This document shows, piece by piece, positions 1 through 64,000 of a stretch of DNA of 64,000 bases (positions within the stretch are counted from its first letter, which is position 1; the number at the start of each line of letters is the position of its first letter). This DNA is from Moniliella sp. 'wahieum'. Lineage: Eukaryota. The stretch is from NCBI GenBank assembly GCA_003971905.1, contig RSEE01000034.1, positions 1-64,000 of the forward strand, written 5' to 3'. The notes under the pieces are model-generated. The model had not been told where the DNA came from, ran no database searches, and saw nothing but the letters and a program-made list of their open reading frames with translations. The position numbers and the translations under genes were made by a program.

Positions 1-31
1 CCCTAACCTAACCTAACCCTAACCCAACCAA
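1..31 (+). repeat. Telomeric repeat tract (CCCTAA with CCTAA variants) at the contig end
   Basis: Sequence starts ccctaa-cctaa-cctaa-ccctaa-cccaacca, C-rich strand at the 5' end as expected for a left telomere. The 5-mer units may be homopolymer miscalls. Confidence 0.75.
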
Positions 32-2709
32 TGAGCAAAATGCTACCCAAGCAGGGAAGTAGGATAAGATCAAAATCGACGTCGAGAAACGCGATTACTG
101 CGAAAACTATAGAAAGGGGGCTAAGTACAGGTCCTAGTCACTAAATATAGTTTCGGGCTTTAGTTGAGGCGCAGAGGATTCAGTGACCGTATGGGGAGCA
201 GAGTGCCTATGGGCACTGCAACAGCAGCGTGTGTACTTTTCATTCTTGTGAATGGGAGCATAGCTCGTATGGACATCCAGTGCTAGCTATGACTTTACCA
301 CCTCCATCTCCAGTTAGCTGCAGAACAACGACAGAGTCAGAATTACCCTTATGGTCAAAGCGATGTCGACTAATGCATGTATATCAAGTGAAGTGCTCAC
401 TTGTTGTAGGACAGAGTAACATATATTTAAGGGTCAGAATAACGATATAACTTTGTATTTTCTGTGTGATCTAAGTTTGCAACCGCCAATCTCAGCTGGC
501 TGGGCAATCCAACTAGTATTCAACGGAGATGTCCTTTGCAACTGTTTGTCGGAGGAGATCTGCCTAGCGGTCTGCTACCGGTGAGGAGGGAGATGGTGGA
601 CTAAGGGATGAATTACTGGGGGCAGAATAAGCCTCGGGAAGATCTACTCCGGATTAAACCGAAAGCGGAATGGGCAGGGCCGTAGGTGTCGTCTCACTGT
701 TGACTTATAGTTCGGGCAGCACCGCTGATACTGCAACAACAATGAATAAATGATCAATCAAAGCCCACCTTTATCCGTCGCACATAGGTGAAGGCGACTG
801 TCGTGGTGACTATGGGCCGTTGCCTAGTGAGGCGCCCTGGAACTATGGTAAAGGAACGAGGGAATTGTGGAGAATGAAAGGTTCTCCATGACATCAACCA
901 GCCCGGGGGTTGCCGTGGCCCGGAAGATTATTATTGGCTTAACAATTTCAGTATCATCTGCTCACAATACTATGATTTGGCTTTTGCAGTCCTAGCGTGA
1001 CTCGGAGGGGGAGATCCTTGGGAAGATATTAGCAGTTGTAACGACCTGTTGTGATCCCTCTGCCTCCTCGGCGATTCAGTGCCCCCCGCAATTAGCATGT
1101 TCACCTGGAGTAAAGATATGCGCATGACGTTCTTGAAAGGAGTTACGAGCATCAACTGCACCACATGCACGATTGAGTACTTGGAACAAGTTGCGCATGC
1201 GGGAGTATTGAAGGGCATTGCTCTTACAGTCTCCTTTGTTCTAATTTTGTTCTTGATGAAAGGGGGTAAAAGTATTGCCACTGTTCCATAAACGTTGAAC
1301 AAAATACCTGATTGTTTTAATGCGGCACCTCTGAGCTGCAGCGATGACAAAAACAAGTGAAATCTGTAAACTCTCACTGCCCTAATTCAGGCTTCCTTTC
1401 ACACTTCCTTTTGGACATGTATAGTATCTCAAAACTGACGTTAATTGAACTGGTTCTCTGCAGCGTTTTCGATCTTCCGTACGATAGCCAGTCGTAGAGC
1501 ACACCATGCCTGAATTTGTATAGCCAAAGTCTGACGTATGACATTTCCAATGCTAACAGGGAATGCTGGGCATTGGGTGTTACCTGTCTGTTTCATAAAA
1601 TGGTTTCTCATTCCCACTCAGCCGTCGGAACACTCAAATAATTCTTCTCTTCTGCAGGTTTGCTGGTGCCGACCACATAGAGGAGACATAAATATATGTA
1701 TTACCTCAAGCATTTCTCCGTATCTTCCTGGTATTGATGTTTAGTCCTAGCATGATGGGGCACCATCAACCCTCTCCCCCCAAACCTCATATCATATTGT
1801 AATCAAGGCAGAAGGCCAAGAAAAGGTTGGGATCATTTCTGCGGAAAAATCATTCCGTGGTGATCGAACACCAATCAGGGTGCCCCCCTTGACTTTAGCA
1901 GGTACAACCCATGTAGATCGGAATCATGGTCGACACATCAGTGGCTTTCTTGAGCTTATTGGTAAAGGTGGGCGAGAAAGCTACAGAGCGTACCATCCAT
2001 CAAAGGGGGCGGCTTGTATGGTGGTAAGGATGCATACGGATCCATTTTGAGCTTTGAGATTTGGGCGACCGGCAAGTTGCCCCTAATCTCGCCAATATCA
2101 GAAACCTTATTTTATGAGATCCACGGGGTTCAAAGCTTTTCGGCACTTACCCTTTAGGTTTCAGGGTAAACAATAATTCCAGAGTGAGATCAATGTTTTT
2201 CCCGTGGGTTAAGGGGAGTCGGTTCAGCAGCATCTCCCTGCCTGAACCCACTGCCGCCTGTGCGATGGCACTGTAGTATTTAAGGGTGAGTCCAGCTCAT
2301 CATCCCACCTGATTTGCTGTCCAGGCACCCCGCAGTTCTGCGATAGATATGTGCCTAATTACGCCCGTTCGTTCCACCCTGGAAGAATTATTTGACATCC
2401 ATGGCCTATCAGAAAACTCAACTGGGTCGAAGGGGAAGCACGGAACCGGCTTACGCATGCTAAAACTTTACCTCCACGTTATCCTTTTGCAGGTGGATAA
2501 CTGGGTGGACCACGGGGACAATGCTTTCAAAGAATTAGAATGGGAGCATTCCACTTTTGAGAAGATCTGTCCGATCCTGGGTGTTGTCGACTAGGTTGAG
2601 GACATCAAGAGGGCTGACCCTTAGTTTGAGACCAGGTGGGGTATTTGGCAGTAGCCCATCTTCCTAAATACTGTGATGCGAGAGTGGCCACTGTTGAGCC
2701 CTCATCGGA

Positions 2710-3597
2710 GTGACTTACGCCCCCCTTACAGTTCAGCCATCACATCTTCGGAATCTGTGGTGTGCTTTAATCCCTGGTCCCTCCCCATATCAGGATCTCC
2801 CGGAGCCGGAGCCCGTGGTGGATACTGCTTTCGAAGGTGACGAACTGTCCCTGAAGAACCACCTGGTGGTACCAGTGTGGGATCAACAGCGATTCCGACA
2901 TCGACTCCGACGGCGGAGAGGGAAAAAAGGGGTACGAACCGAGAGTTACGTTGTAGTCCCTCCCTCCCTGGTTCCCGTGTTGGTTCGTGAAATGATTATG
3001 CGGGGTCAATTGAACCAGCAGACGACGACGATGAACAACGAAGAAGTTGCTCTGGATCTTGACGCTGACACCTTGTTCCCCCGCACAATGGACGCGGACG
3101 AAGAGAGCTCCGTTAATCAGGACGAATTTACTGGCATTCCCCCTCTGATCTGGCCCTTTGGCCGGAGAATTGGATCCATATTTCATCGATCCCCTCGTTA
3201 CAAGGGCAACATTGATCACTCAGCGAGGAAAGCCTATGCGAGAGCAAGACTCTTCGGGTTATCTTTTTTGTCAAACAATGCGAAGCAGGAATCGTTGGCC
3301 AGGGGCTTTGCCATATGTCGAACCCACGCCAGCATTTCGAACGCTTACTACTGGAGCACAAACAGGTCAGGACCATCAGCTCTCGCCGCACACCCCAGGA
3401 TTACTTTGAACTATACTGACACTTTCTCTTTCCATGGACTGATCGCCACTGACAGAAATGGTACAAATGACTCGCGGTATGGGTTCGTCTGCATCCCGAG
3501 AGCAGGATCGGCAACAATTAAGGATTTAGGCTTATTGGTTTTCCGTCCGCAAACGGCTTCAATGTTCCCCGCGAGGTCTGGAAGAGTTCACTTTTGA
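2710..3597 (+). CDS. Hypothetical subtelomeric ORF (295 aa), no recognised domain
   Basis: Longest ORF in the lower-GC subtelomere. No motif recognised; may be non-coding or a relic. Confidence 0.25.
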   Translation: MTYAPLTVQPSHLRNLWCALIPGPSPYQDLPEPEPVVDTAFEGDELSLKNHLVVPVWDQQRFRHRLRRRRGKKGVRTESYVVVPPSLVPVLVREMIMRGQLNQQTTTMNNEEVALDLDADTLFPRTMDADEESSVNQDEFTGIPPLIWPFGRRIGSIFHRSPRYKGNIDHSARKAYARARLFGLSFLSNNAKQESLARGFAICRTHASISNAYYWSTNRSGPSALAAHPRITLNYTDTFSFHGLIATDRNGTNDSRYGFVCIPRAGSATIKDLGLLVFRPQTASMFPARSGRVHF

Positions 3598-3752
3598 CCC
3601 GGGACAACTCCTGGCCCATATCGGTCGTGTGACAAAAAGTTTGTCCAAGTTCTGTTGACGGTGTCCCTGAAGCCGACTTGGTCGACCATGCGTCGTCGCA
3701 TATTCGATTTGGTGGTACGTTTTTATGCTTACACTGGTCATGAGCTTGCTAC

Positions 3753-3766
3753 CCCTAACCTAACCC
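3753..3766 (+). repeat. Interstitial telomere-like motif
   Basis: ccctaacctaaccc, same orientation and same 6/5-mer mix as the terminal tract. Confidence 0.45.
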
Positions 3767-5760
3767 ATTGCTTTGGAGAAGAAGGTGGCCACAGGAGAGA
3801 TGGTGGATGTGTAGTCCTGGGTGCGGAAGGGGCATCAAGTTTGAAGAGCAACATTTAAGGCCGCGATGGCGAAAGTTGATGTGGCCGCAGGCCAGAATGG
3901 ACACTCTAACCCAACCAAAAAATGCATTTGATCGAACTTAGGATTAAACAGGTGCGAATTTCTTGGATATATACCCTTGACGCAAACACGAGGTTAAGCT
4001 ACGTACTTCTATTATAGCGAGATTTGGATACTGGCCAAACGCACTACAGCCCTTATGGCCGTGCTTTTTGGTTTTATCCTATACCAACCCCGCAGCCGTG
4101 TAAGGTGGACACAATGGAGCTTGAGGAAGGTGGCCAATGGATGGTAGGCGAAACCCATGAGCAATTGCTTACAGACAGAGGTAAAAATGAGAGCTTATAG
4201 TAGAGAGAGAATGTCGGGTTAGCCCCAAGGAACTGTGGGGAGCAGTCGCCACGGAAAACATTTTCAAGCAGGGAACAATGCAAAATGGAGACCAGCTGTG
4301 CGCCCGTCCCCGGGACCAAACGTGGGGAAGAACAAAAAATATGACCAAAGGAGGGACTATCATCGCTACGAATGCTTAGGGTCGATGCCACTATAGGGAC
4401 CCGGTATGCAACCCAAGTCCCTGAATCATTGGGTTGGGGTTGGGAGCGAGTTCTGAGGCGAGTTATGAGGCGCGCATGAACAAAGCCCGGGCCTTACATC
4501 TGATAGGATCTCCAAAGACCAGTAACATCACACTCCCCTTCGCATGTGGCTTGCTCTCACGCCTTACTGGACGTCATCTCATCTCGACTCCATGGGGTGT
4601 GTAGGAAACACAACATCCCCGTTGGGTCGGCTGACCCACATGGAAACAGGGACCTACGGCGGGCGTACACGAGCCAAAATCCTCTCGCGCGCTTGGGAGC
4701 TGATCTTATCGGGATGAGAAAAGCGAAGAAAGCGCGTATAGGCTTAATCAGGGTTGCCGGCCCGTAATATTCATCCCTGACATCACAAGTATCTATTTTA
4801 TAGCAAGGCGTGTCCTCACGCTTAAGGAAACGGCTTTCCTTCATACCAACCAGAAGAGGTGAAGAGTAAAACGCATCACGTGGGCCAACGTAATCGCGCA
4901 CCGCGTGGCTGCTTCGGGGGATAGGATAGAACAAAACATTGATGGGAGCGCGGAACTGAACCGTGCGGGAAGTCTAAGCTCGGACCATCAAAGCCACATG
5001 CATCCCAATTGTACAGAATAGAGGAAGGGAAAACAGAAAACGGGCAATGTAAACAACAGAGAGGGAAAAATGTTCCTATGTCATGAGTATGGAATTAGGA
5101 CAACATCGTTGATGGATTGCTCAAAAACGCACACAGAGCGCGCGTATAGACAAAATGGTTTGCTTATAACGACTCAGAAAGCGCTGGAGAAATACATGGA
5201 TCGGAAGGCAGGAGTGAACCGAACCCCCCCCCCCCCCCTGAACCAGGGAAAACCCACATGTAGAAGCACCGTTCACAGTGTGTATTGTATCTATGCCGAA
5301 TCCGGAATGAGGGGGATGTGGAAGAAGATCATCTTGATCACCATCCCGCTCGATTGGTAGGGGGTACAAGCATGCACGACTGAATTCCCGTCCCCTCTTT
5401 GGCCTTGGTTTCACGGGTATCATTCTGGGCAGAGGATTTGTGCATTACTTGGCTGGCGCGCCTAAAAACGTAGATAGAGGCTAGCCAACCCCTCTTACTG
5501 AAGCTATATACTCATGCACCTCTCCCCCTTAACCTCAAAGCCATGTCAAGCGTCTTCCTGATCATGTGCCCGTTCTTAGTAAGTAGAGACCAAAACGGCG
5601 CAGCGGCCTGACCTCCTAGCATCCATGTACAAAGAAACGTCCCTCCACGGTGACGAGAGGATTAGGGATCCGACCACGCGCATGGCTAATAACTTCGCTC
5701 CCATGCCTCGCCCCATACAGCCCACAACGGCATAAATTTCCTGGACGCCCCCGTGTATCA

Positions 5761-5838
5761 ACCCGTTTGCCTGGGAGAGGAGAAATCATTTACCCGAGAG
5801 GAGAAACCATTTGCCCGAGAGGAGAACCCATTTGCCCG
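5761..5838 (+). repeat. 21-bp minisatellite, about 3.5 copies
   Basis: gagaggagaaatcatttaccc / gagaggagaaaccatttgccc / gagaggagaacccatttgccc. Confidence 0.8.
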
Positions 5839-7063
5839 CCGATGGGCTAATGAAAAATGATCCTGTGGGGAGATGGCACTCGTTTATGAAATGTCCTCCA
5901 CCCCGGCCTATGTGCGCCAGCGGAGGATGTCCCATCGCCAGAACAGCCCAAGCGTCCCATTACTCGAACTGATTAGGTCAGTTCAAAGCCGGGGATTGAA
6001 GTACACTGGAGCAATTCCCTTCCGGCAATACGTGCATCAATATGCGGATGAAGTGGTAACCCGTGAATTCCGGATAAACCGTAAGGGGAAACGCAGCGTC
6101 TAACGGATAAGCAGTGCTTACACGCCCAAAAAAAAGACGAAAATAAAGGCAAAGTGCGAACATCCTTCTCCCCTTCCGTTTCCATTCCGTCTACCGCGTC
6201 CGCGTCACTCCCCATTATTCCCGACCATAGTGCATCTCGGGCTTGCGCACTGGATCCGTGATTGCGCCACAAGTAAACGCATCGGTCATCTGCATATCTA
6301 TATGCTCTGACGAAACGAAAAGTCTGTCTTGTAGTCAAAAGTGGGCCGAATTATTTTCCAGTTTCGGGGAGAAGTGTACGCTTCCTCTCCCCCCCGCCCT
6401 TTTTTAGTATGGATTTCCAACGTCTTCAACTTCTCAGCTTCTTGCCCGAAACACTCGAGAAGGAACCCGTGTTGGAGGGTAGTGCTAGGGTCCCCCGCAC
6501 GGCCCTCGGATCAGTTGATCGGTAACGCTCGCCTAGCCGGGCGGAAGAGTTCCGTTCCCAGGTTGAGCACTCCCTGCACGCTCCATATCCCGGCCCTCTA
6601 TCATGTCTGCTTACCTTCGCACGTTGCTGGGATACTTGTGGCTCACCACTTTCCCTTCATGCTTTGTCTGAAGGGTTTTGCAGTTGATCCATAGGATCGC
6701 GAGTGCTCCCAATAAGTCGCATCCAAGCAATCAGGGATCGATAGTCGCTAGTCGATAATCGTTGACCGTTGAGAGAATGTAGACTTGACAGGCTCATCTG
6801 ATCGACCTGAGGGCCTGAAGCCTGATCCATCTCCTTCAGTTCATACCCTTTGTCTTGCCCTCGGATGGCGCCTGCGTGACGCATGGTGCATGATGCATAC
6901 GATGGCATCAGTACTCAGTGAGTGTTGAGTACTCAGTAGTACTCAGTGGAGGCGGGGAGGAAGAAACAGGCGTAGGAAAGTTGCAGACATCGGAGAGGGG
7001 TTTTGAGCCTTATTTGCTTGAAGACCGGCTTTAACGTTTAACATTAATATATACTAACTCCCG

Positions 7064-10000
7064 GTGACCACCACCTCGGCACCGGCCATGGTGTTGCGCA
7101 CCGTACGGCGGATCCCCCGAGGAGGTCTGGCGCCCGAGACGCCCCCCTCCCCGGGAGCCCCGCCCCCCGCTCCCGCTCCGTCTCCCACACCCGCCCTTTC
7201 CCCTACGCCCGCCCCTCTGGCCCCAGAGCACCAAGTGCCGGTCGATGAGACATTCACTCAACCTGAGCAGATGCCTGACCACGTGACCGGCGCCGGCTCG
7301 CTGCCACCCGGGGTCCTGGCACGTGACACGCCCGCCACGCCCGCCGCCGCCCCCACCCCATCCCCACCACCCCCGTCCCCGTTCCCACCACCACCGACTT
7401 GCCCCCTGTGCGCACGTACAAATGCGGTCGCTGCGGAGTCCCTGGCCACAACAGACTCCGCTGTCCCCGCAACTCCGAAGCCAGGGACCCGGTGCCCGAA
7501 GTACTGGGTCAAGGCACGCCCCTCCTCCCCAACCCCCAACCCGCCACCCCCCGGCGCCGCAGCCCCCGGCTGGCCTCCGAGCAGCCAACCAATGGCAACG
7601 GTGCCGAGGCCCCACGCCCCACTACCCCACGCCCGCGCCGCACCCCCGCGCAGACAGCCCTCCCCGCCCCCGCCACCCTCACCCCTCAACCCCCCCGCGC
7701 CCCCGCGCACACCGCCCCTGCCGCCGCCGCGGTCCCCCCACCACCACCACCACCAGACGGCCGCGCAACCCCTCGACCGACACGGGGGCCGACCTCCTCC
7801 CCCGTTTGACCGCCCTTGCCGAACGCCCAGGCACACGCAAGATACCGCCACACTGAAGCGCCCTTTCCTCAAGATGCTCGAACGCCTGGCAGATGCTTAC
7901 TTGCAGGAGCCCTCGTCAGCACACCTGATGGATATTCTAGCGGTGCCGAAGGAAGTACTCCGCCACCACAACAAGGACAATGACCTCATCGGGACGTATC
8001 CCAACAAGGCCTGGCAACTCCCTCCGCCCCCGACTTCTCAACGCGCGAAGCTCCGACCCAGTCACCAAAGCCAATCGCCTCATTCGGGAGGGCTGCCTCA
8101 GCCGCGCAGCAAGTACCCTCGTCGGCCAATCCACCATTGCCCCTCTCACCCCGAGACCCAGGCAAGCCTGGAAAAGCTCCACCCCGTTGGAGAGGCGAAC
8201 CCCTTCAACCTCGGTCCGGGCACAGCCTTCGGCAACGCCTCCAGCCGCACTCGTCCTACCCACACAGGCCGCGAGGTACCGCCGGGCACCACCCTCACCG
8301 ACACGACGGACAGTAACCGCATCGTGGTGGACTTGGACGAAATCGACTTTGTTGCTCTGATTGCCACGTTCAGAATCGACGTTGGGGCAGGTCTATCCGG
8401 GTGGACCCAGCCCCTCCTGAAAACGGCCCTTGGATGCGAACGCTTCGTCACCTTTCTCACCGCCCTCACCAAGAGTATTTACCACGGCACTGCCCCTGGA
8501 CGCGAGCTCCTGTTGGCCTCCCGCCTTACCCCCTGGAGAAGGCATCGGGAGGTATCCGCCCCATCGCCTGTGGGGAGCTGATCTACCGCCTGTGCGCCAA
8601 GGCCATCGCTCGAGCGATCAAACCCAACAGCTGGCTTCTCCCCACCCAGTGGGAGTAGCATCGCAAAACGGGGTGGAGCCTATCGTGCGGATGGTCGAGC
8701 GCATGACAGCGCCAGGCGGGGAGAACGATGCGGAAATGGGCGACTTCAGCCACGTCGCCATGCTCGACTTTACCAACGCGTTCAACACTGTGCGCCGTCG
8801 CACACTCGCCAAGGCGCTCCATGCCTACGCCCCCCACCTCCTCACCTTGGGCCGGTGGATCTATGGTTCCCCCACCAGCTTTGGGTTGCGTCGGGCGGAA
8901 ATGAGACCAGCGTCTGTCGGCAGAGGGCGTGCGGCAGGGCGACCCCCTCGCCCCCTTTTCTTCTCCATCGCAGTGCGGCCCACGCTAGAGAAGTTGAGCA
9001 TTGCTCTGCCGCCGGGGCACCTGGTGATGGCATACCTGGACGACATTACCATTTTCGGTCCAGAGCCAGGCATTACCGGCCAAGCTGCGGAGATTTTGGA
9101 AGACGACGCGTCAGGCCTCAAGCTCAACCTGCGCAAGTGCGTCGAGCGGGACCGGGACCAGATCCGGGAGGATGGTCTGCAGGTTCTGGGCACTTGTGTG
9201 GGAGGGGTAGACTGTCGTCGATCGTGGCTCCGGGCCCAACTGGCCAGTCTGAGGGAGAACATGCCTAAGTTTGATGGCATCACCCGCCAGGGACGCCTCT
9301 TACTATGGCGGCTCAGCACTCAGACCAAGCTGCGCCACCTGCTCCGCACCATGCAGATGGAAGGAGAGCTAGACGAAGTGCTGGCCGAGATCGATGCCTT
9401 CATCTGTACGGAGTTCAGACGGATCCGGGGCGACGAGGATCCCCAAGGTGCCAAGGACGACCACTTCGACATGCTCATGAGCCTGCCTCTCCGGCTAGGA
9501 GGATGCGGCAGCCCGCTTTACTCGTATATCGCGCCCCACGCCCGTGCCGCGGCCAACGAGGTCAACGACTATCTTATTACCACTTATGTTGACCGTTCGG
9601 GACCGCAAACGGCAGAGGCCAACGCATTTACGAAGCAACGCCAGCGCTGCCGCGAGATGTGGGAGAAAAGTCGACAGGAGCTGCTCCAGAAGCTGGACGC
9701 TGCGATGGTCGTCCGTGGTTGAGCACAGCAACCCGCTGAGCCACAACTGGCTCTCCGCCATTCCGTCCGTCCCATACCTCAGGCTCTCCGACCAGCAGGT
9801 CCAGGTTGGTCTCCAGCTCCGCACGCTGTGCCGCACCACGCGCAGCATGTGCAAGTGCGGTGTCATGTCCTCGCTGGAGCACATCATGTATTGCACTCGC
9901 TCCCAGGCCAAGTTTGGAGCGTTGCATGACGCAGTGCGGGAGCCCATTCTCCAGCTCCTACGCTCCATTCCCGACACCCATGTCCACAACGAACCAATGG

Positions 10001-10600
10001 TGGAGGACGAGGATGGCCGGAGACAGAGGACACAGCGCACTGACTACCGCGTGATGGGACCCGGAGCACTGGGAGGATCAGGAATGGAGGTCGACCACAC
10101 GCTGCGCGACACGGGATCACTGGCAGCGCAGAGCGCGTTCCGGAGGGTGGTGCACGCGAGCACCGCAACCCCTTGGAACGCCGGGAGAAGGAGCTGCTTC
10201 GGATGCTTGAACAAGCAGAATGCGAGAAGAACGCCAAGTACCAGGGACGCACTCAAGAGACGTTTTCCCCTGGTTTTGACGACGCGAGGATACTACGGCA
10301 CCAAGACGGCGAGCAAGTTGTTTGCGCATTGGAAGGAGTTGGCTACTAAGTCTCAGTGGAAATGGTTCCTCGCTCGGATGTCAACCACGTTCCTCCGTGT
10401 CCATACGCGCTTCCTAGGGTACGGGACCGGATGGCATGAGCCGGAGGGTCCTGATATCCTGGCGATCCCCTGGTTCCTTGACCCTGGTGGCGCCCCTAAG
10501 TAACCCCGCAAGATGAACGGTTAGGTTTAGACGTAGCGTTCCCCCTGTCCCAGCCTTCTTAAGTCTGCCAATGAAATGGAAGTTACTAATTGGCCCACAC
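7064..10600 (+). mobile_element. CRE-clade non-LTR retrotransposon (Cnl1/MoTeR/SLACS-like); RT plus restriction-like endonuclease, single ORF broken by frameshifts
   Basis: Motifs across overlapping ORFs: N-terminal CCHC knuckle CGRCGVPGHNRLRC; RT motifs GGIRPIACGELIYRL, LDFTNAFN, AYLDD, GLKLNLRKC and LPLRLGGCG; C-terminal CKC-x7-HIMYC finger, LHDAV, RTD, EVD and FPLVLTTRG typical of RLE endonucleases. ORF stop at 10503; element ends are approximate. Confidence 0.9.
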
Positions 10601-11633
10601 TGTGCGTTGTGTAAAACACAATACGGGCTATAAGCGAACGGGGCAGGGCACAACAAGGCAGATCGTGCGGGGATAGCAGCAGAATTGTTACATGATGCAT
10701 GATATACAGTACCATATATATGACGTCACGCGTCAACCGTACCCGCTCTTCAGCTTCATAGCTGCATCAGAGATCTCAGAAGAGCCCATCATCTACACCA
10801 GCCATAGTGGTGCATCAACTCTTCTCAGAGCTCAGCATCAGCTTAGCGAGCTCAGGCGCTCGGCCTGGGCCTCAGGCATACTCAGGCTGCGCGTTCGCTG
10901 AGCTATAGCGATGAGCGATGAGCCGATGAGTACCGAGTACTGCGTATGCTTTACTGTTCATGAAACCGATGGGCGCCATGCTCGGTCCATATTCAATGGC
11001 GAGACAAAAGATTGCTTTCGTAAATGAAGTCAATGAAGAAGCGAAGATTGGATTCTGAGAGATCTCATATCTCAGAGATCTCATTAATCAATTGGGAATT
11101 TCTCGGCAACTTACTCTTGTCTCTCTCAACAGGCATTCGTTTTCAAAAATCGGGAACCGGTACACGTTCGTGTAAAACGTCAAACGTTAATCGTTCCATG
11201 GTGGATGGTCGATGGTCGATGGAGCTTGGAGGGAGGGGAACAGGTCACATGGTCACCCGGTCATAGGCTCATAGGCTCACATGCCGCATGTCACATGTGC
11301 TCCATGGCATGACTGACACGTGTTCTCGGTCAGGTCAGGCCTAAGCCTGAGCCTCAGGCTCTCGGACCGCTGAGGCTCAGCGCTCATACCGGTCATGGCC
11401 GGTCATGGCATCATTGCATCATACACCATGCATCATTCCATTTGGTTTGATCGATGTCAAGGATATTGATTACAGTCGATCGATGACACGTTTATACAAG
11501 GAGTACTAGTAAATTGTGGTCTGAGATCTGCGTTCATCGATAATCGACATGGATCATCGATCACGCCCTGAGGTCTGATAATGCATGTCGATAATGATTG
11601 TGGCCTGTGGCAAAGGAAGGGTTTAACGATGCT

Positions 11634-11793
11634 TGTCGGCCTCGCTACTACCACAGAATGTGAGCACTGAACGTCGTATTGGACTAAGAAGCTTCTGCGA
11701 CTGACTCGTCCAGAAGACTGGTGCGAGCTCGGAAGGAATGAAAGCTGACTCACGTGACTCAGGGTCCGCGCGGTCCTAGGACGGATGTCAACA
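11634..11793 (-). repeat. 3' LTR of the copia element (160 bp)
   Basis: Direct repeat of 16533-16691; identical by eye apart from a 1-nt indel near one end. Confidence 0.95.
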
Positions 11794-14700
11794 CCCCCGC
11801 TGACCGGAGGGCCCAGTCATGTGGACTGGATCCATCTCCTCGACGCGGAGTTGAGCAAGATGGCTTGTCAGGGCGGGACGGCCGAGAGGCTTGGTGAGGA
11901 CGTCCGCTGGGTTCCTTTCGCCGGGGATGTGTACAAGTATGGCCTCGCCCGAGTCCACGTGTTGCCGTACATTGTGGTACCGGATCTTCAGCTCTCGGAG
12001 CTTGCCGGTGCTGCCAAATTTGTGGGCGAGATCGACGACAGACTTATTGTCGCAATACCAATGAATGGGTGTACCCTCGCCGATGGCCCCAAGCTCGATC
12101 ATGATGTTCTTGACATAGTTGGCGTCAACCAGTCCATCATATCCTGCCGTATATTCGGCGGCGGCGGTACTGGTAACGCTCTTCGGCTGAAGAATGGATC
12201 GCCACGACACCGGCACACCGTACACCATCAGTAGGCATCCAGATGTGGAGCGTGCCTGGATGGGATCTCCCGCCAAGTCGGAATCTGTATACAGCGCAAT
12301 GGCCGGTGCATCTGATGTTGGGGTCAACCTCAGGCCCTTTCCTCGAGTATGGTACAGGTAGCGAAGGAAGTCATCGACTGCTTGATGATGCTGCTGCGAT
12401 GGGTCGGCAGCGGCTCTGCTGAGGGCCGTGATAGCGAAGAGGGAGTCAGGCCGGCCCATTCGTGCAGCCCACAGTCCCGATCCGATCTTCCCCTGATATG
12501 CCTTGCGCAAGGCTGGGAGGGATGGGGGTTCAGGGTCGGCACGGGGCGGTATCATCCGTACGGGATGTGGGAGAGTCCGGATCCACGGGGCTTTGATGTG
12601 GTGCTTTGCCACCACTTCCTCGATGAACTTTGGTTGGCTCAGGTACAGCTCCCCACCGATCCGATCGTATTGGCATCCCAGGTGGTAGTGAAGGGGACCG
12701 TTACCACGAACATCAATGTGTGTGTTTATCTCGGCCATAAACTCCTCGTACTTTTGGTGTGACTTGCATGCGAGGAGCAGATCGTCGGTGTGGACCGCCA
12801 GGAGGATCTGCTCACCCGGTGGTGCAGCGCGCACGAACAAGCAGGGCTCGGTCAAGCTTTGCGTGAAGCCGAGCTTGTCACGCAGCAGGTTCCGGATGTA
12901 TCGTGCCCAGTTTGCTCCGCTCTGATGTAGCCCGTATAGACTCTTCTTGAGACGCCACACGCGACCACCCGCTTCGGGGAAGTAGGGGGGTGGGCGGATG
13001 TAGACTGCTTCTTCGAGGGGGGCGTTCAGGTACGCTGCATTGACGTCCGCCGAGAAGAGGCCAAACTTATACTTCTCGGCCAGCACGACGAGGGTCAGGA
13101 TGGCAGGTGTGCGCACCGATGGTGCGAACGTCTGGCCCCAAGTCTCGGCCGATTGTTGGTGTCCGCCCGCGACAAAGCGCGCGCGGTGGCGCAGGAACCG
13201 GCCCTCGGCGTCCGTCTTTGTGGTGATGCGCCATAGTCCTATGAGGATTTGTGCACCCGGTGGTGGGTACGTAGCCTCGTAGGTGCCGTATCGCGCGAGT
13301 GTGGCCACCTCGTCGGCCATAGCCTGCTTGACCATGGCAAAGGAGGGGTGAGTCTCGAGACCCTTGAGCGTCTTGGGAGCGAGGGGTACGCCATCCTTGG
13401 TGAGCTGAACCGTGTCCGGGTGGATGGGTGCGCTGAGAGCAGTCATGGCGGCGTATTCGGGAGGTTGAACTGTGTCGGCAAACGGGGGGGCGGATGTGTC
13501 AGGTAGGGGGCGGGCGATGCCGATCTCTGGTGCGGCGCAGTGGGGCGTGGCGGCTGCAGCACGAGCATGGTAGGTCGTGTCGGTGGGGTCGTCAGCGATT
13601 GGGAGTGTGTGCAGGTCGAGGGAGGTGCGGGTGGTGCGCTGGCGGAGGGGGTAGCGGCGCGGAGGGGGGGTGGTGGTGGGAGCGGGTGTCTGGGGTGTGG
13701 CGGCGGTTCGGGGCATGGGTGCTGCCGCGGCTGGCGGAGTAGGGTTAGCGTCTTTTTCACTGTCGATTTTAATTTGAGGTGATTTGGAGATGTCGGGTGG
13801 GAAGTGGTCGGGGTGGAGATGGGGGTAGATGGCGTTGCCCCATTTGTACGGTTTCGACCAGCGGTAGGTGAAGGTACCCAGGGATGGTTGGTATGTGGCG
13901 AAGAGCCATCCCTTTGATCCGCGCTGATGGTGGTATCCTACCAGCATACCTTCCTCTGCCCGCGCGCTGAGCTTGTGCTCGCGGCGTGACTCGGGCAGAT
14001 GGAGGTATGCAACGCGGCCAAAGGGTTGCATCGGTAACGAGTATGCGTGGCCTTTGTATCGCTCAAATCGCGATTTGTTGTCTTCCCCGGATGTTTTGAG
14101 TGGCATTTGGTTTTGGGTGAAGCACGCAGCGTGGAGGCTGTGTTCCCACCAGTCCGACGTCGGAAGACCTGTACCCAAGAGCAACTGCCTTGCACGAGTC
14201 GTTATGGTTCGGATGGCACGCTCAGCCACACCGTTGCTAGCACTCTGCCCCGGGATTGTCCGTTCTGACGTGATGCCTTGCTCGTCCAGAAAAGGTTGCA
14301 GTGCGCTTGTCAATTCGGGGGCGTTGTCCGTGCGCAAAGTCCGCAGCAGTCTGTCCGGGCCGTAGCGTTGCTCCCGCAATATGAGGTTCCGCAGTTCCTT
14401 CGTTGCAGCGCCCTTTGTCGGGATCGCTGTGGTGAAGACGTACCGCGTGAAGTCATCAACGGCGACGAGGGCGTATCCGTGCCCCATGCCGGTTACCCGG
14501 GGGAGGTCTACTACGTCGACGTGGAGGACCTCGAAAGGTCTTTTGGATCGGAGGCGGTCCCGGCTCGGATGGGGCGATGCTGTCGCTAGTGCCACCGCGC
14601 ATGTTGGGCAATCCCACTCTGAACGACAGAGGGAGATATGCTTGGCTGTGACGCGGAGGCCTGCGGTTTCCGATCGTGTAAGCCAGGGGAGGAGGTCGAT

Positions 14701-15230
14701 GGCTGCGTGGTTCCAGCGTTTGTGGGCTTTAGAGACGTGGTCCAGGGCCAGGGATGCTGCGAGGGAGTTTGGGGTTGAGGGTGGGTCGGCCGGTTTGATC
14801 GGTTTGGTCGCCATGGCCCGCAGGGGTGGGGTGGCGTTCGCGGGTTGTGTAAGATCGTGAATTGATAGTCACTGCCGGTTACTTTTCGTAGGGTGGATCC
14901 TGGGTTACCAAGCCAGATACCCTTCTGGTGTGGGGCGAAGTATGATGCGATTCCGGTGTTCGACAGGTGTGCTACACTGACGAGATTTCGGCTGAAACGG
15001 GGCATGTATAGGCTGTTGGGGAGTTTTATCTCCATTTGGTGTCCTCCTAAGCATCGGATACGGATTGTGGCCGTGCCTCGTCCTTCCGCCTTTACATGTG
15101 TCCCGTTAGCAACCTCTATCTCGTCGTCGCAAGGGGTCATGGATGTGAAGACGGATTTGTCTTTCCAAATGGATGGGAATGCCCCACTGTCATATAATGC
15201 CCGGATGATTCGCATTTCGCCCCCGAGTTC
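11788..15230 (-). CDS. pol: Copia Pol (protease-integrase-RT-RNase H); one frameshift near 14820
   Basis: Protease LYDSGA...IEVANG; HKRWNH...CPTC zinc finger; integrase LHVD, VDDFTRY, RTDNAPE and NGVAERAIRT; RT ARFVAGG, DVNAAYLNA, LKKSLYGL and HTDD; RNase H YTDSD, CDNKS and NPADVLTK. Confidence 0.95.
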
Positions 15231-16478
15231 CTAGTAGTCAGCTGTGCCCGCATCAACGTCAATCACTTCAGACTCGGGAGAGCTCGCTCTCTGAGCGACG
15301 TGAGCGTTGGCTCGGCCTGGGTTGCGCGGAGGGACAACAGGTTTATTAGACGTCGCGCTGCGCCAGGGTTGGTTGGTGCGGTCTTGCCCCTTGGTCTTTG
15401 TGTCCGCGAGGTTGTCGTCGCCGGCTTTGCCCCCGCTGGAGTTTTTTCCCCCGCTGGTGGGTCGTCCCCCGCTGTCGGGTCGAGTCCAAGGCGTTCCTCC
15501 GTTGACCGGCTTGCCTCCGTTTCTCTTCCTTTCTCCACCGGGATACGTGGCGGCTGGTATGTCCATCACGGCCTGCCGTAACTTGTCTAGACTCGAGCGC
15601 TCTTCACGCTGGCGAATGCTCATGTCGCGTAAGCCGAGTAGGATCCCAGTGCGTTCCTGCTCTTCCGTAAGTGGGATGCCCGCTCGCGTCAGGCTTGCAC
15701 TGATCTCTTCCATGTAGTCGAGGTAGTCTCGACCCGATCGGTTTCCTTGGTCGGCCGAAAAGTAGCGAATGAGTAGAGGCCCTCTGTTTGCGGTAGGCGT
15801 ATATCCATACCGCTGACGCAGCATGTTCAGCGTGTCCTGGGTGCATGATATTTCGTGGTGGGTGCGGATCGTCCGGAAGAGGGTTGACGGCATGGCTTCC
15901 CTAAGAAGGTTGTGCAAGCGTCTGTCGAGGTCCTCGGTGAAGTAGCGGGAGCTGCGACCATTCTGGACGACGTCGCTTGCGTGGGGGTGGGCATCTGTTA
16001 TCGCGAAGAGAAATTCGTCTTCCCAAGCGCTGTAGGCGGACGGGTCTTTGTTCAGATCAGGCCACTTGATATTCTTGGTGGGAGACTCGCGTAGTGATCT
16101 GTAAAGGTCGTACTCGGGTCGCGAGGCTGCGCCTGTAGGTGCCCCCAAAGTTGCGTTGGGTTGAGTTTCCATTTGGTGGATGTTTTGCACCACAAAATTC
16201 GTAGCCCGTCGAACCCAGTTTGTCGTGATAGACGTAGGTTCGTCCTTCCATCCAAGCCACTCGGCTCTGTCGTGTATAGCTCTGTTGATCTTCTCTTTAA
16301 CGACATCGATGTCGTTCGTCTTCTTGAACCACAGGTGCGCTTCGGCGCAAAGCATCATGAGTTCCTCGTTGTCGGTGCCAATCGGTGGCGGATCGCGACC
16401 GGTTGGTGTCCAGTAATCGCGCTTGTTCACCATTGTGGTGTCGCTGACCGAGAGATCGGTGTTAGCGTTGGCGCCCAT
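15231..16478 (-). CDS. gag: Copia Gag
   Basis: ORF from the first ATG after the 5' LTR (MGANANTD...) to TAG at 15231-15233. Position upstream of the protease; no CCHC knuckle seen. Confidence 0.8.
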   Translation of the reverse strand: MGANANTDLSVSDTTMVNKRDYWTPTGRDPPPIGTDNEELMMLCAEAHLWFKKTNDIDVVKEKINRAIHDRAEWLGWKDEPTSITTNWVRRATNFVVQNIHQMETQPNATLGAPTGAASRPEYDLYRSLRESPTKNIKWPDLNKDPSAYSAWEDEFLFAITDAHPHASDVVQNGRSSRYFTEDLDRRLHNLLREAMPSTLFRTIRTHHEISCTQDTLNMLRQRYGYTPTANRGPLLIRYFSADQGNRSGRDYLDYMEEISASLTRAGIPLTEEQERTGILLGLRDMSIRQREERSSLDKLRQAVMDIPAATYPGGERKRNGGKPVNGGTPWTRPDSGGRPTSGGKNSSGGKAGDDNLADTKTKGQDRTNQPWRSATSNKPVVPPRNPGRANAHVAQRASSPESEVIDVDAGTADY

Positions 16479-16532
16479 GGTTGTGGGTGTAGTTTTGGCC
16501 AGCTCAGGGATGAGCAGATAAGGATGTAACTC

Positions 16533-16691
16533 TGTCGGCCTCGCTACTACCACAGAATGTGAGCACTGAACGTCGTATTGGACTAAGAAGCTTCTGCGAC
16601 TGACTCGTCCAGAAGACTGGTGCGAGCTCGGAAGGAATGAAAGCTGACTCACGTGACTCAGGGTCCGCGCGGTCCTAGGACGGATGTCACA
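16533..16691 (-). repeat. 5' LTR of the copia element (159 bp)
   Basis: Direct repeat of 11634-11793. Confidence 0.95.
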
Positions 16692-18530
16692 ATGCTGGTT
16701 CCCCAGCGATATTCTGAGTGCAGTTATGCAGTGGTAAAGGGAAGACAGGAAAATAAGAAGAAGTTGGAGTGGCACTAGGCCAGAGGATAGGGATACTGGC
16801 ATGGTACTCGCCTATGTAAGAAGGTCAGAGTGATCGATGATCTCGGAGGTGATGACCCTCAGATTCAGACCCTTCTGCCGGTCAACAGGGTTAAACGTTA
16901 ACGTTAACGCCTAACGTTACGCGCCAATGTGCCTTCGGATCCCGCCACTTCTGGGATCTAGGATCTATAACGCGATAACGTACTAAGGTCGGACATGTCA
17001 GTCTGACAGCTGCCACCGCTGCCATCACAAATCCCAAACTCGCTGGCGTTCGAGCCTGTTGGACGTTGGACGTTGCCTCGTTGGGGCCCCAAAAGGCCCT
17101 CACCGTCCGCGTACTCTGAATCGTGGTTGTTAGTAGAGTCGGCGCAGCAGCGGTCTTTGAATTCATGGAAGCGGCGGTTTTTGCCACATGTATATCACCC
17201 TTTCCACGGGTGCGACACTGTCATGCCTCACCGGTCACCACTAGTCACTGCCCCAGGGTCACTAGGTCACTACGAGGCGAACGGGGCCTCTCTTGTCGCT
17301 TGATACATAGCGAGATCTCACCATCGCTTCCCGGATCGAGGATCTTAGATCATCGATCATCGATTATCGATTATCGATTACAGATCTCAGAATCTCACCG
17401 GTCACCGAGGTGAGTACTCACTGAGTGTACCCGACCCCAGAACTCACCGCACATGTGGGGCTGCAGTAACTTTAATAACTCGCCCCAGTTTTGGCCACAG
17501 CATCGATCATCCGTATGTTGTAACCATGTCACATGTCATGCATGTCATTGACGATGGGACAAAGAAACGCTGCGCCAACACCCCGCCCGACCCGTTCATG
17601 GGGCGTGTGTTGTTGCCTGTCAACTCATGTCAACGTTCAAGCGCCCCGGTCGATATCGTAACCTTACAGTTCTGACATAAGCGCTAAGCTGCTCACATGG
17701 CGCTCACAGGGTGAACGTTGAACAACAGGGTAACGGTGGCTATGGCGATGATGGCAGGGTGGAACGGTGGGTGGCAAGCAAGCGGGGCCGTGGGCCCGGG
17801 GGTCCTCTAGTCGATATAAACATCGGTCGACTTCCCCACCGCGTGCATCATGCACCTTTTGCATCATGTCACGGCACCCGAGCCCCCCGGGATCACGGAT
17901 CGATCACATATCGTACCCCCACTAGTTGATCGCATGTATCAAGCGCTCAGCCTGAGCCACCGGGTCCAACTGGTACTGAACCTTCAACGTTAGGATATAG
18001 TAAGCCTTCGGTGCGGGCTTGGGTTAATAGACGCAGTTCAATCCGGCTGCCATGACCCTTCTACATGCCTCAAGCCTGACCGGCCTGACCTCCCGCCCCG
18101 GCCTCACATGCCCTCGTTTGGGCCGGCGGGGTCCACTATTTTCTCTCTCCAACCATCTGTCTTCATGCTTCACTAGCTTCAAGCTTCACCGCTCTTCGCC
18201 ATTCTGTCGGAGTTGTAACCGCACAAGCGGCTATAGAGCTATAGCCTTGGCGCGTCAGAGATATAGATCTTGGCACACGAAAAAAGAGGCATGCTGCATA
18301 CGAAATGGGAGATGGAGTGACTATAATGTTACGTTCGTAACCGCGTAACCCTCCTCAGGTGTCACTTAGTCACTGACCCCGGTCATCGGGGCCATCAATC
18401 GCAGCGGTCATGAACTGTATGAACGTTTTCGACCGCTTTTAGCGCTAAGGAGGCTTATGGCTAAGGCTTAGCATGGGCCACAACATCAATCGATCATCAC
18501 ATTAATCACGGCACTTGGGCACGTTACTTG

Positions 18531-18836
18531 GTTCAAGCTAGCTTCAAGCCTTCAAGCTTCAAGCTTCAAGCTTCAAGCTCTTCAAGTCACTAGTCAAGTG
18601 TCAAGCGTGAAGCTTTCTAGTTCTTCTAGGTTTAGTAGGCTGTAGTATAGCTATTGAGCGAGTGATTAGTAACTAGTAACTAGTAGACGTTCAACGGTTC
18701 AACGTTCAACGTTCAACGAACGTGAAGCGTGAAGCTCAGCTGAAGCTCAGAAGCCTGAAACTAGCTGAGCGCTGACCGGTGACCGCTGACCGGGGATCAG
18801 TGCCCGCCTGTGCCTCGTAACGCGTAACGCGTAACG
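18531..18836. repeat. Cluster of period-7 palindromic microsatellites: (AAGCTTC)n, (ACTAGTA)n, (AACGTTC)n, (ACCGGTG)-like, (ACGCGTA)n
   Basis: Read directly from the sequence: ttcaagcttcaagcttcaagc, tagtaactagtaactagt, acgttcaacgttcaacg, cgtaacgcgtaacgcgtaacg. Confidence 0.9.
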
Positions 18837-19289
18837 GCCCTGCCCGGCAAAACCCATCACCCTGTATCAGTGTCGTATTCTTCCTGCCTGCCTCGCATAA
18901 CCTGGTGCCAGGCACCCCCGCCCACAGCCGGAACACGGCCCTGGTCCCCACTTGGCGCTCGTCGCTGGACCCCACGGGTCCCCGCTGGGCACTGGACGCG
19001 GGGTGCTCGAGGCGCTGGGTGGCTGGGTAGGGTGGCTGGCCAAGGTTCCGAGCCGACTGCAACAGACTGGAACCATGCAATCCGATGCTGAACCGTGCAA
19101 CAGGGAGTGCTAATCTGGAATCGAAGCATGATGTGTATGATGCCACAAGTCGTGTTATATTTGCCTTGCTCCATCCACCCTTTTACAGCACTCCTTCCGC
19201 AGCTGCTCGATCCCCCTCGCTGCCACTTTCCCCACCACCATCGCCATCCCCGCCTCCCCAATGGCCACCACCACCCCGCCCCCTTCGAC

Positions 19290-20355
19290 ATGCTTCTGGC
19301 CATGTCGCCGTCCAGCGAGTCCAGCGGCTTGCTTGCTGCGGGCGATGACCCCGTTCTTGGGCTGTCCCCCACCATCTCCGCGGAGCTACCGTGCGTTGGA
19401 CAAGAGCACGTGCCGCAGCGCTGCGAACCCACTTTTTCCCAGTCGCCCTTCAGCATACTTCCCCGGCAGCTGCCCGAGCTGCCACCGTTAATGACCGACG
19501 CTAGCACAGCGTTCGCCTCGGTTGGCCCTGTTGATTTCCCATCACTCCAACCGGACAACCATAGCCTGCCACCATCCCCAGCAGCGACCGCCCGCCACTC
19601 ACCTCGTCCCCGGCCTTCCGTACATTAGCGCGCTCAAACCATCCTTTTTGTCCCGGGCTCGTGTGCGTCTGGGGTGCAAGTTCCCCCAATCGACACCTCG
19701 GCTTGCTGGCCTGCTGCACCTGTGCAAAAGAACCTACTTGGTGTACGTTTTCCCGCCCTCATCGTGTCAATCGAGCATGCTGTGGGTCCGTGCTAACTCG
19801 CCTCTCCATTCTAGTTGTGGCCAACATGTTTTCGACTGCTGTTCCATCGAAAGAGGAGCTTCTGTCCTGGCCAGCTATCACGCCGCCCCAAGCCGTCTTC
19901 TTCTTCCCGCAGCCTGCCGTGTCCTCCCTGGACCCCATCAGCGGCCAAGAAGTTCCGCTCTCTCCCCCGCTCCCACGCGGCCGACGTAGCGAGTCGGTGA
20001 AAGTGGGACCGTCCACTACGTCGAAGCAGCATCGTCGCACCCAATCCGACGGCAACCTGAATCCTCACGGAAAGCCGAAACAAGCCAGGCGTCGGCGACG
20101 GTTGACAGGACATTTCCCTGCGACCACTGTGGGCGTGTATTTGTGCGCAACTACAACTTGACCGCTCATAACCTTACGCACAACCCCGAGCAGCCTCGTC
20201 CTTTTACCTGTCCGGTCGATGGGTGCCACAAAGCGTTTGCGCGCAAGTACGATGCGCAGCGGCACTACCGCAAACTCCATGTCGAGCAGGAGGCGCTCCC
20301 TCCCGACTGGGTTGATCGGATCGTGGATTCTCGTATGGTCAAAGTGGGAAACTAA
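19290..20355 (+). CDS. C2H2 zinc-finger transcription factor (two C-terminal fingers)
   Basis: FPCDHCGRV-[frameshift]-RNYNLTAHNLTH and FTCPVDGCHKAFARKYDAQRHYRKLH. Probable intron ~19743-19814 (gtacgt...gctaac...ctag). Start uncertain. Confidence 0.8.
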
Positions 20356-21402
20356 TCTGATTTCTCCAAGGACCGCATCGCAAATGCAACCTGGGAACCT
20401 ACTGTTTGTTGACATGTTCTCTGTCGTGTTACGTTTTTACGTTTACGCCGTGGTCACGTTCCCTGCGGCTCTCTTCGCAATTTCTGAGCTTACACTGTGC
20501 ATTGCTTTTGTACGAGATGCCTTGATGCAACTCCTTATTCGCAAGCCTGGATACAAGAATAGCTTCTTCTCCCTGTTGTTTTTGTCCCACCATGTTATCG
20601 TCACAACGGATTTCTTGTTACCATATTCAAAGACGGAGGGGATCGCGGTAATCGGCCGGTAAACGCGTAAAGATACATACACAGAGTCCACACTAGTACG
20701 TAGTCCTCTCATCGAAACGTGCGCAACCGTTAGATTCGTACAAGTGGAGGCGTGGGAGACTTGTATGCTGCCCCTGTCGAGAGGTGCCCAGCATAGTCGG
20801 GGGCTGAATGCAGACAGAAGGCAAGGTTAGTGGAGACGAGTAGCAGGGATGAGTGGGTGGGCTGTGGGAGGAAGGCGAGTTGCTTTGACGATAGGCGCTG
20901 GGGCGCTGAGCGCCAATATGTTCGAACGCCTGGACGTTCGATGATCCATCAACCATCAGACACTCGCAATGCCCTCACGCCAGCCTTGCCTTACATAGGC
21001 ATAGGTGTTTACCACTCAGCGACTCGGATCGCTCCGAAACGCTCCTCCAGCCAGTCGCTGTCTTCACTTCCGACGGATGGGGAGCAGCGCACGCCAAATG
21101 ATTAATGAGTCAGCTAGTGTAGACGCAGCGTTTCCTTGTCCCTGTCTAATAAGATTTGCACATGCTATGACTGCAACATTGAGAGGGTCGCTCTTGTCTC
21201 TCTTTCCCAATTCGGTCCCATGGAAATAATATAGGCAGCCCATCTTGGGTTAGCATCAAGAACGTGCCATTTTGTACAGCGAAACTACGCTGCGGGAATG
21301 CCTAGGGGCATAGTGTTCCGCTCCTGGTCAAGCCAAACGAGGCCCCGCCAGCAAGCGGAGACGTTGAGATGAGGAGCAAAAAAGAAGTAGACCAGTGGGC
21401 GT

Positions 21403-21996
21403 TTACTTCTCTTGCCGGCGATGGCACGGCCGCGACGGCCAGTAGTCTTGGTGTGCTGGCCACGAACGCGCAAACTGGAGGTAGTGGCGGATACCACGGT
21501 GAGCGGGATCTTCTTGAGGCGCTCAATGTCCTCACGCAGAGCCGAGTCAATGTTGTTCGAGACAAGCTGCGACGACTTGCCCGTCGTCACGTCCCGCTGC
21601 CGGTTGAGGAACCAGTCAGGGATCTTGAACTCTTGAGGGTTCTGCAGAATGTTGACCACACGCTCCAGCTCGTCCGAGTTGAGCTCGCCGGCACTGTCAT
21701 AATGAGTAGTGGTCAGTATCCTCACGCTCTACTCAAGGCCCGAGGGGGTGGAGAGCAAGGCCGTGGGACGGAGGCGGAACACGCATCGCCTACTACGTCG
21801 TCCAGCCAAGAGGGGAAACGTACCGCTTGTTCAGGTCAATGTCGGCCTTCTTGCACACCATGTTGGCGAAGCGGCGACCAACACCCTTGATCTGGGTCAG
21901 GGCGTACATGATCTTGACCCTGCCGTCAACGTTGGTGTTGAGCAAACGCAGAATGTGCGCAAAGCTCTGCGACGCGTCCATGGGAACGAGGGACAT
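21403..21996 (-). CDS. RPS18: 40S ribosomal protein S18 (uS13)
   Basis: [12 protein letters not shown]...[21 protein letters not shown] | intron 21694-21823 | AGEL...[10 protein letters not shown]...[16 protein letters not shown] further 5'-UTR intron is likely at 22006-22060. Confidence 0.97.
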
Positions 21997-22130
21997 GACG
22001 GGCAACTGCGCACAGTCAGCACTCAGCCTCGGGAGAGAGAGCAGGGCAAGGAGGACTTACTAGGCTTGGGGCGGTGGGCGTGGACGATGCCGACGGGCGA
22101 GGCTGAGAATGGTGGAGGGGGGGCGTACAG

Positions 22131-22182
22131 TAGGGTTAGGTTAGGGTTCCGCAGTTTCTCGGATTTAATTGCGCAACCCTAG
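22131..22182. promoter_or_regulatory. Telomere-like (telo-box/AACCCT) motifs upstream of RPS18
   Basis: tagggttaggttagggtt at 22131-22148 and aaccctag at 22175-22182, just upstream of the RPS18 5'-UTR exon. Confidence 0.5.
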
Positions 22183-22299
22183 TCGCTGGCCTCCGTGCTG
22201 GCCTTCCAGCCTCCTGTGTCTGCTGCTGTCAAACTACGCGGGGAAACGTCACACCTGCGTCCGATGGTCTGCAATCTCCATTGCCCACCTCGTTCCATC

Positions 22300-25200
22300 C
22301 TAATCAAAGTCGCCTGCCATGCGTCGCCCTCGCCTTCCCCCTCGAGCGGCGATCCACATCGACCACGGCTGCAGCACATTTGGGGCATGCAGCTGCGACG
22401 ATTCCATCCAGCTCCTGCCGAGCACTGCCATGCGTGCCTCGTCTTCCGGGGGCACATCCCTGTCTGTGGGGGGGCGCGACAGGGCCTGAACCAGCACTTG
22501 CACCGTCCTCTTTGACGGGGGTGCGTCGATAGTCGTCAACGTAGGAACCTTGCGAGGGAGGCGAGACGATTGTGTGACGCAACCCAGGCACGGAGGGTGC
22601 GGCGGGGCGCCCGCGTCGCAACTGCCTCCACAGACAGGCGAGGTGGAACGCATGGCCACAGATAAACGTGTAAACGGAGTGGAAGGGGGCAATAGGGAAG
22701 CGCGCATCCGATGCAGACTTGTTCGGGGGAGTGTGACGAAACGGGTGGATTGGAGCGCAAGCGTTTGACCCTGGGCCCTTTGGGCGCTCGACGCGGCTTC
22801 GTCCAGTGCATGACTTAAATGCGTGATTTGAGATGCGTAGCTCTCCAGTGCACTGGTTACCTGGGCCTTAAACGCATCCATCACCACAAAGTCTGGGAAA
22901 TAGGGCAGCACATCCTCGATGGACAACACCCCTTTGTTGCACCAGCTCCATTGCCCGTCCCACGTCCTGCTCCTCCACCACATACCGTGCAATCTGAGCC
23001 AAAGTGCCTTTCGCCGCCCCGTGCCGCGGCATGCCGATTCGACGTCTTTACCCTCCAAAGCTAGATCGACCGCGTCGCCTGCACGACCCATAAGAGTGTA
23101 GACACGCACTGCCGCTGCCCCTGGCCAGTGCGAGACTCCGCAGAGCATACGCCAGATCGTAGTGCGCCTCATGATTGTCGATAAAAGGAAGCAACTCCCC
23201 ATCCTTGGCCAGGAGTGCAACCAGAGTATTATGAATCGCCACGTCCGTTGCGCCACCCTCGACGAGATGAAGCAAGAATCGCACGCCTCCTTTGGGTACA
23301 GGAGGAGCGATGGTAGTAGCCGACGTACCTCCAACCGCGGCTCCTTGATCCAAGCGTCGACTGTCTCCTTGCCCTCGTGCGAAGGAGAAGGGTAGCCGTG
23401 GAATAGTATAGCTCCATGTCGTCCTGCTGAGCGAGTGTGCGCAAGGCTTGAGAATAATCTCCGTGGTCGAGGTACCATTGCAGCCTGGTCTTGTGATCCC
23501 CGTGACGGTGGCGAAATGAAGAAGAACTTGTTCACGTGCATGCAGACGGGCTAGACGGTACACGCTTGAAGGGGCCAGCACATCTTTCTGCACCTCCAGA
23601 AGCGTCTGGACCTCATCCTGCACCTCTTTTGCGCGCCGGGTAAACCATTCCACTTCCTCACCAGCTCCTTGTGCCGCACCCGTATCCTCCAACTCGTCCC
23701 ACCGCGCCAACAGAGCTTCCAGCAGCCACGTTCCATCATCATCCGCGCCAGCTTGTTCTTCTTTGGGGTGCGCTGCAGTTTGGTGGCTAGGTAAGTGCGC
23801 AAGCCCCACCGCCATCGGGCTCGCCGAGCGTCGCATCCGCCTCCGACAGGGCCAAAACCATCTTCTCAAATGGTCGGATGGTTGTTTGTGCATACAGCCC
23901 TGCAGCCTGAACGACCAATTGACGCTTCTCGTCCACGCTCAAGTTGTTCCGCGCACGCTCCCTCGATAAGCCCAGAGCATGGAGAATGAGCCGGTCGCCC
24001 TGGGAGGCGACTACCGCTTCCCTCGCTGCAGGAGAAGGGGCGAGTTCAAGAGCTTGAGCGAACCGATTCCGCCGCAACAAGGCTTTCCATATATGCCGTT
24101 CTTCCCTTTGGATGACCAGCTCAAAGATGCTGGCAGAGGTATAAATCCATACGGTGTGCTTCAGCGGGTCGGAGGAGACGCCGCGCACCTCCTCTCCCTC
24201 CATCAACAAGGACGTTAGAGATGCACTGAACACATGGGCATCGTCCACGTTCCTAATACACTCCACTCGTGCGGGGGAGGCGTAGAGCAAGACAGTGTGG
24301 AAGCGAGTGAGGCCATGCTTAATGGTTCCTCCTGAGATGGGAACGGAAGGAGTGAGCTTCCTCCAACACCTTGTCGCCGAGAGAAGCATGATACACCCCT
24401 GGTGCCACCAGCCACGCGATCTGAGTGCTGGTCCCGACTGCCGGTGCCGGTTGCGGATCGGGAACGAGCTGAAGCGACAGCCGGCGTGGTTCTGTCTTCG
24501 GAAGAGAATGAGGTGTCCATACTCTCAATACGGAAGAGTCGGGCTTGGCCAATGGAGGAACCTCAGAACGAAGACACTTGGTCGAGTCCCATTCACCGGA
24601 ACGATCGCGGTACAGAGCGAAAAGGCGTTCAAATTCACCCGTCTCCTGGGGGGGAGGAAGCCCACCATCAGTCACCTGCGCGGTTAACGAATGAGGATCA
24701 AAGCCAACCCCTTTCCTCCGGGGTCCGATGGGACCCTCAAACTCGTATATCCGACTTGCTGTGGTTGCAATAACGTATGCCTTGTCGCCCTTGATCAGTG
24801 CAGTGTGCAACCCCCGGACACGCTCCGGTAGAGGCAGGTAGAACATCCGTGTCCAATGGGCTTCCACTTCATCTGCCGTTGGAGTGCGGCCAGTGAGACG
24901 GTCGAGAAAGTCCATCTCTCCTCGTTGGGTGAGGGTGAGCGCAGTCTCCCAAATCTCTCCATTCCGTGTACCGATGAGGATGGGGCCGGTGGAGGAAGGC
25001 GAGGGGCGAAGCCAGGCCACACTTTCTACCTGTAGGCCAAGAGCGTGGGCACGGGGAAGCGCGCGCGCTCGCTTCCATCCACTCTTCCACCAGTACATCT
25101 GCGCAGAGGAGGGATGGGAAAGTAGGGCATGGGTGCCGGTGTGGTCAAAACAGTCGGTAGCCTCCGGATGGGGGGCCAGGGGGACCTCCTCCACTGTGCC

Positions 25201-25522
25201 GGGTTGTCGAGATCAATGCGGTTCAGGCGTGCGCCCTTGGACGATAGAAGACACATGACCATCACGTTGTTGGCGACCTGTAGGGACTGGAGGGGCGCCG
25301 GAAAGGCGTACTGCACGCGCCCGAGCGTGAAGAGCGCATCGCTGTTGGTCTGAGGGTCGGGGCATCGGCGACGGCTTCTGCCCCTGGCCCGACCCGTCGG
25401 GCAGCTCACCGAGCCCGAACCCGTACACGCCGGCTTCGACGGCAAGGACGGCATCGGTGAGCAGGCGCTCGTTGCCGGGCGGGGCGAAGCGGGTGGGGGG
25501 CGTGGGGCTGATCCAGCTCCAT
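22300..25522 (-). CDS. VPS18: Vacuolar protein sorting protein 18 / Pep3 (HOPS/CORVET subunit); multiple frameshifts
   Basis: LQVANNVMVM...RIDLDNP, ILIGTRNGEIWE, TVWIYTSASIFELVIQREERHIWK, LSIEDVLPYFPDFVVMDAFK, C-terminal RING region (CGHAFH; LDGIVAAACPKC). Ends approximate. Confidence 0.9.
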
Positions 25523-27265
25523 TGGTGGTTGGGGTATCAAGCTGCGAGGGGCTTGTCGGCGCGCTGGGAACACGACGCCCATGCGCTGGGCAGCATCCAT
25601 GAAACTTTCATCCGTCCATTCCGCCCGGCCCGCCGGTGGTCCACACTGCCACTTGCCTCACATCAATCCCATCGTTGGCACTCTCTGTAGCGATCCGATT
25701 CGAGGGGGATTGGGACCACGAAGGAACCCTCCCCTCCACGGCGATGAGTGTACGATTACCCACACCCTCTATCCACTGATGTGACCCTGAACGGCCCTCC
25801 ACACCCCCTTCCCGAAAAGATCGTACACATTCATGATGCGGCCTGAAGCTTGAAGCTTGAAGATCGATTCGAGAAGGGCACTAAGAATCCACAAGGCAGG
25901 GCAGAGCGCCAGCCACATGCACATCTGTTTCTGACTAATGAAAAGAGGACTTTAGTGCTCATCGTGCTACCCTTTACCGTAGACATGCCTCGGCGGCGGT
26001 TACTCTAGTCATCATAGTAGAGATAGCCACCAAAACCCATAAATAGTCGCGGAACACATGTGGGCCTCCCACGGCTCGCCTGGACCAGGAGGATCATGGC
26101 CCGCCGCACCTCAGAGAGGGGCAGACTAACCCCCTAGGAGCGCGAGGCTCAAGCTCACAGACGAAGCGGCAGGAGGCCTGGCCCAAGCTGGCACCATTAC
26201 TCTTGGAGACGGGAACGCGATACTGGGACGGAGGAAATGACCAGCACCGAACTTTTAAGTCTGTGTTAAACCTCATGTCAGTAACGCAAAAATAGAGGTG
26301 AGGATAGGCATAGTATGCTACACACCTCCTTTGGATATTTTGTTCGAAGAAAAGAAGCAAGACGCGCGACGACAGGCCGAGGATTAAAATGCACAACTGT
26401 GGAGGGCGGAATTTCGTGTCCCTTCCGCTCGTCCTGACCAAATGGCATATTCATATTGCAGGGCCCGTGCGCCGAGCCAAAAGAGATGCTGTAGAACTCA
26501 AGTCGATACGGATAAGCGGAAGCGATGAGCACATATATATCTGCTTCCCTTCCCTTTGTGCAAGCCATGGACAAAGATGTTAACGCCAATGACATTCGAG
26601 ACAAGAGCAGCCCCTTAGCTTCGACTCCAGCAGTTTGACTACAAACCCGAGTTGGCCTGACCAAAAGTAACCACCTCCGATTCTCCGAACTGCAACCAAT
26701 ATCTGGGGGGTGGATGAGACTGTCAAGGCCAAGGATAGTGTGTCACATGCTACATGAATGTCAGTGTGCATGGGGCCGACGCTGCTGTTGTGCTTCGACT
26801 CTGTCATGCCTGAATCTTCCGTTGAAATAGATCCGACCATCTGGCATATCTCCCCTCTTTTTAAACGCTGAAGTGCGGTCCTCTCCTCCGTGTATATATG
26901 GAATCGCATTTGCCCATATGCGCCTGCAAAGCATAGGATAAACCCCAGAAGCTCCAAACCAAGTTTAGATTTAAAGGCTTGCTGGGGAGCCCACATCATG
27001 ATTCATGGGGCGTCCATCTTCTTTGTGAATGAGCAAAGCCTCATGAAGCTTCAAGGGTGCTATCAAGTTTTGATCACATTGGGACTAACATGCATCAACA
27101 GGGTGTGCAAGTTTGCTGTGAAGGTCGAAGCTATTATATAGCTCCTGCCACGTTCGCACCATTTTGATCTAAACGACTACCTGAAGCCATTTTCCGCTCA
27201 CAGGATACAGCCCAAAAGCTGCAGATACCCCCCTGTGCGTCTTTTCTTCATCATGATGAATTGAC

Positions 27266-27944
27266 CTAGGTGTGTGCCGGCACATCCACCTTCCCCAAGG
27301 GGATCAGCCTCGCACCTTCAGCGTCAATCACGCGCACCGTCCATCGCCCAGATCGACCAAGAATCGTTTCCGCAGTTCGAGATGCACTTGCGCAGCAGGT
27401 TCAGTGCGCTTTCCAGATCCATGTCGGGGGAGTGCCAGCGGTCCATAGTCCCCATGGTGAAGTGAGCGCCGTATCCGTGCGCGGCAAATGGCACCTCAGC
27501 CAGGTACCAAGGTAGTCCAGCCAGAACAACTTGGGCGTCTGGGTGGGTGTGTCGTACCCGCCCAAGAGCATATTGACTTGATATGGGTTGCGCGATCGCA
27601 ACGATTCGGCAATCGTCTTGCGTGTCCAGGCAGCTGCCGCCTGCGGCCGGAGCTCGACGTGGTTCCTTCACCGTGTCAGTTTGCCCCAACATGAGCATAC
27701 GACCATACCATTACATCAGGGAAATGCCAACATACCGGATGCCGTACAGCTTGATGTTCTTCTCGACAAATTCGGCAAACTGCAGTGTATCGCCCGACTC
27801 GCCAGAGCAGGCCAGGATGAGGTGTGGCGAGAGGACCTTCTGCTTATCCTGGTCTCCCTTCATCTTGACAATGGAACGTGCCGCCGTTGTATCGGAAGCA
27901 ATGAGGGTGAAGCCTTTTCCAGTAATCCCGAACGAACATTCCAT
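27266..27944 (-). CDS. PRE1: 20S proteasome subunit beta4 (PSMB2/Pre1)
   Basis: MECSFGITGKGFTLIASD...GESGDTLQFAEFVEKNIKLY; intron after ~27733; RSRNPYQVNMLLGGYD; VPFAAHGYG; TAG at 27266-27268. Confidence 0.95.
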
Positions 27945-28362
27945 CGTCGTTAATGTAGTCGTGTGGTGGTGCCGGTGACACTTGGGAGAGTAAAGCGCTC
28001 ATATCAAGTGGGTGGCTAGGCCGCGCAATGCCATTCCGCCAGGCGGAATTCTATTTTCTGGGGCAAATTGCTGTTTGAGATGAACTACTTGCCCTTCGCC
28101 TGCTTCGCCTGCTTTTATGCTGAAACTCCCTCGCTCCATCCGGGACATCCATGCTCTCTCAATGGCCGGCTGTGGAGAAGAGGACGCGGCATGGGCGGAG
28201 GGGAGGAAGTGAGTACGGTACGGACTGCCCCATGATAGGGCAAGGGGCGTTCCGAGGATCAGGAACGGAGATGAAGCACACACGTTTTGAGAGGGATTTT
28301 CACGCCTCCACAAAAAAAGGGGAAAAAAGGTCCAGTTTGTTGACAGGACCGAGTGTGATTAG

Positions 28363-28503
28363 AGTGATACGGTCGAGAAAATCCACCTTACTTGTTTGAG
28401 TAAGGGTGACCACAGTATCCTCAATCTCTCCATTCCGCGTACCAATGAGGATGGAGCCGGTGAAGGAAGGGGAGGGGAGTTGCGAGGCCACACTTTCTCC
28501 CTG
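28363..28503 (-). pseudogene. Degenerate 141-bp duplicate of part of VPS18
   Basis: Ungapped alignment to 24892-25032 at roughly 80% identity (counted by eye); still translates to ILIGTRNGEI. Confidence 0.85.
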
Positions 28504-28764
28504 CGCTTATGAGACGGCAATACACCTGAACCCACTTTCAATCGGTCAATTAAGCCTACAGAGGGTGTCCGCACTGCATCCTCCCGTTTTCCATATCCCT
28601 TCCCCACTCCCCATATTCTTCCATCATTATTCCCACTAGTATACATACTGAATGGTGGTTCTTTCTTACACCCGCCGGCCTCTTGCTTTGCGGGTCTTTT
28701 CGTAGTTCAAAACATCATCCGGACCCTCCCAGTATTTGCCAACCCCCATTCATATAACCATATA

Positions 28765-28922
28765 GGGACCGGATGGCGAGAACCGGAGGGTCCTGATACC
28801 CTGGCGATCCCACTGGTTCCTTAACCTTGGTGGCGCTTCCAAGTAACCCCCGCAAGATGAACGGTTAGGTCTAGATGTAGCGTTCTCCCTGTCCCAGCCT
28901 TAAGCTCGGTCAATGAAATGGA
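28765..28922 (+). mobile_element. 5'-truncated copy of the CRE element 3' end
   Basis: Aligns with 10423-10580 (gggaccggatggc...ccggagggtcctgata...gcaagatgaacggttagg...cctgtcccagcctt...aatgaaatgg). Confidence 0.9.
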
Positions 28923-29582
28923 CGTGATCTAGCTCTGTTGCCTCCTCTTGTAATAGGTTGACAAGGATGAGATCGTGAGTTTCCCGATGCTACACCAACA
29001 TATGGTGATGCAACAGCAGTAGCGGAGTATAGTGGTGGTCTAAGCCGATTAGACCCTGAAGTTAAATCCCTAACAATGCTCAAAGTCCCACCGAGGCCCA
29101 ACGATGTATAAGCTTCGGAGCCAGGTTAGAGGCCAAAGGCCAAGGCTAATCCCGCCGCCTTGGGACGCTATTGATAGTTCCACACAAAGCGCGCCACAGG
29201 CACATTGGCAACGGCGTTGTTGTAATATTGGGCTTTTGCCAATGCAGACGAGTGCGTTGCCCTCTTCGGATGGTATCATCGGGTACATTGAGTGCCTCGA
29301 CGATATACGGATAGAACTGCCATGGAAGAGATTGGTCTTTTTGGTGCTCTCAAAACCTAATACAGCCCTCAAATGCCGCAGGACCGCGCATTGTAGCAAT
29401 GGGGCCCGCTTTAGTCATTGGGGAACGGCCGATTGGGGGCCTCTTGCGCTTACTATCCATAGACAGGTTATCCTCGTCGGCTATCCGCGTGGGCATCCTC
29501 ATCCTCATTGGTCCCGCATATGAATGGTGGCCGGTGGATGGGCAGTTCCCTAGCGACTGGAGATATCGCCAGCAGGCAAGCC

Positions 29583-29636
29583 TTAACGTTTAACGTTTAA
29601 CGTTTAACGTTTAACGTTTAACGTTTAATGTTTAAC
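29583..29636. repeat. (TTAACGT)n array, about 7.5 units
   Basis: Direct reading of the sequence. Confidence 0.95.
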
Positions 29637-29965
29637 ACCGTTCCTGGTTGCCGGTTGTCCGTCTGAATACGGGTATTACCCCGCCGGCCAAAGGGCGCAG
29701 CGTCGTGGCACGGCACCAGTGTCAGCCCCCCCTCGGCGCCAATGGATTTTGGCAATTTCAAGCCGCCCGCCCGCGCGCCCCGAAGCAGCAGAAGACGCTC
29801 CGCTCGGCCGGAGAGCCGGCGCGAGTATCTGGCAACGACAGGCTGGCTCTGCTGACTAGGACTAGTGTGGTGACAGCCACTAGTCACCTCGTCACATGTC
29901 ACAGCCGCCCCCGCCACCACCATTCATATTCACCACTCGCCCGTTCAGCCTTCCCCACCTTCTCC

Positions 29966-31758
29966 ATGGCTTCGTGGAAGCTCGGAAAAAGTACGTGTGC
30001 GCAGGGCATCCCTCGTGGCCAGGCACTAACTTCGCCCCAGAACTCAAGGACGGCGCCTTGTCCGCGCGCCAGCTCAAGCAACTTGGCTGAGCAAGCCCAA
30101 TCCACCCCGCCCACCGACCCCCCCAGCAATGGCGCCATGCCGCCGCCCCTTGCCTCGGCTACGGGGCCCCCATTGCGCGCACTGGCGTGCTCACCATTGC
30201 CGTTGTGCAAGCACGCGGCCTGAGCATGCCGGCTGGCACACCCGTACCAGACGCCGTTGCCCGTGCTGCCCAGCGGACTTGGAGATGGGCCACCCGTTGG
30301 GGTCGGTAGTCTCTATGGTTCATCCCTTGGCCACAACGTGGCCCAAGCTCCCGCCGTTCCATTTACCCTGGGCACAAGCGGGATGTTGGTGGCTCCCCTA
30401 TGCCGTGCTCGAGTTTGACAAGAACGAGGTCTGCTCGACTCGGTTGCCGGCGATCTGGCAATCCGTGTTGGCTCTACAAGGCCAACTTGATGTCAGTCGC
30501 AACTCGGAGCTATCGTTGTCGATTTACCTTCGTGCGCAAGAGATGCCTCCAAATGGAAATGAGGGTGGGGGCGACGAAGCGATGGGTGTGGCCGATGTCT
30601 TTCTCGGATCCGTCAAGTTTGTGCCGGACTTTGACGGTAGCGCGTCAACCGTCTCTCCTCGGACAGGGTACGGACGAGTGGTTTGCCGTTTCGGGTGGAA
30701 CCGGACAGGTGCGTTTGCAAGTCGCCTACCGTCCCACAGGGCCGTCTGAGAAGATTGACATGAGTAGCTTTGAGCTGCTCAAGGTCATTGGTAAGGGCTC
30801 GTTTGGTAAGGTGATGCAAGTGCGCAAGCGGGACACTAGCCGGATCTACGCGATGAAACCTGCGCAAGGCCCACATTGTTAGCAGGAGAGGTTACGCATA
30901 CCCTGGCCGAACGTACAGTACTCGCTCAAGTCAACTGCCCATTTATCGTCCCATTGAAACTGTCTTTCCATCAACCGACAAGTTGTATCTCGTCCTTGCC
31001 TTTGTCAATGGTGGAGAACTATTCCATCATCTGCAGCAAGAGGGCAGGTTCAGCGAGGAACGCTCTCGCTTCTATTCTGCCGAATTGTTGCTGGCCTTGG
31101 AGCACCTACATGGCTTCCAGGTAATCTATCGTGACCTCAAACCCGAGAACATCTGCTCGACTACACGGGCCACATTGCGTTGTGTGATTTTGGCCTGTGT
31201 AAACTCAACATGGACGCCGAGACGACGACCAACACATTCTGTGGCACACCAGAGTACCTTTCTCCCGAGATCCTTTTGGGACAGGGCTATTCCAAGGCGG
31301 TGGACTGGTGGACGCTGGGGGTGCTTCTGTATGAGATGCTGACGGGATTGCCACCGTTTTACTCGGAGGACGTCAACGAAATGTACCGCAAGATTCTACA
31401 GGATCCTCTTCGGTTCCCTGACGACATGCACCCGGATGCTCGCTCGCTCCTTACGCTCCTTTTGCAGCGGGACCCGGCGCAGCGCTTGGGCTCGGGCGCA
31501 GCGGGGCCAGGCAATCAAGTCCCATCCGTTCTTTGCCAAGCATATTGATTGGGACCTGCTCTGGCAGAAAAAGGTGCGGCCACCATTAAGCCTAGTGTGG
31601 CCTCGGCCATCGACACGTCCAATTTTGACCCCGAATTCACCAACGAGTTCCACCGATTCCCTAGTGGACGACTCGCACCTCCTCTCGGCTACAGTCCAGG
31701 CCCAGTTTGCGGCTTTAGCTATACCGGTCCTTCGACGGGTCAGAGCCTGCGTGGGTAA
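29966..31758 (+). CDS. YPK1: AGC-family Ser/Thr kinase Ypk1/Gad8 (SGK-like)
   Basis: [14 protein letters not shown]; C2-like [74 protein letters not shown]; hydrophobic motif ...GFSY. Confidence 0.93.
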
Positions 31759-31929
31759 CCGGTATTCCTCTCCTCATGTACTCCCCTGGATTTTGCATTC
31801 TGTGGCTCTCTGTCCTGATCGTTTTTGGCCCTATATGTAAAACGGGCGAGCCAACGGCTGACAAGTGGATGAAAAGATTGATGGTTGATGGATGTTGCAC
31901 AGTAGAAGTACAGAGCAAACCAAGGTATG

Positions 31930-33133
31930 AACACTTCTTAGCTTCGTCGGGTGCCAAAACTTGGTCAGGTGGTGCTTCATACTTGGCCATCTCGATCGAG
32001 CGTTGAATCTCCTGCACCTCGGCAGGTTGGACCGGGTGAGAATCGACGGAATGGACCTCGGTGCGCAAGCGGTTGATCAAGCGGATGCCATTGACGGCCC
32101 TGCGGAACGTGAGCTTGCCGTCGAACGCCCGCTTCATATCGGGCAGCAGGTCTGCGTCTTGAGCCTCAGCCCCAGCCAGCCAAGGGTGCACAACGCCTGG
32201 TCTGCCGTCATGCGCTTGTTGGGGTCAATCACCAGGAGCTTGGTAATGAAGTCTTTGGCGGCTGGAGAGACACGTTCCCAGTACACGCTTGGTTCAAACG
32301 CATAGTCAGCCGAGGTGATTGCCTTGACTTCCTCCGCCATGGACTGACGGTCAAAAGGTGTGTAGCCCGACAACAAAAAGTAGGTAATCACGCCCACTGC
32401 CCAAAGATCCACTGGTTTATAGTGTCCTGTTTTGTTGAAGATTTCAGGTGCCATGTAGCCCGGCGTGCCGCACGTCGTGTTGAGCAGCACCATCTTATCA
32501 TCGTCCACGATGCGCGACAACCCGAAATCTGCAATCACCAGATCCGCCTCTTCACTTTTGTCTTTGAAGAGCAAGTTCTCTGGTTTAAGATCTATAGGGG
32601 AACATGTCAGCGCTGAGCTAGGGAGAGTTGGGGGGGGGGGGGGGAGGACATACCCCGATGAATGACACCGTTATCGTGCAAATATTTGACTGCACCTGTG
32701 ATAGTTCGAACGAGGTGGGCAGCGTCCCTAGTGTGGAGTAACAGGTTAGACCATGCCAGATTAGGTCGTGCAAGAGGGAGAAGGGGCGGGATCAACTACT
32801 TTTCATAGTAGGATCCGCGTTCGCAGATCCGATCAAACAGCTCCCCACCGGTGCAGAGCTCAGTTACGACATAGAGGTTGTTAAGCGTCTCGAAGTAGTC
32901 AACAAGGGTGACGCAGTTGGGGTGGCCTTGGGATACTTTTTTCATTGCCAAGATCTCGTTGCGGATCATGTGCTCCCGTCCGCGCAGCAGGTTCTTGCTA
33001 ATGATCTTGCAGGCAAAGCGTTCGCCATCGGCGATGCGCTGGGCCTCCTTGACGACGGCATATGTGCCACTGCCCAAGGTGCGCCAGTCTTGTATGCGCA
33101 CGGCACCGTCCGGACATTGGTTTGTGTCGGCAT
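31930..33133 (-). CDS. CMK1: Calcium/calmodulin-dependent protein kinase I-like
   Basis: LGSGTYAVVKEA...FACKII...GGELFDRICERGSYYE | DAAHLVRTI...YLHDNGVIHR | DLKPENLLF...ADFGLSR...TTCGTPGYMAPE; CaM-binding-like FRRAVNGIRLINRL. Two introns; stop approximate. Confidence 0.92.
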
Positions 33134-33807
33134 GGGCGGAAGAGGAGGTGGTGGGAGCGCGGGAGGGAGGCGCAGGATGGATGGAGCAAAAGCAGCAACA
33201 ACGGAGCGCAGGCCGTGGCTAGTATTCAGTACTCAGTACTCAGTACTCCGTGGCCGCCGCATCCACACCTCGATTTCAACGCCAATCCAGGCACGGCACC
33301 AGCAGGCACGCGCCCAGCCGACACTGCGCTGGTGCGCCTGTCGTCCCCGCACTAGCACCCTGGCACCAGGGGGCACACAGGATCGGATGGATGATGGCGC
33401 GCTGCTACCAGTGATTGACTTGCTCTGGCCTGTTCTGGCCACACCGCCTCCCCCTGTCGCCGCGCAGTTTGCACATCTCCCGCCCACGTCCGTCTGCCAG
33501 CCTCGTCCGGCCGATAGACAGCTGCTGCCGGCAGCCACCGGCCACCACCATCACCACCGATCACCTCAGCCGCGCTTTCTACGCGGCTATGTCCCTTGCT
33601 TTCCCCCTTTTGGTCACGTTCATGTCGCTACAGTTGGCGCTAAAACCTGTGGCTATCATATTGAGCTGCTGTCCATCACTAGTCACTTTGCCAACAGGCT
33701 TCCAGCCATTCTGTCTCAAAAGTCTTGTCGAGTTGCTTGTGGACATCTCTTGCCCGGTTCTTGCGTTCGAAAACCGCGCCTCATGCAACAAGCCGAATGG
33801 CAGTGCG

Positions 33808-34678
33808 TTACTTCATGTTTGGTCGTGTCCGCGCTGCCCTCCATTTCCGGATGGGACTGACAATGGTGCGAGCCATAGCCGGGGCCCAGGCCAGGGAGAG
33901 AGCGATTCGAAGTGGAAGTAGCATCTGCCGCATGACGAGCAGTTAGCAGGCAGGTCAGCTGAGTCCCACCGCGTTCGAGACGGAAAACACATACCTTGAC
34001 CACAACGTATGCAGCCACCGCATCGGCCAGAGCGCCGACCATGATTTCCTCCATAGGAATGGTATCATTGTACGCCGCTGCCGCATCGTCCTTTTCCCCA
34101 GCGACAATCTCGGCATGGTATCCGTACTTGCCCTTGCGTCGAGCTCGACTGACAACTTCCTCCACCCAACTCGCCATCCATCCCCGCTCCCCATCCGGAG
34201 AGGTAAGTGAGTCCCATGTTTGGGTGGGCACGATGGCTTGCAGCACATACACGCCCGCGCCAAAGTAGGTGAACGCGTAGAAACACAGCCCATGGCACAC
34301 CTGCGGTGAGCTCATGCAGCACCAAGAACGACAAGAACAGGCTTGTCTTGTTGGTTCCAGTCCGTTCCGCCAGCGCGTCCACGCGCGCTCGCACCTGGGT
34401 GAGCCAAGATGGGGAACGGTGGGTGCTCATGAGCCGTGTGCCCGAATGTGCTTGGAGGCGTAGATCAGAGTCGGTACACCGTGTCGCTGCCACCCTTGCA
34501 AGTCGTGGAAGCTCCAAGCGGGAAATCAAAGCCGGGGGTACGATGGCCGAGGCCCGCGAACGCGGCGTTGGAGCGATAGTGGTACGAATGGCCGTGGGAA
34601 CGCCCCCCCTGTAGAGGATAAGGACAAACGGACCTAGCCTTTCCAGCGGGGGGGGCTTACTCGCCAAAAGGGCCTCAT
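33808..34678 (-). CDS. FLILHELTA-family (yeast Mrx11/YPL041C-like) mitochondrial membrane protein
   Basis: SFLVLHELTA motif; AAYVVVK | intron | MLLPLRIALSLAWAP; TAA at 33808-33810; probable short first exon MRPFWR followed by gtaagc. Confidence 0.8.
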
Positions 34679-35533
34679 AGTGGTGGGGGCGCGGAGGATG
34701 GAAATTGGAAAAGATGATGTCACATAGATCAGTGTCAAAGCCCACCCAGCGCCGTTGGAGGCCCAATGATACGTTTCTGCCCAGACAGGGCGGTCAGTCG
34801 ACCTCAGTCGATGGTGCAAAAAATATGGCCCTACACAACAGCCAACTCAGATGCGAAAGACGACTACAGGGTAGGATTCCGGTAGGAAAATGATGCATTA
34901 ACACATAGCTCCCAGCCATGGGCAGGTTGCAGAAGGCTGTGTGCCAGCAAAGACAGCCAACGCCCGGTCAGGGAAGACGAGAATCAGATAGAATGCTTAA
35001 AGCGTATCGGCATCAACCGTTGCGAAGCGGCTGGATCCGTGCTTGACTCTAATTGTTAATGGATCATCATCTCGTCCTCGGCTGCGCGGGCGCACGCCGT
35101 ATCTTGCCAGCACAATGGGCAGTTGATTGGGGACCTGCGAAAGAGAAAGAAAAAACAGAGTGGATATGAGAAAAGCCAGCATGCATTGCTGGTGGCGTGT
35201 CGGGCCAGGTGGGAAGGGATGAGCGGTGAGGTGGTGGACGATGCGATGGAAGCGGAGCCCGCAGGCCAAGAAAAAACGGAGGCAAGTGGAGGGCGGTCGG
35301 TGCATCCTAGTTCCGCCACGGCGTCTACGCGGAACCGATCGAAGCCGGCGTGTCAGCGTTGTTGAGTGGGATGAACGTGAAATATTGCAAAGCGGCGTCG
35401 GTGCGTCAGGCTTCAGAGCTTCAGCTTCAGCTTCAAGTAGCAGTCGGAGGCGTCAGGGCCACAGCTTCCCAATGCGAAGGACGCCCCCCCCCACACACAC
35501 CACCTTCTCCCTTTCCGCAGCGCTCAGCACACC

Positions 35534-37334
35534 ATGCGACTGCCGGTAACGCCCGTGCGCCCCGCGATGCCGGGGAAGATGCTCGGGATGATCACTCGCT
35601 CCCTATCCACGATGCCCGCCACGAGTACAGCTCAGCCCCCAGGGTGTAGCGCGTACCTTGTCGGCCGCCGCCCAAAGCCCACTGCCCGCTCGCTCTCACC
35701 TCTCCTCCTCTGCCCGATCCCACTCGCCCTCTCCCCTTCGATGAGGCAGAATGTGGTGTCCAATCCGCCCTTCTCTTCCGAAGTTCTGACGCAAGTCACT
35801 ACCCTCCCCAATGGTCTCCGCGTTGCGTCTGACGCAACCCCGGGCCACTTTTCTGCTGCGGGAGTTTATGTTGATGCTGGATCGCGCTACGAGCGGGTGT
35901 GGGTGCCTGGAGAGAGCGGGGTGTCACACATGACAGACCGCATGGCATTTAAGGTGTGTGTTCTGATGGTTGCTGGCTCACACAATACTGACGCTGCGTG
36001 CGCCAGGCCACCAACCGCTCAGCCGAGGAGATGGTCAAGGCCATTGATGCAGTGGGCAGCAACGTGATGTGTACGTCGGCCCGCGAGTCAATCCTGTACC
36101 AAGCTTCCTTCTTTAGCGAGGATCTCCGCCCCGTACTTTCCATCTTTGCCGACACGCTCCTGCGCCCTCTGCTTGATGATGAGGAGCTGGCACTGATGAA
36201 GGATGCCGTGACTTGGGAAGTGTCAGAGTGCACGAGCAAGCCTGAGCTCAACCTGCCTGAGGTCTTGCATGCTGTAGCCTACAAGGGAAACACGCTTGGC
36301 AACCCTCTCCTTGCCCCCCCTGAGAGTGTGGCCCAAATGACGGCCGACAACTTGCGCGAGTTCCGCAAACTGTGGTACTCTCCCGAGCGGATGGTAGTAG
36401 CCGGGGCGGGGATGGACCACCAGGTCCTGGTTGAAGAAGTGGAAAAACTGTTCGGTGTATGCCTGCGCGCCCCGTATCGGACACTGGGTCGATTTCTTCC
36501 GCGTCTTCGCTTGCCAGCACGTCATCCTATGCCCCGACACGATCTTTGATGCACCCTCGGGCTCGCCGTCAGACTGGAGTGCTATCGCACGGAAAAAGCG
36601 CGCTATACCGGTGGGGAGCTCTTTGTCGAGGATGCGGCTTCGGAGTTCACTCATGTCTACGTTGGGTTTGAGGGGGTCAATGTGCATGATCCGGATCTGT
36701 ATGCGTTGGCTACCCTCCAAGTTCTCTTGGTGGGGGTGGTTCCTTCAGCGCCGGAGGTCCGGGCAAGGGGATGTACTCGCGTCTGTACACGAATGTGCTC
36801 AACCGATTCCACGCAGTGGAGCACTGCAGTGCTTTCCACCATTGTTACAATGATTCGGGTCTGTTTGGCATTGCAGCCAGTGTGCACCCGAGTTTTGTGG
36901 GCAGCATTGGCTACGTGATCGCGCAGGAGCTAATCAAGTGCACTGCGCCCATGGAATACCAAGGGGGCGTGACAGAGATTGAGCTGGCACGCGCTCGGAA
37001 CCAACTCAAGAGCAGTTTGGTCATGTCGCTGGAAAGCCGATTGGTTCAGGTGGAGGATCTGGGGCGCCAGCTACTCGCAGACAACAAACGAACCAGTGTG
37101 GAGGAAATGTGTGCCCAGATCGATCAGGTCGACCTGCCCACCCTCCACCGCGTCGCGACCCGCGTCCTCTGTGGCGACAACCCCGTCATCCGCAAAGACC
37201 TCAACTCGGGTCTCGGATCGGGTCAGGCTACGGTCCTGGTCCAGGGGAAAACAGAAGGTCTCCGTGACCTGAGGAATTTCCTTTACTCCACGGCCTGGGG
37301 GCCAGTCCCCAAGCCTAAGGAGTCAAACTACTAG
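35534..37334 (+). CDS. MAS2: Mitochondrial processing peptidase alpha subunit
   Basis: Arg-containing presequence (…RSLST…); VTTLPNGLRVAS...GVYVDAGSRYE...SHMTDRMAFK; Gly-rich loop GSFSAGGPGKGMYSRLYTNVLN; ARNQLKSSLVMSLESR...EDLGRQ. Confidence 0.95.
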
Positions 37335-37824
37335 TCATGACACTCCTTCATTTATCCTATTGTGGCATAGAATAGATTCCCAGGGGGCCAAACCGACGCC
37401 CTTGAGCCAAGCCCACAGACATACTCTTGATATAAACATCGACATCGATGTCTACCCCATCGTCCAATGTAATGTGCAATGGGGAGAGAGGCGGCTGGGC
37501 TGCGGTTGCGCTTCTGTGCATGAGCGTGTTGATTTGATCACAGCACAAGCTGTACCCGAAAGTTGAAGTCCTCAGATGGAAAACCCGGGATCCGAAATCT
37601 CTCTCAATCTACCCCCGTCCTCTCTTGCGACAGGGAGTGTGGCCAATGTCGGGGATGCTGATGAATCCATCTCATGGATCGACAGCGACCAATGACTCCC
37701 CTCTCAAGTTCATTGTTGTGATCAAGCGAGGACGGTGCGTACCATCACTGAGTGAGACGCTCAAGATATATACTAGCGTACACGTTCAACGTTCAACGTT
37801 CGAACTTCATCGATCATCCGTATC

Positions 37825-38014
37825 CCACGCGCTTCCTCGGTATGGGAACGGATGCAGATGGCGGGCAGCAGAGGACCTGATCTCCTGCGATTAATGATTC
37901 CCCTGGTTCCTTAAACGGGGTTGGCGCTAACATGCAACCCACTCCGGATGAACGGGTCAGTTTAGGCGTACGCTAGCCTTTCTTTGCCCATCCTTAAGCT
38001 CTTGAATGATATGG
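37825..38014 (+). mobile_element. Older, more diverged copy of the CRE element 3' end
   Basis: acgcgcttcct..ggtatgggaacggatg...cctgat..cctg...cccctggttcctt...tggcgc...gatgaacgg...tttag.cgta...ccttaagctc...aatga is collinear with 10405-10580. Confidence 0.75.
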
Positions 38015-38526
38015 TTGCAGTACGGAGTATAGAGGTAACGTATGTATTTAAGGTCGGACGTATATGCTCTGTGGGTGCATGCAGTATGGTCGCTGCTCGA
38101 TCACGGTTGTGTGGAGCAAGCCATCGGAGCGATAGGATAGGCCCTATGAAGGCCAGGGGCTATCCATCAGTTATGCATAAAATGCCCTTCGATGATAATC
38201 GATAACTAGTAACTAGTAACTAGGCACTCGCTGCCAGTTTTGGGGAAGGGGCTATATGTAGATGCCACTGGCCCCACAAAAGGATGGATGCAAAGGCATA
38301 AGGAGTTTCCGGTGGTGTGTACCATCCAAAGATGTAACATGTAACAATGCAATGCGTCTGTGCGCACTCGCACTACACTTTTTCTCTCCCCACCGGATAC
38401 CAAAAAAATATATAAAGAGCCTCGTCCTGGGGCTGAACACCGCCGTACCCACCACCCCCTCGTCCCTCGTCCTTTACCACACCCTCGCCTCTCACCGCAC
38501 CTATCACAACAGTCTACTTATCCAAC

Positions 38527-38915
38527 ATGGGGTTCTTCAGCGAGGACAGCTACAACCAGGTCAATGCGTATGACGGTTCGGAGGAGCACAAGGCCAAGCT
38601 CTCCCACGAGCTGATTGGTGGGGATTGCCTACGAAGCAGCTAAGTGTGCGTTCAGATTTTCGTCCAATTCTCTTCCAGCCAATCACCATATACATCTGAT
38701 CTATATGACTAACAAAGGGTGTATGTACAGCGTACGAGGAGCACAAGGCCAAGAACGGCGAGCCTGACGACCACGCCAAGGCCAAGAGGTTCTTGCCGGC
38801 TTTGTGGGTGCTGGTCTTGACCGTCTAGTGGAGACGAAGGGCTGGACTTCGTCGACCGTGAGCGGGCCAAGAAGCATGCGGAGGACGAGGCCTTCAACCA
38901 TTACGGATTTAATAA
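38527..38915 (+). CDS. CipC-like (DUF3759) small protein
   Basis: MGFF...EEHKAKLSHELIGG..AYEAAK | intron | AYEEHKAKNGEPDDHAKAK...AGF...DRLVETKGLDFVDRERAKKHA; TATATAAA at ~38409. End approximate. Confidence 0.9.
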
Positions 38916-41900
38916 GTTTTTTTTCTTTTCCACTGTGTGGGTGGGGCCTTTCTCTCCCCCCCCTGGTTTTTTGTCCTGTCTGATCGATGATCGATTCCTT
39001 CTGTCCCCCCGCATCTGATCACTACCAATGTGGGCATATGGCTGTGCGGTCCAATGGATGTCCTGGAGTTGAAAGTTGGGTAAGTACCAGTAGGTTAGAA
39101 CGACCGAGGAAGCATGTAGTATCAGATTGTCGGACTGGGGGCCACTCTGGTAAATTGTGAGCAGCGCACAGACGACTGGGGATTGGGCTATGGTGGGGTA
39201 AATGACTTGGTTTCAATCTTTCTTCTTCCTTTTGACCTGACGCGTGATCATCGATCATCCCGGCTCGTGAACGCGTCCGCTCGCTCATCGTCACCATCGG
39301 GGCCGTTCCCCTCTACCATCCGAAGACCTTGTGAGGCTGTGAGGCTTTGAGTCTCCCCCCCTTCCCGTGTTCACAATGCCGGCAACTGTGCGTGACCCTT
39401 TACATGGCGGGGGAAGTGAGAAGTGAGAAGTGAGAAGTGAAGGACTGACATCGGCTGAGCACAGGACGCACGTGTGTATACTACTGCTTATGTGGCGAAT
39501 TTGCGCTGGTGATGAACGGGTCGGTGGAACAGTGTCCGCGCCGTCCAGCCGATGGGGCGTACGTCTTGTCGCGCGCAAAGGGAAGGACGTTTCAGTGGAA
39601 CGCTGAGCCTGGACCGGCGGTATATGTACGACGGTGCGTACTTAGTACTTAGTACTTACCTCCTTGAGCTTGCCACGCTGCGGGCAGAAGAGAAACCACT
39701 GGAGTACTGACATTCTGACATCTGACACGCCTCCCCCCTCCCCCTTTGGTGAGTAACGATTGCAGGGCTGAAAGTTGGAGCGACAGTACCGCGTGCAATG
39801 TGTCCGATGCAAGTTGACGCTGGGGTACCAGTCCACCCCCCGCCGATCGATGTGGGGCCATCTCGTACCTGCTTCCTGGGGCGGTGAGCGCAGTGCAGGG
39901 CGAGGCACCGGCCGATGCACTGACCCTGCCTGCCCTTACGCCCGCACCAGGACCAGATGTGCATGGCAGCGATGCCACCGGGGAAGGTGAGGCGCTGGTC
40001 CTGGGATGAGGTGAGGCGGAGGGGTTGAACGTTGAGATGATGTACAGAGGTACAGAGGTACATGTCCGCGTTGAAGAGCTACGGCTTCGCAGGCTGCCTT
40101 GAAGCTTGCTGGATGGATGTTTGCGCTAGACTACTGGGGCTGGGAAAGTTGGGAAAAGGTGCGTGGATGCATGGACAGGGAAGGGTGGACGCAGGGCAAG
40201 GTTCCCAAACTTGGCCGTGCATCATGCATCATGTGCCAGTGGTAACCGGTAAAGGTCGATTCCGAGCGCGTGCGTTTCGTCGTTTGGTGGGGGCCATGGC
40301 CGGGGATGGATGGGACCCACTGGTGGAAGTCCCGCACGAGTTAGCGAGTTAGAGAACACAGTAACAGTAGCCTGAGAATGACACTGTAGCAGCCAAGACG
40401 TGACTGTCATAGCGACCAGCGACCCCCCTAGCAGGGATGGGCACCGATGGCAGTGAGCTCTTCAAGTTTATCCTCCGACTGGTGGCTGGTAGACCGTGAC
40501 TAAGCACCTCACTCTGACTGTCCCGCATAGTCAGCTCCACCATCGCGTGCTTCTCCATCTCGCGTCCAAAGGTCTGACATTGGTCACTACCAGTTTGCCG
40601 GTGGGCGTCTATTGGACCAATGACCCCCTCCTCCCCCCCGGATGTGGTGATACAGCCATCGATGTCACCTTCTCTCCTCTCTTCATCCCTCTCTCCCCAA
40701 ACGGCCACTACATCACACCTGAGTTACACCGGAGGTACAAACCTTGTACGTTACCGACACCGCGTTTGCTCTCACTTTTCTCTTGGTACGCTGTCCTCCG
40801 CACCGGGTACCAGTTTGCTTCCCCTCCCCTCTTCCCACTTTGGCCACCTGCTTCCCCCATACTATTTAGCCTCCCTAATATGTGGGCCCATTAGCGGCTC
40901 CACCAGCAGCATGACTTCTTCTCTCTATACCGTGGATTACTTCACCCCCGCATAATGCATGATCCTCCCTTCCTCCACACTCGCTCTTAATCCACCTATG
41001 ACCGAGCCCGAGACCGTTCCCCTGCGGTGCCTTCCATCGCCAAACTTCTACTTCTATGCTTCCTGCACAGAGGAATGGACCGTCACTAGTATCCGTAGTG
41101 AAGCTGAAGAAGAGATGGTGTGGTGGGACGTTTGCTGATTAAAAGAAGAGATCTACAGTGATGGACTCTCTGTGCTTTTGCCTTAGGCCTTGGTAGTTGA
41201 CAACAAAACGGCGAAGAGGTTCAAGAGGGAGGACTACGGATTCAAGCATTGGGTTGGGAGCCTCTGGCGGAGTAGAGTAGCAGGCAATGCGAAAATGGTG
41301 GTTGAACGATGAACGTGCACATTGAACGCTGAACGTACGTCGAGGCACTTGGACCACAGTTGGGCAGGAGAAAAAGGGGTTCATCGAATCGATTATGCAC
41401 AGGCACAGGGGCTTCGGAAGTTACCGGTTGCATGTTACACCGAGGGGGGAACGGGTAACGCGGTAATGCGTAACGTTAAACGTTAAACGTTAAAGGGGTG
41501 CCACAAAAGCATCCGGCTCTACGTAGACCAACCAATCCGGAGGTTCCGGTAACCGGCAGTGGAAAAGGGGAAAAGGGGAACTGGGGAAGCGGGGAATCCG
41601 GGGAAGCTGAGGCGCTACGCTGAATGTGAATGGCTAAAAGCACTTCAGCTGAAGCTTCAGCTGAAGCTTGAGCCGGAGGCTCCTTAATAAAAAGTAAGCT
41701 TTAAGCTCTTGGAAAAAATAGCGAAAGATGGCAGGCATGGGGTCCGTGTAAAAAAATACGCTTTGGATGGGGGGGGTGATGCATACTGGTGGTTGCCTGC
41801 TGCTGAGTCTGAGTGTGACAGTTGGAACAGTGCTCTGGCCCTTTAAACAGCTTAACGCGTAAGGCGCTAGGCGTAACGCGTAAGGCCTTGGGCGCGTACC

Positions 41901-42579
41901 ACTGGCCACTGGGGTATAACCCGCTACACCATACCCCGCATGGACCTTGCGCCTCGCACTCTCGGAACCTGGCTCGGCTTCCATTCCAAGAACCCCAAGA
42001 TCTGAGGCAGCTGTGGTGCGCGAGTACCGCGAGCCAGAGCGGGAGCGAGGGAACAAGTGCAGTGACTGTGACTGTGACTGTGAATGTGAGTGTGACAGGT
42101 GGCATTGCAGTCACATGCAGGTCACATGCCACGTGTCTCACACCACGAGGCCGAACAGGTCGGCGCATTTGGCCCGCGTCGTGCGCCGCACAGCAGCTGT
42201 GTGCGCCGTCCAGGGGGTGGGGAGGCACGTGACGCGTGAGTGCGACGGGTGAGTCCGGACAGATGGTCGATGACTAGATCGATGACTCGATGACGCGCCA
42301 GCCAAGTGCGGGCGATGCAACATTGTACCAGGCCAGGAGCGTAGACCGCAGACGCAGAACACAGACGTAGAACGCAGACGTAGAACGCGCCAGGCGCTCA
42401 ATGGATCTGCCCCCCAAAGTAGCAGGTGCCCACGTGCTTTGGCTGATGCATGATTCATCGTCGCTGGTCGCTGGCCAAGGAACGGCCAGGCCTTGGGTCT
42501 TAGGTCTTTTTGGGCAACGTCCGCGTCCATTTGCTGTTCCAGATTTGTTGCCCAACGCCCCCCTCCCAACGCCCAACGC

Positions 42580-42611
<32 letters not shown>

Positions 42612-42775
42612 CGCCCATCGGCCCCCTTTGCCAAAAAACGAAAAGCGACCGCCCTGGTGCCGCTTCCCGCTTGCCCCCCTTTCGTCTCCCCTCCACCACC
42701 CTCACCACCCTCACCGCTCCTTTTCCTCATTTTCCTCACTTTCCTCACCTGGTCAACTTCAACTTCTGCCATTCC

Positions 42776-44868
42776 ATGGCCGCCGTTCCACCGCTTCCGC
42801 CTACCCCGCCCAGCCCACGCTCCCTCGACGAGCCTAAACCGGTACTCGACGCGCTCGCTCTTCCCACCCTGTCCCGCTCTTCCTCCCTCGCCTCCCTCGC
42901 CCCCTCCACTCTCGATCTCACACCCAGTGACGAGGAGCTTGCGCTACCATTGCCACTGCCACGTTGTTCCAGTCCTGACCACACATTTTCTTACCGCCCC
43001 CACCACTGAGCATGGTCCCACTCCCACTCCCACCGGATCCGCTTCTTCTTCCCGTCCCTCGCCTTCTACCTTTGTCCGTTCCCATTCCCATTCCCCCTCC
43101 CGTTCCCGTTCCCAGTCGCGCTCGCAGTCGCGCTCGCAGTTGCGCTCGCAGTCGCGCTCGCAGTCGCGCTCGCAGTCACGCTCGCACTCGCTCTCCCCCC
43201 GCCCTCGAGCGGGATCCTGCGCAACCCTCTCCACGTGAGCCGTACGTTCCCCGTATCATTTTCGAATGTGGATGAGACCGGGCGTGTGCGTACGCGGATC
43301 CGGGCTGTGACGTCCGAGCCGGATCCCGAGACGGCGTTACGGAAAGAACAAGCGCAGCAGCGTGAGCGGGACCGAGCGCGTGCGCGCCAAAAGGCGGAGG
43401 CTCGGTTACGAGAGAAAGAAGCACAACGGCTCTGGGGTATGGGAAAAGTTGCCATGTTACTCGGTATGGCCGATATCAACTTTAATGCGCAGATGGCCAT
43501 TCTGGGCGGGTGGAGTACAGGCAGTGGATCTACGACTTACATTCCATCGTTGGAGAAGAAACGTGAGGCCGAGAGACAAGTTCGGAAAACTGCGCTAGCT
43601 GAGCGTAGGCAGATGATTCTCGATCGTGCACGTACACCCTCCACTTCGCCCTCTGGACGACACAGGCTGTTTCGTCGCAGGTCCGCTCCTCCTCCCGTTG
43701 ACGACGAGTCAGAGGAAGAACCAGAGGATAACGATGGTTGGCTCAATGCCGAGGAATTGGCGGCAATCAATGCCATTATCAATACCCGACGTTCGATGAC
43801 TGCGGCCCAAGCTTTGTCCGATGGACTTGTTGTACCTCGTCGTGCGCGTTCTACCCACGCTGTCTCGGCTGCCTCAGGCCCCGATGGCTCGCACGGTAAA
43901 ATTCACTTTGCGCCGCTTCCGGTGCCATGGGTGGAAGAGGAACGGGGCTACTTTAGCTCGGTCTTCTGGACGTTACTTGGTGATCGGGAAGATGGGACGG
44001 ATGCGCTTCCCTCTTCTGCGTCCCAACCGTCCTTGGACACACAGGACGATACCCCTGCCTTCGACAAGACTGATTCCCAGTCGGTGCATGAGCCAAGTAA
44101 CCCGGTGCACCGGTCCCGAGGGTCGGCTTGGTACGTATACTTTTTCTCCATATTCCTTACTGGGATACTAACACTATTACTACCACTACCACTACCACAT
44201 TATTTACCACATGGTTTGCAGGCGCATCAAACACGCGATCAAGTTACGACGGTACCACTCTGACACCTCTATGCTCCCTCCCACGCGACTTGGACTACGA
44301 CGAACGGCTACGATGGGGGCAGTGGAGACGGTACGTCAGTCGGCGCCTAAGCGACCTGCCCCTCTGGGCTCACGACGAAGTCTAAGCGATACGCCGCGGC
44401 GTCGGAACTGGACCCGGTTGAGCGCCAGCGTCGGAGGGACTTAGTTCTTGCCGCTCGACCTGGCGGGACAGGGATGGTGACGTTACTTGATGGCACGCGG
44501 ATTCCCGCTCGGAGGGTGACCGATCCAGAGGCCGATTCTGTTCCTGTCAGCGGAGCGTGGGGGTACGCGCTGGCCAAACAGCGAGCTAGTTCGGAACCAC
44601 CGTTGCACGCGGAGATTATGCGGCGGCACGAGGCTGAGGTAGCTACGCTCGGACGGGAAGTGTGGTCGCGCATGTGCACCAGATGCGTGCCAAGCGGCTG
44701 GCTGGTGACTTGACACCAGAGGAAGATACTCCGGAACCTATTGCGGAAGACTTGGATCGCGCTACGACGTGTGCGGCTCAGGAACTGTTCCACCACCGAC
44801 CGCAGGTAAGGATCAGTTCCCCCTCTCACTCTTTGGACGAGTCGACGGACCAGGTGGGGTCGGCTTAG
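42776..44868 (+). CDS. Hypothetical Ser/Arg/Pro-rich protein, probably multi-exon
   Basis: Chain of plus-strand ORFs (MAAVPPLPP..., SRSQ repeats, KIHFAPLP, GMVTLLDGTRIPARRV); intron gtacgt...gcag ~44131-44221. Confidence 0.55.
43113..43186 (+). repeat. 12-bp coding minisatellite (CAGTCGCGCTCG)n encoding SRSQ repeats
   Basis: About 6 units read directly. Confidence 0.85.
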
Positions 44869-46515
44869 CGTCCGCTACTGCCACTTCTTTTTCCTTCGTT
44901 TGCTTTGAATGACCTGTTGCATTACCCTTGCTCTTGCGATTGCGGTTGCGGTTGCACTTGTGGCCCATACCCGCGCTTGAGACTTTGTTGGCCCCACACT
45001 TTAGGGAGCGAACTTGTCTACCTACTTGGCGTGGCCCTTGGCAGGATGACGACGACTTGTTTCCGCCCCTCTCTCATTTCTTCCTCGACGCATTTGCATT
45101 TGCATTGGCGCAAAGGTGCTTGTTCACGTGCTGTGCGTCCGTGTTGCTTTGCTTGGTGCGCCAAGCTGGAATACCCTCGTCTGCGTTTCTCGCATCCTAT
45201 CTGTGTACACTTTCCTTGCATACATTTTCTCTCGGATGAACTTGGTCGTTGAACGTGTTTGGATCCTGGCATACAAACACATGGGGTAGTGGGTGTGCTT
45301 GTGCGGTGATATGCTGGTTGGTTGGACTGGGGGTTGGTGCGGGCGGGCGGGGAGCGACAACGGGATGCGGCCGCAGTCTGGTGTGCTAGACACGTCGCAG
45401 CGGGATCACACTGTCCAAGGATGGCCGATGTTGGGCTTGGATGGCCATCGTGTGCGCGCTGGCGTGGATTCTCTCGGCCTTCCGACAAGTCAAGCTTTCA
45501 GATTCCAATTTCAGATTTCAAGCCGCATCCAACTGGCAATGCGGGACACCGTGATTGCGTCATCGATCATCGATCCTCAAATCACCCTAGTTGCGATGGC
45601 TGGCCGAGGGCGGTGCGAACGGGGTAGGGACACGGGGTTCCGGGTCCACAACGATCCACTTGAACGTTCAATATGCATTGTACGTCCACTGTCCAACCCT
45701 AGTGTCTGTGCATCCTGGGCAGACGGCAGACCGACAGAAGCGGGGCGAGGCGCGCATCCGCAGCGTCCCTTTCGCAGCTTCTCGCAGCTTCTCGCAGCCG
45801 CACGCCAACCGGCCGAACACTGCTGCCACGCCGAGCATGCATCCTCGTCACATGCCACATGCCACATGTCACATGACACAGTAACCGGTGACCGGTGACC
45901 ATGCATTGGTCATTGATATTGATCAGCGAGTAGTACTAGTCAAGTAGTCAGAGTCAGAGTCAGCGGTGGCGTGGGGCCAGCTAGGTCCAGGCGATCCGTG
46001 GCTGCGCCACCGCCTCTCCACAGCTCTGTTGGGGCGCTGGCCCGAATTTGGGCGTTTGGGGATCCCAGCCGCACCCGCCCAGTGTCCCGCCAACGTCCTA
46101 CGTACCCAGCGTCCAGCCGGCACCAGCCCCTGACGCCATCCGCCACACCGGCGCCGTACGAGCACGAGCAAGCGCCGCCGCAGCACGGCCGGCTGCCCGC
46201 CGCGCATCCTGCATTCTGCGCAGCGTAGCCGCCGCCCCCACACTCCCCCTGCCGCCGCATTCTAATGCAAGTCCTAGGTCCCAGTGACTTGGGCATGCCA
46301 CATGTCATGCGTCGCGTCACGCCCTCGCGCCTTGGCGCCTCAGCCGCTCAGCACCAGCACAGCCACAGCCCCCCTTCAGCTTCAGCTTCACCCTTCACCC
46401 TTCACTTCACCCTCTTTATTAGACTGGCTCAACATCCACCACCCCCTTGCCAGCCTCAGCGCCGCAGCCCCTCTCCGCCATCTTTCTCCCCCACCACCTC
46501 ACTTCGCCACTCGTA

Positions 46516-47410
46516 ATGCGCACCACTGCTACCCTCGTCTCCCTCGCCGCCCTCGCTGGCGTCGCCAACGCTGCCATTCTGCCCCAGGTCACAGCCGCCC
46601 CTCGGTTGGTCAAGCGCGGTACGTTGCGTTCCTAGTTCCTCTCCCCCCTTGAAGCTTGCCGCCTCGCCCTGGCCCCGCGGCTCCACGTCCAAATGCATTT
46701 GCATTTGCGTCTGAGAGGAGGAACCGCTGACCCATGCCCATGCGCCTGCTGTGCCATGTACCAGACGATCCCCTCTCGGTCATTGGTTCCATTGGGAGCG
46801 ACATTACCTCCGTTGGTGGCGGTGTCGTTTCCGGTGCTGAAAGTGTGTTTACCATTGTGACATCGGGAGCTGGCGGGGCGTTGACCACGCTCACGTCCGA
46901 TGCCGCCGGCGCATTTAGCACCGCCAAGTCTGGTGCCGAAAGTGTATTACGATTGTCACGTCGGGTGCTGGTGGTGCCTTGACGACCATCACGTCCGATG
47001 TCGCGGGGGCGTATAGCACAGCCAAGTCCGGTGCCGAGAGCGTGTTTACGATTGTCACGTCAGGTGCTGGGGGTGCGTTGACGACCATCACGTCCGACGC
47101 TGCGGGAGCATTTAGCACAGTCACGTCCGATGCCGTGGGTGCGTGGTCGACGTTGGAGTCCAAAGCATCGCAAGACAAGGCTTCTGCTTCGTCACTTTAC
47201 TCTGCAGCCAAGGCTTCTGCCAACCCGTCCCTGTCGTCGTTGGCCAACAGCTTTGCGTCACAGGCGTCGCTGCTGGACGCATCTGCCTCCTCGGCCTCGG
47301 GCGCGGCTAAGCCTTCGTCCAGCTCCACCAGCGGGGTTGCCCAACGGGTAGCTTCGGTCGGGACTGCCATGGCTGTCGCTGCAGTGGCCGCTGCGGGGCT
47401 TCTGCTCTAA
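46516..47410 (+). CDS. Secreted, probably GPI-anchored Ser/Thr/Ala/Gly-rich cell-surface protein with 33-aa repeats
   Basis: Signal peptide MRTTATLVSLAALAGVANA; KR (Kex2-like) site; intron 46619-46764; three ~99-bp repeats from ~46831; hydrophobic C-terminal tail AMAVAAVAAAGLLL*. Confidence 0.85.
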
Positions 47411-48414
47411 GCTCTAAGCTCGAGCCGGTACCCGGTACCCCTCTACCCGTACCGGGTACCCGTCGTGCGGTATGCTCGGCTGTTCTGTTCCCAACCTACG
47501 TGTGTGTGACGGTATCGTATTCTTCTCGTCACTAGTCATTCAAGCTTGAGCTTGGTCTTAGTCTTGTTTGACATGGGAGCGGGAGTACCACGTACCATCC
47601 TCCTGTCACATGTCGCATGTCAGTATTCGGTACTCAGTACTCAGTTGCGGACATGGACATGGACATGTTCGTGGCTCCTTCCCTCCCAACTCCTTGTAGT
47701 AACCTGCCTATTTTCTGGAGAGCGTGATGGTGAATGATCGATGATCGTGGACTGCTTCCTTCCTTGTCCCCTTTACCTGCCCCTCTTCTGGGGTTACGCG
47801 GTTACGGTTTACCAAGTATCGTTTACCCTCCATATCGCCCGCCCCCCCTCCCCCCTACCCCCCGCGCTCATGAACATTACATTTCCTCGACGTTTTTTTC
47901 CCTCTCCTGTACCGGACGTCTAAAGTTGAGAACTGTTTCGTCTCTGTGTTAGCGAGCGTGCGCGCTCTTTGGTCTTATACTGTTCAACCTTGAACCTTGA
48001 AGCTTGAACCTTCAACAGCTTCAACGCTCATAACGTGCATAACGGGCATAACGTCCTTTCATCCATCATCCCTCGCCACGTGGGGTTTGTAGTACTCCCG
48101 CTTGTAGACACTGCAGATAATCATCATGCGAGCTTGGATACCGCCCCAGCTCGCACGCGTTGCGGGGGGCAGGGGTACCTGACGGACACCGGAGACCTCT
48201 ATTCCATGCCCGAAAGTTACTAGTCACTAGTTCCTGTGGGCACATGCGGGGAAGGGGGTAGAGAGAGGTATAGAAAGGTTGGAAGGACGGAAAGCTGGAT
48301 GATCGGAAGGATCCACGTTCTCTTCGTTCCCCAGCCAGGCTCTTGGAGCAGTCACATATGTGTGGTCACAGAGGAAGGGCATCCTGGCACGGCAGTGGTA
48401 CGGGCTGCTTGCAG

Positions 48415-48450
48415 GTTACATGTTACATGTTACATGTTACATGTTACATG
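48415..48450. repeat. (GTTACAT)5 palindromic heptamer array
   Basis: Direct reading of the sequence. Confidence 0.95.
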
Positions 48451-49708
48451 CATTACAGGAGATCAGGGTGACGTTGGACCAGTGGCTGACCCTCTGTCCC
48501 TCTGACCCTCTGACCGGCTGACCGGCTGACCGTTGCCCAACGTCCAACAGCCTTCGCAGGCCACTGCTTTTCTCTCCGACCTCATCGTTCATCGTTCATC
48601 CCTATCGCCATCTCGGGTTGGTACCACCTAAGGCCTAAGGCCTATAGCCATGCTCCGCGCCCTTTCGGAACCGAGCCTCAGCACCATGCACCATGCACCA
48701 TGCACCTTCCATCACCGGTATCATATATCACCTGAAAGAGAGTTACCTCGAGGGCGGCAGGTTCCCGGTCATCTGACCTGAAGATGAGAGATCGATTCGA
48801 TGAGAGGAGCGGATATACTTTTTTGGTTTTGTTTCGCCATCATACGTCGGGGGGGACTATTGAGTGCTGATACACTATGCGGCCGAAGCGCTGACAGTGC
48901 AGACACAAAGGTGTACATGTGCACCGTATAACACGCCTTGGCCTCTCGACTGTTCTTTGCCCCCGCGGATCGATGCGCCGGGCGGGGGGGGGAGGTGTAG
49001 GCGCCTATACTAATCTACCGCTGTCCTCCGACAGGCTTCACTGAGTATTACTGACGCGCGACGCTCCCACGTCCCACGTCCCATGTCCCACGTCACGTGG
49101 CACACGTGACGTGCCACGTAGCCCCGTGGAGCGACAGGCGCCGAATGCAACACTTGAATCTCAAAGCTTGGAAGCTTGAAGCTAGCTTGAAGCTTGAAGT
49201 TTGACCCTGAGAGACTCAAGGCACTGACTGGGTCAAGGTACTGTCGGATTGAGGTAGTGACGATCCCTGGCAGCTAGCTGGCTTGCCCCACCCAAGCCGA
49301 CCTGTCCAAGCCGCTGCCCACCCCCTATTTCTGCTCTGACACGTACGTGGGCGTCAGGCATCAGGGCGTCGGACGTCTGGCCTGACCTCAGGGGCGCGGG
49401 CGAGGGCGAGGGCGAGACGTTCTGTGCTAGTTTAACCCTCACCATCCACGAGTCCTTAGTCCCTAGTCGCTAGTCCCTTGCCGCGTTCACTGATGTATAT
49501 ATGCTCCATTCCTCCATCCACACAGCGCATGCAATAGGTCGGCCCAGGGGGAAAGAGATGGTCGATGGTCGATGGTCGATGGTCGATGGCGCGGGCAGAC
49601 TGGTATCCACAACAGGGGCCGGATGTCCACCGTGGGCAACTCGCAGGTGGCAACTGGCAGTGGGGCAGCTCGTAGCTCCTAACTCGTAGCTCGTACCTCC
49701 GTAGCTTG

Positions 49709-52533
<2,825 letters not shown>

Positions 52534-52969
52534 GGCTAGTGGCTCGGGGTGCAGGCGTGGGGGGTAGGTGGCTGTCCAGCCGGGGGGGTCGTTAACGGTT
52601 AATGGTTCAGCCGGTGGGGCGCGGGGCGGAATGGGCTGGTGTGGTTCCGCCGCAGCGGGCGTGGTGCCACGTGCCACGTGCCACCTGGCAGTGGACGCGC
52701 AGCGTGGCAGCGGTCGTCGCCGGCTGGGTTTTGGGTTGGGTTGGCGCAGCGCTGCCACCACCGCGCCGCCCGTCTGGCTCGATGCACCCGTCCTACCCGC
52801 TCCCGCCGCCGTCGGGGCAGCCGCAGCAGCCGGCCGTGCCTGGCGCTGCTCCCGCCACCAACGTGCCCGGGGCGGCTGTGCCTGTGCCTGTGCCCGTGGC
52901 CGCGGCTGTGCCTGTGCCTGCGCCCGGCCGCCGCCCAAGTCAACCCGCACGCGCAAGCGTCCCGAGCCC

Positions 52970-54798
52970 ATGTCTGCCGCCGAGACGCGCCGGAACGAGG
53001 CGCTGGCACTCGAGCGACGCGTGACGCAGGCCGTGCTGGTGTATTGCCAGAGCGGGACCAAACCTCCATGCGTTCCTTGGCCAAGCAATTCGACGTGCCA
53101 CGCGAGCGCCTGCGCAACCGCCTCCGTGGTCGTCCCTCGCGCCTCGACCGCGACGACGATCATGCCGCCCAGGCTGGCGCCCAAGCTTCCGGCCACTTTC
53201 CCGGTGGCTTTTCCGGCGAGGCCATCCGTCGCTCGATGAATCTTTATGCCAAATCTGCCTCCCAGCTCGCGGAGCAAGCAACGTCAAGCCGCCGACGCTG
53301 TCGAGGTGCGGATGCGCCAGGCCGTTGCTGCCTACAAGGAGGCGTATGAGGCCGCTCAAGCGGAGGATGCCCGACGCCAAGCTCTCCTCCTGGACGAAGC
53401 GGGCGCCTCCAATGGTGGCGCGACGACGACGGCTGCCTCGGCCTCTCAGAGAGAGGGCAGTGTTTCTTCTTCGGATGTCGTTGGTCCTAACGGTCTCAAG
53501 GCAATCAGCATGCGTGCAATTGCTAAACAGTTCAATGTCCCTCGCGAACGGTTGCGACGGCGCCTCCATGGCCACCCTTCGCGTGCGGACCGTGCCAGTC
53601 GCAACTTCAAGTTGTCCGAAGCATACGAGAGTGTGCTACTGACGTATCTGACGGAGCTTGATGCGATCGGTACGTCGCCCCAGCCGCAACTAGTGGCCCA
53701 AGCGGCCAACGACCTTCTGGCAAGACCAACCTTCTTCCGAATCCACGTCCGTCCCCCAGTGTTGGAGCCAGTTGGGCCGTCAACTTTATCCGCAAGAAGC
53801 GTCCTCCCGAGCAGGACAAGACGCCAATCCAAGCAGCCGAACACTTTTTCCGTCGAATCGCCTCCGTTCTCGCTTCCCACCCTTCTATGACTCCGGACGA
53901 CCTATGGCGTGCATCTGCGCGCGTCTTCCACGTCTCTCCTGGGACCCTTTCCGTCTGACTGAGGCAACTCCCAACCCTGGGCAGCAACAAGGACGTCCTA
54001 CCCCTCCGCACCCGTCACACCGTCAAGTATGCATTTCCCGCCTCTGGGTGAAACCGACTTTTACGTGACCGTGATCGACGCAGTGAACGCGTCGGGGACG
54101 GCCATCCCGCCCGTTGTTGTTGTGCCGCCTTGGCTTGTGGGGCAAGGGCGGCAGGGGGATTCGGAAAGTCGAGTAACCGATGTCGGTCGACACTTGGGTT
54201 CTTCCTTGCGCCCAACGCGATTGTTATCGCCTCGTCGTCCGCGGGCAACGTGCAAGAAGAAGCGTTGTTGCCAGCTGTTTGGTTTGCCCATTTTGCTCAT
54301 TTCTCTTCGCGTCATGCATTGGGAGGCAACCAGACCGGCCCGCACCACCGTCTACTACTCCTTTCGCTTCCCTCGTGGTTTTCTCATCCGTTTGTCACGC
54401 TAGCATCGGAGAACGGGGTAAGTCTCGCGTTCTCACCTGCTTGGCTCGGGTACGCTCTGGACCCATTAGATGCGACTGTGCTCGCGCGTTCGCGCACGTC
54501 GAGTGGGGTAGAATCTTCGCTCAGCTCGGAACTTCCGCTGGTCCGAGGCTCAGGATGGTACGGTGGGAATCTCGAGGTGAGTTATCGGTTTGAGCAGACC
54601 ATGCCACACGCGAATAAACTTGTTCTGGCACTACGTGGACCTTGGATGGACCTTTTTGCCCATCCCAACCTGCTCCGCACAGCTTTTGCTACCGCTCACC
54701 TTGCTCCCTTCCGACCTGACCCGGGTGTGGCCACAGTGCGCGCCCGCGAAGAACTCGCTTCGCCAAACCAAGAGTATCCTTACTACCCCAACGCGTGA
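52970..54798 (+). CDS. Pogo/Fot1 transposase-derived (CENP-B-like) protein with two psq-type HTH units, a Tc5-type HTH and a degenerate DDE domain
   Basis: SMRSLAKQFDVPRERLRNRLRG and SMRAIAKQFNVPRERLRRRLHG; KLSEAYESVLLTYL...AANDLLA...VGASWAVNFIRK; VTVIDAVNASGTAIPP; RLLLL...ENGVSL...LDPLD. Confidence 0.8.
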
Positions 54799-56646
54799 TG
54801 ACGTGCCCCGGCCGCTCGTGCTCAGATCCAGCAGGGCTCCCAGATCCAGGGCCCTTACCTCCCCTTTTTGGATCGGATGTTGGCCCAGCCGCCTAGTACG
54901 TGAGGCGTGAGGCCTGAGGCGTGAGCGCGGGAGGCGGGTGCCAGACGATTGGACGCCTAGTACCGGATCGCAGTACCGCCCTCGGTCTGTGGCAGCTTCT
55001 TAACCCGCGGTGCATGGCCAACGTGACCAAGGGCGCACGATTTTTTTTTGGCTCGGCCGCAGATCTAGATCTTCGGACTGAGAACAAGCGAACGCGAACT
55101 ACTTCTAGAATAACTGATTGCATATTTTGTTTCCCCTCAGGCCTCAGACCTCAGGCCTTGCGTGGTGCGATTGATAGGTTGATAGGTGCGGTCAACGAGC
55201 GTCGATGGCAAAGGCAGGTGGCGACCGTTCTGTACCAACATGTATGTCAACAGAGATATCTGTACAGGCGAGCACGGCAGCGATGAGATGACCGATGATC
55301 GATGACAGGGATACAGCAGGAGCACGCCGGATACTATTCTCGAACGTCGGCGCGTCTTTTTCTGCAGATCCGGGCGATCTCGATGATCGATGAGAGATCT
55401 GAGATGATCGATTGATCGATGAGGATGTATATGTTTTTGAATGGGGGGGGGGGGGTATAGGCAGTTGGTGCATTGGAGGCGGTCGGTGATGAATTGTTCG
55501 TGTGCGCGCTCAGTGTACGGCTACGTCCCTGCGATATTCTCTCCTCCATGTTCTCGCCGAAGAATGCTCCCTATACTTTCGTTTGCTTATCAAGGACTGC
55601 CCCCCCCCGCAAACGTTTTCCGTAATAGGAGTAGGAATAGGAGTTTTCTGCGGCCTCATCATCATGACGTTTTTTGCCATCTGGGTGCGCATTACTATCT
55701 TTGGCGAGGACGTGGATGGATCGGAAGAATAGGTGGGATGCATGGCAAACACAAATAGCTGTAACGATCGGGATTATCGATTATCGATCAGGTCGATCAG
55801 GGTCAGTAGGGTAGGGGATTGGATGTGAAATGTGAAACGGAGGCATCAGTACTCGAGCTAGTACTCAGTCCTACTGAACCTACTTGGAGCTTAGGCGAGG
55901 CTGGGATCTGACGCGTGTGGTGTTGTACGGGAGAGACGCGTGGGGAAGGCGCAGGCGCAGTACTGAGTGCATTGTGGGCAGGGGCGAATGTTGAGCCAGA
56001 GTCGACGCGAACTGGCAGGCCGGCTCGTTCGGTTAGTCGTGCGTGGCTGTACGGCGTGAGTGGGTAGTGCGCGATATGCCCGAGTGCGGCGTGGTGCGGG
56101 TGGGTGGCGTGGGTGTGTGATGGATGAGCGCAGAAAGTACCTGAGTACACTGGTATTGCTAGTTACTGAGTACAGCGTGGCGGGGCGACGTCTGGCGAGG
56201 TGTGAGATGTGCGATCTGAGCGCAGCGGCCGGCACTACCTAGGTACTCTGGCTGGGATGCCTGGGGTAGCCAGTAGCCAGTAGCCCGCTGGAGCAGGCGG
56301 GAGCAGGCTGGAGCCGCGTGTTACAGGTTGGCGTCACCCACAACTGCGTCCGGCCGATCACGCTGGGCAGCGTGCTCAGCGTGCTGGCGGAGGTGCTGGG
56401 CACGGCCGCACGCACTGGCAGCACCATCGCACCATCCGCCTAATCCTTCTTTTTTCCCGTCCGTCCTTGTCTGTGTTGGCGGTGGCGCTCCTCTCGTGCT
56501 GCCCCCCTTCTCCTGCGCTTCAGCGCCGCGCTGCTCCCACCACCTCTTCCTGCGCGCGCGCTTCCTCCTTTGCTGCCCGCGCATGGCCTGCGCCGCGGCC
56601 TCCTCGTCTTCTCCCGCTTCACACGTCCCAGCACACATATCCCCGC

Positions 56647-59600
56647 ATGGCCTCCCCGCCCCCGCCTGCCGCCGCACTTTCTTGGGCTCAGCCTCTGTCG
56701 CCCACACGCTCCCCACTCCCGCCCAGCCCCACGTCCAGCGCCTCTTCCACTACAGCCCACCGTGTTTTGCCTCCCGCATCGGCTGCCTCATCGGCTTCCT
56801 CGTCGACGCGGTCACCCGAGTCCATCCGTGCCCGCCGCCCTCGAGCTCCATCAACACGCCCGATCGGCTCTGACCTCTCTGCCGAGCTGTCGGCCCTCCC
56901 GAACGTCTCCGCAGCATCGCCTTCTGTATCTCGCCAACCCTCGCCTGCCACTTCTGCTTTCTTTGATGCCCGCACCCCCTCGCGGGCGGGAAGACAAAGC
57001 CCTGTTGGCTCTTGGAACGTGAACGTGCCGAGCGAGTACCCGGCCCTAGGGGTTCCTCTACGCCCCATCGCTCGCCGTCCGGCTCGACCCGGAGGCAAGA
57101 TACACCCCTCCTTCTCGATGCACAGGCTCGCGAGCGCTCGTCCCCCCATGGGTCGAACCATCCGCGTGCGAGTAGGTCGCCCACCGCAAACACCCTTCGC
57201 GCCGGTACGGTGGCGGAGACGATTCAGCGCGTGACGAGTCCCAGTCCCAGACGTGAGCGTACAGTACCATCTTCTCCCAGCCGATCAGTCCCTTCCAACT
57301 CCAACTCCAACTCCAACTCCAACTCCAACTCCAACTCCAACTCCAACTCCAACTCCAACTCCAACTCCAACTCCAACTCCACTCCAACTCCAATTCCAAC
57401 TCCAACTCCAATTCCAATTCCAACTCCAACTCCAACTCTAAGTCACTTCCGCCGCCCTCGAGCTCTGTGCGGGCAAGCCCTGCGCCCTCTTCAACGCGCA
57501 ACTTGATTAGCATGTTTGAACAGCAGACAACCTCGAGCTCGGAGCGGACAGTGCACGCGTCTGTTGCGCCACGCCATCGGTCCCCTACCCGGCAACGGGA
57601 CTCGCCCCATTCCTCTCACCTAGCTTCTGAGTATGTTGTGCTCTCTCCCCTGCTTGCTTCTACTAACCACCCTACCTATCTCAGGACTTTGGGACAACGT
57701 GGAACTTCTCGTGTGGCTGCGCCTTCCCTCGATGTGCCGGAAAGACCCCACCCCCTCGTCATTCAGGAGTCGATTCAGCGTAGACCACAAGTCGAGGCAG
57801 GAGGGGCCGACTCGCCCCCCTTACTCTGTGAGGAGACCTGCATCTGACAGAGGCGCTTCCTTCCTACCCTCATCCAATCCTCCCAGCACCCCGCCCGTTC
57901 CACAGAGTACGATGGAGGCTGGCTCAGTCTTGGGCCTACCCCAACTTCCCGAACCAGAAGAGGCAAGAGTAGGCAGCGCTCCTGTGGATGCTGTTGAAAG
58001 AATACCATCGACTCCTGCTGCACCCCGCACCGTTCTTGGTCCCGAGTCGACTCTTGGTGGACCGCAGATGGTGGCAGCGGCAGATCCTCCTCGTGCACCT
58101 CACTCTGTGACGAGCCCTGCATCTGAGCTCGGTGTCACCTTCTTGCCATCATCCGATCGACCCTTTTCCACCCCCGCCGTCCCCCAAATACAATGGAGGC
58201 TGGTTCAACCTTGGGCCTGCCACCGTTACCCGAAAAGTTAGCGAGCTCCCTCAGTCCGCCGATGGCGACGGAGGAAACAGATCGATCATGGGACTGACGA
58301 ATGTACCTACGCACGACCCTCTGTCTCCCGCGATGATTCCAGATATGCGCGCAAGTGCCCTCGCCATGGGACCCAGATTAGGTGATGCATTGATGCAAGG
58401 GGAGTTGCCTCACCCTGGTCTTCGCACCGCTATGGGCCCCAAGCCGAGCACGGGGGCGTCCACGCTCCCAGGCGGGCTGCATTCTGGAAGCAGTAGCAGG
58501 CTTCCTAGCACGACCTACCGTTCCCGCCTCCTGGCAGCGTCTCGGGCCTGCATCATCAGTGGGCATGGAGCATGTGCCCGAAGTTGGAAAGGCCTTGCCA
58601 CGCTTCCCGCCGCGACTCTTGTGGCGGGGTCAACTGTGAGCATCGGCGACCTTCCTCTTGCCGCATTTTCATCGAGTCCGACGTCCTCTGTGGCGGAACC
58701 TGTCGCGTCTCCTTCCTCGGCAATGGGCTTTAGCCATGTTCCTTCTTTTGAGACGCGACCTACTATCGCTGAACATGCTCAGTTTCCAACAGGACGCACC
58801 TCCACTGTCCTTGGACCGCATCGACTCTGGAGACGGCCCATTTACCTGACATGATGAGGGGGCCCACGCCTGCGCCTACCCTTCTCCCGCGGTCGACAAT
58901 AAGTACCAACGACGTACACTTCACGGCTTTTTCAGGACGAGCCTCTTCCGTCGCCGCGCCTGTGTCGGCTCCGGCCTCAGCCATGGGGTTCCGCCATGTC
59001 CCATCCACGTACTGGGTGCATCCTCGTTGGAGGACATGTCTCATCCCCTACCCACGGCTCGCAACGCTCCTCCAGTTCTTTCGCTGCGCCAAAATCGACA
59101 ATCAGCATTAACGATCTTTCTCCCACTGTCTCTTCTCCGCGTCCGCTCCCTGATGCTTCCCCCGTTTCGGCCCCCCCCGTTTCGGCCCCTGCTCGGTCAT
59201 GGGGCTCAGTCCTATTCCGTCTGCAAAGGCGCGGAGTGTCGACCATCGTCCGCAGTACCCCTGGGGGGTGCTTCAACTGTCCTGTGTGCCAGTCCAGGTT
59301 CCGATCTCGATTCTCATGAATCGGAGTCGCCTCGTTGGAATGCCGTTCATTATGGTACCGGCTCGCCGTCAGTTCTAGGCGTTGGGTCCATGGTCAGTTC
59401 ATCCCCTGCGTGCAGTTCAGAACGTCGGGTCGCACCACTGTCGATGCTGGGTGCGACTTCTTTGTTGGGCGCGTCGTCGATATCTGATGCCAACAGGTGG
59501 GGTGCCGACGGTGCTGCTTCGGAATTGCACACGAGACAGGATGCTCCTACGCTGATGGGGGGTGCCTCTCTTCTGACTGAGCCAAAAAGGAAGATGCTGG

Positions 59601-62600
59601 GGCTGTGCATCGTGCCCCACGGCCAGGATCTGCCCCATCAACCGTCTTGGCCGACCTACCTATCGGCGTCTTCCCTCCTACCCGGGCACGCTCGTTTCTC
59701 AGCAGTCTTCCTGGCCGTGCCTCCACATTGGGCATGTCGGAGCTGGAGGAGACATCTCCCCTTGGAGCTTGGCCAGCGGGAGTCGACCATGGTGATGCGT
59801 CTCCGCGTCTGTCCCGTGCGCCCAAGTCGTCCGTTGGCATGTCGATGTTGATGAGCCACGTGAGATCCCGCCTGTTCCCCAGCCTGCATTCCACCCAGGA
59901 CTGCGAGCTTCGCGAGCACTTTCCCCCTTCCCGTCGTTATTGGCGCCTGCCCCACTTCCCGAACCGTCTCGCGTCCTGATGCCGGCGACAGTGACGTCGG
60001 ACGGATCGGATGAGACGGTGAAGCCGGCCCACGTGTCGGTGCTGGGTTCGGCAGGTCCCTCAACTGCAGTGACCATCTCGCCTCAACCCGGTGCCGTACG
60101 ACCCCCATCGCGAGTATCTGAGGCATTAGGAAGCGACGGTGACATGGGCAGTTGGCGCCACACCGGTACCTCCTCTGTTCCCACCACTTTGGGCCCTGAG
60201 ACGGTTATGGACCATCCGCGCCATGTAGCCCAGTCCGTCGAGCCCGTGGCCCTGGAACCTGAATCTGCTTCTCGCGCTCCTGCGCACGCCGATTATCGAT
60301 CGGTCGCCCTCTCGGACGCACGACCACAGGCCGCTGCATCACTGGGGAGAGCCGATCTGCTGCCCTACCACCGCCCTCGACCCTCTACCGTACTGCTCCG
60401 TTGCAACCGAGGACCTCCTTGGCAGAGAGAGAGATCGGTGTCAATCAGCCCAGCGTCCACCCTAGGCGACCGTGGGGTGAGTGTTGCAGCACCTTCGATC
60501 CCCCCCGCCCCATACGCTCCGTCGGTCCGGGCGGAAGGCTCACCCCCCGCGGACGCGGGAGCGACAGTCGAAATTGCCCAACCTGTCGTGGCCACCGACT
60601 TTGGTGCGGCTGACCCGCTTCCGGGGCACCCTCCTGTGATGGACCTGGGCTCTGCAGGTCATTCAGCTCGTCGGCCCCTATCGGGGGAGGTAGCTCAACC
60701 CGATCGTGTTGAAGCAAACATGGGGGCTTCATCCTTTTCCCTTCCCGTATCGCACAAGTCCCAACACCCTCCACAACCACAAGAGGATCCTCCAATACAC
60801 TCCCTCCTCTTGGCTTGCAGCGCAACGAGAGTATGCGCAGTGCGGCCTCGACTGACATTTACCCAACGGACAGTGCCAGTCAAGTGGGTTCCCGGTACCG
60901 TGTGCCGCTTAGTGAGCGGTCCAGGATACCGGCCTCCTCTGGCCGCTGGCCCACCGTGCCGGGGTCCCCGTTGGCCACTCTGTGCCCCACGGTGGAGGCG
61001 AACGATGTGCCGTTGCCTCCTTCACACGAGCCGTCGTTGGGCGACCGCGCTACCGAGGCCTCAGCTGCGGTGCACCCCTTGCCTGATCCTCGCGACAGAA
61101 GAGGCGCGTGCCCTCAGCAGTTTCCATCCTGCCCCTCCCGCTTCCGGTCTTGGCAGCCCACCCGTCGCCCGTCAGCATCCTCATGCGCCCTTCAACCTAT
61201 CCGGCTGCTGTCGATCCGAACAGAGAGCACGGAGCGATGTCGGTTTTCGTCCCAGATCCATCTTGTCCCGCCCCCTCCCTCAGACTGCTGCCGGACCATG
61301 GCTACAGGGACCAGTCGGCCTCCCGGTATGCAATCGGCTGTGCCCGAATTGGGCTACAACCCTCCTCCCAGTACCTTCCACACGGCCGTCGCACCCCCCC
61401 AGAGTGGATCCACGCCTTTCGACACCTATAGTGCTTACCACACCGTCCCCGCCGCCCTACGACCATTGCGTCGCATCACATTGCCCCTCCCAGTATCAAC
61501 CCCCGACAGAGGCATCTTGGCAAGAGCGTGATTTGCCGCCTCAGGGCCCGTCCTCTGTACCTGGACCAACAACAGCAACTGGTTTTGCGGATGCACCTGC
61601 GCCACTGTCCACCGCCGATGCAATTGAAGCGGAGCCGCCTCCCACCGCCACGGCCTTACCTCGGCACCATCCCGACCAGTTCGTTGGGGTCTCGATCCAG
61701 GGATCGCGACCTACCCACCTCCACATCAAGCTGGCGAAAATGGGACCCCACGAAGCGTGTTGATGGACCCGGCCAAGTACGTCTCTTCTATAAATACCCA
61801 GTGTTGAGCCTCTTGACTGACAAACTGTCACTCCAGGTCTTTGGTTTCGACTGGCCATGCGACCCCTCCTAGACCTGGGACGGACTCGGTCAGTTGAGCC
61901 CCTACCTTCTGGGACGGTTGGAAATCGTTCGTTACCCCCCGAATCTGTATCGGACACCGATCGGGGGTCGGGTCCATCCGATGAGGCAGAAGAAGGGGGC
62001 ACACAACAGCCCAGCGCCCTCGCGTGCAACGGCGCGGACGTTGCCCCCGCGGACGAAGCGTCGGGTACAGAAGCACGCGAACCTGCGCCTGAGGAATGGT
62101 GGCCACAGACTCTACGTGACCTGGCATCCACGGGCCAGTTCAAGTTGGCGGACGAGATGCCGGAGGAAGATCGGAACCGGTTCTTTGGTACGGCCGACCC
62201 GCATCCTATTGCTTACCTGCCAGGTATGACGCGCCTCCCACAAAGACGCGTGATCTGCCTACAGAAGCGTCCGGTTCTGCCCGTGCACCGGCACCGGCTC
62301 CTGGGACTGATCGTGGGCTCCCGGTGGAGCCAGGCTCCGCTGTCCATCACGTCAGGGAAGTTCGCGGAGCATTCCGCCTCTGAAGCTGGCGCCGGTACGG
62401 ACCCATCAGGCCTGTCTCGTTCCTCTGCTACTTCCGCCAGTCGAGGACGGAAAGGGTGAGGAACCTGATGAACCTCGTGATCTGGATGTCCAGAGTGCCG
62501 ACAAGGCAGAAAGTCCTTCTGACGATGGCGATCAAAACGCAGACGATGCTCCGTACATTGGGACTGCCAAGGAATTTTGGGACGGTCAGGCCGACATCGA

Positions 62601-64000
62601 GCCGGATTCCGACGAAGAAGAGAAAGTTGATGCGACTCCCAGTAAGGTAACATCGCACCAGGAGATCCTTCCTCTCGGGGGATTGCGAACCCCCACACCC
62701 TTCCTCCTGGTTCGGCATCTCATGAGCCAAGCTTGGAACCTGAGGGGTCCGAGGCCCGGTCGGTACCTGGTGCGTCGGTTCAAACAGCAAGCAAGCCAAC
62801 GAAAAAGGAAACTGATCCTCCAGCCACTCTGGCTCCGCCGGCCCACCCCGAAGCCGGGGTCTCAGACTTCGCACCAAGCGAACCTGGGCGAGGGACCGAG
62901 ACGGATTCCCTTGCTGGGGGAGAAGAGCTGGTTCGGATAGGACCGAGACCCACGTTCCCCAGCCCTTGCCCGCTGTGATGGAAGATGATGCTGCGGATGA
63001 GGGTAAAGCGGGGGAAACTGTTGATTCACCCTATTCTTCTCTTTCTGACGAGGCGACGCGGCGTGTTGCCGAGCCTTCTCAGCAGCTGCAAACGGAGGCG
63101 AAACCCTTGATAAAGATATACCTCCGCAGCTGGAGAACGAGGTGAAGATGCGACTGGGAATAGCGTGATTACACCGCCGACGGTTTTGGACAGTTCGCTG
63201 CCTCCAGCTGGTTCCCCCAGCCCAGTTCAAACAGCTGCTCCGATCAAAGCTGCATCCGTGGTCGACAACACATCTTCATTCCATCCAGAACCTGATGCGC
63301 TGGTGGCAAAGCCTTTCTCAACCAAAGTCCCCTCAGAAAGGCTTCCTCGACGAGTGCTCCTTCGACCAAGGCTTCCTCATTCGGGACTTCCTCATCTAAG
63401 GTGTCCTCAGCCACGTCTCCCGCCTCAGAAGCTTCTTCGATCCAGGCCCGATCGGTCCAGGTAGCTTCGGAGGCGAAGGATCTCTCTCAAGCTACGGCTC
63501 GGGCACTGTCTATGATTGCCCCATCTTCCCCTCCATCAAAGAGTGGAGCAATGCCGGTTTCTACGGACTCACGTTCCCCTTTGCACGGCCATTCGAAGTA
63601 ATGCTGGAACGGTCCCAAGCTGATCCTGTATCGGACGTTGTCCATGCTGCCCTGGATACGCCACGTGAGAGTGCGAGACGTTCTGCTGCGGTCGAGGTTG
63701 AAGATATTTCCGAAGCAAGCGGGGCTACTGCTAAGAGCTCGGGTACCGAGAACGGGGACCGACACTTTACTGAGCCAGACCAAGCCGCCATCCCCGACGA
63801 GAAGGATGCACGCTCTGCGGCCCGCCGGTCAGTACGCTCAACTGGCAAAAAAGCAACAAGAGCGGTACGGTGAACTGGTCGGGGCGTTGCAAGAGATGAA
63901 CCACTGGTTGTCCGCCGACGCTCCTCGTCGGGCGGAAGAATGGCGGCGGTTAGGGCAGACCATCACAGACCTCAACCGTGGATTCAGTTCCATGCCAGAC
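56647..64000 (+). CDS. Very long low-complexity Pro/Ser/Ala-rich hypothetical protein; incomplete at the window end
   Basis: Continuous chain of overlapping plus-strand ORFs linked by frameshifts; putative introns near 57630-57684 and 61777-61836; no domain recognised. Confidence 0.5.
57294..57438 (+). repeat. (TCCAAC)n hexamer microsatellite, about 24 units
   Basis: Direct reading; lies inside the putative long CDS (SN or PT dipeptide runs depending on frame). Confidence 0.95.

Follow-up and report, generated by a model that had tools for sequence, protein, structure and literature searches.

Palindromic heptamer arrays with a T-N-A rule in non-coding DNA of a basidiomycete-like chromosome end

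A chromosome end rich in period-7 arrays

Our data comprise one 64-kb subtelomeric stretch of a single assembly (the window). A telomere-type CCCTAA/CCTAA repeat at its start (2..29, found by TRF), a Copia element and genes for Rab6 and Vps18 mark the window as the end of a basidiomycete-like chromosome, from a poorly sampled, Ustilaginomycotina-like lineage. The Copia-type LTR retrotransposon (11634..16689, minus strand; RVT_2, rve and SH3_retrovirus matches) is young, active and 5-bp-duplicating, with two 157-bp LTRs that are 100% identical. Like the telomere repeat, it is context and separate from the arrays described here; it is inserted in array-rich non-coding DNA, with arrays on both flanks.

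Tandem repeats of period 7 dominate the window. TRF reported 136 non-overlapping arrays, 51 of them of period 7 (period 6, 16; period 8, 11; period 9, 15), whereas ten Markov-3 shuffles gave about nine arrays in total and 1.2 of period 7. Counting exact arrays of 17 nt or longer gave 33 at period 7, 22 at period 6 and 5 at period 8, compared with 0.06, 0.24 and 0.06 in shuffles (n = 50). Of lags 1–40, lag 7 had the most recurring 7-mers (384 positions; lag 6, 242; lag 8, 82). The shuffle control suggested in the first-pass annotation thus returns a large excess by both array counts. As a distinguishing mark of this genome, however, period 7 fails, since prokaryotic intergenic heptamers share it, according to PMC6344855.

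Arrays occur in divergent promoters, in a likely 5'UTR, downstream of a gene and in gene-poor stretches, and are dense at 37.8–42.7 kb and 45.5–49.7 kb, where no genes are recognisable. Self-BLAST of the window recovered neither a dispersed repeat family joining the array-rich regions nor inverted array pairs. Conserved exons had been noted as free of arrays, and none of the 69 A....T runs defined below overlaps the ORFs with Pfam hits (13,267 bases).

Palindromic units and the T-N-A rule

Exact period-7 arrays of at least two copies have a unit made of a 6-bp palindrome plus one base in 31 of 63 cases, against 11.3% of background heptamers (binomial p = 1e-13). Palindromy is confined to period 7, with no excess at period 5 (18/84 versus 26%), period 6 (2/71 versus 4.5%) or periods 8 and 9 (0/17 and 0/9). 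Twenty-eight of the 31 array palindromes are of the form A....T, compared with 167 of 790 (21%) palindromic hexamers outside arrays (p = 2e-16), and A-N-T centres are nearly missing (1/31). T-N-A is also the strongest of the 16 X-N-Y classes in lag-7 autocorrelation (2.35 versus at most 1.55), bearing out the T-N-A junction first proposed by eye; this signal is lost once tandem runs are masked, and the 790 palindromic hexamers outside arrays show no excess (A....T, 167 versus 162 expected).

Lowering the threshold to runs of at least 12 nt gave 215 period-7 runs, of which 77 are palindromic and 69 A....T, where Markov-3 models predict 53, 5.6 and 1.1, and Markov-5 models 58, 6.4 and 2.7. A Markov-5 model trained on the array-rich DNA alone predicts 6.8 where 45 were observed. 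The 69 A....T runs use 14 of the 16 possible 4-bp cores, and their N (C 26, G 23, A 12, T 8) tracks base composition without strand bias, so that what recurs is a symmetry of the DNA and not one particular sequence. Run counts fall with length (12–13 nt, 41; 14–16 nt, 11; 17–20 nt, 7; at least 21 nt, 10), which is ordinary microsatellite behaviour.

The longest array is AACGTT+T (6.6 copies, 7.7 by TRF; 29583..29628), between a proteasome-subunit gene (minus strand) and a kinase gene (plus strand); it is predicted to fold into a hairpin (z = −2.86) with N.N mismatches and a T-T-A triloop. At 17348..17380, ATCGAT+C (2.4 copies) runs into ATCGAT+T (3.1 copies): N changed and the variant unit was re-duplicated (ATCGATC to ATCGATT), as ordinary microsatellites do. 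AAGCTT+C (4.3 copies, 18550..18579; DNA fold z = −3.15), ACTAGT+A (2.7 copies, 18667..18685), AACGTT+C (3.1 copies, 18697..18718) and ACGCGT+A (3.0 copies, 18816..18836; exactly three, in the odd-palindrome frame CGT-A-ACG) lie close together. Further arrays are AACGTT+C downstream of an M16 peptidase gene (2.9 copies, 37782..37801), ACTAGT+A (3.0 copies, 38203..38223), AGTACT+T (3.0 copies, 39638..39658), AACGTT+A (3.3 copies, 41472..41494), ACCGGT+G (2.4 copies, 45884..45900), ACATGT+T (5.1 copies, 48415..48450; DNA fold z = −4.68), AGGCCT+A (2.6 copies, 48627..48644) and ATCGAT+T (2.4 copies, 55772..55788).

These observations confirm the pattern described in the first-pass annotation and make it broader than first stated. 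All 21 sites it cited were read, and 20 carry the hexamer palindrome plus one base in head-to-tail copies, as described; at 11057, AGATCT-C is present twice, but within a repeat of period 16/9. Its claim of many cores within one architecture stands on the core counts above, and its point that generic slippage is insufficient holds, given palindromy at period 7 alone and the T-N-A rule. The two dyad axes 3.5 bp apart are present but tell nothing further, since every sequence of period 7 that has one dyad necessarily has the second.

Copy number, folding and a proposed origin

Two heptamer populations coexist, one of arbitrary-sequence period-7 arrays like those of many prokaryotes and one of A-x-y-y'-x'-T + N units. 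The two are supported by the resemblance of the non-palindromic arrays to background, both in self-complementarity at distance 3 (20/32 versus 59%) and in T-N-A content (12/32 versus 25%). Examples of the former are GAAGTGA (4.0 copies, 39413..39440; fold −0.2 kcal/mol, without hairpin potential) and GATGGTC (4.7 copies, 49557..49589). Palindromic arrays are predicted to form T-N-A triloop hairpins (z = −2.9 to −4.7 for three long ones), and no fold is predicted for non-palindromic arrays. Median copy number is nonetheless equal (2.4 palindromic versus 2.3 non-palindromic, p = 0.32), most arrays having just 1.7–3 copies and the highest 6.6–7.7. Fold-back thus gives no visible help in growth, and the bias must arise at birth.

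We see an even chance that the palindromic arrays are a neutral, lineage-specific mutational product, in which 7-bp duplication hot spots at T-N-A-centred dyads are followed by slippage. We infer both the neutrality and the birth step, at which a 7-nt direct insertion or duplication would be ~30 times likelier at y'x'-T-N-A-xy dyads than at a random heptamer; growth would then proceed as whole units are gained and lost via replication slippage. Because the unit is self-complementary, the slipped-out strand could fold back into a 2–5-bp stem capped by a T-N-A triloop, with N.N mismatches spaced 7 nt apart, and the folded intermediate may escape flap or loop processing. T-N-A would be favoured because it is probably the weakest and most kinkable 3-bp centre. 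Several observations count against this explanation: copy numbers are equal, at birth a 7-nt unit allows just a 2-bp stem, hairpin stability alone leaves the scarcity of A-N-T (1/31) unaccounted for, and the 12-mers and array ends described below are not what plain duplication and slippage would give.

The iterative fold-back or template-switch synthesis first put forward predicts that N alternates with its complement. In T-N-[A....T]-N-A sequences we found the same N in 88 and the complementary N in 10, and this direct copying argues against fold-back synthesis. Quasi-palindrome correction and short-range template switching create or perfect short inverted repeats in yeast, promoters included (PMC3820800 and PMC13100816). 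Such a process makes inverted copies and would turn N into its complement, whereas here N is copied directly and palindromic hexamers outside arrays are not in excess.

Alternative origins and known systems

Of 26 A....T runs of 12 nt, 20 are a 12-mer with sharp boundaries, TNAxy-y'x'-TNAxy, which is the most frequent short form. An example is TCAGT-AC-TCAGT at 6908..6919, where two palindromic nucleotides separate the copies of a 5-nt direct repeat. The flanks of the 12-mer carry the period onward in just 3 of 20 cases per side. A simple tandem duplication of 7 bp does not yield this form, nor does the decay of an array with two copies. Of 99 cases in which a 2-nt spacer separates copies of a 5-nt repeat, 38 counts (36 distinct runs) have a spacer that is reverse-complementary to an end of the repeat, against ~4 in shuffles, and no such complementarity was seen at periods 6 or 8. 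Array ends fall at the core centre in 19 of 62 cases and starts at phases 1, 3 and 5 in 24 of 31; this clustering, which slippage does not predict, suggests that cutting or joining may follow a set geometry. Ten of the 31 arrays have lengths exactly divisible by 7, four of these in the odd-palindrome frame, and none of the arrays of 14 nt or more begins with T and finishes with A.

A rather unlikely alternative is that a dimeric nuclease (a transposase, an integrase-like enzyme or another) made staggered, dyad-symmetric cuts that were filled in and rejoined, leaving the arrays as scars. Either a 7-nt stagger centred on N would duplicate y'x'TNAxy, or a 5-bp target duplication plus two palindromic nucleotides would give the 12-mer, as in excision footprints, with arrays built by repeated cuts at the regenerated site or by later slippage. 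The 12-mer's succession of direct repeat, short palindromic filler and direct repeat fits such a cut, as do the spacer complementarity, the restriction to period 7, the preference of ends for the core-centre dyad and the exact multiples of 7; direct N is expected if N lies within the duplicated overhang, and an active 5-bp-duplicating Copia element with identical LTRs is at hand. LTR elements do not excise, however, no DNA transposase domain was found in the 163 scanned ORFs, and TIR elements are at chance (7-bp duplications, 3 versus 0–3; 5-bp, 2 versus 0–4). A protein's target preference would also yield a palindromic consensus, not perfect per-site palindromy with 14 cores, and arrays reach 6.6–7.7 copies. 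The 5-bp model is at odds with the asymmetry of the pentamer T-N-A-x-y, whose last base is A in 1 of 20 12-mers, and forms bounded by T-N-A, expected if T-N-A were duplicated as a 3-bp unit, are not favoured. Cut-and-paste excision footprints consist of a target-site duplication plus a few palindromic nucleotides (Tc1 TA-CATG-TA; hairpin-derived P nucleotides of hAT, Transib and RAG). The 12-mer resembles them in its duplication, palindromic filler and duplication, but no matching element was found in the window, the arrays are multi-copy, the pentamer is asymmetric and extreme uniformity would be required.

Selection for cis-elements, as clusters of dimeric-factor sites or as hairpin/cruciform-forming or nucleosome-excluding promoter elements, is improbable. 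Several arrays do lie in divergent promoters or upstream of ORFs: AAGCTT+G (2.7 copies, 25844..25862) ~240 bp upstream of the minus-strand ORF for Vps18, the 29583 array between two divergent genes, AGTACT+C (3.3 copies, 33226..33248) immediately upstream of a minus-strand kinase ORF and a four-copy CCACGTGAT array ~400 bp upstream of Rab6. Stable hairpins are predicted for the long arrays, three 7-bp units arithmetically equal two helical turns, and the ACGCGT and CACGTG cores match what we take to be fungal cis-element motifs, the latter in CACGTG+C (3.0 copies, 52664..52684), one of just three palindromic heptamer arrays outside the A....T rule. Yet with 14 of 16 cores in use and N free, no single factor fits, which speaks against sequence-specific binding; arrays are also dense in gene-less stretches, 3' of a gene and around the transposon, most are too short for cruciform extrusion at 1.7–3 copies, and N has no strand bias. 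An assembly, base-calling or polishing artefact is very improbable, as Pfam-supported coding sequence is avoided (0/69), 14 cores occur, point-mutated units are re-duplicated, the assembly yields intact ORFs and two 100% identical LTRs, and no error mode of sequencing known to us would produce exact palindromic heptamers solely between genes.

The proposed lineage specificity agrees with our sole comparison DNA, 592 kb of metagenome contigs each chosen for holding an AACGTT array, in which the pattern was not matched. A....T runs with other cores occur there at 0.019 per kb versus 0.95 here (~50-fold), and of 93 other heptamer arrays 7 are palindromic and none is A....T, while period 7 leads there too (210 arrays versus 19 of period 6). 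In full-text searches of the literature we found no description of the pattern in any eukaryote and no known mechanism. CNG repeats share its formal architecture of an even palindrome plus one base: their odd period is a CG palindrome and one base, either strand can form hairpins with a regular N.N mismatch, and fold-back is held to shield slipped intermediates from flap or loop processing. Unlike the arrays here (period 7, at most 7.7 copies), they have period 3 and no T-N-A rule and can expand to tens to thousands of copies; set against them, our palindromic arrays have copy numbers no higher than non-palindromic ones.

Tandem heptamers are the commonest intergenic repeat across a wide range of prokaryotes, with no clue to function, according to PMC6344855; GGGNATC repeats (PMC4692102) and Geobacter heptanucleotide elements (PMC2700814) have also been described. 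The prokaryotic heptamers (Xanthomonas GGGAATC, Nostoc GGGGAYT, cyanobacterial STRR, Geobacter) likewise have period 7, are mostly non-coding, span two to a few tens of copies and, as here, have no explained origin. They comprise one or a few units per genome, G-rich or arbitrary and not internally palindromic, whereas the present arrays are from a eukaryotic host, with 14 cores in use, each unit a palindrome and one further base, and a T-N-A rule. They are real, non-coding heptamer microsatellites, and we regard it as evenly balanced that they are a neutral by-product of the making and repair of small duplications in this lineage and not a set of binding sites.

Statistics of the heptamer grammar

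The sequence grammar is real and statistically overwhelming, and it occurs in a eukaryote. The first-pass annotation had described tandem heptamers made of a 6-bp palindrome beginning with A and ending with T (A....T) plus one free base (N), and this description fits all 21 cited positions, 20 of which are period-7 tandems. It had also proposed a comparison with shuffled DNA; run on the window with Tandem Repeats Finder (TRF) and k-mer lags, this comparison found an excess of period 7, with 51 of 136 TRF arrays at this period versus 1.2 in shuffles, 33 exact period-7 arrays of at least 17 nt versus 0.06 expected, and lag 7 as the top lag for recurring 7-mers (384 positions). Nearly half of the exact period-7 arrays (31 of 63, 49%) have a palindrome-plus-one unit, compared with 11% of background heptamers (p = 1e-13), and this bias is absent from arrays of periods 5, 6, 8 and 9. 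The array palindromes are of the A....T type in 28 of 31 cases (90%), compared with 21% of palindromic hexamers outside arrays, which is exactly at expectation; the claimed T-N-A junction between units follows from this composition and is upheld. The preference for this one heptamer symmetry class is roughly 30-fold.

Extending the count to all A....T-type period-7 runs of at least 12 nt gave 69 runs, compared with 1.1 under a third-order and 2.7 under a fifth-order Markov model, so the annotation had seen only the tip of the pattern. Even when the fifth-order model is trained on array-rich DNA alone, it predicts 6.8 such runs, versus 45 observed. As the annotation had noted, many different cores (the 4-bp middle of the palindrome) are used, 14 of the 16 possible, with N roughly tracking base composition, and the arrays are indeed missing from conserved coding sequence, with none of the 69 runs overlapping Pfam-supported ORFs (13,267 bases). 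The paired dyad axes at 3.5-bp spacing that it had emphasized are present, but they add no information, because a period of 7 together with one dyad necessarily creates another at the odd base. A general excess of palindromes was ruled out, as palindromic hexamers outside arrays occur at expectation, and the excess of 13-nt odd palindromes (58 versus 16.6) mostly consists of the arrays themselves. A degenerate, window-wide period-7 T-N-A phasing was likewise ruled out, as masking the runs abolishes the signal.

Chromosomal setting and other repeats

The window (G+C ~57%) starts with a CCCTAA-type telomere repeat and encodes a C2H2 zinc finger protein, ribosomal protein S18, Vps18, a proteasome subunit, two kinases, an M16 peptidase and Rab6/Ypt6. 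The telomere repeat, a Copia element, Rab6, Vps18 and kinases with interrupted ORFs mark it as eukaryotic. The Rab6 exon is 78–79% identical to Ustilaginomycotina proteins, and the M16 (MPP-alpha) fragment is 58–60% identical to proteins of Tilletiaria, Melanopsichium, Moesziomyces and Sporisorium and 86% identical to one further protein. For Vps18, the best match of any kind is only 48% identical, and a search of metagenome contigs with a Vps18 fragment found no relative. From the telomere repeat, the eukaryotic genes and the protein identities, we conclude that the window is the end of a chromosome from a basidiomycete near Ustilaginomycotina, in a lineage that lacks close annotated relatives. 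Rfam and tRNA scans of the window gave no match. Positions 1–6700, beside the telomere, have lower G+C (46–52%), no Pfam match and no A....T palindromic heptamer run of at least 12 nt.

A young Copia-type retrotransposon (11634–16689) with two 157-bp LTRs of 100% identity and largely open gag-pol ORFs of 1026 and 526 aa lies in array-rich non-coding DNA; judging by its flanks, the target duplication may be 5 bp long (ATGCT), provided that the LTR extends 2 nt past the BLAST boundary. A reverse-transcriptase fragment at ~8.4–9.7 kb (weak RVT_1 match, 8421–9719) belongs to a series of long plus-strand ORFs (7058–10503) adjoining C-rich low-complexity repeats (7133–7755), probably a degraded non-LTR retroelement. 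None of 15 self-BLAST pairs in the window connects array-rich regions, which rules out that these regions are copies of one repeat family. At 16883–17730, the 8-bp direct repeat CAACAGGG brackets 832 bp ending in AACGTT-type 12-mers in inverted orientation, and ACAGGGT.AACG is found three times locally. This was the single 8-bp target-site-duplication case in the scan for elements with terminal inverted repeats (TIRs); it is accounted for by two AACGTT runs acting as pseudo-TIRs and looks like a local duplication, not a mobile element.

Several other repeats were observed. A 99-bp tandem (46830–47151; 3.1 copies, 82% matches, 33-bp sub-period) overlaps ORFs without a Pfam match and may be a repetitive coding region. 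Dispersed duplicates pair 28363–28503 with 24892–25032 (83% identity) and 28765–28922 with 10423–10580 (88%), one of them in the Vps18 region. Near Rab6, a GGCAGGC array (x5.6, 50479–50517) lies ~30–70 bp from the start codon and is thus probably in the 5'UTR, and an exact period-9 array of CCACGTGAT (x4.0, 50835–50870) lies ~400 bp upstream of the start. Even-period, fully palindromic tandems are represented by CTTCAGCTGAAG (x2.6, period 12, 41643–41673) and AACGTT (x4.2, period 6, 16894–16919); both are rare relatives of the period-7 class, and full palindromy is seen in just 2 of 71 period-6 arrays.

Array anatomy and known repeat systems

The arrays fall into two populations. In self-complementarity and T-N-A content, the 32 non-palindromic heptamer arrays cannot be told apart from random heptamers, and no fold is predicted for them; for long palindromic arrays, the predicted fold is a hairpin capped by a T-N-A triloop, with N.N mismatches recurring at 7-nt intervals (z = -2.9 to -4.7). 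Copy number is equal between the populations, which indicates that the palindrome bias is fixed at array birth and leaves hairpin-driven growth unsupported. Among short forms, the most frequent is a discrete 12-mer, TNAxy-y'x'-TNAxy (y'x' being the complements of y and x), which makes up 20 of the 26 A....T runs of 12 nt. On either side of it, the period carries on into the flank in 3 of 20 cases, no more than chance, so 12-mers are not decayed two-copy arrays. Where 5-nt direct repeats are separated by 2 nt, this spacer equals the reverse complement of the repeat end in 38 of 99 counts (36 distinct runs) versus ~4 in shuffles, with nothing similar at periods 6 or 8. Array ends fall at the centre of the 4-bp core in 19 of 62 cases, and 24 of 31 array starts fall at phases 1, 3 and 5.

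The odd base is copied directly: in T-N-[A....T]-N-A contexts the two flanking bases are the same 88 times and complementary 10 times, a bias missing from other palindrome classes. Fold-back or template-switch synthesis, which the annotation had suggested, leaves a complemented base beside the palindrome and is therefore contradicted.

Heptamer repeats have precedents in prokaryotes. According to one survey, no intergenic repeat is more abundant across prokaryotes than tandem heptamers, for whose function there is no clue (PMC6344855), and two further papers describe GGGNATC repeats in Xanthomonas and Nostoc (PMC4692102) and heptanucleotide elements in Geobacter (PMC2700814). These prokaryotic heptamer repeats (SSRs/STRR) resemble the present arrays as 7-nt tandems enriched in non-coding DNA, but their hosts are bacteria and archaea and each genome carries one or a few dominant units without internal palindromy, whereas the window is eukaryotic, with Ustilaginomycotina as the best named relatives, and holds 14 cores with palindrome-plus-one units in about half of its exact arrays. 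The 'palindromic microsatellite repeats' of Fusarium are mitochondrial mobile palindromes (PMC7218506), and heptamers go unmentioned in the accessible section of a tree-of-life STR survey (PMC12699852). The full-text literature searched, which lacks most subscription journals and so leaves absence unproven, describes no internally palindromic heptamer arrays from the nuclear genome of a fungus or any other eukaryote; to that extent the annotation's statement that it knew of no description is borne out.

For comparison, at least 125 stretches matching (AACGTTN)x3 were retrieved from metagenome contigs, and 123 loci among them (592 kb in total, mostly prokaryote-like; two overlapping loci, L074 and L075, are each counted) were analysed. 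Period 7 dominates these loci (210 arrays versus 19 of period 6), but their other heptamer arrays are palindromic in 7 of 93 cases and A....T in none, and A....T runs with other cores occur at 0.019 per kb versus 0.95 per kb in the window. The multi-core A....T grammar was absent from all 123 loci; period 7 is thus widespread and the palindrome-plus-one, T-N-A grammar is not. Four metagenome contigs (L014, L017, L010 and L069) each carry 7–12 exact period-7 arrays and almost none of other periods, with related units in adjacent arrays (for example, GTTCAAG, GTTCAAT and GTTCAAC), a dense prokaryote-type pattern.

The arrays are best filed with hairpin-capable microsatellites and heptamer repeats. 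They share the hallmark of classical slippage microsatellites, exact head-to-tail units with unit variants propagated within arrays, but such microsatellites have unit frequencies set by composition and need no unit symmetry, in contrast to the palindromic and A....T biases found here.

Origin and significance

We favour a neutral mutational origin, held with about as much doubt as belief. Direct duplications of 7 nt would arise preferentially at T-N-A-centred mini-palindromes, with slippage following the birth duplication. Fold-back of the self-complementary unit is the likely cause of this preference, and T-N-A would be the sole junction class that has two A.T pairs and cannot avoid a pyrimidine-purine step. 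The weak points of a neutral origin are the equal copy numbers of the two populations, the merely tiny stem that one unit can form, and the discrete 12-mer and phased ends, which look more like a defined cut-and-join geometry.

These weak points lead to a staggered-cut or excision-footprint process as the second-ranked reading, although we consider it unlikely. The 12-mer has the form of a transposon footprint, a duplication around short palindromic filler; however, the pentamer in the window is asymmetric, the expected length of 7k+5 is found in just 2 of 31 arrays of at least 14 nt, and per-site palindromy across 14 cores is left unexplained. A footprint also needs a cut-and-paste element of matching duplication, but we found no element or enzyme for such a process: none of the 163 ORFs scanned in the window has a transposase domain, and structures with TIRs and 5- or 7-bp duplications do not exceed chance. 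A variant combining a 3-bp T-N-A target duplication with two element-end nucleotides was rejected, as the arrays show no preference for T-N-A-bounded forms and 49 of 69 runs have C or G at N. Selection of the arrays as cis-elements is less probable still, given that a homotypic transcription-factor cluster shares one motif, whereas these arrays combine diverse cores with a free N and also lie outside promoters. An artefact is very improbable, because the arrays avoid coding sequence and carry evolved variants.

Beyond a neutral origin, we tentatively raise a bolder possibility, itself doubtful, that a dedicated lineage-specific activity inserts exactly 7 nt at T-N-A mini-palindromes, or that the arrays now serve as co-opted structural elements of promoters. 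The candidate writer would be a dyad-symmetric enzyme that nicks or joins DNA, or else an unusual repair polymerase pathway, with the 12-mer as its putative primary product. If true, such an activity would be a new eukaryotic mutational signature, and its cause might also underlie the unexplained 'prime-number' heptamer arrays seen in prokaryotes.

In microsatellite theory, unit sequence is nearly irrelevant once the period is fixed, and the strength of the symmetry-class preference, the strict T-N-A junction and the discrete 12-nt founder form are set against it. The grammar is a sharply defined, countable signature of a duplication process that might be traced to a repair gene or a nuclease, and it gives a eukaryotic way into a long-standing question, why many prokaryotes favour period 7 in their intergenic tandem repeats. 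Should the arrays prove to influence promoters, they would supply regulatory variation that evolves fast, and if the pattern is genome-wide, it would provide a ready diagnostic marker for a poorly sampled fungal lineage.
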